NCBI GenBank assembly: GCA_964016885.1
Contig: OZ024744.1
Span: 131,192,001-131,256,000, forward strand
Direction of reading: 5' to 3'
DNA: 64,000 bases
From: Eledone cirrhosa
Taxonomy: Eukaryota
Under the pieces are notes generated by a model. The model saw only the letters and a program-made list of their open reading frames with translations, was not told the origin of the DNA and did no database searches. Made by a program: the position numbers and the translations under genes. Below are positions 1 through 64,000 of the stretch, in pieces (position 1 is the first letter of the stretch; every line of letters begins with the position of its first letter).

Positions 1-56
1 ACCCCAACTTGACTTAACCCCAACTTAACTTAACCCCAACTTAACTTAACCCCAAA
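1..56 (-). repeat. Inverted satellite island, class A (truncated by window start)
   Basis: C-rich units ending in CCCCAAATTCGGGG; the downstream flank (TTATG, TAGGCCTAAC) matches the class A islands at 6406, 47695 and 54502. Confidence 0.9.
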
Positions 57-2173
57 TTCGGGGTTAAGTTATGTTGGGGTTAAGTTAAGTTAGGCCTAAC
101 TTAAGTTGGAGTTAAGTTAAGTTGGGGGTAAGTTAAGTTGGGGGTAAGTTAAGTTGGGGTTAAGTTAAGTTGGGGTTAAGTTGGGGTTAAGTTAAGTTAG
201 GGTTAAGTTAAGTTGGGGTTGAGTTAAGTTGGGGTTAAGTTAAGTGGTGGTTATGTTAAGTTGGGGTGAAGTTAACTGGGGTTAATTTAAATTGGTGTTA
301 AGTTAACTTTGTGGTTAAGTTAAGTTGGGGTTAAGTTAAGTTGGGGTTAAGTTAAGTTGGGGTTGAGTTAAGTTGGGGTTGAGTGAAGTTGGGGTTAAGT
401 TAAGTTGGGGTTAATTTAAGTTGGGGTTAAGTTAAATCGGAGTTAAGTTAAGTTGGGGTTGAGTTAAGTTGGCGTTAATTTAAGTTGGGGCTAAGTTAAG
501 TTGGGGTTAAGTTAAGTTGAGGTTAAGTTAAGTTGGGGTTGAGTTAAGTTGGGGTTGAGTTAATTTGGGGTTAAGTTAAGTTGGGGTTAAGTTAAGTTGG
601 GTTTAAGTTAAGTTGGGGTTAAATTAAGTTGGGGTTAAATTAAGTTGGGGTTAAGTTAAGTTGGGGGTAAGATAAGTTGGGAGCAAGTTAAGTTGGGGTT
701 AAGTTAAGTTGGGGTTAAATTAAGTTGGGGTTAAGTTAAGTTGGGGTTATATTAAGTTGGGGTTAAGTTAAGTTGGGGTTAAGTTAAGTTGGGGTTCAGT
801 TAAGTTGCGGTTAAGTTAAGTTGGGGTTAAGTTAAGTTGGGGTTAAGTTAAGTTGGGGTCAAGTTAAGTTGGGGTTATGTTAAGTTGGGGTTTAGTTAAG
901 TTGGTGTTCATTTAAGTTGGGGTTAAGTTAAGTTTGGGTTAAGTTGGGGTTAAATTAAGTTGGGGTTAAGTTAAGTTGGGGTTACGTTAAGTTGGGGTTA
1001 AGTTAAGTTGGGGTTAAGTTAAGTTGGGGTTAATTTAAGTTGGGGTTAAGTTAAGTTGCGGGTAATTTAAGTTGGGGTTAAGTTAAGTTGGGGTTAAGTT
1101 AAGTTGGGGTTAAGTTAAGTTGGGGTTAAGGTAAGTTGGGGTTAAGTTAAATTGGGGCTAAGTTAAGTTGGGGCTGAGTTAAGTTGGGGTTAAGTTAAGT
1201 TGGGGTTAAGTTAAGTTGGGGTTAAGTTAAGTTGGGGTTAAGTTAAGTTGGGGTTGAGTTAAGTTGGGGTTAAGTTAAGTAGGGGTAAGTTAAGTTGGGG
1301 TTCAGTTAAGTTGGGGTTAAGTTAAGTTGGGGTTAAGTTAAGTTGGGGTTAAGTTAAGTCGGGGTTAAGTTAAGTCGGGGTTAAGTTAAGTTAGGGTTAA
1401 GTTAAGTTGGAGTTAAGTTAAGTTGGGGTTGAGTTAAGTTGGGGTTGAGTTAAATTGGGGTTGAGTTAAGTTGGGGTTGAGTTAAGTTGGTGTTGAGTTA
1501 AGTTGGGGTTAAATTGAGTTGGGGTTAAATTAAGTTGGGGTTAAGTAAATTTGGGGGTAAGTTAAGTTGGGGGCAAGTTAAGTTGGGGCTAATTTAAGTT
1601 GGGGTTAAATTAAGTTGGGGTTACGTTAAGTTGGTGTTAAGTTAAGTTGGGGTTAATTTAAGTTGGGGTTAATTAAGTTAGGGTTAAGTTAAGTTGGGGT
1701 TAAGTTAAGTTGGGGTTAATTTAAGTTGGGGTTGAGTTAAGTTAGGGTTAAGTTAAGTTGGGGTTATATTAAGTTGGGGTTAAGTTAAGTTGGGGTTAAG
1801 TTAAGTTGGGGTTCAGTTAAGTTGCGGTTAAGTTAAGTTGGGGTTAAGTTAAGTTGGGGTTAAGTTAAGTTGGGGTTAAGTTAAGTTGGAGTCAAGTTAA
1901 GTTGGGGTTAAGTTAAGTTGGGGTTAAGTTAAGTTGGTTAGTTAAGTTGAGTTTAAGTTAAGTTGGGGTTAATTTAAGTTGGGGTTAAGTTAAGTTGGGG
2001 TTAAGTTAAGTTGGGGTTAAGTTAAGTTGGGGTTAAGTTAAGTTGGGGTTCAGTTAAGTTGGGGTTAAGTCAAGTTGGGGTTAATTTGGGGTTAAATTAA
2101 TTTGGGGTTAAGTTAAGTTGTGGTTAAGTTAAGTTGGGGTTATGTTAAGTTGGGGTTAAGTTAAGTTGTGGTT

Positions 2174-2534
2174 AACCCCAACTTCACTCAACCCCACCTT
2201 AACTCAACCCCAACTTAACTTAAGCCCAACTTCACTCAACCCCAACTTAACTTAACCCCAACTTCACTCAACCCCAACTTAAATCAACCCCAACTTAACA
2301 TAACCCCAACTTAACTTAACCCTAACTTAACTTAACCCCGACTTAACTTAACTTCGAATTAACTTAACACCAACTTAACTTAACCCCAACTTAACTTAAC
2401 CCCAACTTAACTTAACCACAAATTAACTTAACCCCAACTTAACTCACACCCAACTTAACTTACCCCCAACTTAACTTAACCCCAACTTGACTTAACCCCA
2501 AATTAACTTAACCCCAACTTAACTTAACCCCAAA
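2174..2534 (-). repeat. Inverted satellite island, class B (about 361 bp)
   Basis: Starts at GTGGTTAACCCC, contains CCCCACCTT and ACTTCGAATT, ends in CCCCAAATTCGGGG. Confidence 0.95.
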
Positions 2535-3126
2535 TTCGGGGTTAAGTTAAGTTGGGGTTAAGTTAAGTTAGGCTTAACTTAAGTTGGGGTTAAGTTAAGT
2601 TGGGGGTAAGTTAAGTTCTGGGTAAGTTAAGTTGGGGTTAAGTTAAGTTGGGGTTAAGTTGGGGTTAAGTTAAGTTAGGGTTAAGTTAAGTTGGGGTTGA
2701 GTTAAGTTGGGGTTAAGTTAAGTTAGGGTTAATTTAAGTTGGGGCTAAGTTAAGTTGGGGCTGAGTTAAGTTGAGGTTAATTAAGTTGGGGTTAAGTTAA
2801 GTTGGGGATAAGTTAAGTTGGGGTTAAGTTAAGTTGGGGTTTATTTAAGTTGGGGTTAATTTAAGTTGGGGTTCAGTTAAGTTGGGGTTAAGTTAAGTTG
2901 GGGTTAAGTTAAGTTGGGGTTAAGTTAAGTTGGTGTTAAGTTAAGTTGGGTTTAAGTTAAGTTGGGGTTAAGTTAAGTTGGGGTCAAGTTAAGTTGGGGT
3001 TAAGTTAAGTTGGTTAGTTAAGTTGAGTTTAAGTTAAGTTGGGGTTAATTTATGTTGGGGTTAAGTTAAGTTGGGGTTAAGTTAAGTTGGGGTTAAGTTA
3101 AGTTGGGGTTAAGTTAAGTTGGGGTT

Positions 3127-3327
3127 AACCCCAACTTAACTTAACCCCAACTTCACTCAACCCCAACGTAACTCAACCCCAACTTAACTTAACCCCAACT
3201 TCACTCAACCCCAACTTAACTTAACCCCAACTTCACTCAACCCCAACTTAAGTCAACCCCAACTTAACTTAACCCCAACTTGACTTAACCCCAACTTAAC
3301 TTAGCACCAACTTAACTTAAGCCCAAA
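3127..3327 (-). repeat. Inverted satellite island, class D (about 201 bp)
   Basis: Starts at GGGGTTAACCCC, contains CAACGTAAC and TAGCACCAAC, ends in GCCCAAAGCCGGGG. Confidence 0.95.
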
Positions 3328-5024
3328 GCCGGGGTTAAGTTAAGTTGGCGTTAAGTTAAGTTAGGCTTAACTTAAGTTGGGGTTCAGTTAAGTTGGGGGT
3401 AAGTTAAGTTGGGGGTAAGTTAAGTTGGGGTTAAGTTAAGTTGCGTTTAAGTTGGGGTTAAGTTAAGTTAGGGTTAAGTTAAGTTGGGGTTAAGTTAAGT
3501 TGGGGTTAATTTAAATTGGGGTTAAGTTAACTTTGTGGTTAAGTTAAGTTGGGGTTAAGTTAAGTTGGGGTTAAGTTGGGGTTAATTTAAGTTGGGGCTA
3601 AGTTAATTTGTGGTTAAGTTAAGTTGGGGTTAAGTTAAGTTGGGGTTAAGTTAAGTTGGGGTTGAGTTAAGTTGGGGTTGAGTTAATTTGGGGTTAAATT
3701 AAGTTGGGGTTAAGTTAAGTTGGGGGTAAGTTAAGTTGGGGCTAAGTTAAGTTGGGGTTAAATTAAGTTGGGGTTACGTTAAGTTGGTGTTAAGTTAAGT
3801 TGGGGTTAATTTAAGTTGGGGTTAATTAAGTTGGGGTTAAGTTAAGTTGGGGTTAAGTTAAGTTGGGGTTTATTTAAGTTGGGGTTAAGTTAAGTTGGGG
3901 TTCAGTTAAGTTGGGGTTAAGTTAAGTTGGGGTTAAGATGGGGTTAAATTAAGTTGGGGTTAAGTTAAGTTGGGGTTAAGTTAAGTCGGGGTTAAGTTAA
4001 GGTAGGGTTCAGTTAAGTTGGGGTTAAGTTAAGTTGGGGTTGAGTTAAGTTGGGGTTGAGTTAAATTGGTGTTGAGTTAAGTTGGGGTTAAGTTAAGTTG
4101 GGGTTAAGTTAAGTTGCAGTTAAGTTAAGTTGAGGTTAAGTTAAGGTGCGGTTAAGTTAAGCTGGGGCTAAGTTAAGTTGGGGCTAAGTTAAGTTGGGGC
4201 TAAGTTACGTTGGGGTTAGGTTAAGTTGGGGTTAAGTTAAGTCGGGGTTAAGTTAAGTTGGCGTTAAGTTAAGTTGGGGTTAATTTAAGTTGGGGTTAGG
4301 TTAAGTTGGGGTTAATTTAAGTTGGGGTTAAGTTAAGTTGCGGGTAATTTAAGTTGGGGTTAAGTTAAGTTGGGGTTAAGTTAAGTTGGGGTTAAGTTAA
4401 GTTGGGGTTGAGTTAAGTTGGGGTTAAGTTAAGTTGGGGTTAAGTTAAGTTGGGGTTCAGTTAAGTTGGGGTTAAGTTGGGGTTAAATTAATTTGGGGTT
4501 AAGTTAAGTTGGGGTTTAGTTTAGTTGGGGTTAAATTAAGTTGGGGTTAATTTAAGTTGGGGTTAAGTTAAGTTGCGGGTAATTTAAGTTGGGGTTAAGT
4601 TAAGTTGGGGTTAAGTTAAGTTGGGGTTAAGTTAAGTTGGGGTTAAGTTAAGTTGGGGGTAAGTTAAGTTGGGGGTAAGTTAAGTTGGGGTTAAGTTAAG
4701 TTGGGGTTAAGTTAAGTTAGGGTTAAGTTAAGTTGGGGTTGAGTTAAGTTGGGGTTAAGTTAAGTTGGGGTTATGTTAAGTTGGGGTTAAGTTAAGTTGG
4801 TTCGTTAAGTTGAGTTTAAGTTAAGTGGGGTTAATTTAAGTTGGGGTTAAGTTAAGTTGGGGTTAAGTTAAGTTGGGGTTAAGTTAAGTTGGGGTTAAGT
4901 TAAGTTGGGGTTCAGTTAAGTTGGGGTTAAGTCAAGTTGGGGTTAAGTTAAGTTGGGGTTATGTTAAGTTGGGGTTAAGTTAAGTTGGGGTTAAGTTAAT
5001 TTGTGGTTAAGTTAAGTTGTGGTT

Positions 5025-5417
5025 AACCCCAACTTCACTCAACCCCACCTTAACTCAACCCCAACTTAACTTAAGCCCAACTTCACTCAACCCCAACTTA
5101 ACTTAACCCCAACTTCACTCAACCCCAACTTAACTCAACCCCAACTTAACTTAACCCCAACTTAACTTAACCCTAACTTAACTTAACCCCAACTTAACTT
5201 AACTTCGACTTAACTTAACCCCAACTTAACTTAACCCCAACTTAACTTAACCCCAACTTAACTTAACCACAAATTAACTTAACCCCAACTTAAATTAACC
5301 CCAACTTAAATTAACCCCAACTTAACTTAACCCCAACTTAACTTAACCCCAACTTAAATTAACCCCAACTTGACTTAACCCCAAATTAACTTAACCCCAA
5401 CTTAACTTAACCCCAAA
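5025..5417 (-). repeat. Inverted satellite island, class C (about 393 bp)
   Basis: Starts at GTGGTTAACCCC, contains ACTTCGACTT, ends in CCCCAAATTCGGGG. Confidence 0.95.
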
Positions 5418-6405
5418 TTCGGGGTTAAGTTAAGTTGGGGTTAAATTAAGTTAGGCTTAACTTAAGTTGGGGTTAAGTTAATTTGGGGTTAAGTTCGGGT
5501 TAAGTTAAGTTAGGGTTAAGTTAAGTTGGGGTTGAGTTAAGTTGGGGTTAAGTTAAGTTGGGGTTAAGTTAAGTTGGGGTCAAGTTAAGTTGGGGTTAAA
5601 ATTAAGTTGGGGTTAAATCAAGTTGGGGTTAAGTTAAAGTGGGGTTAATTTAGTTGGGGTTAAGTTAAGTTGGGGCTAAGTTAAGTTGGGGCTAAGTTAA
5701 GTTGGGACTAAGTTAAGTTGGGGTTAAGTTAAGTTGGGGTTAAGTTAAGTTGGGGTTAATTTAAGTTGGGATTGAGTTAAGTTGGGGTTAAGGTAAGTTG
5801 GGGTTATATTAAGTTGAGGTTAAGTTAAGTTGGGGTTAAGTTAAGTTGGGGTTCAGTTAAGTTGCGGTTAAGTTAAGTTGGGGTTAAGTTAAGTTGGGGT
5901 TAATTTAAGTTGGGGTTAAGTTAAGTTGGGGTCAAGTTAAGTTGGGGTTAAGTTAAGTTGGGGTTAAATTAAGTTGGGGTTAATTTAAGTTGGGGTTAAT
6001 TTAAGCTGGGGTTAAGTTAAGTTGGGGATAATTTAAGTTGGGGATAAGTTAAGTTGGGGTTAAGTTAAGTTGGGTTTAAGTTAAGTTGGGGTTAAGTTAA
6101 GTTGCGGTTAAGTTAAGTTGGTTAGTTAAGTTGAGTTTAAGTTAAGTTGGGGTTAATTTAAGTTGGGGTTAAGTTACGTTGGGGTTAAGTTAAGTTGGGG
6201 CTAAGTTAAGTTGGGGTTCAGTTAAGTTGGGGTTAAATCAATTTGGGGTTAAGTTGGGGTTAAATTAATTTGGGGTTAAGTTAAGTTGGGGTTAAGTTAA
6301 GTTGGGGTTAAGTTAAGTTGGGGTTAAGTTAAGTTGGGGTTAAGTTAAGTTGGAGTTAAGTTAAGTTTGGGTTGAGTTAAGTTGGGGTTGAGTTAAATTG
6401 GGGTT

Positions 6406-6894
6406 AACTCCAACTTAAGTTAACCCTAACTTAACTTAACCCCAACTTCACTCAACCCCAACTTAACTTAACCCCAACTTCACTCAACCCCAACTTAACT
6501 CAACCCCAACCTAACTTAACCCCAACTTCACTCAACCCCAACTTATCTTAACCCCAACTTCACTCAACCCCAACTTAACTCAACCCCAACTTAACTTAAC
6601 CCCAACTTAACTTAACCCTAACTTAACTTAACCCCGACTTAACTTAACCTCGACTTAACTTAACCCCAACTTAATTTAACCCCAACTTAACTTAACCCCA
6701 ACTTAACTTAACCACAAATTAACTTAACCCCAACTTCAATTAACCCCAACTTAACTTAACCCCAACTTAACTTAACCCCAACTTAACTTAACCCCAACTT
6801 AACTCACACCCAACTTACCTTACCCCCAACTTAACTTAACCCCAACTTGACTTAACCCCAACTTAACTTAACCCCAACTTAACTTAACCCCAAA
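6406..6894 (-). repeat. Inverted satellite island, class A (about 489 bp)
   Basis: Starts at GGGGTTAACTCC, contains ACTTATCTT, ACCTCGAC and TTACCTTACCCCC, ends in CCCCAAATTCGGGG. Confidence 0.95.
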
Positions 6895-9043
6895 TTCGGG
6901 GTTAAGTTATGTTGGGGTTAAGTTAAGTTAGGCCTAACTTAAGTTGGAGTTAAGTTAAGTTGGGGGTAAGTTAAGTTGGGGGTAAGTTAAGTTGGGGTTA
7001 AGTTAAGTTGGGGTTAAGTTGGGGTTAAGTTAAGTTAGGGTTAAGTTAAGTTGGGGTTGAGTTAAGTTGGGGTTAAGTTAAGTGGTGGTTATGTTAAGTT
7101 GGGGTGAAGTTAACTGGGGTTAATTTAAATTGGTGTTAAGTTAACTTTGTGGTTAAGTTAAGTTGGGGTTAAGTTAAGTTGGGGTTAAGTTAAGTTGGGG
7201 TTGAGTTAAGTTGGGGTTGAGTGAAGTTGGGGTTAAGTTAAGTTGGGGTTAATTTAAGTTGGGGTTAAGTTAAATCGGAGTTAAGTTAAGTTGGGGTTGA
7301 GTTAAGTTGGCGTTAATTTAAGTTGGGGCTAAGTTAAGTTGGGGTTAAGTTAAGTTGAGGTTAAGTTAAGTTGGGGTTGAGTTAAGTTGGGGTTGAGTTA
7401 ATTTGGGGTTAAGTTAAGTTGGGGTTAAGTTAAGTTGGGTTTAAGTTAAGTTGGGGTTAAATTAAGTTGGGGTTAAATTAAGTTGGGGTTAAGTTAAGTT
7501 GGGGGTAAGATAAGTTGGGAGCAAGTTAAGTTGGGGTTAAGTTAAGTTGGGGTTAAATTAAGTTGGGGTTAAGTTAAGTTGGGGTTATATTAAGTTGGGG
7601 TTAAGTTAAGTTGGGGTTAAGTTAAGTTGGGGTTCAGTTAAGTTGCGGTTAAGTTAAGTTGGGGTTAAGTTAAGTTGGGGTTAAGTTAAGTTGGGGTCAA
7701 GTTAAGTTGGGGTTATGTTAAGTTGGGGTTTAGTTAAGTTGGTGTTCATTTAAGTTGGGGTTAAGTTAAGTTTGGGTTAAGTTGGGGTTAAATTAAGTTG
7801 GGGTTAAGTTAAGTTGGGGTTAAGTTAAGTTGGGGTTAAGTTAAGTTGGGGTTAAGTTAAGTTGGGGTTAATTTAAGTTGGGGTTAAGTTAAGTTGCGGG
7901 TAATTTAAGTTGGGGTTAAGTTAAGTTGGGGTTAAGTTAAGTTGGGGTTAAGTTAAGTTGGGGTTAAGGTAAGTTGGGGTTAAGTTAAATTGGGGCTAAG
8001 TTAAGTTGGGGCTGAGTTAAGTTGGGGTTAAGTTAAGTTGGGGTTAAGTTAAGTTGGGGTTAAGTTAAGTTGGGGTTAAGTTAAGTTGGGGTTGAGTTAA
8101 GTTGGGGTTAAGTTAAGTAGGGGTAAGTTAAGTTGGGGTTCAGTTAAGTTGGGGTTAAGTTAAGTTGGGGTTAAGTTAAGTTGGGGTTAAGTTAAGTCGG
8201 GGTTAAGTTAAGTCGGGGTTAAGTTAAGTTAGGGTTAAGTTAAGTTGGAGTTAAGTTAAGTTGGGGTTGAGTTAAGTTGGGGTTGAGTTAAATTGGGGTT
8301 GAGTTAAGTTGGGGTTGAGTTAAGTTGGTGTTGAGTTAAGTTGGGGTTAAATTGAGTTGGGGTTAAATTAAGTTGGGGTTAAGTAAATTTGGGGGTAAGT
8401 TAAGTTGGGGGCAAGTTAAGTTGGGGCTAATTTAAGTTGGGGTTAAATTAAGTTGGGGTTACGTTAAGTTGGTGTTAAGTTAAGTTGGGGTTAATTTAAG
8501 TTGGGGTTAATTAAGTTAGGGTTAAGTTTAGTTGGGGTTAAGTTAAGTTGGGGTTAATTTAAGTTGGGGTTGAGTTAAGTTAGGGTTAAGTTAAGTTGGG
8601 GTTATATTAAGTTGGGGTTAAGTTAAGTTGGGGTTAAGTTAAGTTGGGGTTCAGTTAAGTTGCGGTTAAGTTAAGTTGGGGTTAAGTTAAGTTGGGGTTA
8701 AGTTAAGTTGGGGTTAAGTTAAGTTGGAGTCAAGTTAAGTTGGGGTTAAGTTAAGTTGGGGTTAAGTTAAGTTGGTTAGTTAAGTTGAGTTTAAGTTAAG
8801 TTGGGGTTAATTTAAGTTGGGGTTAAGTTAAGTTGGGGTTAAGTTAAGTTGGGGTTAAGTTAAGTTGGGGTTAAGTTAAGTTGGGGTTCAGTTAAGTTGG
8901 GGTTAAGTCAAGTTGGGGTTAATTTGGGGTTAAATTAATTTGGGGTTAAGTTAAGTTGGGGTTAAGTTAAGTTGGGGTTATGTTAAGTTGGGGTTAAGTT
9001 AAGTTGGGTTTAAGTTAATTCGTGGTTAAGTTAAGTTGTGGTT

Positions 9044-9388
9044 AACCCCAACTTCACTCAACCCCACCTTAACTCAACCCCAACTTAACTTAACCCCAAC
9101 TTCACTCAACCCCAACTTAACTTAACCCCAACTTCACTCAACCCCAACTTAAATCAACCCCAACTTAACATAACCCCAACTTAACTTAACCCTAACTTAA
9201 CTTAACCCCGACTTAACTTAACTTCGAATTAACTTAACCCCAACTTAACTTAACCCCAACTTAACTTAACCACAAATTAACTTAACCCCAACTTAACTCA
9301 CACCCAACTTAACTTACCCCCAACTTAACTTAACCCCAACTTGACTTAACCCCAAATTAACTTAACCCCAACTTAACTTAACCCCAAA
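9044..9388 (-). repeat. Inverted satellite island, class B (about 345 bp)
   Basis: Same junctions and ACTTCGAATT marker as the 2174 island; one unit shorter. Confidence 0.95.
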
Positions 9389-9981
9389 TTCGGGGTTAAG
9401 TTAAGTTGGGGTTAAGTTAAGTTAGGCTTAACTTAAGTTGGGGTTAAGTTAAGTTGGGGGTAAGTTAAGTTCTGGGTAAGTTAAGTTGGGGTTAAGTTAA
9501 GTTGGGGTTAAGTTGGGGTTAAGTTAAGTTAGGGTTAAGTTAAGTTGGGGTTGAGTTAAGTTGGGGTTAAGTTAAGTTAGGGTTAATTTAAGTTGGGGCT
9601 AAGTTAAGTTGGGGCTGAGTTAAGTTGGGGTTAAGTTAAGTTGGGGTTAAGTTAAGTTGGGGATAAGTTAAGTTGGGGTTAAGTTAAGTTGGGGTTTATT
9701 TAAGTTGGGGTTAATTTAAGTTGGGGTTCAGTTAAGTTGGGGTTAAGTTAAGTTGGGGTTAAGTTAAGTTGGGGTTAAGTTAAGTTGGTGTTAAGTTAAG
9801 TTGGGTTTAAGTTAAGTTGGGGTTAAGTTAAGTTGGGGTCAAGTTAAGTTGGGGTTAAGTTAAGTTGGTTAGTTAAGTTGAGTTTAAGTTAAGTTGGGGT
9901 TAATTTATGTTGGGGTTAAGTTAAGTTGGGGTTAAGTTAAGTTGGGGTTAAGTTAAGTTGGGGTTAAGTTAAGTTGGGGTT

Positions 9982-10182
9982 AACCCCAACTTAACTTAAC
10001 CCCAACTTCACTCAACCCCAACGTAACTCAACCCCAACTTAACTTAACCCCAACTTCACTCAACCCCAACTTAACTTAACCCCAACTTCACTCAACCCCA
10101 ACTTAAGTCAACCCCAACTTAACTTAACCCCAACTTGACTTAACCCCAACTTAACTTAGCACCAACTTAACTTAAGCCCAAA
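9982..10182 (-). repeat. Inverted satellite island, class D (about 201 bp)
   Basis: CAACGTAAC and TAGCACCAAC markers; ends in AAAGCCGGGG. Confidence 0.95.
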
Positions 10183-13100
10183 GCCGGGGTTAAGTTAAGT
10201 TGGCGTTAAGTTAAGTTAGGCTTAACTTAAGTTGGGGTTCAGTTAAGTTGGGGGTAAGTTAAGTTGGGGGTAAGTTAAGTTGGGGTTAAGTTAAGTTGCG
10301 TTTAAGTTGGGGTTAAGTTAAGTTAGGGTTAAGTTAAGTTGGGGTTAAGTTAAGTTGGGGTTAATTTAAATTGGGGTTAAGTTAACTTTGTGGTTAAGTT
10401 AAGTTGGGGTTAAGTTAAGTTGGGGTTAAGTTGGGGTTAATTTAAGTTGGGGCTAAGTTAATTTGTGGTTAAGTTAAGTTGGGGTTAAGTTAAGTTGGGG
10501 TTAAGTTAAGTTGGGGTTGAGTTAAGTTGGGGTTGAGTTAATTTGGGGTTAAATTAAGTTGGGGTTAAGTTAAGTTGGGGGTAAGTTAAGTTGGGGCTAA
10601 GTTAAGTTGGGGTTAAATTAAGTTGGGGTTACGTTAAGTTGGTGTTAAGTTAAGTTGGGGTTAATTTAAGTTGGGGTTAATTAAGTTGGGGTTAAGTTAA
10701 GTTGGGGTTAAGTTAAGTTGGGGTTTATTTAAGTTGGGGTTAAGTTAAGTTGGGGTTCAGTTAAGTTGGGGTTAAGTTAAGTTGGGGTTAAGATGGGGTT
10801 AAATTAAGTTGGGGTTAAGTTAAGTTGGGGTTAAGTTAAGTCGGGGTTAAGTTAAGGTAGGGTTCAGTTAAGTTGGGGTTAAGTTAAGTTGGGGTTGAGT
10901 TAAGTTGGGGTTGAGTTAAATTGGTGTTGAGTTAAGTTGGGGTTAAGTTAAGTTGGGGTTAAGTTAAGTTGCAGTTAAGTTAAGTTGAGGTTAAGTTAAG
11001 GTGCGGTTAAGTTAAGTTGGGGCTAAGTTAAGTTGGGGCTAAGTTAAGTTGGGGCTAAGTTACGTTGGGGTTAGGTTAAGTTGGGGTTAAGTTAAGTCGG
11101 GGTTAAGTTAAGTTGGCGTTAAGTTAAGTTGGGGTTAATTTAAGTTGGGGTTAGGTTAAGTTGGGGTTAATTTAAGTTGGGGTTAAGTTAAGTTGCGGGT
11201 AATTTAAGTTGGGGTTAAGTTAAGTTGGGGTTAAGTTAAGTTGGGGTTAAGTTAAGTTGGGGTTAAGTTAAGTTGGGGATAAGTTAAGTTGGGGTTAAGT
11301 TAAGTTGGGGTTTATTTAAGTTGGGGTTAATTTAAGTTGGGGTTCATTTAAGTTGGGGTTCAGTTAAGTTGGGGTTAAGTTAAGTTGGGGTTTATTTAAG
11401 TTGGGGTTAATTTAAGTCGGGGTTAAGTTAAGTCGGGGTTAAGTTAAGATAGGGTTAAGTTAAGTTGGGGTTAAGTTAAGTTGGGGTTGTGTTAAGTTGG
11501 GGTTGAGTTAAATTGGGGTTGAGTTAAGTTGGGGTTGAGTTAAGTTGGTGTTGAGTTAAGTTGGGGTTAAGTTAAGTTGGGGTTAATTTAAGTTGCAGTT
11601 AAGTTAAGTTGAGGTTAAGTTAAGGTGGGGTTAAGTTAAGTTGGGGTTAATTTAAGTTGGGGCTAAGCTAAGTTGGGGCTAATTTAAGTTGGGGCTAAGT
11701 TAAGTTGGGGTTAAGTTAGGTTGGGGTATATTAAGTTGGGGTTAAGTTAAGTTGGGGTTAAGTTAAGTTGGGGTTAAATTAAGTTGGTGTTAAGTTAAGT
11801 TGGGGCTGAGTTAAGTTGGGGCTGAGTTAAGTTGGGGCTGAGTTAAGTTGGGGTTAAGATAAGTTGGGGTTGAGTTAAGTTGGGGTTAAGTTAAGTTGGG
11901 GTTAAGTTAAGTTGGGGTTAAGTTGGGGTTAAGTTAAGTTAGGTTTAAGTTAATTTGGGTTTAAGTTAAGTTGGGGTTAAGTTAAGTTGGGGTTAAGTTA
12001 AGTTGGGTTTAAGTTAAGTTGGGGTTAAGTTAAGTTGGGGTTAAGTTAAGTCGGGGTTAAGTTAAGTTGGGTTTAAGTTAAGTTGGGGTTAAGTTAAGTT
12101 GGGGTTAAGTTAAGTTGGGGTTAAGTTAAGTTGGTTAGTTAAGTTGAGTTTAAGTTAAGTTGGGGTTAATTTAAGTCGGGGTTAAGTTAAGTTAGGGTTA
12201 AGTTAAGTTGGGGTTGAGTTAAGTTGGGGTTGAGTTAAATTGGGGTTGAGTTAAGTTGGGGTTGAGTTAAGTTGGTGTTGAGTTAAGTTGGGGTTAAGTT
12301 AAGTTGGGGTTAAGTTAAGTGGTGGTTAAGTTAAGTTGAGGTTAAGTTAAGTTGGGGTTAAGTTAAGTTGGGGTTAATTTAAGTTGGGGCTAAGTTAAGT
12401 TGGGGCTAAGTTAAGTTGGGGTTAAGTTAAGTTGGGGTCAACTTAAGTTGGGGTTAAGTTAAGTTGGCGTTAAGTTAAGTTGGGGTTAAGTTAAGTTGGG
12501 GTTAAGTTAAGTTGGTGTTAAGTTAAGTTGGGGCTGAGTTAAGTTGGGGCTGAGTTAAGTTGGGGCTGAGTTAAGTTGGGGTTCAGTCAAGTTGGGGTTG
12601 AGTTAAGTTGCGGTTAAGTTAAATTGGGGTTAAGTTAAGTTGGGGTTATTTTAAGTTGGGGTTTAGTTAAGTTGGGGTTCATTTAAGTTGGGGTTCAGTT
12701 AAGTTTGGGTTAAGTTGGGGTTAAATTAATTTGGGGTTAAATGAAGTTGGGGTTAAGTTAAGTTGGGGTTAAGTTAAGTTGGGGTTAATTTAAGTTGGGG
12801 TTAAGTTAACTTGCGGGTAATTTAAGTTGGGGTTAAGTTAAGTTGGCGTTAAGTTAAGTTGGGGTTAAGTTAAGTTTGGGTTAAGTTAAGTTGGGGTTGA
12901 GTTAATTTGGGGTTAAGTTAAGTTGGGGTTAAGTTAAGTTGGGGTTTATTTAAGTTGGGGTTAAGTTAAGTTGGGGTTCAGTTAAGTTGGGGTTCAGTTA
13001 AGTTGGGGTTAAGTTAAGTTGGGGTTAAGATGGGGTTAAATTAAGTTGGGGTTAAGTTAAGTTGGTTAGTTAAGTTGAGGTTAAGTTAAGTTGGGCTTAA

Positions 13101-13301
13101 GTTAAGTTGGGGTTAATTTAAGTTGGGGTTAAGTTAAGTTGGGGTTCAGTTAAGTTGGGGTTAAGTCAAGTTGGGGTTAAGTTGGGGTTAAATTAAGTTG
13201 GGGTTAAGTTAAGTTGGGGTCAAGTTAAGTTAGGGTTAAGTTAAGTTGGGGTTAAGTTAAGTTGGGGTTAAGTTAATTTGTGGTTAAGTTAAGTTGGGGT
13301 T

Positions 13302-13502
13302 AACCCCAACTTAACTTAACCCCAACTTCACTCAAACCCAACTTAACTCAACCCCAACTTAACTTAACCCCAGCTTCACTCAACCCCAACTTAACTTAAC
13401 CCCAACTTCACTCAACCCCAACTTAACTCAACCCCAACTTAACTTAACCCCAACTTGACTTAACCCCAACTTAACTTAACCCCAACTTAACTTAACCCCA
13501 AA
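13302..13502 (-). repeat. Inverted satellite island, class E (about 201 bp)
   Basis: CTCAAACCC and CCCCAGCTTCAC markers; ends in CCCCAAAGTCGGGG. Confidence 0.95.
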
Positions 13503-16500
13503 GTCGGGGTTAAGTTAAGTTGGGGGTAAGTTAAGTTGGGATTAAGTTAAGTTGCGGTTAAGTTGGGGTTAAGTTAAGTTGGGGTTAAGTTAAGTCGGGG
13601 TAAGTTAAGTCGGGGTTAAGTTAAGTTAGGGTTAAGTTAAGTTGGGGTTAAGTTAAAGTTGGGGTTGAGTTAAGTTGCGGTTGAGTTAAATTGGGGTTGA
13701 GTTAAGTTGGGGTTGAGTGAAGTTGGTGTTGAGTTAAGTTGGGGTTAAGTTAAGTTGGGGTTAAGTTATGTTGCGGTTAAGTTAAGTTGAGGTTAAGTTA
13801 AGTTGGGGTTAACTTAAGTGTGGGTTAAGTTAAGTTGGGGTTAAGTTAAGTTGGGGTTGAGTTAAGTTGGGGTAGAGTTAAATTGGGGTTGAGTTAAGTT
13901 GGGGTTGAGTTAAGTTGGGGCTGAGTTAAGTTGGGGCTGAGTTAAGTTGGGGCTGAGTTAAGTTGGGGTTCAGTTAAGTTGGGGTTGAGTTAAGTTGCGC
14001 TTAAGTTAAGTTGGGGTTAAGTTAAGTTGGGGTTATGTTAAGTTGGGGTTTAGTTAAGTTGGGGTTCATTTAAGTTGGGGTTAAGTTAAGTTTAGGTTAA
14101 GTTGGGGTTAAATTAATTTGGGGTTAAGTTAAGTTGGGGTTAAGTTAAGTTGGGGTTAATTTAAGTTGGGGTTAATTTAAGTTGGGGTTAAGTTAAGTTG
14201 CGGGTAATTTAAGTTGGGGTTAAGTTAAGTTGGTGTTAAGTTAAGTTGGGGTTAAGTTAAGTTGGGGTTAAGTTAAGTTTGGGTTAAGTTAAGTTGGGGC
14301 TAATTTAAGTTGGGGCTGAGTTAAGTTGGGGTTAAGTTAAGTTGGGGTTAAGTTAATTTGGGGTTAAGTTGGGGTTAAGTTAAGTTGGGGTTTATTTAAG
14401 TTGGGGTTAAGTTAAGTTGGGGTTCAGTTAAGTTGGGGTTCAGTTAAGTTGGGGTTAAGTTAAGTTGGGGTTAAGTTAAGTTGGTTAGTTAAGTTGAGGT
14501 TAAGTTAAGTTGGGGTTAAGTTAAGTTGGGGTTAAGTTAAGTTGGGGTTAATTAAAGTTAGGGTTAAGTTAAGTTGGGGTTAAGTTAAGTTGGGGTTATG
14601 TTAAGTTGGGGTTAAGTTAGGTTGGGGTTAAGTTAAGTTGTGGCTAAGTTAAGTTGGGGCTGAGTTAAGTTGGGGTTAAGTTAAGTTGGGGTTAAGTTAA
14701 GTTGGGGATAAGTTAAGTTGGGGTTAAGTTAAGTTGTGGTTTATTTAAGTTGGGGTTAATTTAAGTTGGGGTTCAGTTAAGTTGGGGTTCAGTTAAGTTG
14801 GGGTTAAGTTAAGTTGGGGTTTATTTAAGTTGGGGTTAATTTAAGTCGGGGTTAAGTTAAGTCGGGGTTAAGTTAAGTTAGGGTTAAGTTAAGTTGGGGT
14901 TAAGTTAAGTTGGGGTTGTGTTAAGTTGGGGTTGAGTTAAATTGGGGTTGAGTTAAGTTGGGGTTGAGTTAAGTTGGTGTTGAGTTAAGTTGGGGTTAAG
15001 TTAAGTTGGGGTTAATTTAAGTTGCAGTTAAGTTAAGTTGAGGTTAAGTTAAGGTGGGGTTAAGTTAAGTTGGGGTTAAGTTAAGTTGGGGTATATTAAG
15101 TTGGGGTTAAGTTAAGTTGGGGTTAAGTTAAGTTGGGGTTAAGTTAAGTTGGTGTTAAGTTAAGTTGGGGCTGAGTTAAGTTGGGGCTGAGTTAAGTTGG
15201 GGTTGAGTTAAGTTGGGGTTAAGATAAGTTGGGGTTGAGTTAAGTTGGGGTTAAGTTAAGTTGGGGTTAAGTTAAGTTGGGGTTAAGTTGGGGTTAAGTT
15301 AAGTTAGGTTTAAGTTAAGTTGGGTTTAAGTTAAGTTGGGGTTAAGTTAAGTTGGGGTTAAGTTAAGTTGGGTTTAAGTTAAGTTGGGGTTAAGTTAAGT
15401 TGGGGTTAAGTTAAGTCGGGGTTAAGTTAAGTTGGGGTTAAGTTAAGTTGGGGTTAAGTTAAGTTGGGGTTAAGTTAAGTTGGTGTTAAGTTAAGTTGAG
15501 GTTAAGTTAAGTTGGGGTTAAATTAAGTTGGGGTTAAGTTAAGTTGGGGTTAAGTTAAGTTGGGGTTAAGTTAAGTTGGGGATATGTTAAGTTGGGGATG
15601 AGTTAAGTTGGGGTTAAGTTAAGTTGGGTTTAAGTTAAGTTGGGGTTAAGTTAAGTTGGGGTTAAGTTAAGTTTGGGTTAAGTTAAGTTGGTTAGTTAAG
15701 TTGAGTTTAAGTTAAGTTGGGGTTAATTTAAGTCGGGTTTAAGTTAAGTTAGGGTTAAGTTGGGGTTGAGTTAAGTTGGGGTTGAGTTAAATTGGGGTTG
15801 AGTTAAGTTGGGGTTGAGTTAAGTTGGTGTTGAGTTAAGTTGGGGTTAAGTTAAGTTGGGGTTAAGTTAAGTTGTGGTTAAGTTAAGTTGAGGTTAAGTT
15901 AAGTTGGGGTTAAGTTAAGTTGGGGTTAATTTAAGTTGGGGCTAAGTTAAGTTGGGGCTAAGTTAAGTTGGGGTTAAGTTAAGTTGGGGTCAACTTAAGT
16001 TGGGGTTAAGTTAAGTTGGCGTTAAGTTAAGTTGGGGTTAAGCTAAGTTGGGGTTAAGTTAAGTTGGTGTTAAGTTAAGTTGGGGCTGAGTTAAGTTGGG
16101 GCTGAGTTAAGTTGGGGCTGAGTTAAGTTGGGGTTCAGTCAAGTTGGGGTTGAGTTAAGTTGCGGTTAAGTTAAGTTGGGGTTAAGTTAAGTTGGGGTTA
16201 TTTTAAGTTGGGGTTTAGTTAAGTTGGGGTTCATTTAAGTTGGGGTTAAGTTAAGTTTGGGTTAAGTTGGGGTTAAATTAATTTGGGGTTAAATGAAGTT
16301 GGGGTTAAGTTAAGTTGCGGGTAATTTAAGTTGGGGTTAAGTTAAGTTGGGGTTAAGTTAAGTTGGGGTTAATTTAAGTTTGGGTTAAATTAAGTTGGGG
16401 TTAAGTTAATTTGGGGTTAAGTTAAGTTGGGGTTAAGTTAAGTTGGGGTTTATTTAAGTTGGGGTTAAGTTAAGTTGGGGTTCAGTTAAGTTGGGTTTCA

Positions 16501-16805
16501 GTTAAGTTGGTGTTAAGTTAAGTTGGGGTTAAGATGGGGTTAAATTAAGTTGGGGTTAAGTTAAGTTGGTTAGTTAAGTTGAGGTTAAGTTAAGTTGGGG
16601 TTAATTTAAGTTGGGGTTAAGTTAAGTTGGGCTTAAGTTAAGTTGGGGTTAATTTAAGTTGGGGTTAAGTTAAGTTGGGGTTCAGTTAAGTTGGGGTTAA
16701 GTCAAGTTGGGGTTAAGTTGGGGTTAAATTAAGTTGGGGTTAAGTTAAGTTGGGGTCAAGTTAAGTTAGGGTTAAGTTAAGTTGGGGTTAAGTTAAGTTG
16801 GGGTT

Positions 16806-17006
16806 AACCCCAACTTAACTTAACCCCAACTTCACTCAAACCCAACTTAACTCAACCCCAACTTAACTTAACCCCAGCTTCACTCAACCCCAACTTAACT
16901 TAACCCAAACTTCACTCAACCCCAACTTAACTCAACCCCAACTTAACTTAACCCCAACTTGACTTAACCCCAACTTAACTTAACCCCAACTTAACTTAAC
17001 CCCAAA
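16806..17006 (-). repeat. Inverted satellite island, class E (about 201 bp)
   Basis: CTCAAACCC and CAGCTTCAC markers plus ACCCAAAC variant; ends in AAAGTCGGGG. Confidence 0.95.
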
Positions 17007-19678
17007 GTCGGGGTTAAGTTAAGTTGGGGGTAAGTTAAGTTGGGATTAAGTTAAGTTGCGGTTAAGTTGGGGTTAAGTTAAGTTGGGGTTAAGTTAAGTC
17101 GGGGTAATTTAAGTCGGGGTTAAGTTAAGTTAGGGTTAAGTTAAGTTGGGGTTAAGTTAAAGTTGGGGTTGAGTTAAGTTGCGGTTGAGTTAAATTGGGG
17201 TTGAGTTAAGTTGGGGTTGAGTGAAGTTGGTGTTGAGTTAAGTTGGGGTTGAGTTAAGTTGGTGTTGAGTTAAGTTGGGGTTAAGTTAAGTTGGGGTTAA
17301 GTTATGTTGCGGTTAATTTAAGTTGAGGTTAAGTTAAGTTGGGGTTAACTTAAGTGTGGGTTAAGTTCAGTTGGGGTTAAGTTAAGTTGGGGTTGAGTTA
17401 AGTTGGGGTTGAGTTAAATTGGGGTTGAGTTAAGTTGGGGTTGAGTTAAGTTGGTGTTGAGTTAAGTTGGGGTTAAGTTAAGTTGGGGTTAAGTTAAGTT
17501 GCGGTTAAGTTAAGTTGAGGTTAAGTTAAGTTGGGGTTAACTTAAGTGTGGGTTAAGTTAAGTTGGGGTTAAGTTAAGTTGGGGTTAAGTTAAGTTGGTG
17601 TTAAGTTAAGTTGGGGCTGAGTTAAGTTGGGGCTGAGTTAAGTTGGGGCTGAGTTAAGTTGGGGTTCAGTTAAGTTGGGGTTGAGTTAAGTTGCGGTTAA
17701 GTTAAGTTGGGGTTAAGTTAAGTTGGGGTTATGTTAAGTTGGGGTTAAGGTAGGTTGGGGTTAAGTTAAGTTGGGGTTGAGTTAAGTTGGGGTTGAGTTA
17801 AATTGGGGTTGAGTTAAGTTGGGGTTGAGTTAAGTTGGTGTTGAGTTAAGTTGGGGTTAAGTTAAGTTGGGGTTAAGTTAAGTTGGGGTTAACTTAAGTG
17901 TGGGTTAAGTTAAGTTAAGGTTAAGTTAAGTTGGGGTTAAGTTAAGTTGGGGTTAAGTTAAGTTGGGGTTAAGTTAAGTTGGTGTTAAGTTAAGTTGGGG
18001 CTGAGTTAAGTTGGGGCTGAGTTAAGTTGGGGCTGAGTTAAGTTGGGGTTCAGTTAAGTTGGGGTTGAGTTAAGTTGCGGTTAAGTTAAGTTGGGGTTAA
18101 GTTAAGTTGGGGTTATGTTAAGTTGGGGTTTAGTTAAGTTGGGGTTCATTTAAGTTGGGGTTAAGTTAAGTTTAGGTTAAGTTGGGGTTAAATTAATTTG
18201 GGGTTAAGTTAAGTTGGGGTTAAGTTAAGTTGGGGTTAATTTAAGTTGGGGTTAATTTAAGTTGGGGTTAAGTTAAGTTGCGGGTAATTTAAGTTGGGGT
18301 TAAGTTAAGTTGGGGTTAAGTTAAGTTGGGGTTAAGTTAAGTTGGGGTTAAGTTAAGTTTGGGTTAAGTTAAGTTGGGGCTAATTTAAGTTGGGGCTGAG
18401 TTAAGTTGGGGTTAAGTTAAGTTGGGGTTAAGTTAATTTGGGGTTAAGTTGGGGTTAAGTTAAGTTGGGGTTTATTTAAGTTGGGGTTAAGTTAAGTTGG
18501 GGTTCAGTTAAGTTGGGGTTCAGTTAAGTTGGGGTTAAGTTAAGTTGGGGTTAAGTTAAGTTGGGGTTAAGTTAAGTTGGGGTTAATTTAAGTTGGGGCT
18601 AAGTTAAGTTGGGGCTAAGTTAAGTTGGAGCTAAGTTAAGTTGGGTTTAAGTTAAGGTGGGGTTAAGTTAAGTTGAGGTTAAGTTAAGTTGGGGTTAAGT
18701 TAAGTTGGTGTTAAGTTAAGTTGGGGCTGAGTTAAGTTGGGGCTGAGTTAAGTTGGGGCTGATTTAAGTTGGGGTTGAGTTAAGTTGGGGTTGAGTTAAG
18801 TTGCGGTTAAGTTAAGTTGGGGTTAAGTTAAGTTGGGGTTATGTTAAGTTGGGGTTAAGTTAAGTTGGGGTTAAGTTACGTTGGGGTTGAGTTAAGTTGG
18901 GGTTGAGTTAAATTGGGGTTGAGTTAAGTTGGGGTTGAGTTAAGTTGGTGTTGAGTTAAGTTGGGATTAAGTTAAGTTGGGGTTAAGTTAAGTTGCGGTT
19001 AAGTTAAGGTGAGGTTAAGTTAAGTTGGGGTTAACTTAAGTTGGGGTTAAGTTAAGTTGGGGTTAAGTTAAGTTGGGGTTAAGTTAAGTTGGTGTTAAGT
19101 TAAGTTGGGGCTGAGTTAAGTTGGGGCTGAGTTAAGTTGGGGCTGAGTTAAGTTGGGGTTCAGTTAAGTTGGGGTTGAGTTAAGTTGCGGTTAATTTAAG
19201 TTGGGGTTAAGTTAAGTTGGGGTTCATTTAAGTTGGGGTTAAGTTAAGTTTGGGTTAAGTTGGGGTTAAATTAATTTGGGGTTAAGTTAAGTTGGGGTTA
19301 AGTTAAGTTGGGGTTAAGTTAAGTTGGGGTTAATTTAAGTTGGGGTTAATTTAAGTTGCGGGTAATTTAAGTTGGGGTTAAGTTAAGTTGGGGTTAAGTT
19401 AAGTTGGGGTTAAGTTAAGTTGGGGTTAAGTTAAGTTGGGGTTAAGTTAAGTTGGGGCTGAGTTAAGTTGGGGTTAATTTAAGTTGGGGTTAAGTTAAGT
19501 TGGGGTTAAGTTAAGTTGGGGTTTATTTAAGTTGGGGTTAAGTTAAGTTGGGGTTCAGTTAAGTTGGGGTTCAGTTAAGTTGGGGTTAAGTTAAGTTGGG
19601 GTTAAGATGGGGTTAAATTAAGTTGGGGTTAAGTTAAGTTGGGGTTAAGTTAAGTTGGGGTTAAGTTAAGTTGGGGTT

Positions 19679-19854
19679 AACCCCAACTTAACTTAACCGC
19701 AACTTCACTCAACCCCAACGTAACTCAGCCCCAACTTAACTTAACCCCAACTTCAATCAACCCCAACTTAACTTAACCCCAACTTCACTCAACCCCAACT
19801 TCCAACTTGACTTAACCCCAACTTAACTTAGCCCCAACTTAACTTAAGCCCAAA
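19679..19854 (-). repeat. Inverted satellite island, class F (about 176 bp)
   Basis: AACCGCAAC, CTCAGCCCC and deletion junction CAACTTCCAACTTGAC; ends in GCCCAAAGTCGGGG. Confidence 0.95.
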
Positions 19855-21645
19855 GTCGGGGTTAAGTTAAGTTGGCGTTAAGTTAAGTTAGGCTTAACTT
19901 AAGTTGGGGTTCAGTTAAGTTGGGGGTAAGTTAAGTTGGGGGTAAGTTAAGTTGGGGTTAAGTTAAGTTGCGGTTAAGTTGGGGTTAAGTTAAGTTAGGG
20001 TTAAGTTAAGTTGGGGTTGAGTTAAGTTGGGGTTAATTAAGTGGTGGTTATGTTAAGTTGGGGTTAAGTTAAGTTGGGGTTAATTTAAATTGGGGTTAAG
20101 TTAACTTTGTGGTTAAGTTAAGTTGGGGTTAAGTTAAGTTGGGGTAAAGTTGGGGTTGAGTTAAGTTGGGGTTGAGTGAAGTTGGGGTTAAGTTAAGTTG
20201 GGGTTAAGTTAAGTTGGGGTTAAGATAAGTCGGGGTTAAATTAAGTTGTGGTTGAGTTAAGTTGGGGTTAATTTAAGTTGGGGCTAAGTTAATTTGTGGT
20301 TAAGTTAAGTTGGGGTTAAGTTAAGTTGGGGTTAAGTTAAGTCGGGGTAAGTTAAGTCGGGGTTAAGTTAAGTTAGGGTTAAGTTAAGTTGGGGTTAAGT
20401 TAAGTTGTGGTTGAGTTAAGTTGGGGTTGAGTTAAATTGGGGTTGAGTTAAGTTGGGGTTGAGTTAAGTTGGTGTTGAGTTAAGTTGGGGTTAAGTTAAG
20501 TTGGGGTTGAGTTAAGTTGGGGTTAAGTTAAGTTGGGGTTAAGTTAAGTTGGGGTTAAGTTGGGGTTAAGTTAAGTTAGGTTTAAGTTAAGTTGGGTTTA
20601 AGTTAAGTTGGGGTTAAGTTAAGTTGGGGTTAAGTTAAGTTGGGTTTAAGTTAAGTTGGGGTTAAGTTAAGTTGGGGTTAAGTTAAGTCGGGGTTAAGTT
20701 AAGTTGGGGTTAAGTTAAGTTGGGGTTAAGTTAAGTTGGGGTTAAGTTAAGTTGGGGTTAAGTTAAGTTGGTGTTAAGTTAAGTTGAGGTTAAGTTAAGT
20801 TGGGGTTAAATTAAGTTGGGGTTAAGTTAAGTTGGGGTTAAGTTAAGTTGGGGTTAAGTTAAGTTGGGGATATGTTAAGTTGGGGATGAGTTAAGTTGGG
20901 GTTAAGTTAAGTTGGGTTTAAGTTAAGTTGGGGTTAAGTTAAGTTGGGGTTAAGTTAAGTTGGGGTTAAGTTAAGTTGGTTAGTTAAGTTGAGTTTAAGT
21001 TAAGTTGGGGTTAATTTAAGTCGGGTTTAAGTTAAGTTAGGGTTAAGTTGGGGTTGAGTTAAGTTGGGGTTGAGTTAAATTGGGGTTGAGTTAAGTTGGG
21101 GTTGAGTTAAGTTGGTGTTGAGTTAAGTTGGGGTTAAGTTAAGTTGGGGTTAAGTTAAGTTGTGGTTAAGTTAAGTTGAGGTTAAGTTAAGTTGGGGTTA
21201 AGTTAAGTTGGGGTTAATTTAAGTTGGGGCTAAGTTAAGTTGGGGCTAAGTTAAGTTGGGGTTAAGTTAAGTTGGGGTCAACTTAAGTTGGGGTTAAGTT
21301 AAGTTGGCGTTAAGTTAAGTTGGGGTTAAGATGGGGTTAAATTAAGTTGGGGTTAAGTTAAGTTGGGGTTTATTTAAGTTGGGGTTAAGTTAAGTTGGGG
21401 TTCAGTTAAGTTGGGTTTCAGTTAAGTTGGGGTTAAGTTAAGTTGGGGTTAAGATGGGGTTAAATTAAGTTGGGGTTAAGTTAAGTTGGTTAGTTAAGTT
21501 GAGGTTAAGTTAAGTTGGGGTTCAGTTAAGTTGGGGTTAAGTCAAGTTGGGGTTAAGTTGGGGTTAAATTAAGTTGGGGTTAAGTTAAGTTGGGGTCAAG
21601 TTAAGTTAGGGTTAAGTTAAGTTGGGGTTAAGTTAAGTTGGGGTT

Positions 21646-21846
21646 AACCCCAACTTAACTTAACCCCAACTTCACTCAAACCCAACTTAACTCAACCCCA
21701 ACTTAACTTAACCCCAGCTTCACTCAACCCCAACTTAACTTAACCCAAACTTCACTCAACCCCAACTTAACTCAACCCCAACTTAACTTAACCCCAACTT
21801 GACTTAACCCCAACTTAACTTAACCCCAACTTAACTTAACCCCAAA
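21646..21846 (-). repeat. Inverted satellite island, class E (about 201 bp)
   Basis: Same markers as the 16806 island, including ACCCAAAC. Confidence 0.95.
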
Positions 21847-24563
21847 GTCGGGGTTAAGTTAAGTTGGGGGTAAGTTAAGTTGGGATTAAGTTAAGTTGCG
21901 GTTAAGTTGGGGTTAAGTTAAGTTGGGGTTAAGTTAAGTCGGGGTAATTTAAGTCGGGGTTAAGTTAAGTTAGGGTTAAGTTAAGTTGGGGTTAAGTTAA
22001 AGTTGGGGTTGAGTTAAGTTGCGGTTGAGTTAAATTGGGGTTGAGTTAAGTTGGGGTTGAGTGAAGTTGGTGTTGAGTTAAGTTGGGGTTGAGTGAAGTT
22101 GGTGTTGAGTTAAGTTGGGGTTAAGTTAAGTTGGGGTTAAGTTATGTTGCGGTTAATTTAAGTTGAGGTTAAGTTAAGTTGGGGTTAACTTAAGTGTGGG
22201 TTAAGTTCAGTTGGGGTTAAGTTAAGTTGGGGTTGAGTTAAGTTGGGGTTGAGTTAAATTGGGGTTGAGTTAAGTTGGGGTTGAGTTAAGTTGGTGTTGA
22301 GTTAAGTTGGGGTTAAGTTAAGTTGGGGTTAAGTTAAGTTGCGGTTAAGTTAAGTTGAGGTTAAGTTAAGTTGGGGTTAACTTAAGTGTGGGTTAAGTTA
22401 AGTTGGGGTTAAGTTAAGTTGGGGTTAAGTTAAGTTGGTGTTAAGTTAAGTTGGGGCTGAGTTAAGTTGGGGCTGAGTTAAGTTGGGGCTGAGTTAAGTT
22501 GGGGTTCAGTTAAGTTGGGGTTGAGTTAAGTTGCGGTTAAGTTAAGTTGGGGTTAAGTTAAGTTGGGGTTATGTTAAGTTGGGGTTAAGGTAGGTTGGGG
22601 TTAAGTTAAGTTGGGGTTGAGTTAAGTTGGGGTTGAGTTAAATTGGGGTTGAGTTAAGTTGGGGTTGAGTTAAGTTGGTGTTGAGTTAAGTTGGGGTTAA
22701 GTTAAGTTGGGGTTAAGTTAAGTTGGGGTTAACTTAAGTGTGGGTTAAGTTAAGTTAAGGTTAAGTTAAGTTGGGGTTAAGTTAAGTTGGGGTTAAGTTA
22801 AGTTGGGGTTAAGTTAAGTTGGTGTTAAGTTAAGTTGGGGCTGAGTTAAGTTGGGGCTGAGTTAAGTTGGGGCTGAGTTAAGTTGGGGTTCAGTTAAGTT
22901 GAGGTTGAGTTAAGTTGCGGTTAAGTTAAGTTGGGGTTAAGTTAAGTTGGGGTTATGTTAAGTTGGGGTTTAGTTAAGTTGGGGTTCATTTAAGTTGGGG
23001 TTAAGTTAAGTTTAGGTTAAGTTGGGGTTAAATTAATTTGGGGTTAAGTTAAGTTGGGGTTAAGTTAAGTTGGGGTTAATTTAAGTTGGGGTTAATTTAA
23101 GTTGGGGTTAAGTTAAGTTGCGGGTAATTTAAGTTGGGGTTAAGTTAAGTTGGGGTTAAGTTAAGTTGGGGTTAAGTTAAGTTGGGGTTAAGTTAAGTTT
23201 GGGTTAAGTTAAGTTGGGGCTAATTTAAGTTGGGGCTGAGTTAAGTTGGGGTTAAGTTAAGTTGGGGTTATGTTAATTTGGGGTTAAGTTGGGGTTAAGT
23301 TAAGTTGGGGTTTATTTAAGTTGGGGTTAAGTTAAGTTGGGGTTCAGTTAAGTTGGGGTTCAGTTAAGTTGGGGTTAAGTTAAGTTGGGGTTAAGTTAAG
23401 TTGGTTAGTTAAGTTGAGGTTAAGTTAAGTTGGGGTTAAGTTAAGTTGGGGTTAAGTTAAGTTGGGGTTAATTTAAGTTGGGGCTAAGTTAAGTTGGGGC
23501 TAAGTTAAGTTGGAGCTAAGTTAAGTTGGGTTTAAGTTAAGGTGGGGTTAAGTTAAGTTGAGGTTAAGTTAAGTTGGGGTTAAGTTAAGTTGGTGTTAAG
23601 TTAAGTTGGGGCTGAGTTAAGTTGGGGCTGAGTTAAGTTGGGGCTGATTTAAGTTGGGGTTGAGTTAAGTTGGGGTTGAGTTAAGTTGCGGTTAAGTTAA
23701 GTTGGGGTTAAGTTAAGTTGGGGTTATGTTAAGTTGGGGTTAAGTTAAGTTGGGGTTAAGTTAAGTTGGGGTTGAGTTAAGTTGGGGTTGAGTTAAATTG
23801 GGGTTGAGTTAAGTTGGGGTTGAGTTAAGTTGGTGTTGAGTTAAGTTGGGATTAAGTTAAGTTGGGGTTAAGTTAAGTTGCGGTTAAGTTAAGGTGAGGT
23901 TAAGTTAAGTTGGGGTTAACTTAAGTTGGGGTTAAGTTAAGTTGGGGTTAAGTTAAGTTGGGGTTAAGTTAAGTTGGTGTTAAGTTAAGTTGGGGCTGAG
24001 TTAAGTTGGGGCTGAGTTAAGTTGGGGCTGAGTTAAGTTGGGGTTCAGTTAAGTTGGGGTTGAGTTAAGTTGCGGTTAATTTAAGTTGGGGTTAAGTTAA
24101 GTTGGGGTTCATTTAAGTTGGGGTTAAGTTAAGTTTGGGTTAAGTTGGGGTTAAATTAATTTGGGGTTAAGTTAAGTTGGGGTTAAGTTAAGTTGGGGTT
24201 AAGTTAAGTTGGGGTTAATTTAAGTTGGGGTTAATTTAAGTTGCGGGTAATTTAAGTTGGGGTTAAGTTAAGTTGGGGTTAAGTTAAGTTGGGGTTAAGT
24301 TAAGTTGGGGTTAAGTTAAGTTGGGGTTAAGTTAAGTTGGGGCTGAGTTAAGTTGGGGTTAATTTAAGTTGGGGTTAAGTTAAGTTGGGGTTAAGTTAAG
24401 TTGGGGTTTATTTAAGTTGGGGTTAAGTTAAGTTGGGGTTCAGTTAAGTTGGGGTTCAGTTAAGTTGGGGTTAAGTTAAGTTGGGGTTAAGATGGGGTTA
24501 AATTAAGTTTGGGTTAAGTTAAGTTGGGGTTAAGTTAAGTTGGGGTTAAGTTAAGTTGGGGTT

Positions 24564-24739
24564 AACCCCAACTTAACTTAACCGCAACTTCACTCAACCC
24601 CAACGTAACTCAGCCCCAACTTAACTTAACCCCAACTTCAATCAACCCCAACTTAACTTAACCCCAACTTCACTCAACCCCAACTTCCAACTTGACTTAA
24701 CCCCAACTTAACTTAGCCCCAACTTAACTTAAGCCCAAA
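24564..24739 (-). repeat. Inverted satellite island, class F (about 176 bp)
   Basis: Same markers as the 19679 island, including TTCAATCAA. Confidence 0.95.
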
Positions 24740-26139
24740 GTCGGGGTTAAGTTAAGTTGGCGTTAAGTTAAGTTAGGCTTAACTTAAGTTGGGGTTCAGT
24801 TAAGTTGGGGGTAAGTTAAGTTGGGGGTAAGTTAAGTTGGGGTTAAGTTAAGTTGCGGTTAAGTTGGGGTTAAGTTAAGTTAGGGTTAAGTTAAGTTGGG
24901 GTTGAGTTAAGTTGGGGTTAATTAAGTGGTGGTTATGTTAAGTTGGGGTTAAGTTAAGTTGGGGTTAATTTAAATTGGGGTTAAGTTAACTTTGTGGTTA
25001 AGTTAAGTTGGGGTTAAGTTAAGTTGGGGTAAAGTTGGGGTTGAGTTAAGTTGGGGTTGAGTGAAGTTGGGGTTAAGTTAAGTTGGGGTTAAGTTAAGTT
25101 GGGGTTAAGATAAGTCGGGGTTAAATTAAGTTGTGGTTGAGTTAAGTTGGGGTTAATTTAAGTTGGGGCTAAGTTAATTTGTGGTTAAGTTAAATTGGGG
25201 TTAAGTTAAGTTGGGGTTAAGTTAAGTCGGGGTAAGTTAAGTCGGGGTTAAGTTAAGTTAGGGTTAAGTTAAGTTGGGGTTAAGTTAAGTTGTGGTTGAG
25301 TTAAGTTGGGGTTGAGTTAAATTGGGGTTGAGTTAAGTTGGGGTTGAGTTAAGTTGGTGTTGAGTTAAGTTGGGGTTAAGTTAAGTTGGGGTTAAGTTAA
25401 GTTGCGGTTAAGTTAAGTTGGGGTTCAGTTAAGTTGGGGTTAAGTTAAGTTGGGGTTAAGTTAAGTTGGGGTTAAGTTAAGTTGGGGTTAAGTTAAGTTG
25501 GGTTTAAGTTAAGTTGGGGTTAAGTTAAGTTGGGGTCAAGTTAAGTTGGGGTTAAGTTAAGTTGGTTAGTTAAGTTGAGTTTAAGTTAAGTTGGGGTTAA
25601 TTTATGTTGGGGTTAAGTTAAGTTGGGGTTAAGTTAAGTTGGGGTTAATTTAAGTTGGGGTTAAGTTAAGTTGCGGGTAATTTAAGTTGGGGTTAAGTTA
25701 AGTTGGGGTTAAGTTAAGTTGGGGTTATGTTAAGTTGGGGTTAAGTTAAGTTGGGGTTAAGTTAAGTTGGGGCTAAGTTAAGTTGGGGCTGAGTTAAGTT
25801 GGGGTTAAGTTAAGTTGGGGTTAAGTTAAGTTGGGGATAAGTTAAGTTGGGGTTAAGTTAAGTTGGGGTTTATTTAAGTTGGGGTTAATTTAAGTTGGGG
25901 TTCAGTTAAGTTGGGGTTAAGTTAAGTTGGGGTTAAGTTAAGTTGGGGTTAAGTTAAGTTGGGTTTAAGTTAAGTTGGGGTTAAGTTAAGTTGGGGTCAA
26001 GTTAAGTTGGGGTTAAGTTAAGTTGGTTAGTTAAGTTGAGTTTAAGTTAAGTTGGGGTTAATTTATGTTGGGGTTAAGTTAAGTTGGGGTTAAGTTAAGT
26101 TGGGGTTAAGTTAAGTTGGGGTTAAGTTAAGTTGGGGTT

Positions 26140-26340
26140 AACCCCAACTTAACTTAACCCCAACTTCACTCAACCCCAACGTAACTCAACCCCAACTTAA
26201 CTTAACCCCAACTTCACTCAACCCCAACTTAACTTAACCCCAACTTCACTCAACCCCAACTTAAGTCAACCCCAACTTAACTTAACCCCAACTTGACTTA
26301 ACCCCAACTTAGCTTAGCACCAACTTAACTTAAGCCCAAA
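26140..26340 (-). repeat. Inverted satellite island, class D (about 201 bp)
   Basis: CAACGTAAC and TAGCACCAAC markers; ends in AAAGCCGGGG. Confidence 0.95.
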
Positions 26341-29300
26341 GCCGGGGTTAAGTTAAGTTGGCGTTAAGTTAAGTTAGGCTTAACTTAAGTTGGGGTTCAG
26401 TTAAGTTGGGGGTAAGTTAAGTTGGGGGTAAGTTAAGTTGGGGTTAAGTTAAGTTGCGTTTAAGTTGGGGTTAAGTTAAGTTAGGGTTAAGTTAAGTTGG
26501 GGTTAAGTTAAGTTGGGGTTAATTTAAATTGGGGTTAAGTTAACTTTGTGGTTAAGTTAAGTTGGGGTTAAGTTAAGTTGGGGTTAAGTTGGGGTTAATT
26601 TAAGTTGGGGCTAAGTTAATTTGTGGTTAAGTTAAGTTGGGGTTAAGTTAAGTTGGGGTTAAGTTAAGTTGGGGTTGAGTTAAGTTGGGGTTGAGTTAAT
26701 TTGGGGTTAAATTAAGTTGGGGTTAAGTTAAGTTGGGGGTAAGTTAAGTTGGGGCTAAGTTAAGTTGGGGTTAAATTAAGTTGGAGTTACGTTAAGTTGG
26801 TGTTAAGTTAAGTTGGGGTTAATTTAAGTTGGGGTTAATTAAGTTGGGGTTAAGTTAAGTTGGGGTTAAGTTAAGTTTGGGTTTATTTAAGTTGGGGTTA
26901 AGTTAAGTTGGGGTTCAGTTAAGTTGGGGTTCAGTTAAGTTGGGGTTAAGTTAAGTTGGGGTTAAGATGGGGTTAAATTAAGTTGGGGTTAAGTTAAGTT
27001 GGGGTTAAGTTGAGTTGGGGTTAAGTTAAGTTGGGGTTAAGTTAAGTCGGGGTTAAGTTAAGTCGGGGTTAAGTTAAGTTAGGGTTCAGTTAAGTTGGGG
27101 TTAAGTTAAGTTGGGGTTGAGTTAAGTTGGGGTTGAGTTAAATTGGTGTTGAGTTAAGTTGGGGTTAAGTTAAGTTGGGGTTAAGTTAAGTTGCAGTTAA
27201 GTTAAGTTGAGGTTAAGTTAAGGTGCGGTTAAGTTAAGTTGGGGTTAAGTTAAGTTGGGGCTAAGTTAAGTTGGGGCTAAGTTAAGTTGGGGCTAAGTTA
27301 CGTTGGGGTTAGGTTAAGTTGGGGTTAAGTTAAGTCGGGGTCAAGTTAAGTTGGCGTTAAGTTAAGTTGGGGTTAATTTAAGTTGGGGTTAAGTTAAGTT
27401 GGGGTTAATTTAAGTTGGGGTTAAGTTAAGTTGCGGGTAATTTAAGTTGGGGTTAAGTTAAGTTGGGGTTAAGTTAAGTTGGGGTTATGTTAAGTTGGGG
27501 TTAAGTTAAGTTGGGGTTAAGTTAAGTTGGGGCTAAGTTAAGTTGGGGCTGAGTTAAGTTGGGGTTAAGTTAAGTTGGGGATAAGTTAAGTTGGGGTTAA
27601 GTTAAGTTGGGGTTTATTTAAGTTGGGGTTAATTTAAGTTGGGGTTCAGTTAAGTTGGGGTTCAGTTAAGTTGGGGTTAAGTTAAGTTGGGGTTTATTTA
27701 AGTTGGGGTTAATTTAAGTCGGGGTTAAGTTAAGTCGGGGTTAAGTTAAGATAGGGTTAAGTTAAGTTGGGGTTAAGTTAAGTTGGGGTTGTGTTAAGTT
27801 GGGGTTGAGTTAAATTGGGGTTGAGTTAAGTTGGGGTAAAGTTAAGTTGGTGTTGAGTTAAGTTGGGGTTAAGTTAAGTTGGGGTTAATTTAAGTTGCAG
27901 TTAAGTTAAGTTGAGGTTAAGTTAAGGTGGGGTTAAGTTAAGTTGGGGTTAATTTAAGTTGGGGCTAAGCTAAGTTGGGGCTAATTTAAGTTGGGGCTAA
28001 GTTAAGTTGGGGTTAAGTTAGGTTGGGGTATATTAAGTTGGGGTTAAGTTAAGTTGGGGTTAAGTTAAGTTGGGGTTAAATTAAGTTGGTGTTAAGTTAA
28101 GTTGGGGCTGAGTTAAGTTGGGGCTGAGTTAAGTTGGGGCTGAGTTAAGTTGGGGTTAAGATAAGTTGGGGTTGAGTTAAGTTGGGGTTAAGTTAAGTTG
28201 GGGTTAAGTTAAGTTGGGGTTAAGTTGGGGTTAAGTTAAGTTAGGTTAAAGTTAAGTTGGGTTTAAGTTAAGTTGGGGTTAAGTTAAGTTGGGGTTAAGT
28301 TAAGTTGGGTTTAAGTTAAGTTGGGGTTAAGTTAAGTTGGGGTTAAGTTAAGTCGGGGTTAAGTTAAGTTGGGTTTAAGTTAAGTTGGGGTTAAGTTAAG
28401 TTGGGGTTAAGTTAAGTTGGGGTTAAGTTAAGTTGGTTAGTTAAGTTGAGTTTAAGTTAAGTTGGGGTTAATTTAAGTCGGGGTTAAGTTAAGTTAGGGT
28501 TAAGTTAAGTTGGGGTTGAGTTAAGTTGGGGTTGAGTTAAATTGGGGTTGAGTTAAGTTGGGGTTGAGTTAAGTTGGTGTTGAGTTAAGTTGGGGTTAAG
28601 TTAAGTTGGGGTTAAGTTAAGTGGTGGTTAAGTTAAGTTGAGGTTAATTAAGTTGGGGTTAAGTTAAGTTGGGGTTTATTTAAGTTGGGGTTAAGTTAAG
28701 TTGGGGTTCAGTTAAGTTGGGGTTCAGTTAAGTTGGGGTTAAGTTAAGTTGGGGTTAAGATGGGGTTAAATTAAGTTGGGGTTAAGTTAAGTTGGGGTTA
28801 AGTTAAGTTGGGGTTAAATTAAGTTGGGGTTAAGTTAAATCGGGGTTAAGTTAAGTCGGGGTTAAGTTAAGTTAGGGTTCAGTTAAGTTGGGGTTAAGTT
28901 AAGTTGGGGTTGAGTTAAGTTGGGGTTGAGTTAAATTGGGGTTGAGTTAAGTTGGGGTTGAGTTAAATTGGGGTTAAGTTAAGTTGGGGTTAAGTTAAGT
29001 TGGGGCTAAGTTAAGTTGGGGCTGAGTTAAGTTGGGGTTAAGTTAAGTTGGGGTTAAGTTAAGTTGGGGATAAGTTAAGTTGGGGTTAAGTTAAGTTGGG
29101 GTTTATTTAAGTTGGGGTTAATTTAAGTTGCAGTTAAGTTAAGTTGAGGTTAAGTTAAGGTGCGGTTAAGTTAAGTTGGGGTTAAGTTAAGTTGGGGCTA
29201 AGTTAAGTTGGGGCTAAGTTAAGTTGGGGCTAAGTTAAGTTGGGGTTAGGTTAAGTTGGGGTTAAGTTAAGTCGGGGATAAGTTAAGTTGGCGTTAAGTT

Positions 29301-30297
29301 AAGTTGGGGTTAATTTAAGTTGGGGTTAAGTTAAGTTGGGGTTAATTTAAGTTGGGGTTAAGTTAAGTTGCGGGTAATTTAAGTTGGGGTTAAGTTAAGT
29401 TGGGGTTAAGTTAAGTTGGGGTTATGTTAAGTTGGGGTTAAGTTAAGTTGGGGTTAAGTAAAGTTGGGGCTAAGTTAAGTTGGGGCTGAGTTAAGTTGGG
29501 GTTAAGTTAAGTTGGGGTTAAGTTAAGTTGGGGATAAGTTAAGTTGGGGTTAAGTTAAGTTGGGGTTTATTTAAGTTGGGGTTAATTTAAGTTGGGGTTC
29601 AGTTAAGTTGGGGTTAAGTTAAGTTGGGGTTAAGTTAAGTTGGGGTTAAGTTAAGTTGGGGTTAAGTTAAGTTGGGTTTAAGTTAAGTTGGGGTTAAGTT
29701 AAGTTGGGGTCAAGTTAAGTTGGGGTTAAGTTAAGTTGGTTAGTTAAGTTGAGTTTAAGTTAAGTTGGGGTTAATTTATGTTGGGGTTAAGTTAAGTTGG
29801 GGTTAAGTTAAGTTGGGGTTAATTTAAGTTGGGGTTAAGTTAAGTTGCGGGTAATTTAAGTTGGGGTTAAGTTAAGTTGGGGTTAAGTTAAGTTGGGGTT
29901 ATGTTAAGTTGGGGTTAAGTTAAGTTGGGGTTAAGTTAAGTTGGGGCTAAGTTAAGTTGGGGCTGAGTTAAGTTGGGGTTAAGTTAAGTTGGGGTTAAGT
30001 TAAGTTGGGGATAAGTTAAGTTGGGGTTAAGTTAAGTTGGGGTTTATTTAAGTTGGGGTTAATTTAAGTTGGGGTTCAGTTAAGTTGGGGTTAAGTTAAG
30101 TTGGGGTTAAGTTAAGTTGGGGTTAAGTTAAGTTGGGGTTAAGTTAAGTTGGGTTTAAGTTAAGTTGGGGTTAAGTTAAGTTGGGGTCAAGTTAAGTTGG
30201 GGTTAAGTTAAGTTGGTTAGTTAAGTTGAGTTTAAGTTAAGTTGGGGTTAATTTATGTTGGGGTTAAGTTAAGTTGGGGTTAAGTTAAGTTGGGGTT

Positions 30298-30482
30298 AAC
30301 CCCAACTTCACTCAACCCCAACGTAACTCAACCCCAACTTAACTTAACCCCAACTTCACTTAACCCCAACTTAACTTAACCCCAACTTCACTCAACCCCA
30401 ACTTAAGTCAACCCCAACTTAACTTAACCCCAACTTGACTTAATCCCAACTTAACTTAGCACCAACTTAACTTAAGCCCAAA
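30298..30482 (-). repeat. Inverted satellite island, class D (about 185 bp)
   Basis: Class D markers; lacks the first 16-bp unit. Confidence 0.95.
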
Positions 30483-33175
30483 GCCGGGGTTAAGTTAAGT
30501 TGGCGTTAAGTTAAGTTAGGCTTAACTTAAGTTGGGGTTCAGTTAAGTTGGGGGTAAGTTAAGTTGGGGGTAAGTTAAGTTGGGGTTAAGTTAAGTTGCG
30601 TTTAAGTTGGGGTTAAGTTAAGTTAGGGTTAAGTTAAGTTGGGGTTAAGTTAAGTTGGGGTTAATTTAAATTGGGGTTAAGTTAACTTTGTGGTTAAGTT
30701 AAGTTGGGGTTAAGTTAAGTTGGGGTTAAGTTGGGGTTAATTTAAGTTGGGGCTAAGTTAATTTGTGGTTAAGTTAAGTTGGGGTTAAGTTAAGTTGGGG
30801 TTGAGTTAAGTTGGGGTTGAGTTAATTTGGGGTTAAATTAAGTTGGGGTTAAGTTAAGTTGGGGGTAAGTTAAGTTGGGGCTAAGTTAAGTTGGGGTTAA
30901 ATTAAGTTGGGGTTACGTTAAGTTGGTGTTAAGTTAAGTTGGGGTTTATTTAAGTTGGGGTTAAGTTAAGTTGGGGTTCAGTTAAGTTGGGGTTAAGTTA
31001 AGTTGGGGTTAAGATGGGGTTAAATTAAGTTGGGGTTAAGTTAAGTTGGGGTTAAGTTGAGTTGGGGTTAAGTTAAGTTGGGGTTAAGTTAAGTCGGGGT
31101 TAAGTTAAGTTAGGGTTCAGTTAAGTTGGGGTTAAGTTAAGTTGGGGTTGAGTTAAGTTGGGGTTGAGTTAAATTGGTGTTGAGTTAAGTTGGGGTTAAG
31201 TTAAGTTGGGGTTAAGTTAAGTTGCAGTTAAGTTAAGTTGAGGTTAAGTTAAGGTGCGGTTAACTTAAGTTGGGGTTAAGTTAAGTTGGGGCTAAGTTAA
31301 GTTGGGGCTAAGTTAAGTTGGGGCTAAGTTACGTTGGGGTTAGGTTAAGTTGGGGTTAAGTTAAGTCGGGGTTAAGTTAAGTTGGCGTTAAGTTAAGTTG
31401 GGGTTAATTTAAGTTGGGGTTAGGTTAAGTTGGGGTTAATTTAAGTTGGGGTTAAGTTAAGTTGCGGGTAATTTAAGTTGGGGTTAAGTTAAGTTGGGGT
31501 TAAGTTAAGTTGGGGTTAAGTTAAGTTGGGGTTAAGTTAAGTTGGGGATAAGTTAAGTTGGGGTTAAGTTAAGTTGGGGTTTATTTAAGTTGGGGTTAAT
31601 TTAAGTTGGGGTTCAGTTAAGTTGGGGTTCAGTTAAGTTGGGGTTAAGTTAAGTTGGGGTTTATTTAAGTTGGGGTTAATTTAAGTCGGGGTTAAGTTAA
31701 GTCGGGGTTAAGTTAAGATAGGGTTAAGTTAAGTTGGGGTTAAGTTAAGTTGGGGTTGTGTTAAGTTGGGGTTGAGTTAAATTGGGGTTGAGTTAAGTTG
31801 GGGTTGAGTTAAGTTGGTGTTGAGTTAAGTTGGGGTTAAGTTAAGTTGGGGTTAATTTAAGTTGCAGTTAAGTTAAGTTGAGGTTAAGTTAAGGTGGGGT
31901 TAAGTTAAGTTGGGGTTAATTTAAGTTGGGGCTAAGCTAAGTTGGGGCTAATTTAAGTTGGGGCTAAGTTAAGTTGGGGTTAAGTTAGGTTGGGGTATAT
32001 TAAGTTGGGGTTAAGTTAAGTTGGGGTTAAGTTAAGTTGGGGTTAAATTAAGTTGGTGTTAAGTTAAGTTGGGGCTGAGTTAAGTTGGGGCTGAGTTAAG
32101 TTGGGGCTGAGTTAAGTTGGGGTTAAGATAAGTTGGGGTTGAGTTAAGTTGGGGTTAAGTTAAGTTGGGGTTAAGTTAAGTTGGGGTTAAGTTGGGGTTA
32201 AGTTAAGTTAGGTTTAAGTTAAGTTGGGTTTAAGTTAAGTTGGGGTTAAGTTAAGTTGGGGTTAAGTTAAGTTGGGTTTAAGTTAAGTTGGGGTTAAGTT
32301 AAGTTGGGGTTAAGTTAAGTCGGGGTTAAGTTAAGTTGGGTTTAAGTTAAGTTGGGGTTAAGTTAAGTTGGGGTTAAGTTAAGTTGGGGTTAAGTTAAGT
32401 TGGTTAGTTAAGTTGAGTTTAAGTTAAGTTGGGGTTAATTTAAGTCGGCGTTAAGTTAAGTTAGGGTTAAGTTAAGTTGGGGTTGAGTTAAGTTGGGGTT
32501 GAGTTAAATTGAGGTTGAGTTAAGTTGGGGTTGAGTTAAGTTGGTGTTGAGTTAAGTTGGGGTTAAGTTAAGTTGGGGTTAAGTTAAGTGGTGGTTAAGT
32601 TAAGTTGAGGTTAAGTTAAGTTGGGGTTAAGTTAAGTTGGGGTTAATTTAAGTTGGGGCTAAGTTAAGTTGGGGTTAAGTTAACTTGCGGGTAATTTAAG
32701 TTGGGGTTAAGTTAAGTTGGGGTTAAGTTAAGTTGGGGTTAAGTTAAGTTTGGGTTAAGTTAAGTTGGGGTTGAGTTAAATTGGGGTTAAGTTAAGTTGG
32801 GGTTAAGTTAAGTTGGGGTTTATTTAAGTTGGGGTTAAGTTAAGTTGGGGTTCAGTTAAGTTGGGGTTCAGTTAAGTTGGGGTTAAGTTAAGTTGGGGTT
32901 AAGATGGGGTTAAATTAAGTTGGGGTTAAGTTAAGTTGGTTAGTTAAGTTGAGGTTAAGTTAAGTTGGGCTTAAGTTAAGTTGGGGTTAATTTAAGTTGG
33001 GGTTAAGTTAAGTTGGGGTTCAGTTAAGTTGGGGTTAAGTCAAGTTGGGGTTAAGTTGGGGTTAAATTAAGTTGGGGTTAAGTTAAGTTGGGGTCAAGTT
33101 AAGTTAGGGTTAAGTTAAGTTGGGGTTAAGTTAAGTTGGGGTTAAGTTAATTTGTGGTTAAGTTAAGTTGGGGTT

Positions 33176-33376
33176 AACCCCAACTTAACTTAACCCCAAC
33201 TTCACTCAAACCCAACTTAACTCAACCCCAACTTAACTTAACCCCAGCTTCACTCAACCCCAACTTAACTTAACCCCAACTTCACTCAACCCCAACTTAA
33301 CTCAACCCCAACTTAACTTAACCCCAACTTGACTTAACCCCAACTTAACTTAACCCCAACTTAACTTAACCCCAAA
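33176..33376 (-). repeat. Inverted satellite island, class E (about 201 bp)
   Basis: CTCAAACCC and CAGCTTCAC markers; ends in AAAGTCGGGG. Confidence 0.95.
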
Positions 33377-36300
33377 GTCGGGGTTAAGTTAAGTTGGGGG
33401 TAAGTTAAGTTGGGATTAAGTTAAGTTGCGGTTAAGTTGGGGTTAAGTTAAGTTGGGGTTAAGTTAAGTCGGGGTAAGTTAAGTCGGGGTTAAGTTAAGT
33501 TAGGGTTAAGTTAAGTTGGGGTTAAGTTAAAGTTGGGGTTGAGTTAAGTTGCGGTTGAGTTAAATTGGGGTTGAGTTAAGTTGGGGTTGAGTGAAGTTGG
33601 TGTTGAGTTAAGTTGGGGTTAAGTTAAGTTGGGGTTAAGTTATGTTGCGGTTAAGTTAAGTTGAGGTTAAGTTAAGTTGGGGTTAACTTAAGTGTGGGTT
33701 AAGTTAAGTTGGGGTTAAGTTAAGTTGGGGTTGAGTTAAGTTGGGGTTGAGTTAAATTGGGGTTGAGTTAAGTTGGGGTTGAGTTAAGTTGGGGTTAAGT
33801 TAAGTTGGGGTTAAGTTAAGTTGCGGTTAAGTTAAGTTGAGGTTAAGTTAAGTTGGGGTTAACTTAAGTGTGGGTTAAGTTAAGTTGGGGTTAAGTTAAG
33901 TTGGGGTTAAGTTAAGTTGGTGTTAAGTTAAGTTGGGGCTGAGTTAAGTTGGGGCTGAGTTAAGTTGGGGCTGAGTTAAGTTGGGGTTAAGTTAAGTTGG
34001 GGTTAAGTTAAGTTGGGGTTATGTTAAGTTGGGGTTAAGGTAGGTTGGGGTTAAGTTAAGTTGGGGTTGAGTTAAGTTGGGGTTGAGTTAAATTGGGGTT
34101 GAGTTAAGTTGGGGTTGAGTTAAGTTGGGGCTGAGTTAAGTTGGGGCTGAGTTAAGTTGGGGCTGAGTTAAGTTGGGGTTCAGTTAAGTTGGGGTTGAGT
34201 TAAGTTGCGCTTAAGTTAAGTTGGGGTTAAGTTAAGTCGGGGTTATGTTAAGTTGGGGTTTAGTTAAGTTGGGGTTCACTTAAGTTGGGGTTAAGTTAAG
34301 TTTAGGTTAAGTTGGGGTTAAATTAATTTGGGGTTAAGTTAAGTTGGGGTTAAGTTAAGTTGGGGTTAATTTAAGTTGGGGTTAATTTAAGTTGGGGTTA
34401 AGTTAAGTTGCGGGTAATTTAAGTTGGGGTTAAGTTAAGTTGGTGTTAAGTTAAGTTGGGGTTAAGTTAAGTTGGGGTTAAGTTAAGTTTGGGTTAAGTT
34501 AAGTTGGGGCTAATTTAAGTTGGGGCTGAGTTAAGTTGGGGTTAAGTTAAGTTGGGGTTAAGTTAATTTGGGGTTAAGTTGGGGTTAAGTTAAGTTGGGG
34601 TTTATTTAAGTTGGGGTTAAGTTAAGTTGGGGTTCAGTTAAGTTGGGGTTCAGTTAAGTTGGGGTTAAGTTAAGTTGGGGTTAAGTTAAGTTGGTTAGTT
34701 AAGTTGAGGTTAAGTTAAGTTGGGGTTAAGTTAAGTTGGGGTTAAGTTAAGTTGGGGTTAATTTAAGTTAGGGTTAAGTTAAGTTGGGGTTAAGTTAAGT
34801 TGGGGTTATGTTAAGTTGGGGTTAAGTTAGGTTGGGGTTAAGTTAAGTTGTGGCTAAGTTAAGTTGGGGCTGAGTTAAGTTGGGGTTAAGTTAAGTTGGG
34901 GTTAAGTTAAGTTGGGGATAAGTTAAGTTGGGGTTAAGTTAAGTTGTGGTTTATTTAAGTTGGGGTTAATTTAAGTTGGGGTTCAGTTAAGTTGGGGTTC
35001 AGTTAAGTTGGGGTTAAGTTAAGTTGGGGTTTATTTAAGTTGGGGTTAATTTAAGTCGGGGTTAAGTTAAGTCGGGGTTAAGTTAAGTTAGGGTTAAGTT
35101 AAGTTGGGGTTAAGTTAAGTTGGGGTTGTGTTAAGTTGGGGTTGAGTTAAATTGGGGTTGAGTTAAGTTGGGGTTGAGTTAAGTTGGTGTTGAGTTAAGT
35201 TGGGGTTAATTTAAGTTGCAGTTAAGTTAAGTTGAGGTTAAGTTAAGGTGGGGTTAAGTTAAGTTGGGGTTAATTTAAGTTGGGGCTAAGCTAAGTTGGG
35301 GCTAAGTTCAGTTGGGGCTAAGTTAAGTTGGGGTTAAGTTAAGTTGGGGTATATTAAGTTGGGGTTAAGTTAAGTTGGGGTTAAGTTAAGTTGGGGTTAA
35401 GTTAAGTTGGTGTTAAGTTAAGTTGGGGCTGAGTTAAGTTGGGGCTGAGTTAAGTTGGGGCTGAGTTAAGTTGGGGTTAAGATAAGTTGGGGTTGAGTTA
35501 AGTTGGGGTTAAGTTAAGTTGGGGTTAAGTTAAGTTGGGGTTAAGTTGGGGTTAAGTTAAGTTAGGTTTAAGTTAAGTTGGGTTTAAGTTAAGTTGGGGT
35601 TAAGTTAAGTTGGGGTTAAGTTAAGTTGGGTTTAAGTTAAGTTGGGGTTAAGTTAAGTTGGGGTTAAGTTAAGTCGGGGTTAAGTTAAGTTGGGGTTAAG
35701 TTAAGTTGGGGTTAAGTTAAGTTGGGGTTAAGTTAAGTTGGGGTTAAGTTAAGTTGGTGTTAAGTTAAGTTGAGGTTAAGTTAAGTTGGGGTTAAATTAA
35801 GTTGGGGTTAAGTTAAGTTGGGGTTAAGTTAAGTTGGGGTTAAGTTAAGTTGGGGATATGTTAAGTTGGGGATGAGTTAAGTTGGGGTTAAGTTAAGTTG
35901 GGTTTAAGTTAAGTTGGGGTTAAGTTAAGTTGGGGTTAAGTTAAGTTGGGGTTAAGTTAAGTTGGTTAGTTAAGTTGAGTTTAAGTTAAGTTGGGGTTAA
36001 TTTAAGTCGGGGTTAAGTTAAGTTAGGGTTAAGTTGGGGTTGAGTTAAGTTGGGGTTGAGTTAAATTGGGGTTGAGTTAAGTTGGGGTTGAGTTAAGTTG
36101 GTGTTGAGTTAAGTTGGGGTTAAGTTAAGTTGGGGTTAAGTTAAGTTGTGGTTAAGTTAAGTTGAGGTTAAGCTAAGTTGGGGTTAAGTTAAGTTGGGGT
36201 TAATTTAAGTTGGGGCTAAGTTAAGTTGGGGCTAAGTTAAGTTGGGGTTAAGTTAAGTTGGGGTCAACTTAAGTTGGGGTTAAGTTAAGTTGGCGTTAAG

Positions 36301-37079
36301 TTAAGTTGGGGTTAAGTTAAGTTGGGGTTAAGTTAAGTTGGTGTTAAGTTAAGTTGGGGCTGAGTTAAGTTGGGGCTGAGTTAAGTTGGGGCTGAGTTAA
36401 GTTGGGGTTAAGTTAAGTTGGGGTTATTTTAAGTTGGGGTTTAGTTAAGTTGGGGTTCATTTAAGTTGGGGTTAAGTTAAGTTTGAGTTAAGTTGGGGTT
36501 AAATTAATTTGGGGTTAAATGAAGTTGGGGTTAAGTTAAGTTGGGGTTAAGTTAAGTTGGGGTTAATTTAAGTTGGGGTTAAGTTAAGTTGCGGGTAATT
36601 TAAGTTGGGGTTAAGTTAAGTTGGGGTTAAGTTAAGTTGGGGTTAATTTAAGTTTGGGTTAAGTTAAGTTGGGGTTAAGTTAATTTGGGGTTAAGTTAAG
36701 TTGGGGTTAAGTTAAGTTGGGGTTTATTTAAGTTGGGGTTAAGTTAAGTTGGGGTTCAGTTAAGTTGGGGTTCAGTTAAGTTGGGGTTAAGTTAAGTTGG
36801 GGTTAAGATGGGGTTAAATTAAGTTGGGGTTAAGTTAAGTTGGTTAGTTAAGTTGAGGTTAAGTTAAGTTGGGGTTAATTTAAGTTGGGGTTAAGTTAAG
36901 TTGGGCTTAACTTAAGTTGGGGTTAATTTAAGTTGGGGTTAAGTTAAGTTGGGGTTCAGTTAAGTTGGGGTTAAGTCAAGTTGGGGTTAAGTTGGGGTTA
37001 AATTAAGTTGGGGTTAAGTTAAGTTGGGGTCAAGTTAAGTTAGGGTTAAGTTAAGTTGGGGTTAAGTTAAGTTGGGGTT

Positions 37080-37280
37080 AACCCCAACTTAACTTAACCC
37101 CAACTTCACTCAAACCCAACTTAACTCAACCCCAACTTAACTTAACCCCAGCTTCACTCAACCCCAACTTAACTTAACCCCAACTTCACTCAACCCCAAC
37201 TTAACTCAACCCCAACTTAACTTAACCCCAACTTGACTTAACCCCAACTTAACTTAACCCCAACTTAACTTAACCCAAAA
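37080..37280 (-). repeat. Inverted satellite island, class E (about 201 bp)
   Basis: Class E markers; ends in CCCAAAAGTCGGGG. Confidence 0.95.
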
Positions 37281-38615
37281 GTCGGGGTTAAGTTAAGTTG
37301 GGGGTAAGTTAAGTTGGGATTAAGTTAAGTTGCGGTTAAGTTGGGGTTAAGTTAAGTTGGGGTTAAGTTAAGTCGGGGTAATTTAAGTCGGGGTTAAGTT
37401 AAGTTAGGGTTAAGTTAAGTTGGGGTTAAGTTAAAGTTGGGGTTGAGTTAAGTTGCGGTTGAGTTAAATTGGGGTTGAGTTAAGTTGGGGTTGAGTGAAG
37501 TTGGTGTTGAGTTAAGTTGGGGTTAAGTTAAGTTGGGGTTAAGTTATGTTGCGGTTAAGTTAAGTTGAGGTTAAGTTAAGTTGGGGTTAACTTAAGTGTG
37601 GGTTAAGTTCAGTTGGGGTTAAGTTAAGTTGGGGTTGAGTTAAGTTGGGGTTGAGTTAAATTGGGGTTGAGTTAAGTTGGGGTTGAGTTAAGTTGGTGTT
37701 GAGTTAAGTTGGGGTTAAGTTAAGTTGGGGTTAAGTTAAGTTGCGGTTAAGTTAAGTTGAGGTTAAGTTAAGTTGGGGTTAACTTAAGTGTGGGTTAAGT
37801 TAAGTTGGGGTTAAGTTAAGTTGGGGTTAAGTTAAGTTGGTGTTAAGTTAAGTTGGGGCTGAGTTAAGTTGGGGCTGAGTTAAGTTGGGGCTGAGTTAAG
37901 TTGGGGTTCAGTTAAGTTGGGGTTGAGTTAAGTTGCGGTTAAGTTAAGTTGGGGTTAAGTTAAGTTGGGGTTATGTTAAGTTGGGGTTAAGGTAGGTTGG
38001 GGTTAAGTTAAGTTGGGGTTGAGTTAAGTTGGGGTTGAGTTAAATTGGGGTTGAGTTAAGTTGGGGTTGAGTTAAGTTGGTGTTGAGTTAAGTTGGGGTT
38101 AAGTTAAGTTGGGGTTAAGTTAAGTTGCGGGTAATTTAAGTTGGGGTTAAGTTAAGTTGGGGTTAAGTTAAGTTGGGGTTAATTTAAGTTTGGGTTAAGT
38201 TAAGTTGGGGTTAAGTTAATTTGGGGTTAAGTTAAGTTGGGGTTAAGTTAAGTTGGGGTTTATTTAAGTTGGGGTTAAGTTAAGTTGGGGTTCAGTTAAG
38301 TTGGGGTTCAGTTAAGTTGGGGTTAAGTTAAGTTGGGGTTAAGATGGGGTTAAATTAAGTTGGGGTTAAGTTAAGTTGGTTAGTTAAGTTGAGGTTAAGT
38401 TAAGTTGGGGTTAATTTAAGTTGGGGTTAAGTTAAGTTGGGCTTAACTTAAGTTGGGGTTAATTTAAGTTGGGGTTAAGTTAAGTTGGGGTTCAGTTAAG
38501 TTGGGGTTAAGTCAAGTTGGGGTTAAGTTGGGGTTAAATTAAGTTGGGGTTAAGTTAAGTTGGGGTCAAGTTAAGTTAGGGCTAAGTTAAGTTGGGGTTA
38601 AGTTAAGTTGGGGTT

Positions 38616-38816
38616 AACCCCAACTTAACTTAACCCCAACTTCACTCAAACCCAACTTAACTCAACCCCAACTTAACTTAACCCCAGCTTCACTCAACCC
38701 CAACTTAACTTAACCCCAACTTCACTCAACCCCAACTTAACTCAACCCCAACTTAACTTAACCCCAACTTGACTTAACCCCAACTTAACTTAACCCCAAC
38801 TTAACTTAACCCCAAA
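38616..38816 (-). repeat. Inverted satellite island, class E (about 201 bp)
   Basis: Class E markers; ends in CCCCAAAGTCGGGG. Confidence 0.95.
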
Positions 38817-40165
38817 GTCGGGGTTAAGTTAATTTGGGGGTAAGTTAAGTTGGGATTAAGTTAAGTTGCGGTTAAGTTGGGGTTAAGTTAAGTTGGGGTT
38901 AAGTTAAGTCGGGGTAATTTAAGTCGGGGTTAAGTTAAGTTAGGGTTAAGTTAAGTTGGGGTTAAGTTAAAGTTGGGGTTGAGTTAAGTTGCGGTTGAGT
39001 TAAATTGGGGTTGAGTTAAGTTGGGGTTGAGTGAAGTTGGTGTTGAGTTAAGTTGGGGTTAAGTTAAGTTGGGGTTAAGTTATGTTGCGGTTAAGTTAAG
39101 TTGAGGTTAAGTTAAGTTGGGGTTAACTTAAGTGTGGGTTAAGTTCAGTTGGGGTTAAGTTAAGTTGGGGTTGAGTTAAGTTGGGGTTGAGTTAAATTGG
39201 GGTTGAGTTAAGTTGGGGTTGAGTTAAGTTGGTGTTGAGTTAAGTTGGGGTTAAGTTAAGTTGGGGTTAAGTTAAGTTGCGGTTAAGTTAAGTTGAGGTT
39301 AAGTTACGTTGGGGTTAACTTAAGTGTGGGTTAAGTTAAGTTGGGGTTAAGTTAAGTTGGGGTTAAGTTAAGTTGGTGTTAAGTTAAGTTGGGGCTGAGT
39401 TAAGTTGGGGCTGAGTTAAGTTGGGGCTGAGTTAAGTTGGGGTTCAGTTAAGTTGGGGTTGAGTTAAGTTGCGGTTAAGTTAAGTTGGGGTTAAGTTAAG
39501 TTGGGGTTATGTTAAGTTGGGGTTTAGTTAAGTTGGGGTTCATTTAAGTTGGGGTTAAGTTAAGTTTAGGTTAAGTTGGGGTTAAATTAATTTGGGGTTA
39601 AGTTAAGTTGGGGTTAAGTTAAGTTGGGGTTAATTTAAGTTGGGGTTAATTTAAGTTGGGGTTAAGTTAAGTTGCGGGTAATTTAAGTTGGGGTTAAGTT
39701 AAGTTGGGGTTAAGTTAAGTTGGGGTTAAGTTAAGTTAAGTTGGGGCTAATTTAAGTTGGGGCTGAGTTAAGTTGGGGTTAAGTTAAGTTGGGGTTAAGT
39801 TAATTTGGGGTTAAGTTGGGGTTAAGTTAAGTTGGGGTTTATTTAAGTTGGGGTTAAGTTAAGTTGGGGTTCAGTTAAGTTGGGGTTCAGTTAAGTTGGG
39901 GTTAAGTTAAGTTGGGGTTAAGATGGGGTTAAATTAAGTTGGGGTTAAGTTAAGTTGGGCTTAAGTTAAGTTGGGGTTAATTTAAGTTGGGGTTAAGTTA
40001 AGTTGGGGTTCAGTTAAGTTGGGGTTAAGTCAAGTTGGGGTTAAGTTGGGGTTAAATTAAGTTGGGGTTAAGTTAAGTTGGGGTCAAGTTAAGTTAGGGT
40101 TAAGTTAAGTTGGGGTTAAGTTAAGTTGGGGTTAAGTTAATTTGTGGTTAAGTTAAGTTGGGGTT

Positions 40166-40366
40166 AACCCCAACTTAACTTAACCCCAACTTCACTCAAA
40201 CCCAACTTAACTCAACCCCAACTTAACTTAACCCCAGCTTCACTCAACCCCAACTTAACTTAACCCCAACTTCACTCAACCCCAACTTAACTCCACCGCA
40301 ACTTAACTTAACTCCAACTTGACTTAGCCCCAACTTAACTTAACCCCAACTTAACTTAACCCAAAA
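40166..40366 (-). repeat. Inverted satellite island, class E (about 201 bp)
   Basis: Class E markers plus CTCCACCGCAAC, shared with the 58555 island. Confidence 0.95.
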
Positions 40367-43083
40367 GTCGGGGTTAAGTTAAGTTGGGGGTAAGTTAAGT
40401 TGGGATTAAGTTAAGTTGCGGTTAAGTTGGGGTTAAGTTAAGTTGGGGTTAAGTTAAGTCGGGGTAAGTTAAGTCGGGGTTAAGTTAAGTTAGGGTTAAG
40501 TTAAGTTGGGGTTAAGTTAAAGTTGGGGTTGAGTTAAGTTGCGGTTGAGTTAAATTGGGGTTGAGTTAAGTTGGGGTTGAGTGAAGTTGGTGTTGAGTTA
40601 AGTTGGGGTTAAGTTAAGTTGGGGTTAAGTTATGTTGCGGTTAAGTTAAGTTGAGTTTAAGTTAAGTTGGGGTTAACTTAAGTGTGGGTTAAGTTCAGTT
40701 GGGGTTAAGTTAAGTTGGGGTTGAGTTAAGTTGGGGTTGAGTTAAATTGGGGTTGAGTTAAGTTGGGGTTGAGTTAAGTTGGTGTTGAATTAAGTTGGGG
40801 TTAGGTTAAGTTGGGGTTAAGTTAAGTTGCGGTTAAGTTAAGTTGAGGTTAAGTTAAGTTGGGGTTAACTTAAGTGTGGGTTAAGTTAAGTTGGGGTTAA
40901 GTTAAGTTGGGGTTAAGTTAAGTTGGTGTTAAGTTAAGTTGGGGCTGAGTTAAGTTGGGGCTGAGTTAAGTTGGGGCTGAGTTAAGTTGGGGTTCAGTTA
41001 AGTTGGGGTTGAGTTAAGTTGCGGTTAAGTTAAGTTGGGGTTAAGTTAAGTTGGGGTTATGTTAAGTTGGGGTTAAGGTAGGTTGGGGTTAAGTTAAGTT
41101 GGGGTTGAGTTAAGTTGGGGTTGAGTTAAATTGGGGTTGAGTTAAGTTGGGGTTGAGTTAAGTTGGTGTTGAGTTAAGTTGGGGTTAAGTTAAGTTGGGG
41201 TTAAGTTAAGTTGCGATTAAGTTAAGTTGAGGTTAAGTTAAGTTGGGGTTAACTTAAGTGTGGGTTAAGTTAAGTTAAGGTTAAGTTAAGTTGGGGTTAA
41301 GTTAAGTTGGGGTTAAGTTAAGTTGGGGTTAAGTTAAGTTGGTGTTAAGTTAAGTTGGGGCTGAGTTAAGTTGGGGCTGAGTTAAGTTGGGGCTGAGTTA
41401 AGTTGGGGTTCAGTTAAGTTGGGGTTGAGTTAAGTTGCGGTTAAGTTAAGTTGGGGTTAAGTTAAGTTGGGGTTATGTTAAGTTGGGGTTTAGTTAAGTT
41501 GGGGTTCATTTAAGTTGGGGTTAAGTTAAGTTTAGGTTAAGTTGGGGTTAAATTAATTTGGGGTTAAGTTAAGTTGGGGTTAAGTTAAGTTGGGGTTAAT
41601 TTAAGTTGGGGTTAATTTAAGTTGGGGTTAAGTTAAGTTGCGGGTATTTTAAGTTGGGGTTAAGTTAAGTTGGGGTTAAGTTAAGTTGGGGTTAAGTTAA
41701 GTTGGGGTTAAGTTAAGTTTGGGTTAAGTTAAGTTGGGGCTAATTTAAGTTGGGGCTGAGTTAAGTTGGGGTTAAGTTAAGTTGGGGTTAAGTTAATTTG
41801 GGGTTAAGTTGGGGTTAAGTTAAGTTGCGGTTTATTTAAGTTGGGGTTAAGTTAAGTTGGGGTTCAGTTAAGTTGGGGTTCAGTTAAGTTGGGGTTAAGT
41901 TAAGTTGGGGTTAAGTTAAGTTGGTTAGTTAAGTTGAGGTTAAGTTAAGTTGGGGTTAAGTTAAGTTGGGGTTAAGTTAAGTTGGGGTTAATTTAAGTTG
42001 GGGCTAAGTTAAGTTGGGGCTAAGTTAAGTTGGAGCTAAGTTAAGTTGGGTTTAAGTTAAGGTGGGGTTAAGTTAAGTTGAGGTTAAGTTAAGTTGGGGT
42101 TAAGTTAAGTTGGTGTTAAGTTAAGTTGGGGCTGAGTTAAGTTGGGGCTGAGTTAAGTTGGGGCTGAGTTAAGTTGGGGTTGAGTTAAGTTGGGGTTGAG
42201 TTACGTTGCGGTTAAGTTAAGTTGGGGTTAAGTTAAGTTGGGGTTATGTTAAGTTGGGGTTAAGTTAAGTTGGGGTTGAGTTAAGTTGGGGTTGAGTTAA
42301 ATTGGGGTTGAGTTAAGTTGGGGTTGAGTTAAGTTGGTGTTGAGTTAAGTTGGGATTAAGTTAAGTTGGGGTTAAGTTAAGTTGCGGTTAAGTTAAGGTG
42401 AGGTTAAGTTAAGTTGGGGTTAACTTAAGTTGGGGTTAAGTTAAGTTGGGGTTAAGTTAAGTTGGGGTTAAGTTAAGTTGGTGTTAAGTTAAGTTGGGGC
42501 TGAGTTAAGTTGGGGCTGAGTTAAGTTGGGGCTGAGTTAAGTTGGGGTTCAGTTAAGTTGGGGTTGAGTTAAGTTGCGGTTAATTTAAGTTGGGGTTAAG
42601 TTAAGTTGGGGCTCATTTAAGTTGGGGTTAAGTTAAGTTGGGGTTAAGTTGGGGTTAAATTAATTTGGGGTTAAGTTAAGTTGGGGTTAAGTTAAGTTGG
42701 GGTTAAGTTAAGTTGGGGTTAATTTAAGTTGGGGTTAATTTAAGTTGCGGGTAATTTAAGTTGGGGTTAAGTTAAGTTGGGGTTAAGTTAAGTTGGGGTT
42801 AAGTTAAGTTGGGGTTAAGTTAAGTTGGGTTTAAGTTAAGTTGGGGCTGAGTTAAGTTGGGGTTAATTTAAGTTGGGGTTAAGTTAAGTTGGGGTTAAGT
42901 TAAGTTGGGGTTTATTTAAGTTGGGGTTAAGTTAAGTTGGGGTTCAGTTAAGTTGGGGTTCAGTTAAGTTGGGGTTAAGTTAAGTTGGGGTTAAGATGGG
43001 GTTAAATTAAGTTGGGGTTAAGTTAAGTTGGGGTTAAGTTAAGTTGGGGTTAAGTTAAGTTGGGGTTAAGTTAAGTTGGGGTT

Positions 43084-43227
43084 AACCCCAACTTAACTTA
43101 ACCGCAACTTCACTCAACCCCAACGTAACTCAGCCCCAACTTAACTTAACCCCAACTTCACTCAACCCCAACTTCCAACTTGACTTAACCCCAACTTAAC
43201 TTAGCCCCAACTTAACTTAAGCCCAAA
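43084..43227 (-). repeat. Inverted satellite island, class F (about 144 bp)
   Basis: Class F markers; two units shorter than the 19679 island. Confidence 0.95.
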
Positions 43228-46200
43228 GTCGGGGTTAAGTTAAGTTGGCGTTAAGTTAAGTTAGGCTTAACTTAAGTTGGGGTTCAGTTAAGTTGGGGGT
43301 AAGTTAAGTTGGGGGTAAGTTAAGTTGGGGTTAAGTTAAGTTGCGGTTAAGTTGGGGTTAAGTTAAGTTAGGGTTAAGTTAAGTTGGGGTTGAGTTAAGT
43401 TGGGGTTAATTAAGTGGTGGTTATGTTAAGTTGGGGTTAAGTTAAGTTGGGGTTAATTTAAATTGGGGTTAAGTTAACTTTGTGGTTAAGTTAAGTTGGG
43501 GTTAAGTTAAGTTGGGGTAAAGTTGGGGTTGAGTTAAGTTGGGGTTGAGTGAAGTTGGGGTTAAGTTAAGTTGGGGTTAAGTTAAGTTGGGGTTAAGATA
43601 AGTCGGGGTTAAATTAAGTTGTGGTTGAGTTAAGTTGGGGTTAATTTAAGTTGGGGCTAAGTTAATTTGTGGTTAAGTTAAGTTGGGGTTAAGTTAAGTT
43701 GGGGTTAAGTTAAGTCGGGGTAAGTTAAGTCGGGGTTAAGTTAAGTTAGGGTTAAGTTAAGTTGCGGTTAAGTTAAGTTGAGGTTAAGTTAAGTTGGGGT
43801 TAACTTAAGTGTGGGTTAAGTTAAGTTGGGGTTAAGTTAAGTTGGGGTTAAGTTAAGTTGGTGTTAAGTTAAATTGGGGTTGAGTTAAGTTGGGGCTGAG
43901 TTAAGTTGGGGCTGAGTTAAGTTGTGGTTCAGTTAAGTTGGGGTTGAGTTAAGTTGCGGTTAAGTTAAGTTGGGGTTAAGTTAAGTTGGGGTTATGTTAA
44001 GTTGGGGTTAAGGTAGGTTGGGGTTAAGTTAAGTTGGGGTTGAGTTAAGTTGGGGTTGAGTTAAATTGGGGTTGAGTTAAGTTGGGGTTGAGTTAAGTTG
44101 GTGTTGAGTTAAGTTGGGGTTAAGTTAAGTTGGGGTTAAGTTAAGTTGCGGTTAAGTTAAGTTGGGGTTAAGTTAAGTTGGGGTTAAGTTAAGTTGGGGT
44201 TAAGTTAAGTTGGGGTTAAGTTAAGTTGGTGTTAAGTTAAGTTGGGGCTGAGTTAAGTTGGGGCTGAGTTAAGTTGGGGCTGAGTTAAGTTGGGGTTCAG
44301 TTAAGTTGGGGTTAAGTTAAGTTGGGGTTATGTTAAGTTGGGGTTTAGTTAAGTTGGGGTTCATTTAAGTTGGGGTTAAGTTAAGTTTAGGTTAAGTTGG
44401 GGTTAAATTAATTTGGGGTTAAGTTAAGTTGGGGTTAAGTTAAGTTGGGGTTAATTTAAGTTGGGGTTAATTTAAGTTGGGGTTAAGTTAAGTTGCGGGT
44501 AATTTAAGTTGGGGTTAAGTTAAGTTGGGGTTAAGTTAAGTTGGGGTTAAGTTAAGTTGGGGTTAAGTTAAGTTTGGGTTAAGTTAAGTTGGGGCTAATT
44601 TAAGTTGGGGCTGAGTTAAGTTGGGGTTAAGTTAAGTTGGGGTTAAGTTAATTTGGGGTTAAGTTGGGGTTAAGTTAAGTTGGGGTTTATTTAAGTTGGG
44701 GTTAAGTTAAGTTGGGGTTCAGTTAAGTTGGGGTTCAGTTAAGTTGGGGTTAAGTTAAGTTGGGGTTAAGTTAAGTTGGTTAGTTAAGTTGAGGTTAAGT
44801 TAAGTTGGGGTTAAGTTAAGTTGGGGTTAAGTTAAGTTGGGGTTAATTTAAGTTAGGGTTAAGTTAAGTTGGGGTTCAGTTAAGTTGGGGTTAAGTCAAG
44901 TTGGGGTTAAGTTGGGGTTAAATTAAGTTGGGGCTAAGTTAAGTTGGGGCTAAGTTAAGTTGGGGCTAAGTTAAGTTGGGGGTCAGTTAAGTTGGGGTTA
45001 AGTTAAGTTTGGGTTAAGTTGGGGTTAAATTAAGTTGGGGTTAAGTTAAGTTGGGGTTTAGTTAAGTTGGGGTTAATTTAAGTTGGGGTTAATTTAAGTT
45101 GCGGTTAAGTTAAGTTGGGGTTAAGTTAAGTGGTGGTTATGTTAAGTTGGGGTTAAGTTAAGTTGGGGTTAATTTAAATTGGGGTTAAGTTAACTTTGTG
45201 GTTAAGTTAAGTTGGGGTTAAGTTAAGTTGGGGTTAAGTTAAGTTGGGGTTGCGTTAAGTCGGGGTTGAGTGAAGTTGGGGTTAAGTTAAGTTGGGGTTA
45301 ATTTAAGTTGGGGTTAAGTTAAGTCGGGCTTAAGTTAAGTTGGGGTTAAGTTAATTTGGGGTTAAGTTAAGTTGGGGTTAAGTTAAGTTGGGGTTGAGTT
45401 AAGTTGGGGTTGAGTTAATTTAGGGTTAAGTTAAGTTGGGGTTAAGTTAAGTTGGGTTTAAGTTAAGTTGGGGTTAAATTAAGTTGGGGTTAAATTAAGT
45501 TGGGGTTAAGTTAAGTTGGGGGTAAGTTAAGTTGGGGGCAAGTTAAGTTGGGGTTAAGTTAAGTTGGGGTTAAATTAAGTTGGGGTTAAGTTTAGTTGGT
45601 GTTAAGTTAAGTTGGGGTTTATTTAAGTTGGGGTTAATTAAGTTGGGGCTGAGTTAAGTTGGGGCTGAATTAAGTTGGGGTTAAGTTAAGTTGGGGTTGA
45701 GTTAAGTTGGGGTTAAGTTAAGTTGGGGTTAAGTTAAGTTGGGGTTCAGTTAAGTTGGGGTTAAGTTGGGGTTAAATTAATTTGGGGTTAAGTTAAGTTG
45801 GGGTTTAGTTTAGTTGGGGTTAAATTAAGTTGGGGTTAATTTAAGTTGGGGTTAAGTTAAGTTGCGGGTAATTTAAGTTGGGGTTAAGTTAAGTTGGGGT
45901 TAAGTTAAGTTGGGGTTAAGTTAAGTTGGGGTTAAGTTAAGTTGGGGGTAAGTTAAGTTGGGGGTAAGTTAAGTTGGGGTTAAGTTAAGTTGGGGTTAAG
46001 TTAAGTTAGGGTTAAGTTAAGTTGGGGTTGAGTTAAGTTGGGGTTAAGTTAAGTTGGGGTTATGTTAAGTTGGGGTTAAGTTAAGTTGGTTCGTTAAGTT
46101 GAGTTTAAGTTAAGTGGGGTTAATTTAAGTTGGGGTTAAGTTAAGTTGGGGTTAAGTTAAGTTGGGGTTAAGTTAAGTTGGGGTTAAGTTAAGTTGGGGT

Positions 46201-46313
46201 TCAGTTAAGTTGGGGTTAAGTCAAGTTGGGGTTAAGTTAAGTTGGGGTTATGTTAAGTTGGGGTTAAGTTAAGTTGGGGTTAAGTTAATTTGTGGTTAAG
46301 TTAAGTTGTGGTT

Positions 46314-46706
46314 AACCCCAACTTCACTCAACCCCACCTTAACTCAACCCCAACTTAACTTAAGCCCAACTTCACTCAACCCCAACTTAACTTAACCCCA
46401 ACTTCACTCAACCCCAACTTAACTCAACCCCAACTTAACTTAACCCCAACTTAACTTAACCCTAACTTAACTTAACCCCAACTTAACTTAACTTCGACTT
46501 AACTTAACCCCAACTTAACTTAACCCCAACTTAACTTAACCCCAACTTAACTTAACCACAAATTAACTTAACCCCAACTTAAATTAACCCCAACTTAAAT
46601 TAACCCCAACTTAACTTAACCCCAACTTAACTTAACCCCAACTTAAATTAACCCCAACTTGACTTAACCCCAAATTAACTTAACCCCAACTTAACTTAAC
46701 CCCAAA
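46314..46706 (-). repeat. Inverted satellite island, class C (about 393 bp)
   Basis: ACTTCGACTT marker; same junctions as the 5025 island. Confidence 0.95.
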
Positions 46707-47694
46707 TTCGGGGTTAAGTTAAGTTGGGGTTAAATTAAGTTAGGCTTAACTTAAGTTGGGGTTAAGTTAATTTGGGGTTAAGTTCGGGTTAAGTTAAGTA
46801 AGGGTTAAGTTAAGTTGGGGTTGAGTTAAGTTGGGGTTAAGTTAAGTTGGGGTTAAGTTAAGTTGGGGTCAAGTTAAGTTGGGGTTAAAATTAAGTTGGG
46901 GTTAAATCAAGTTGGGGTTAAGTTAAAGTGGGGTTAATTTAGTTGGGGTTAAGTTAAGTTGGGGCTAAGTTAAGTTGGGGCTAAGTTAAGTTGGGACTAA
47001 GTTAAGTTGGGGTTAAGTTAAGTTGGGGTTAAGTTAAGTTGGGGTTAATTTAAGTTGGGATTGAGTTAAGTTGGGGTTAAGTTAAGTTGGGGTTATATTA
47101 AGTTGAGGTTAAGTTAAGTTGGGGTTAAGTTAAGTTGGGGTTCAGTTAAGTTGCGGTTAAGTTAAGTTGGGGTTAAGTTAAGTTGGGGTTAAGTTAAGTT
47201 GGGGTTAAGTTAAGTTGGGGTCAAGTTAAGTTGGGGTTAAGTTAAGTTGGGGTTAAATTAAGTTGGGGTTAATTTAAGTTGGGGTTAATTTAAGCTGGGG
47301 TTAAGTTAAGTTGGGGATAATTTAAGTTGGGGATAAGTTAAGTTGGGGTTAAGTTAAGTTGGGTTTAAGTTAAGTTGGGGTTAAGTTAAGTTGCGGTTAA
47401 GTTAAGTTGGTTAGTTAAGTTGAGTTTAAGTTAAGTTGGGGTTAATTTAAGTTGGGGTTAAGTTACGTTGGGGTTAAGTTAAGTTGGGGCTAAGTTAAGT
47501 TGGGGTTCAGTTAAGTTGGGGTTAAATCAATTTGGGGTTAAGTTGGGGTTAAATTAATTTGGGGTTAAGTTAAGTTGGGGTTAAGTTAAGTTGGGGTTAA
47601 GTTAAGTTGGGGTTAAGTTAAGTTGGGGTTAAGTTAAGTTGGAGTTAAGTTAAGTTTGGGTTGAGTTAAGTTGGGGTTGAGTTAAATTGGGGTT

Positions 47695-48183
47695 AACTCC
47701 AACTTAAGTTAACCCCAACTTAACTTAACCCCAACTTCACTCAACCCCAACTTAACTTAACCCCAACTTCACTCAACCCCAACTTAACTCAACCCCAACC
47801 TAACTTAACCCCAACTTCACTCAACCGCAACTTATCTTAACCCCAACTTCACTCAACCCCAACTTAACTCAACCCCAACTTAACTTAACCCCAACTTAAC
47901 TTAACCCTAACTTAACTTAACCCCGACTTAACTTAACCTCGACTTAACTTAACCCCAACTTAATTTAACCCCAACTTAACTTAACCCCAACTTAACTTAA
48001 CCACAAATTAACTTAACCCCAACTTCAATTAACTCCAACTTAACTTAACCCCAACTTAACTTAACCCCAACTTAACTTAACCCCAACTTAACTCACACCC
48101 AACTTACCTTACCCCCAACTTAACTTAACCCCAACTTGACTTAACCCCAACTTAACTTAACCCCAACTTAACTTAACCCCAAA
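47695..48183 (-). repeat. Inverted satellite island, class A (about 489 bp)
   Basis: GTTAACTCC start, ACCTCGAC marker, AAATTCGGGG end. Confidence 0.95.
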
Positions 48184-50332
48184 TTCGGGGTTAAGTTATG
48201 TTGGGGTTAAGTTAAGTTAGGCCTAACTTAAGTTGGAGTTAAGTTAAGTTGGGGGTAAGTTAAGTTGGGGGTAAGTTAAGTTGGGGTTAAGTTAAGTTGG
48301 GGTTAAGTTGGGGTTAAGTTAAGTTAGGGTTAAGTTAAGTTGGGGTTGAGTTAAGTTGGGGTTAAGTTAAGTGGTGGTTATGTTAAGTTGGGGTGAAGTT
48401 AACTGGGGTTAATTTAAATTGGTGTTAAGTTAACTTTGTGGTTAAGTTAAGTTTGGGTTAAGTTAAGTTGGGGTTAAGTTAAGTTGGGGTTGAGTTAAGT
48501 TGGGGTTGAGTGAAGTTGGGGTTAAGTTAAGTTGGGGTTAATTTAAGTTGGGGTTAAGTTAAATCGGAGTTAAGTTAAGTTGGGGTTGAGTTAAGTTGGC
48601 GTTAATTTAAGTTGGGGCTAAGTTAAGTTGGGGTTAAGTTAAGTTGAGGTTAAGTTAAGTTGGGGTTGAGTTAAGTTGGGGTTGAGTTAATTTGGGGTTA
48701 AGTTAAGTTGGGGTTAAGTTAAGTTGGGTTTAAGTTAAGTTGGGGTTAAATTAAGTTGGGGTTAAATTAAGTTGGGGTTAAGTTAAGTTGGGGGTAAGAT
48801 AAGTTGGGAGCAAGTTAAGTTGGGGTTAAGTTAAGTTGGGGTTAAATTAAGTTGGGGTTAAGTTAAGTTGGGGTTATATTAAGTTGGGGTTAAGTTAAGT
48901 TGGGGTTAAGTTAAGTTGGGGTTCAGTTAAGTTGCGGTTAAGTTAAGTTGGGGTTAAGTTAAGTTGGGGTTAAGTTAAGTTGGGGTCAAGTTAAGTTGGG
49001 GTTATGTTAAGTTGGGGTTTAGTTAAGTTGGTGTTCATTTAAGTTGGGGTTAAGTTAAGTTTGGGTTAAGTTGGGGTTAAATTAAGTTGGGGTTAAGTTA
49101 AGTTGGGGTTAAGTTAAGTTGGGGTTAAGTTAAGTTGGGGTTAAGTTAAGTTGGGGTTAATTTAAGTTGGGGTTAAGTTAAGTTGCGGGTAATTTAAGTT
49201 GGGGTTAAGTTAAGTTGGGGTTAAGTTAAGTTGGGGTTAAGTTAAGTTGGGGTTAAGGTAAGTTGGGGTTAAGTTAAATTGGGGCTAAGTTAAGTTGGGG
49301 CTGAGTTAAGTTGGGGTTAAGTTAAGTTGGGGTTAAGTTAAGTTGGGGTTAAGTTAAGTTGGGGTTAAGTTAAGTTGGGGTTGAGTTAAGTTGGGGTTAA
49401 GTTAAGTAGGGGTAAGTTAAGTTGGGGTTCAGTTAAGTTGGGGTTAAGTTAAGTTGGGGTTAAGTTAAGTTGGGGTTAAGTTAAGTCGGGGTTAAGTTAA
49501 GTCGGGGTTAAGTTAAGTTAGGGTTAAGTTAAGTTGGAGTTAAGTTAAGTTGGGGTTGAGTTAAGTTGGGGTTGAGTTAAATTGGGGTTGAGTTAAGTTG
49601 GGGTTGAGTTAAGTTGGTGTTGAGTTAAGTTGGGGTTAAATTGAGTTGGGGTTAAATTAAGTTGGGGTTAAGTAAATTTGGGGGTAAGTTAAGTTGGGGG
49701 CAAGTTAAGTTGGGGCTAATTTAAGTTGGGGTTAAATTAAGTTGGGGTTACGTTAAGTTGGTGTTAAGTTAAGTTGGGGTTAATTTAAGTTGGGGTTAAT
49801 TAAGTTAGGGTTAAGTTAAGTTGGGGTTAAGTTAAGTTGGGGTTAATTTAAGTTGGGGTTGAGTTAAGTTAGGGTTAAGTTAAGTTGGGGTTATATTAAG
49901 TTGGGGTTAAGTTAAGTTGGGGTTAAGTTAAGTTGGGGTTCAGTTAAGTTGCGGTTAAGTTAAGTTGGGGTTAAGTTAAGTTGGGGTTAAGTTAAGTTGG
50001 GGTTAAGTTAAGTTGGAGTCAAGTTAAGTTGGGGTTAAGTTAAGTTGGGGTTAAGTTAAGTTGGTTAGTTAAGTTGAGTTTAAGTTAAGTTGGGGTTAAT
50101 TTAAGTTGGGGTTAAGTTAAGTTGGGGTTAAGTTAAGTTGGGGTTAATTTAAGTTGGGGTTAAGTTAAGTTGGGGTTCAGTTAAGTTGGGGTTAAGTCAA
50201 GTTGGGGTTAATTTGGGGTTAAATTAATTTGGGGTTAAGTTAAGTTGGGGTTAAGTTAAGTTGGGGTTATGTTAAGTTGGGGTTAAGTTAAGTTGGGTTT
50301 AAGTTAATTCGTGGTTAAGTTAAGTTGTGGTT

Positions 50333-50693
50333 AACCCCAACTTCACTCAACCCCACCTTAACTCAACCCCAACTTAACTTAACCCCAACTTCACTCAACC
50401 CCAACTTAACTTAACCCCAACTTCACTCAACCCCAACTTAAATCAACCCCAACTTAACATAACCCCAACTTAACTTAACCCTAACTTAACTTAACCCCGA
50501 CTTAACTTAACTTCGAATTAACTTAACCCCAACTTAACTTAACCCCAACTTAACTTAACCCCAACTTAACTTAACCACAAATTAACTTAACCCCAACTTA
50601 ACTCACACCCAACTTAACTTACCCCCAACTTAACTTAACCCCAACTTGACTTAACCCCAAATTAACTTAACCCCAACTTAACTTAACCCCAAA
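50333..50693 (-). repeat. Inverted satellite island, class B (about 361 bp)
   Basis: ACTTCGAATT marker; same junctions as the 2174 island. Confidence 0.95.
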
Positions 50694-51286
50694 TTCGGGG
50701 TTAAGTTAAGTTGGGGTTAAGTTAAGTTAGGCTTAACTTAAGTTGGGGTTAAGTTAAGTTGGGGGTAAGTTAAGTTCTGGGTAAGTTAAGTTGGGGTTAA
50801 GTTAAGTTGGGGTTAAGTTGGGGTTAAGTTAAGTTAGGGTTAAGTTAAGTTGGGGTTGAGTTAAGTTGGGGTTAAGTTAAGTTAGGGTTAATTTAAGTTG
50901 GGGCTAAGTTAAGTTGGGGCTGAGTTAAGTTGGGGTTAAGTTAAGTTGGGGTTAAGTTAAGTTGGGGATAAGTTAAGTTGGGGTTAAGTTAAGTTGGGGT
51001 TTATTTAAGTTGGGGTTAATTTAAGTTGGGGTTCAGTTAAGTTGGGGTTAAGTTAAGTTGGGGTTAAGTTAAGTTGGGGTTAAGTTAAGTTGGTGTTAAG
51101 TTAAGTTGGGTTTAAGTTAAGTTGGGGTTAAGTTAAGTTGGGGTCAAGTTAAGTTGGGGTTAAGTTAAGTTGGTTAGTTAAGTTGAGTTTAAGTTAAGTT
51201 GGGGTTAATTTATGTTGGGGTTAAGTTAAGTTGGGGTTAAGTTAAGTTGGGGTTAAGTTAAGTTGGGGTTAAGTTAAGTTGGGGTT

Positions 51287-51487
51287 AACCCCAACTTAAC
51301 TTAACCCCAACTTCACTCAACCCCAACGTAACTCAACCCCAACTTAACTTAACCCCAACTTCACTCAACCCCAACTTAACTTAACACCAACTTCACTCAA
51401 CCCCAACTTAAGTCAACCCCAACTTAACTTAACCCCAACTTGACTTAACCCCAACTTAACTTAGCACCAACTTAACTTAAGCCCAAA
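51287..51487 (-). repeat. Inverted satellite island, class D (about 201 bp)
   Basis: CAACGTAAC and TAGCACCAAC markers; ends in AAAGCCGGGG. Confidence 0.95.
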
Positions 51488-53120
51488 GCCGGGGTTAAGT
51501 TAAGTTGGCGTTAAGTTAAGTTAGGCTTAACTTAAGTTGGGGTTCAGTTAAGTTGGGGGTAAGTTAAGTTGGGGGTAAGTTAAGTTGGGGTTAAGTTAAG
51601 TTGCGTTTAAGTTGGGGTTAAGTTAAGTTAGGGTTAAGTTAAGTTGGGGTTAAGTTAAGTTGGGGTTAATTTAAATTGGGGTTAAGTTAACTTTGTGGTT
51701 AAGTTAAGTTGGGGTTAAGTTAAGTTGGGGTTAAGTTGGGGTTAATTTAAGTTGGGGCTAAGTTAATTTGTGGTTAAGTTAAGTTGGGGTTAAGTTAAGT
51801 TGGGGTTAAGTTAAGTTGGGGGTAAGTTAAGTTGGGGCTAAGTTAAGTTGGGGTTAAATTAAGTTGGGGTTACGTTAAGTTGGTGTTAAGTTAAGTTGGG
51901 GTTAATTTAAGTTGGGGTTAATTAAGTTGGGGTTAAGTTAAGTTGGGGTTAAGTTAAGTTGGGGTTTATTTAAGTTGGGGTTAAGTTAAGTTGGGGTTCA
52001 GTTAAGTTGGGGTTAAGTTAAGTTGGGGTTAAGATGGGGTTAAATTAAGTTGGGGTTAAGTTAAGTTGGGGTTAAGTTAAGTCGGGGTTAAGTTAAGGTA
52101 GGGTTCAGTTAAGTTGGGGTTAAGTTAAGTTGGGGTTGAGTTAAGTTGGGGTTGAGTTAAATTGGTGTTGAGTTAAGTTGGGGTTAAGTTAAGTTGGGGT
52201 TAAGTTAAGTTGCAGTTAAGTTAAGTTGAGGTTAAGTTAAGGTGCGGTTAAGTTAAGCTGGGGCTAAGTTAAGTTGGGGCTAAGTTAAGTTGGGGCTAAG
52301 TTACGTTGGGGTTAGGTTAAGTTGGGGTTAAGTTAAGTCGGGGTTAAGTTAAGTTGGCGTTAAGTTAAGTTGGGGTTAATTTAAGTTGGGGTTAGGTTAA
52401 GTTGGGGTTAATTTAAGTTGGGGTTAAGTTAAGTTGCGGGTAATTTAAGTTGGGGTTAAGTTAAGTTGGGGTTAAGTTAAGTTGGGGTTAAGTTAAGTTG
52501 GGGTTGAGTTAAGTTGGGGTTAAGTTAAGTTGGGGTTAAGTTAAGTTGGGGTTCAGTTAAGTTGGGGTTAAGTTGGGGTTAAATTAATTTGGGGTTAAGT
52601 TAAGTTGGGGTTTAGTTTAGTTGGGGTTAAATTAAGTTGGGGTTAATTTAAGTTGGGGTTAAGTTAAGTTGCGGGTAATTTAAGTTGGGGTTAAGTTAAG
52701 TTGGGGTTAAGTTAAGTTGGGGTTAAGTTAAGTTGGGGTTAAGTTAAGTTGGGGGTAAGTTAAGTTGGGGGTAAGTTAAGTTGGGGTTAAGTTAAGTTGG
52801 GGTTAAGTTAAGTTAGGGTTAAGTTAAGTTGGGGTTGAGTTAAGTTGGGGTTAAGTTAAGTTGGGGTTATGTTAAGTTGGGGTTAAGTTAAGTTGGTTCG
52901 TTAAGTTGAGTTTAAGTTAAGTGGGGTTAATTTAAGTTGGGGTTAAGTTAAGTTGGGGTTAAGTTAAGTTGGGGTTAAGTTAAGTTGGGGTTAAGTTAAG
53001 TTGGGGTTCAGTTAAGTTGGGGTTAAGTCAAGTTGGGGTTAAGTTAAGTTGGGGTTATGTTAAGTTGGGGTTAAGTTAAGTTGGGGTTAAGTTAATTTGT
53101 GGTTAAGTTAAGTTGTGGTT

Positions 53121-53513
53121 AACCCCAACTTCACTCAACCCCACCTTAACTCAACCCCAACTTAACTTAAGCCCAACTTCACTCAACCCCAACTTAACTT
53201 AACCCCAACTTCACTCAACCCCAACTTAACTCAACCCCAACTTAACTTAACCCCAACTTAACTTAACCCTAACTTAACCTAACCCCAACTTAACTTAACT
53301 TCGACTTAACTTAACCCCAACTTAACTTAACCCCAACTTAACTTAACCCCAACTTAACTTAACCACAAATTAACTTAACCCCAACTTAAATTAACCCCAA
53401 CTTAAATTAACCCCAACTTAACTTAACCCCAACTTAACTTAACCCCAACTTAAATTAACCCCAACTTGACTTAACCCCAAATTAACTTAACCCCAACTTA
53501 ACTTAACCCCAAA
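53121..53513 (-). repeat. Inverted satellite island, class C (about 393 bp)
   Basis: ACTTCGACTT marker; same junctions as the 5025 island. Confidence 0.95.
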
Positions 53514-54501
53514 TTCGGGGTTAAGTTAAGTTGGGGTTAAATTAAGTTAGGCTTAACTTAAGTTGGGGTTAAGTTAATTTGGGGTTAAGTTCGGGTTAAG
53601 TTAAGTTAGGGTTAAGTTAAGTTGGGGTTGAGTTAAGTTGGGGTTAAGTTAAGTTGGGGTTAAGTTAAGTTGGGGTCAAGTTAAGTTGGGGTTAAAATTA
53701 AGTTGGGGTTAAATCAAGTTGGGGTTAAGTTAAAGTGGGGTTAATTTAGTTGGGGTTAAGTTAAGTTGGGGCTAAGTTAAGTTGGGGCTAAGTTAAGTTG
53801 GGACTAAGTTAAGTTGGGGTTAAGTTAAGTTGGGGTTAAGTTAAGTTGGGGTTAATTTAAGTTGGGATTGAGTTAAGTTGGGGTTAAGTTAAGTTGGGGT
53901 TATATTAAGTTGAGGTTAAGTTAAGTTGGGGTTAAGTTAAGTTGGGGTTCAGTTAAGTTGCGGTTAAGTTAAGTTGGGGTTAAGTTAAGTTGGGGTTAAG
54001 TTAAGTTGGGGTTAAGTTAAGTTGGGGTCAAGTTAAGTTGGGGTTAAGTTAAGTTGGGGTTAAATTAAGTTGGGGTTAATTTAAGTTGGGGTTAATTTAA
54101 GCTGGGGTTAAGTTAAGTTGGGGATAATTTAAGTTGGGGATAAGTTAAGTTGGGGTTAAGTTAAGTTGGGTTTAAGTTAAGTTGGGGTTAAGTTAAGTTG
54201 CGGTTAAGTTAAGTTGGTTAGTTAAGTTGAGTTTAAGTTAAGTTGGGGTTAATTTAAGTTGGGGTTAAGTTACGTTGGGGTTAAGTTAAGTTGGGGCTAA
54301 GTTAAGTTGGGGTTCAGTTAAGTTGGGGTTAAATCAATTTGGGGTTAAGTTGGGGTTAAATTAATTTGGGGTTAAGTTAAGTTGGGGTTAAGTTAAGTTG
54401 GGGTTAAGTTAAGTTGGGGTTAAGTTAAGTTGGGGTTAAGTTAAGTTGGAGTTAAGTTAAGTTTGGGTTGAGTTAAGTTGGGGTTGATTTAAATTGGGGT
54501 T

Positions 54502-54990
54502 AACTCCAACTTAAGTTAACCCCAACTTAACTTAACCCCAACTTCACTCAACCCCAACTTAACTTAACCCCAACTTCACTCAATCCCAACTTAACTCAAC
54601 CCCAACCTAACTTAACCCCAACTTCACTCAACCCCAACTTATCTTAACCCCAACTTCACTCAACCCCAACTTAACTCAACCCCAACTTAACTTAACCCCA
54701 ACTTAACTTAACCCTAACTTAACTTAACCCCGACTTAACTTAACCTCGACTTAACTTAACCCCAACTTAATTTAACCCCAACTTAACTTAACCCCAACTT
54801 AACTTAACCACAAATTAACTTAACCCCAACTTCAATTAACCCCAACTTAACTTAACCCCAACTTAACTTAACCCCAACTTAACTTAACCCCAACTTAACT
54901 CACACCCAACTTACCTTACCCCCAACTTAACTTAACCCCAACTTGACTTAACCCCAACTTAACTTAACCCCAACTTAACTTAACCCCAAA
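54502..54990 (-). repeat. Inverted satellite island, class A (about 489 bp)
   Basis: GTTAACTCC start, ACCTCGAC marker, AAATTCGGGG end. Confidence 0.95.
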
Positions 54991-57139
54991 TTCGGGGTTA
55001 AGTTATGTTGGGGTTAAGTTAAGTTAGGCCTAACTTAAGTTGGAGTTAAGTTAAGTTGGGGGTAAGTTAAGTTGGGGGTAAGTTAAGTTGGGGTTAAGTT
55101 AAGTTGGGGTTAAGTTGGGGTTAAGTTAAGTTAGGGTTAAGTTAAGTTGGGGTTGAGTTAAGTTGGGGTTAAGTTAAGTGGTGGTTATGTTAAGTTGGGG
55201 TGAAGTTAACTGGGGTTAATTTAAATTGGTGTTAAGTTAACTTTGTGGTTAAGTTAAGTTGGGGTTAAGTTAAGTTGGGGTTAAGTTAAGTTGGGGTTGA
55301 GTTAAGTTGGGGTTGAGTGAAGTTGGGGTTAAGTTAAGTTGGGGTTAATTTAAGTTGGGGTTAAGTTAAATCGGAGTTAAGTTAAGTTGGGGTTGAGTTA
55401 AGTTGGCGTTAATTTAAGTTGGGGCTAAGTTAAGTTGGGGTTAAGTTAAGTTGAGGTTAAGTTAAGTTGGGGTTGAGTTAAGTTGGGGTTGAGTTAATTT
55501 GGGGTTAAGTTAAGTTGGGGTTAAGTTAAGTTGGGTTTAAGTTAAGTTGGGGTTAAATTAAGTTGGGGTTAAATTAAGTTGGGGTTAAGTTAAGTTGGGG
55601 GTAAGATAAGTTGGGAGCAAGTTAAGTTGGGGTTAAGTTAAGTTGGGGTTAAATTAAGTTGGGGTTAAGTTAAGTTGGGGTTATATTAAGTTGGGGTTAA
55701 GTTAAGTTGGGGTTAAGTTAAGTTGGGGTTCAGTTAAGTTGCGGTTAAGTTAAGTTGGGGTTAAGTTAAGTTGGGGTTAAGTTAAGTTGGGGTCAAGTTA
55801 AGTTGGGGTTATGTTAAGTTGGGGTTTAGTTAAGTTGGTGTTCATTTAAGTTGGGGTTAAGTTAAGTTTGGGTTAAGTTGGGGTTAAATTAAGTTGGGGT
55901 TAAGTTAAGTTGGGGTTAAGTTAAGTTGGGGTTAAGTTAAGTTGGGGTTAAGTTAAGTTGGGGTTAATTTAAGTTGGGGTTAAGTTAAGTTGCGGGTAAT
56001 TTAAGTTGGGGTTAAGTTAAGTTGGGGTTAAGTTAAGTTGGGGTTAAGTTAAGTTGGGGTTAAGGTAAGTTGGGGTTAAGTTAAATTGGGGCTAAGTTAA
56101 GTTGGGGCTGAGTTAAGTTGGGGTTAAGTTAAGTTGGGGTTAAGTTAAGTTGGGGTTAAGTTAAGTTGGGGTTAAGTTAAGTTGGGGTTGAGTTAAGTTG
56201 GGGTTAAGTTAAGTAGGGGTAAGTTAAGTTGGGGTTCAGTTAAGTTGGGGTTAAGTTAAGTTGGGGTTAAGTTAAGTTGGGGTTAAGTTAAGTCGGGGTT
56301 AAGTTAAGTCGGGGTTAAGTTAAGTTAGGGTTAAGTTAAGTTGGAGTTAAGTTAAGTTGGGGTTGAGTTAAGTTGGGGTTGAGTTAAATTGGGGTTGAGT
56401 TAAGTTGGGGTTGAGTTAAGTTGGTGTTGAGTTAAGTTGGGGTTAAATTGAGTTGGGGTTAAATTAAGTTGGGGTTAAGTAAATTTGGGGGTAAGTTAAG
56501 TTGGGGGCAAGTTAAGTTGGGGCTAATTTAAGTTGGGGTTAAATTAAGTTGGGGTTACGTTAAGTTGGTGTTAAGTTAAGTTGGGGTTAATTTAAGTTGG
56601 GGTTAATTAAGTTAGGGTTAAGTTAAGTTGGGGTTAAGTTAAGTTGGGGTTAATTTAAGTTGGGGTTGAGTTAAGTTAGGGTTAAGTTAAGTTGGGGTTA
56701 TATTAAGTTGGGGTTAAGTTAAGTTGGGGTTAAGTTAAGTTGGGGTTCAGTTAAGTTGCGGTTAAGTTAAGTTGGGGTTAAGTTAAGTTGGGGTTAAGTT
56801 AAGTTGGGGTTAAGTTAAGTTGGAGTCAAGTTAAGTCGGGGTTAAGTTAAGTTGGGGTTAAGTTAAGTTGGTTAGTTAAGTTGAGTTTAAGTTAAGTTGG
56901 GGTTAATTTAAGTTGGGGTTAAGTTAAGTTGGGGTTAAGTTAAGTTGGGGTTAAGTTAAGTTGGGGTTAAGTTAAGTTGGGGTTCAGTTAAGTTGGGGTT
57001 AAGTCAAGTTGGGGTTAATTTGGGGTTAAATTAATTTGGGGTTAAGTTAAGTTGGGGTTAAGTTAAGTTGGGGTTATGTTAAGTTGGGGTTAAGTTAAGT
57101 TGGGTTTAAGTTAATTCGTGGTTAAGTTAAGTTGTGGTT

Positions 57140-57500
57140 AACCCCAACTTCACTCAACCCCACCTTAACTCAACCCCAACTTAACTTAACCCCAACTTCA
57201 CTCAACCCCAACTTAACTTAACCCCAACTTCACTCAACCCCAACTTAAATCAACCCCAACTTAACATAACCCCAACTTAACTTAACCCTAACTTAACTTA
57301 ACCCCGACTTAACTTAACTTCGAATTAACTTAACCCCAACTTAACTTAACCCCAACTTAACTTAACCCCAACTTAACTTAACCACAAATTAACTTAACCC
57401 CAACTTAACTCACACCCAACTTAACTTACCCCCAACTTAACTTAACCCCAACTTGACTTAACCCCAAATTAACTTAACCCCAACTTAACTTAACCCCAAA
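57140..57500 (-). repeat. Inverted satellite island, class B (about 361 bp)
   Basis: ACTTCGAATT marker; same junctions as the 2174 island. Confidence 0.95.
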
Positions 57501-58093
57501 TTCGGGGTTAAGTTAAGTTGGGGTTAAGTTAAGTTAGGCTTAACTTAAGTTGGGGTTAAGTTAAGTTGGGGGTAAGTTAAGTTCTGGGTAAGTTAAGTTG
57601 GGGTTAAGTTAAGTTGGGGTTAAGTTGGGGTTAAGTTAAGTTAGGGTTAAGTTAAGTTGGGGTTGAGTTAAGTTGGGGTTAAGTTAAGTTAGGGTTAATT
57701 TAAGTTGGGGCTAAGTTAAGTTGGGGCTGAGTTAAGTTGGGGTTAAGTTAAGTTGGGGTTAAGTTAAGTTGGGGATAAGTTAAGTTGGGGTTAAGTTAAG
57801 TTGGGGTTTATTTAAGTTGGGGTTAATTTAAGTTGGGGTTCAGTTAAGTTGGGGTTAAGTTAAGTTGGGGTTAAGTTAAGTTGGGGTTAAGTTAAGTTGG
57901 TGTTAAGTTAAGTTGGGTTTAAGTTAAGTTGGGGTTAAGTTAAGTTGGGGTCAAGTTAAGTTGGGGTTAAGTTAAGTTGGTTAGTTAAGTTGAGTTTAAG
58001 TTAAGTTGGGGTTAATTTATGTTGGGGTTAAGTTAAGTTGGGGTTAAGTTAAGTTGGGGTTAAGTTAAGTTGGGGTTAAGTTAAGTTGGGGTT

Positions 58094-58294
58094 AACCCCA
58101 ACTTAACTTAACCCCAACGTAACTCAACCCCAACGTAACTCAACCCCAACTTAACTTAACCCCAACTTCACTCAACCCCAACTTAACTTAACCCCAACTT
58201 CACTCAACCCCAACTTAAGTCAACCCCAACTTAACTTAACCCCAACTTGACTTAACCCCAACTTAACTTAGCACCAACTTAACTTAAGCCCAAA
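58094..58294 (-). repeat. Inverted satellite island, class D (about 201 bp)
   Basis: Class D markers, with the CAACGTAACTC unit present twice in tandem. Confidence 0.95.
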
Positions 58295-58554
58295 GCCGGG
58301 GTTAAGTTAAGTTGGCGTTAAGTTAAGTTAGGCTTAACTTAAGTTGGGTTTCAGTTAAGTTGGGGGTAAGTTAAGTTGGGGGTAAGTTAAGTTGGGGTTC
58401 AGTTAAGTTGGGGTTAAGTCAAGTTGGGGTTAAGTTGGGGTTAAATTAAGTTGGGGTTAAGTTAAGTTGGGGTCAAGTTAAGTTAGGGTTAAGTTAAGTT
58501 GGGGTTAAGTTAAGTTGGGGTTAAGTTAATTTGTGGTTAAGTTAAGTTGGGGTT

Positions 58555-58755
58555 AACCCCAACTTAACTTAACCCCAACTTCACTCAAACCCAACTTAAC
58601 TCAACCCCAACTTAACTTAACCCCAGCTTCACTCAACCCCAACTTAACTTAACCCCAACTTCACTCAACCCCAACTTAACTCCACCGCAACTTAACTTAA
58701 CCCCAACTTGACTTAGCCCCAACTTAACTTAACCCCAACTTAACTTAACCCAAAA
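58555..58755 (-). repeat. Inverted satellite island, class E (about 201 bp)
   Basis: Class E markers plus CTCCACCGCAAC, as in the 40166 island. Confidence 0.95.
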
Positions 58756-61472
58756 GTCGGGGTTAAGTTAAGTTGGGGGTAAGTTAAGTTGGGATTAAGT
58801 TAAGTTGCGGTTAAGTTGGGGTTAAGTTAAGTTGGGGTTAAGTTAAGTCGGGGTAAGTTAAGTCGGGGTTAAGTTAAGTTAGGGTTAAGTTAAGTTGGGG
58901 TTAAGTTAAAGTTGGGGTTGAGTTAAGTTGCGGTTGAGTTAAATTGGGGTTGAGTTAAGTTGGGGTTGAGTGAAGTTGGTGTTGAGTTAAGTTGGGGTTA
59001 AGTTAAGTTGGGGTTAAGTTATGTTGCGGTTAAGTTAAGTTGAGTTTAAGTTAAGTTGGGGTTAACTTAAGTGTGGGTTAAGTTCAGTTGGGGTTAAGTT
59101 AAGTTGGGGTTGAGTTAAGTTGGGGTTGAGTTAAATTGGGGTTGAGTTAAGTTGGGGTTGAGTTAAGTTGGTGTTGAATTAAGTTGGGGTTAGGTTAAGT
59201 TGGGGTTAAGTTAAGTTGCGGTTAAGTTAAGTTGAGGTTAAGTTAAGTTGGGGTTAACTTAAGTGTGGATTAAGTTAAGTTGGGGTTAAGTTAAGTTGGG
59301 GTTAAGTTAAGTTGGTGTTAAGTTAAGTTGGGGCTGAGTTAAGTTGGGGCTGAGTTAAGTTGGGGCTGAGTTAAGTTGGGGTTCAGTTAAGTTGGGGTTG
59401 AGTTAAGTTGCGGTTAAGTTAAGTTGGGGTTAAGTTAAGTTGGGGTTATGTTAAGTTGGGGTTAAGGTAGGTTGGGGTTAAGTTAATTTGGGGTTGAGTT
59501 AAGTTGGGGTTGAGTTAAATTGGGGTTGAGTTAAGTTGGGGTTGAGTTAAGTTGGTGTTGAGTTAAGTTGGGGTTAAGTTAAGTTGGGGTTAAGTTAAGT
59601 TGCGATTAAGTTAAGTTGAGGTTAAGTTAAGTTGGGGTTAACTTAAGTGTGGGTTAAGTTAAGTTAAGGTTAAGTTAAGTTGGGGTTAAGTTAAGTTGGG
59701 GTTAAGTTAAGTTGGGGTTAAGTTAAGTTGGTGTTAAGTTAAGTTGGGGCTGAGTTAAGTTGGGGCTGAGTTAAGTTGGGGCTGAGTTAAGTTGGGGTTC
59801 AGTTAAGTTGGGGTTGAGTTAAGTTGCGGTTAAGTTAAGTTGGGGTTAAGTTAAGTTGGGGTTATGTTAAGTTGGGGTTTAGTTAAGTTGGGGTTCATTT
59901 AAGTTGGGGTTAAGTTAAGTTTAGGTTAAGTTGGGGTTAAATTAATTTGGGGTTAAGTTAAGTTGGGGTTAAGTTAAGTTGGGGTTAATTTAAGTTGGGG
60001 TTAATTTAAGTTGGGGTTAAGTTAAGTTGCGGGTAATTTAAGTTGGGGTTAAGTTAAGTTGGGGTTAAGTTAAGTTGGGGTTAAGTTAAGTTGGGGTTAA
60101 GTTAAGTTTGGGTTAAGTTAAGTTGGGGCTAATTTAAGTTGGGGCTGAGTTAAGTTGGGGTTAAGTTAAGTTGGGGTTAAGTTAATTTGGGGTTAAGTTG
60201 GGGTTAAGTTAAGTTGCGGTTTATTTAAGTTGGGGTTAAGTTAAGTTGGGGTTCAGTTAAGTTGGGGTTCAGTTAAGTTGGGGTTAAGTTAAGTTGGGGT
60301 TAAGTTAAGTTGGTTAGTTAAGTTGAGGTTAAGTTAAGTTGGGGTTAAGTTAAGTTGGGGTTAAGTTAAGTTGGGGTTAATTTAAGTTGGGGCTAAGTTA
60401 AGTTGGGGCTAAGTTAAGTTGGAGCTAAGTTAAGTTGGGTTTAAGTTAAGGTGGGGTTAAGTTAAGTTGAGGTTAAGTTAAGTTGGGGTTAAGTTAAGTT
60501 GGTGTTAAGTTAAGTTGGGGCTGAGTTAAGTTGGGGCTGAGTTAAGTTGGGGCTGAGTTAAGTTGGGGTTGAGTTAAGTTGGGGTTGAGTTACGTTGCGG
60601 TTAAGTTAAGTTGGGGTTAAGTTAAGTTGGGGTTATGTTAAGTTGGGGTTAAGTTAAGTTGGGGTTGAGTTAAGTTGGGGTTGAGTTAAATTGGGGTTGA
60701 GTTAAGTTGGGGTTGAGTTAAGTTGGTGTTGAGTTAAGTTGGGATTAAGTTAAGTTGGGGTTAAGTTAAGTTGCGGTTAAGTTAAGGTGAGGTTAAGTTA
60801 AGTTGGGGTTAACTTAAGTTGGGGTTAAGTTAAGTTGGGGTTAAGTTAAGTTGGGGTTAAGTTAAGTTGGTGTTAAGTTAAGTTGGGGCTGAGTTAAGTT
60901 GGGGCTGAGTTAAGTTGGGGCTGAGTTAAGTTGGGGTTCAGTTAAGTTGGGGTTGAGTTAAGTTGCGGTTAATTTAAGTTGGGGTTAAGTTAAGTTGGGG
61001 CTCATTTAAGTTGGGGTTAAGTTAAGTTGGGGTTAAGTTGGGGTTAAATTAATTTGGGGTTAAGTTAAGTTGGGGTTAAGTTAAGTTGGGGTTAAGTTAA
61101 GTTGGGGTTAATTTAAGTTGGGGTTAATTTAAGTTGCGGGTAATTTAAGTTGGGGTTAAGTTAAGTTGGGGTTAAGTTAAGTTGGGGTTAAGTTAAGTTG
61201 GGGTTAAGTTAAGTTGGGTTTAAGTTAAGTTGGGGCTGAGTTAAGTTGGGGTTAATTTAAGTTGGGGTTAAGTTAAGTTGGGGTTAAGTTAAGTTGGGGT
61301 TTATTTAAGTTGGGGTTAAGTTAAGTTGGGGTTCAGTTAAGTTGGGGTTCAGTTAAGTTGGGGTTAAGTTAAGTTGGGGTTAAGATGGGGTTAAATTAAG
61401 TTGGGGTTAAGTTAAGTTGGGGTTAAGTTAAGTTGGGGTTAAGTTAAGTTGGGGTTAAGTTAAGTTGGGGTT

Positions 61473-61616
61473 AACCCCAACTTAACTTAACCGCAACTTC
61501 ACTCAACCCCAACGTAACTCAGCCCCAACTTAACTTAACCCCAACTTCACTCAACCCCAACTTCCAACTTGACTTAACCCCAACTTAACTTAGCCCCAAC
61601 TTAACTTAAGCCCAAA
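61473..61616 (-). repeat. Inverted satellite island, class F (about 144 bp)
   Basis: Matches the 43084 island at an offset of 18389 bp. Confidence 0.95.
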
Positions 61617-64000
61617 GTCGGGGTTAAGTTAAGTTGGCGTTAAGTTAAGTTAGGCTTAACTTAAGTTGGGGTTCAGTTAAGTTGGGGGTAAGTTAAGTTG
61701 GGGGTAAGTTAAGTTGGGGTTAAGTTAAGTTGCGGTTAAGTTGGGGTTAAGTTAAGTTAGGGTTAAGTTAAGTTGGGGTTGAGTTAAGTTGGGGTTAATT
61801 AAGTGGTGGTTATGTTAAGTTGGGGTTAAGTTAAGTTGGGGTTAATTTAAATTGGGGTTAAGTTAACTTTGTGGTTAAGTTAAGTTGGGGTTAAGTTAAG
61901 TTGGGGTAAAGTTGGGGTTGAGTTAAGTTGGGGTTGAGTGAAGTTGGGGTTAAGTTAAGTTGGGGTTAAGTTAAGTTGGGGTTAAGATAAGTCGGGGTTA
62001 AATTAAGTTGTGGTTGAGTTAAGTTGGGGTTAATTTAAGTTGGGGCTAAGTTAATTTGTGGTTAAGTTAAGTTGGGGTTAAGTTAAGTTGGGGTTAAGTT
62101 AAGTCGGGGTAAGTTAAGTCGGGGTTAAGTTAAGTTAGGGTTAAGTTAAGTTGGGGTTAAGTTAAGTTGGGGTTGAGTTAAGTTGGGGTTGAGTTAAATT
62201 GGGGTTGAGTTAAGTTGGTGTTGAGTTAAGTTGGTGTTGAGTTAAGTTGGGGTTAAGTTAAGTTGGGGTTAAGTTAAGTTGCGGTTAAGTTAAGTTGAGG
62301 TTAAGTTAAGTTGGGGTTAACTTAAGTGTGGGTTAAGTTAAGTTGGGGTTAAGTTAAGTTGGGGTTAAGTTAAGTTGGTGTTAAGTTAAATTGGGGTTGA
62401 GTTAAGTTGGGGCTGAGTTAAGTTGGGGCTGAGTTAAGTTGTGGTTCAGTTAAGTTGGGGTTGAGTTAAGTTGCGGTTAAGTTAAGTTGGGGTTAAGTTA
62501 AGTTGGGGTTATGTTAAGTTGGGGTTAAGGTAGGTTGGGGTTAAGTTAAGTTGGGGTTGAGTTAAGTTGGGGTTGAGTTAAATTGGGGTTGAGTTAAGTT
62601 GGGGTTGAGTTAAGTTGGTGTTGAGTTAAGTTGGGGTTAAGTTAAGTTGGGGTTAAGTTAAGTTGCGGTTAAGTTAAGTTGGGGTTAAGTTAAGTTGGGG
62701 TTAAGTTAAGTTGGGGTTAAGTTAAGTTGGGGTTAAGTTAAGTTGGTGTTAAGTTAAGTTGGGGCTGAGTTAAGTTGGGGCTGAGTTAAGTTGGGGCTGA
62801 GTTAAGTTGGGGTTCAGTTAAGTTGGGGTTAAGTTAAGTTGGGGTTATGTTAAGTTGGGGTTTAGTTAAGTTGGGGTTCATTTAAGTTGGGGTTAAGTTA
62901 AGTTTAGGTTAAGTTGGGGTTAAATTAATTTGGGGTTAAGTTAAGTTGGGGTTAAGTTAAGTTGGGGTTAATTTAAGTTGGGGTTAATTTAAGTTGGGGT
63001 TAAGTTAAGTTGCGGGTAATTTAAGTTGGGGTTAAGTTAAGTTGGGGTTAAGTTAAGTTGGGGTTAAGTTAAGTTGGGGTTAAGTTAAGTTTGGGTTAAG
63101 TTAAGTTGGGGCTAATTTAAGTTGGGGCTGAGTTAAGTTGGGGTTAAGTTAAGTTGGGGTTAAGTTAATTTGGGGTTAAGTTGGGGTTAAGTTAAGTTGG
63201 GGTTTATTTAAGTTGGGGTTAAGTTAAGTTGGGGTTCAGTTAAGTTGGGGTTCAGTTAAGTTGGGGTTAAGTTAAGTTGGGGTTAAGTTAAGTTGGTTAG
63301 TTAAGTTGAGGTTAAGTTAAGTTGGGGTTAAGTTAAGTTGGGGTTAAGTTAAGTTGGGGTTAATTTAAGTTAGGGTTAAGTTAAGTTGGGGTTCAGTTAA
63401 GTTGGGGTTAAGTCAAGTTGGGGTTAAGTTGGGGTTAAATTAAGTTGGGGCTAAGTTAAGTTGGGGCTAAGTTAAGTTGGGGCTAAGTTAAGTTGGGGTT
63501 CAGTTAAGTTGGGGTTAAGTTAAGTTTGGGTTAAGTTGGGGTTAAATTAAGTTGGGGTTAAGTTAAGTTGGGGTTTAGTTAAGTTGGGGTTAATTTAAGT
63601 TGCGGTTAATTTAAGTTGCGGTTAAGTTAAGTTGGGGTTAAGTTAAGTGGTGGTTATGTTAAGTTGGGGTTAAGTTAAGTTGGGGTTAATTTAAATTGGG
63701 GTTAAGTTAACTTTGTGGTTAAGTTAAGTTGGGGTTAAGTTAAGTTGGGGTTAAGTTAAGTTGGGGTTGCGTTAAGTCGGGGTTGAGTGAAGTTGGGGTT
63801 AAGTTAAGTTGGGGTTAATTTAAGTTGGGGTTAAGTTAAGTCGGGCTTAAGTTAAGTTGGGGTTAAGTTAATTTGGGGTTAAGTTAAGTTGGGGTTAAGT
63901 TAAGTTGGGGTTGAGTTAAGTTGGGGTTGAGTTAATTTAGGGTTAAGTTAAGTTGGGGTTAAGTTAAGTTGGGTTTAAGTTAAGTTGGGGTTAAATTAAG

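What the first reader, a model, noticed from the sequence alone, without database searches (positions are those of the whole stretch)
1..61616. Satellite with a built-in, recurrent inverted island: 29 strand switches sharing the same pair of breakpoints
Seen: the G-strand array is interrupted 29 times by a short reverse-complement block (together about 7.6 kb, about 12%). Every complete block opens with GGTTAAC(C/T)CC and every block closes with CC(C)AAA(T/G)(T/C)CGGGG. The blocks share internal variants (AACTTCACTCAACCCC near the start, AACTTGACTT near the end). Known: satellite arrays are mostly head-to-tail, and inversions in them are usually sporadic with individual breakpoints. Inference: one ancestral inversion became part of the amplified unit and has been kept at about one per 2.2 kb, although long inverted repeats are normally unstable. 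This could be passive hitch-hiking, or the island could be a functional or amplification-driving element such as a cruciform, a fork-stalling or recombination site, or a hairpin-RNA source. This is the best candidate for an undescribed system in the window.
Basis: partly seen in the sequence, partly recalled or inferred. Interest (0 to 1): 0.75.

Follow-up and report, generated by a model that had tools for sequence, protein, structure and literature searches.

The report
Copied fold-back scar in satellite DNA
The 29 back-to-front patches in this 16-letter repeat array are real copies of one old flip, likely a replication slip at the repeat's own self-complementary TTAA word, that was likely carried along as a passenger to about a thousand copies, with no sign so far that it has a job.

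Summary
Observation confirmed. The window is a 16-bp satellite (GGGGTTAAGTTAAGTT) with 29 reverse islands (28 complete, 141-486 bp, about 7.5 kb) that share both junctions and an internal variant skeleton. They belong to one family (A): 966 closing junctions in the assembly, none listed before C28:124.6 Mb. Function or drive is not supported. The island is absent from 37 of 70 sampled 10-kb stretches of the C28 array and from 11 of 11 on C3. Its density, patchiness and spacing match those of neutral marker variants, it is no better conserved than its flanks, and its length and loop sequence vary freely. Three further independent island families (B, C, D) point to the likely origin. All four families open at a TTAA of the monomer and three close at one. 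B and C are inverted duplicates of their own upstream flank, the signature of a fold-back template switch. Two larger inversions end inside family-A islands. Closest known case: conserved inversion sites in Tribolium satellites. This scan reached the same passenger reading on neighbouring DNA of this array. Verdict: real, mechanistically tidy, mostly ordinary.

The parts
1..64000 (+). 16-bp satellite array, consensus GGGGTTAAGTTAAGTT, arranged in kb-scale higher-order duplications; part of an array of about 8.3 Mb (G000:C28 about 127.0-135.3 Mb)
   Evidence: TRF period 16, about 4,035 copies; 77% of the window lies in ungapped duplicated blocks of 900 bp or more, the 25 longest 99.2-100% identical; extent from samples
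1..63 (-). island 1, cut by the window start; closing junction CCCCAAATTCGGGG
2170..2541 (-). island 2, long ATTC clade (358 bp); opens GTGGTT|AACCCC
3123..3334 (-). island 3, short AGCC clade (198 bp); 27-bp perfect arms at the opening palindrome GGGGTT|AACCCC
5021..5424 (-). island 4, long ATTC clade (390 bp)
6402..6901 (-). island 5, long ATTC clade (486 bp); opens GGGGTT|AACTCC
9040..9395 (-). island 6, long ATTC clade (342 bp)
9978..10189 (-). island 7, AGCC clade (198 bp)
13298..13509 (-). island 8, AGTC clade (198 bp); its closing junction was laid on reads
16802..17013 (-). island 9, AGTC clade (198 bp)
19675..19861 (-). island 10, internally deleted AGTC clade (173 bp)
21642..21853 (-). 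island 11, AGTC clade (198 bp)
24560..24746 (-). island 12, deleted AGTC clade (173 bp)
26136..26347 (-). island 13, AGCC clade (198 bp)
30294..30489 (-). island 14, AGCC clade (182 bp)
33172..33383 (-). island 15, AGTC clade (198 bp)
37076..37287 (-). island 16, AGTC clade (198 bp), closing variant CCCAAAAGTCGGGG
38612..38823 (-). island 17, AGTC clade (198 bp)
40162..40373 (-). island 18, AGTC clade (198 bp), closing variant CCCAAAAGTCGGGG
43080..43234 (-). island 19, deleted AGTC clade (141 bp)
46310..46713 (-). island 20, long ATTC clade (390 bp)
47691..48190 (-). island 21, long ATTC clade (486 bp)
50329..50700 (-). island 22, long ATTC clade (358 bp)
51283..51494 (-). island 23, AGCC clade (198 bp)
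53117..53520 (-). island 24, long ATTC clade (390 bp)
54498..54997 (-). island 25, long ATTC clade (486 bp)
57136..57507 (-). island 26, long ATTC clade (358 bp)
58090..58301 (-). island 27, AGCC clade (198 bp)
58551..58762 (-). island 28, AGTC clade (198 bp), closing variant CCCAAAAGTCGGGG; only 461 bp after island 27
61469..61623 (-). island 29, deleted AGTC clade (141 bp)
2563..2578 (+). example of the co-inherited flank marker monomer AGGCTTAACTTAAGTT, two monomers after the closing junction (21 copies in the window); it also occurs without an island in island-free layers

Best explanation
The islands are copies of one old short inversion that likely arose by a replication template switch at the self-complementary TTAA word of the 16-bp monomer and was then likely multiplied passively inside the array's kilobase higher-order repeats. 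Shown: single ancestry of all window islands, their position inside near-identical kb duplications, their absence from large parts of the same satellite, and behaviour like neutral marker variants. Shown in sister families B and C: the island is an inverted duplicate of the sequence just upstream, joined at TTAA. Inferred: the nascent strand re-primed on the opposite template through the TTAA(G/C)TTAA quasi-palindrome, copied back 4-30 monomers and switched forward again. Family A arose this way by analogy only, since its source copy is no longer recognisable. Once present, an island offers ready-made inverted homology and occasionally serves as a breakpoint for larger inversions (2 cases seen). 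That is a by-product, not a selected job.
For: Same junctions and variant skeleton in 28 of 28 complete islands. A tree of 85 distinct islands groups them by array layer. 23 of 28 opening junctions lie in duplicated blocks of 900 bp or more. Family A is found in 33 of 70 C28 samples and 0 of 11 C3 samples, at a mean 1.44 per 10 kb with CV 1.31. Seven comparable marker variants give means 1.3-3.5, presence in 28-54 of 70 and CV 0.96-1.42. Spacing CV in the window is 0.45, against 0.48-1.11 for the eight other markers present there. In 42 duplicate pairs, islands differ at 81 of 11,130 sites and flanks at 52 of 10,896. Island length spans 126-521 bp and the closing loop has 9 sequence variants among 113 copies. 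The island's downstream flank string occurs without an island 11 times at 128.9-129.72 Mb. Independent families B (L034, L055, L057), C (L107, L108, L110, on C18) and D (L118) all open at TTAA and close at TTAA, D's close being less clear. Only 20 of 256 phase pairs give such 4-nt microhomology. The B island's best forward match is its own upstream flank (score 30.8 vs 16.5-18.8 shuffled), and a 64-mer of the C island matches its upstream flank with 0 mismatches. The spans between the TTAA pairs used are 57 or 73 bp (B) and 36 bp (C), counted by hand, near the 40-80 bp preferred in yeast fork template switches (PMC10766183, section read). Larger inversions end in islands in L069 and L127.
Against: Family A's own source copy was not found. 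Outside the L069 rearrangement, best forward matches score 17-24 against 15-26 for shuffled controls, and only 1 of 151 left-arm variants is mirrored in the island, so its fold-back origin rests on analogy. Its closing junction (CCCCAAAGTCGGGG) is not at TTAA. Family A persists in three k-mer-distinct layers and reached at least 966 copies, while B, C and D were seen in only 3, 3 and 2 copies. Drift allows this but a mild drive is not excluded. Its spacing is the most regular of the nine markers compared, if only slightly. The pair test is pseudo-replicated, and pairs were chosen on distal flanks, which favours flank similarity. Sampling was not uniform, and genome searches list only the first 100 places, so contigs after C28 were not seen. 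No chromatin, break-mapping or RNA data were available.
Confidence: 0.8

Rival explanations
1. Amplification driver: the island's hairpin or cruciform stalls or breaks forks, and repair by break-induced replication preferentially expands island-bearing units.
For: Single strands across an island fold strongly (-199.8 kcal/mol for 601 nt, z -28). The opening junction has no spacer, and such palindromes are a known instability risk (PMC7999016, passages). The family has at least 966 copies in three layers. Two larger inversions end in islands. Islands change slightly faster than flanks (substitutions p=0.019, indels p=0.019, biased test).
Against: Island-free layers are as large and more self-duplicated (0.76 vs 0.65, p=0.009) and slightly closer to consensus (confounded by shorter forward segments and AT-rich inserts). 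The same lineage contains island-free stretches (L062, L063, L080, L040, L081, L082). The C3 array of about 0.6 Mb has no island in any sample. Neutral markers reached the same density.
Confidence: 0.1
2. Selected structural element, as proposed for Tribolium macro-dyads: the junction loops form non-B DNA or bind a protein that organises (peri)centromeric chromatin.
For: Conserved, amplified inversion sites exist in Tribolium satellites and were hypothesised there to be functional (PMC13081366, PMC12581902; passages). The opening hexamers are the same in 87 of 113 copies.
Against: No excess conservation. The loop has nine variants and length varies four-fold. The island is absent from about half of the array samples and from arrays on other chromosomes. 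The Tribolium pattern covers all chromosomes with balanced multi-kb arms, whereas here about 12% is inverted in one part of one chromosome. No Rfam family matches.
Confidence: 0.06
3. Assembly or library artefact (fold-back chimeric reads).
For: The stretch is highly repetitive, with 200-N gaps nearby (L075, L120, L135). No bridging read from an independent individual was shown.
Against: Islands carry heritable variants that sort into a tree by array layer and do not mirror their flanks, which chimeras would. Both junction types are in short-read contigs at depths of 251 and 320.
Confidence: 0.02
4. The 29 islands are independent recurrent inversions that converge on the same breakpoints because TTAA is a hotspot.
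For: Independent events do converge on TTAA (families B, C, D).
Against: Those independent events use other TTAA combinations and lack the family-A skeleton. All window islands share a non-TTAA closing junction and ordered internal variants.
Confidence: 0.02

Closest known systems
Conserved inversion sites in Tribolium satellite macro-dyad symmetries (T. madens INV_1a, INV_1b, INV_2, PMC13081366; T. freemani TfSat01/TfSat03, PMC12581902; passages read)
   Same: Thousands of copies of a few strand-switch junctions with near-identical sequence inside satellite arrays; variable repeat number between fixed junctions ('cassette'); interspersion with a second satellite (here an AT-rich 36-37-bp repeat at 129.1-129.6 and 132.0-132.8 Mb).
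   Different: There the arms are balanced, kilobases to 75 kb long, and occur on all chromosomes. Here the inverted part is 0.13-0.5 kb, out-and-back, on a 16-bp monomer, and seen in part of one chromosome only. Neutral-marker comparisons here argue against function.
Strand switches in human HSat3B5 (chr9) and beta-satellite arrays (bioRxiv 10.1101/2021.07.12.452052; passages)
   Same: Over 200 inversion breakpoints inside large satellite arrays; layered expansion of sub-arrays.
   Different: The passages seen do not say whether those breakpoints are copies of one event; supplements were not seen.
Leading-to-lagging strand template switch at short inverted repeats (ODIRA, PMC10766183, abstract and one results section; PMC10766186, passages)
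   Same: Fold-back junctions at pre-existing 2-14-bp inverted repeats with tens of bases between them, giving an inverted duplicate of adjacent sequence (families B, C).
   Different: ODIRA gives origin-dependent inverted triplications of many kb. Here the events are 70-500 bp and B and C lack the third forward copy.

Membership tests
Satellite array with an amplified, conserved inversion site (Tribolium-type) | Many strand switches that share the same junction sequence | tested here: met
   28 of 28 opens and 29 of 29 closes in the window; 966 closing junctions in the assembly
Satellite array with an amplified, conserved inversion site (Tribolium-type) | Variable number of repeats between fixed junctions | tested here: met
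   126-521 bp among 113 copies
Tribolium macro-dyad symmetry (strict sense) | Multi-kb, roughly balanced direct and inverted subarrays | tested here: not met
   Inverted parts are 0.14-0.49 kb against a mean period of 2.2 kb
Tribolium macro-dyad symmetry (strict sense) | Present across the arrays of all chromosomes | tested here: not met
   Family A in 0 of 11 C3 samples and 0 of 7 C18 samples; none listed before C28:124.6 Mb; later contigs not seen
Tribolium macro-dyad symmetry (strict sense) | (Peri)centromeric location | not testable with these tools
   The array lies 1-9.5 Mb from the contig end; no CENP-A data
Fold-back template-switch inverted duplication | Junction at a pre-existing short inverted repeat (microhomology) | tested here: met
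   4 of 4 opening and 3 of 4 closing junctions at TTAA, D's close less clear; family A's close is not
Fold-back template-switch inverted duplication | Inverted segment duplicates the adjacent upstream sequence | tested here: inconclusive
   Met for families B and C; no source found for the window's family A; not seen for D
ODIRA inverted triplication | Third, forward copy after the inverted segment | tested here: not met
   The B and C marker strings occur once forward and once reverse per sampled locus
ODIRA inverted triplication | Dependence on a replication origin and fork direction | not testable with these tools
   No origin map
Known structured RNA | Rfam match at gathering score | tested here: not met
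   0 matches in 64 kb

The most novel reading that the evidence does not exclude
The monomer is an inversion-prone unit. Its TTAA(G)TTAA quasi-palindrome makes fold-back islands again and again, and each island that gets amplified becomes a U-turn that seeds larger inversions, up to half a megabase. Satellite polarity would then be reshaped by a self-feeding cascade, and island-bearing units might even gain a mild expansion advantage through fork stalling. This array would be a natural test bed for whether conserved satellite inversion sites such as those in Tribolium are drivers or passengers.
Probability: 0.15. Interest if true: 0.65.

Novelty: new member of a known kind. Interest (0 to 1): 0.27.

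Why it matters
Conserved inversion junctions in satellites have been read as signs of function (Tribolium papers). This array gives a within-genome control: island-free sister layers and neutral marker variants show that about a thousand near-identical junctions can arise with no detectable selection. The young families B and C show how such islands likely start. The two larger inversions that end in islands suggest how small flips grow into large ones. If a drive or chromatin role were shown, it would tie non-B DNA to satellite expansion directly.

Tried and rejected
(1) Source copy of family A: a monomer-level alignment of six window islands against all long runs found nothing above shuffled controls, apart from the L069 rearrangement.
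(2) Palindrome perfecting or erosion at the opening junction: 1 mirrored variant against 28 expected, and mean perfect arm 16 bp against 12.5 bp. All copies descend from one flank, so this is pseudo-replicated and I draw no conclusion beyond 'no erosion seen'.
(3) Idea that tail-to-tail perfect palindromes cannot survive: one search found only family-A variants, but family C has such a junction. Rejected.
(4) AGGCTTAACTTAAGTT as a remnant of the reciprocal junction: it occurs without an island in 21 of 122 satellite copies (one further hit lay in a telomere-like tract), so it is an older flank marker.
(5) Family A's closing junction as a 14-nt centre deletion of the expected reciprocal palindrome plus one substitution: fits on paper, cannot be tested.
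(6) Independent read support: RAD runs X6-X8 cover the satellite but no bridging record was listed; X4 and X5 hold small shares and showed no junction-spanning piece. No RNA holder listed.
(7) Rfam: no match.
(8) Literature: four phases of the monomer occur in 0 papers of the held library. A search for the inverted-Alu divergence data gave 0 papers. Two searches for amplified satellite inversion junctions gave only listings, which I did not read.
(9) The organism was not identified.
Full report
1. Observation. The window is one 16-bp satellite, GGGGTTAAGTTAAGTT, about 4,035 copies; about a third of monomers are canonical. Segmentation finds 29 reverse blocks. All 28 complete ones open at GGTT|AAC[CT]CC. 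Lengths are 141-486 bp, about 7.5 kb in total, and mean spacing is 2.2 kb. A short-read contig spans an opening junction and another spans a closing junction with under 31 letters each side. Both runs are one sample that may be the assembly's source, so confirmation in another individual is still open.

2. One ancestor. Written as monomer strings, every island has the same skeleton: two to five A7G/T11G monomers near the start, one T11C monomer near the end, and the same non-canonical close. Six length and loop classes occur in the window, each with its own flank string. A tree of 85 distinct islands from the window and sampled loci (485 of 832 columns kept, many weak inner branches) groups them by array layer. 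The window mixes the short clades of the 130.25-131.1 Mb layer with the long ATTC clade of the 131.3-131.8 Mb layer. 77% of the window lies in ungapped duplications of 900 bp or more, the 25 longest being 99.2-100% identical, and 23 of 28 opening junctions fall inside them.

3. Genomic setting. The window is G000:C28:131,192,001-131,256,000 of a 3.0-Gb assembly. Sampling puts the array at about 127.0-135.3 Mb, with an outlier block at 124.6-124.7 Mb. Further arrays lie on C3 (184.77 to at least 185.37 Mb) and C18. A degenerate pattern finds 966 family-A closing junctions, the first listed at C28:124.6 Mb. Only the first 100 places are listed, and that they are sorted by contig number is my inference from the outputs, so later contigs are unseen.

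4. Passenger tests. Family A is in 33 of 70 satellite-bearing 10-kb samples of C28 and 0 of 11 of C3; sampling was denser near the window. Its mean density (1.44 per 10 kb) and patchiness (CV 1.31) lie within the range of seven marker variants (1.3-3.5; CV 0.96-1.42). Two further markers were set aside from that range, one because it also counts island-internal copies and one because it is confined to 10 samples. Spacing CV in the window is 0.45, against 0.48-1.11 for the eight other markers present there. In 42 duplicate pairs, islands differ at 0.73% of sites and flanks at 0.48%, so there is no excess conservation; the test is biased towards flank similarity and the pairs are not independent. 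Among 113 complete copies, lengths run from 126 to 521 bp and the loop has nine variants. Island-bearing samples are less self-duplicated (0.65 vs 0.76) and slightly more diverged (0.054 vs 0.051) than island-free ones, with confounders. The island's downstream flank string occurs without an island 11 times at 128.9-129.72 Mb. Against the passenger reading: the family persists in three layers that share few 48-mers, and it far outnumbers the other families seen.

5. How islands arise. Sampling and gap-pattern searches covering spacers of 1-30 bases revealed three more families. B lies at C28 129.1-129.6 Mb (3 copies seen), C on C18 at 10.13-10.19 Mb (3 copies) and D at C28 127.42 Mb (2 copies). 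The monomer has two TTAA words. A opens by joining first to first, B and D first to second, and C second to second. B, C and (less clearly) D also close at TTAA. Only 20 of 256 phase pairs give 4-nt microhomology; by hand, 7 of 8 at that rate has a probability of about 1e-7 and 6 of 8 about 5e-6, under a uniform null that ignores survival. B and C are inverted duplicates of their own upstream flank, including rare variants in order, and have no third forward copy. The TTAA pairs used span 57 or 73 bp in B and 36 bp in C. In yeast, leading-to-lagging template switches use 2-14-bp inverted repeats and prefer 40-80 bp (PMC10766183, results section read). For family A no source copy survives in the sample and the arms are not mirrored, so its origin by the same route is inferred.

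6. Consequences. A strand across an island folds strongly in silico. Perfect arms at the opening palindrome are only 3-27 bp in the window (maximum 43 in the wider sample), and the arms are about 89% identical. Risk rises with arm length and identity and falls with spacer length (PMC7999016, passages), so moderate fragility is plausible but unmeasured. Two larger inversions use islands as ends. In L069 a 2.5-kb inversion starts inside one island and ends inside another, with no new junction sequence. The reverse block of about 560 kb ends at C28:133,355,364 in an island's closing junction followed by two island monomers and ordinary array; its other end is an assembly gap.

7. Known systems. 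Tribolium madens and T. freemani satellites carry thousands of conserved inversion sites, proposed but not shown to be functional (passages). Human HSat3B5 and beta satellites have over 200 switches (passages). This finding is of that general kind but fails the strict macro-dyad definition (short unbalanced arms, part of one chromosome), and families B and C fail the ODIRA triplication test. The monomer was not found in the held library. Supplements of these papers were not read and may hold junction analyses. At least four earlier AI notes on neighbouring parts of this array reached the same passenger reading; they are not independent evidence.

8. Verdict. Real; one amplified inversion scar, most likely neutral (0.8). 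Driver 0.1, structural function 0.06, artefact 0.02, independent recurrence 0.02. New member of a known kind; interest 0.27.

Noticed in passing
L034:2058-2295, L055:1666-1887, L057:1673-1925 (C28 129.1-129.6 Mb): Independent island family B: an inverted duplicate of its own upstream flank, with both junctions at TTAA.
   Followed up: yes
L107:9115-9266, L108:2215-2366, L110:8791-8942 (C18 10.13-10.19 Mb): Independent family C on another chromosome: 144-bp island, locally perfect palindromes at both junctions, duplicate of the upstream flank.
   Followed up: yes
L118:4219-4295 and 7210-7286 (C28 127.42 Mb): Independent family D: 69-bp island in two copies 3 kb apart; no mirror of the flank seen.
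   Followed up: partly
L069:3650-6300 (C28 131.324-131.326 Mb): 2.5-kb secondary inversion whose two ends lie inside family-A island sequence and which carries a re-inverted island.
   Followed up: partly
L129, L121, L122, L126, L127 (C28 132.795-133.355 Mb): Reverse-oriented block of about 560 kb; the right end is inside an island, the left end at a 200-N gap followed by low-quality sequence.
   Followed up: partly
L128 and L075 (C28 131.97-131.987 Mb): Another reverse block of at least 17 kb ending at an N gap; left end not seen.
   Followed up: no
L018, L019, L021-L024, L055-L057 (C28 129.1-129.6 and 132.05-132.78 Mb): An AT-rich 36-37-bp complex satellite (GC about 19%) is interspersed with the 16-bp satellite through a few fixed, co-amplified junctions; in some copies it directly abuts a truncated island.
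   Followed up: partly
L086, L087, L136 (C3 184.70-184.769 Mb); L029 (C28 126.507 Mb): Degenerate (TAACCC)n telomere-like tracts. On C3 such repeats occur in all three samples across about 70 kb and abut the 16-bp array in opposite G/C polarity at a TTAA. The monomer may derive from such repeats (inference only).
   Followed up: partly
L113, L114:1-4481 (C28 124.58-124.60 Mb): A diverged 32-bp G-rich repeat, loosely similar to the 16-mer, borders an outlying 100-kb reverse-oriented block of island-bearing satellite.
   Followed up: no
window 58090-58762: Two islands of different clades only 461 bp apart, a recombinant join between two higher-order units.
   Followed up: no
L135:1700-3300 (C28 124.692 Mb): A 225-bp satellite fragment embedded in non-satellite sequence; a loose end from run X5 matches the sequence beside it.
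   Followed up: no
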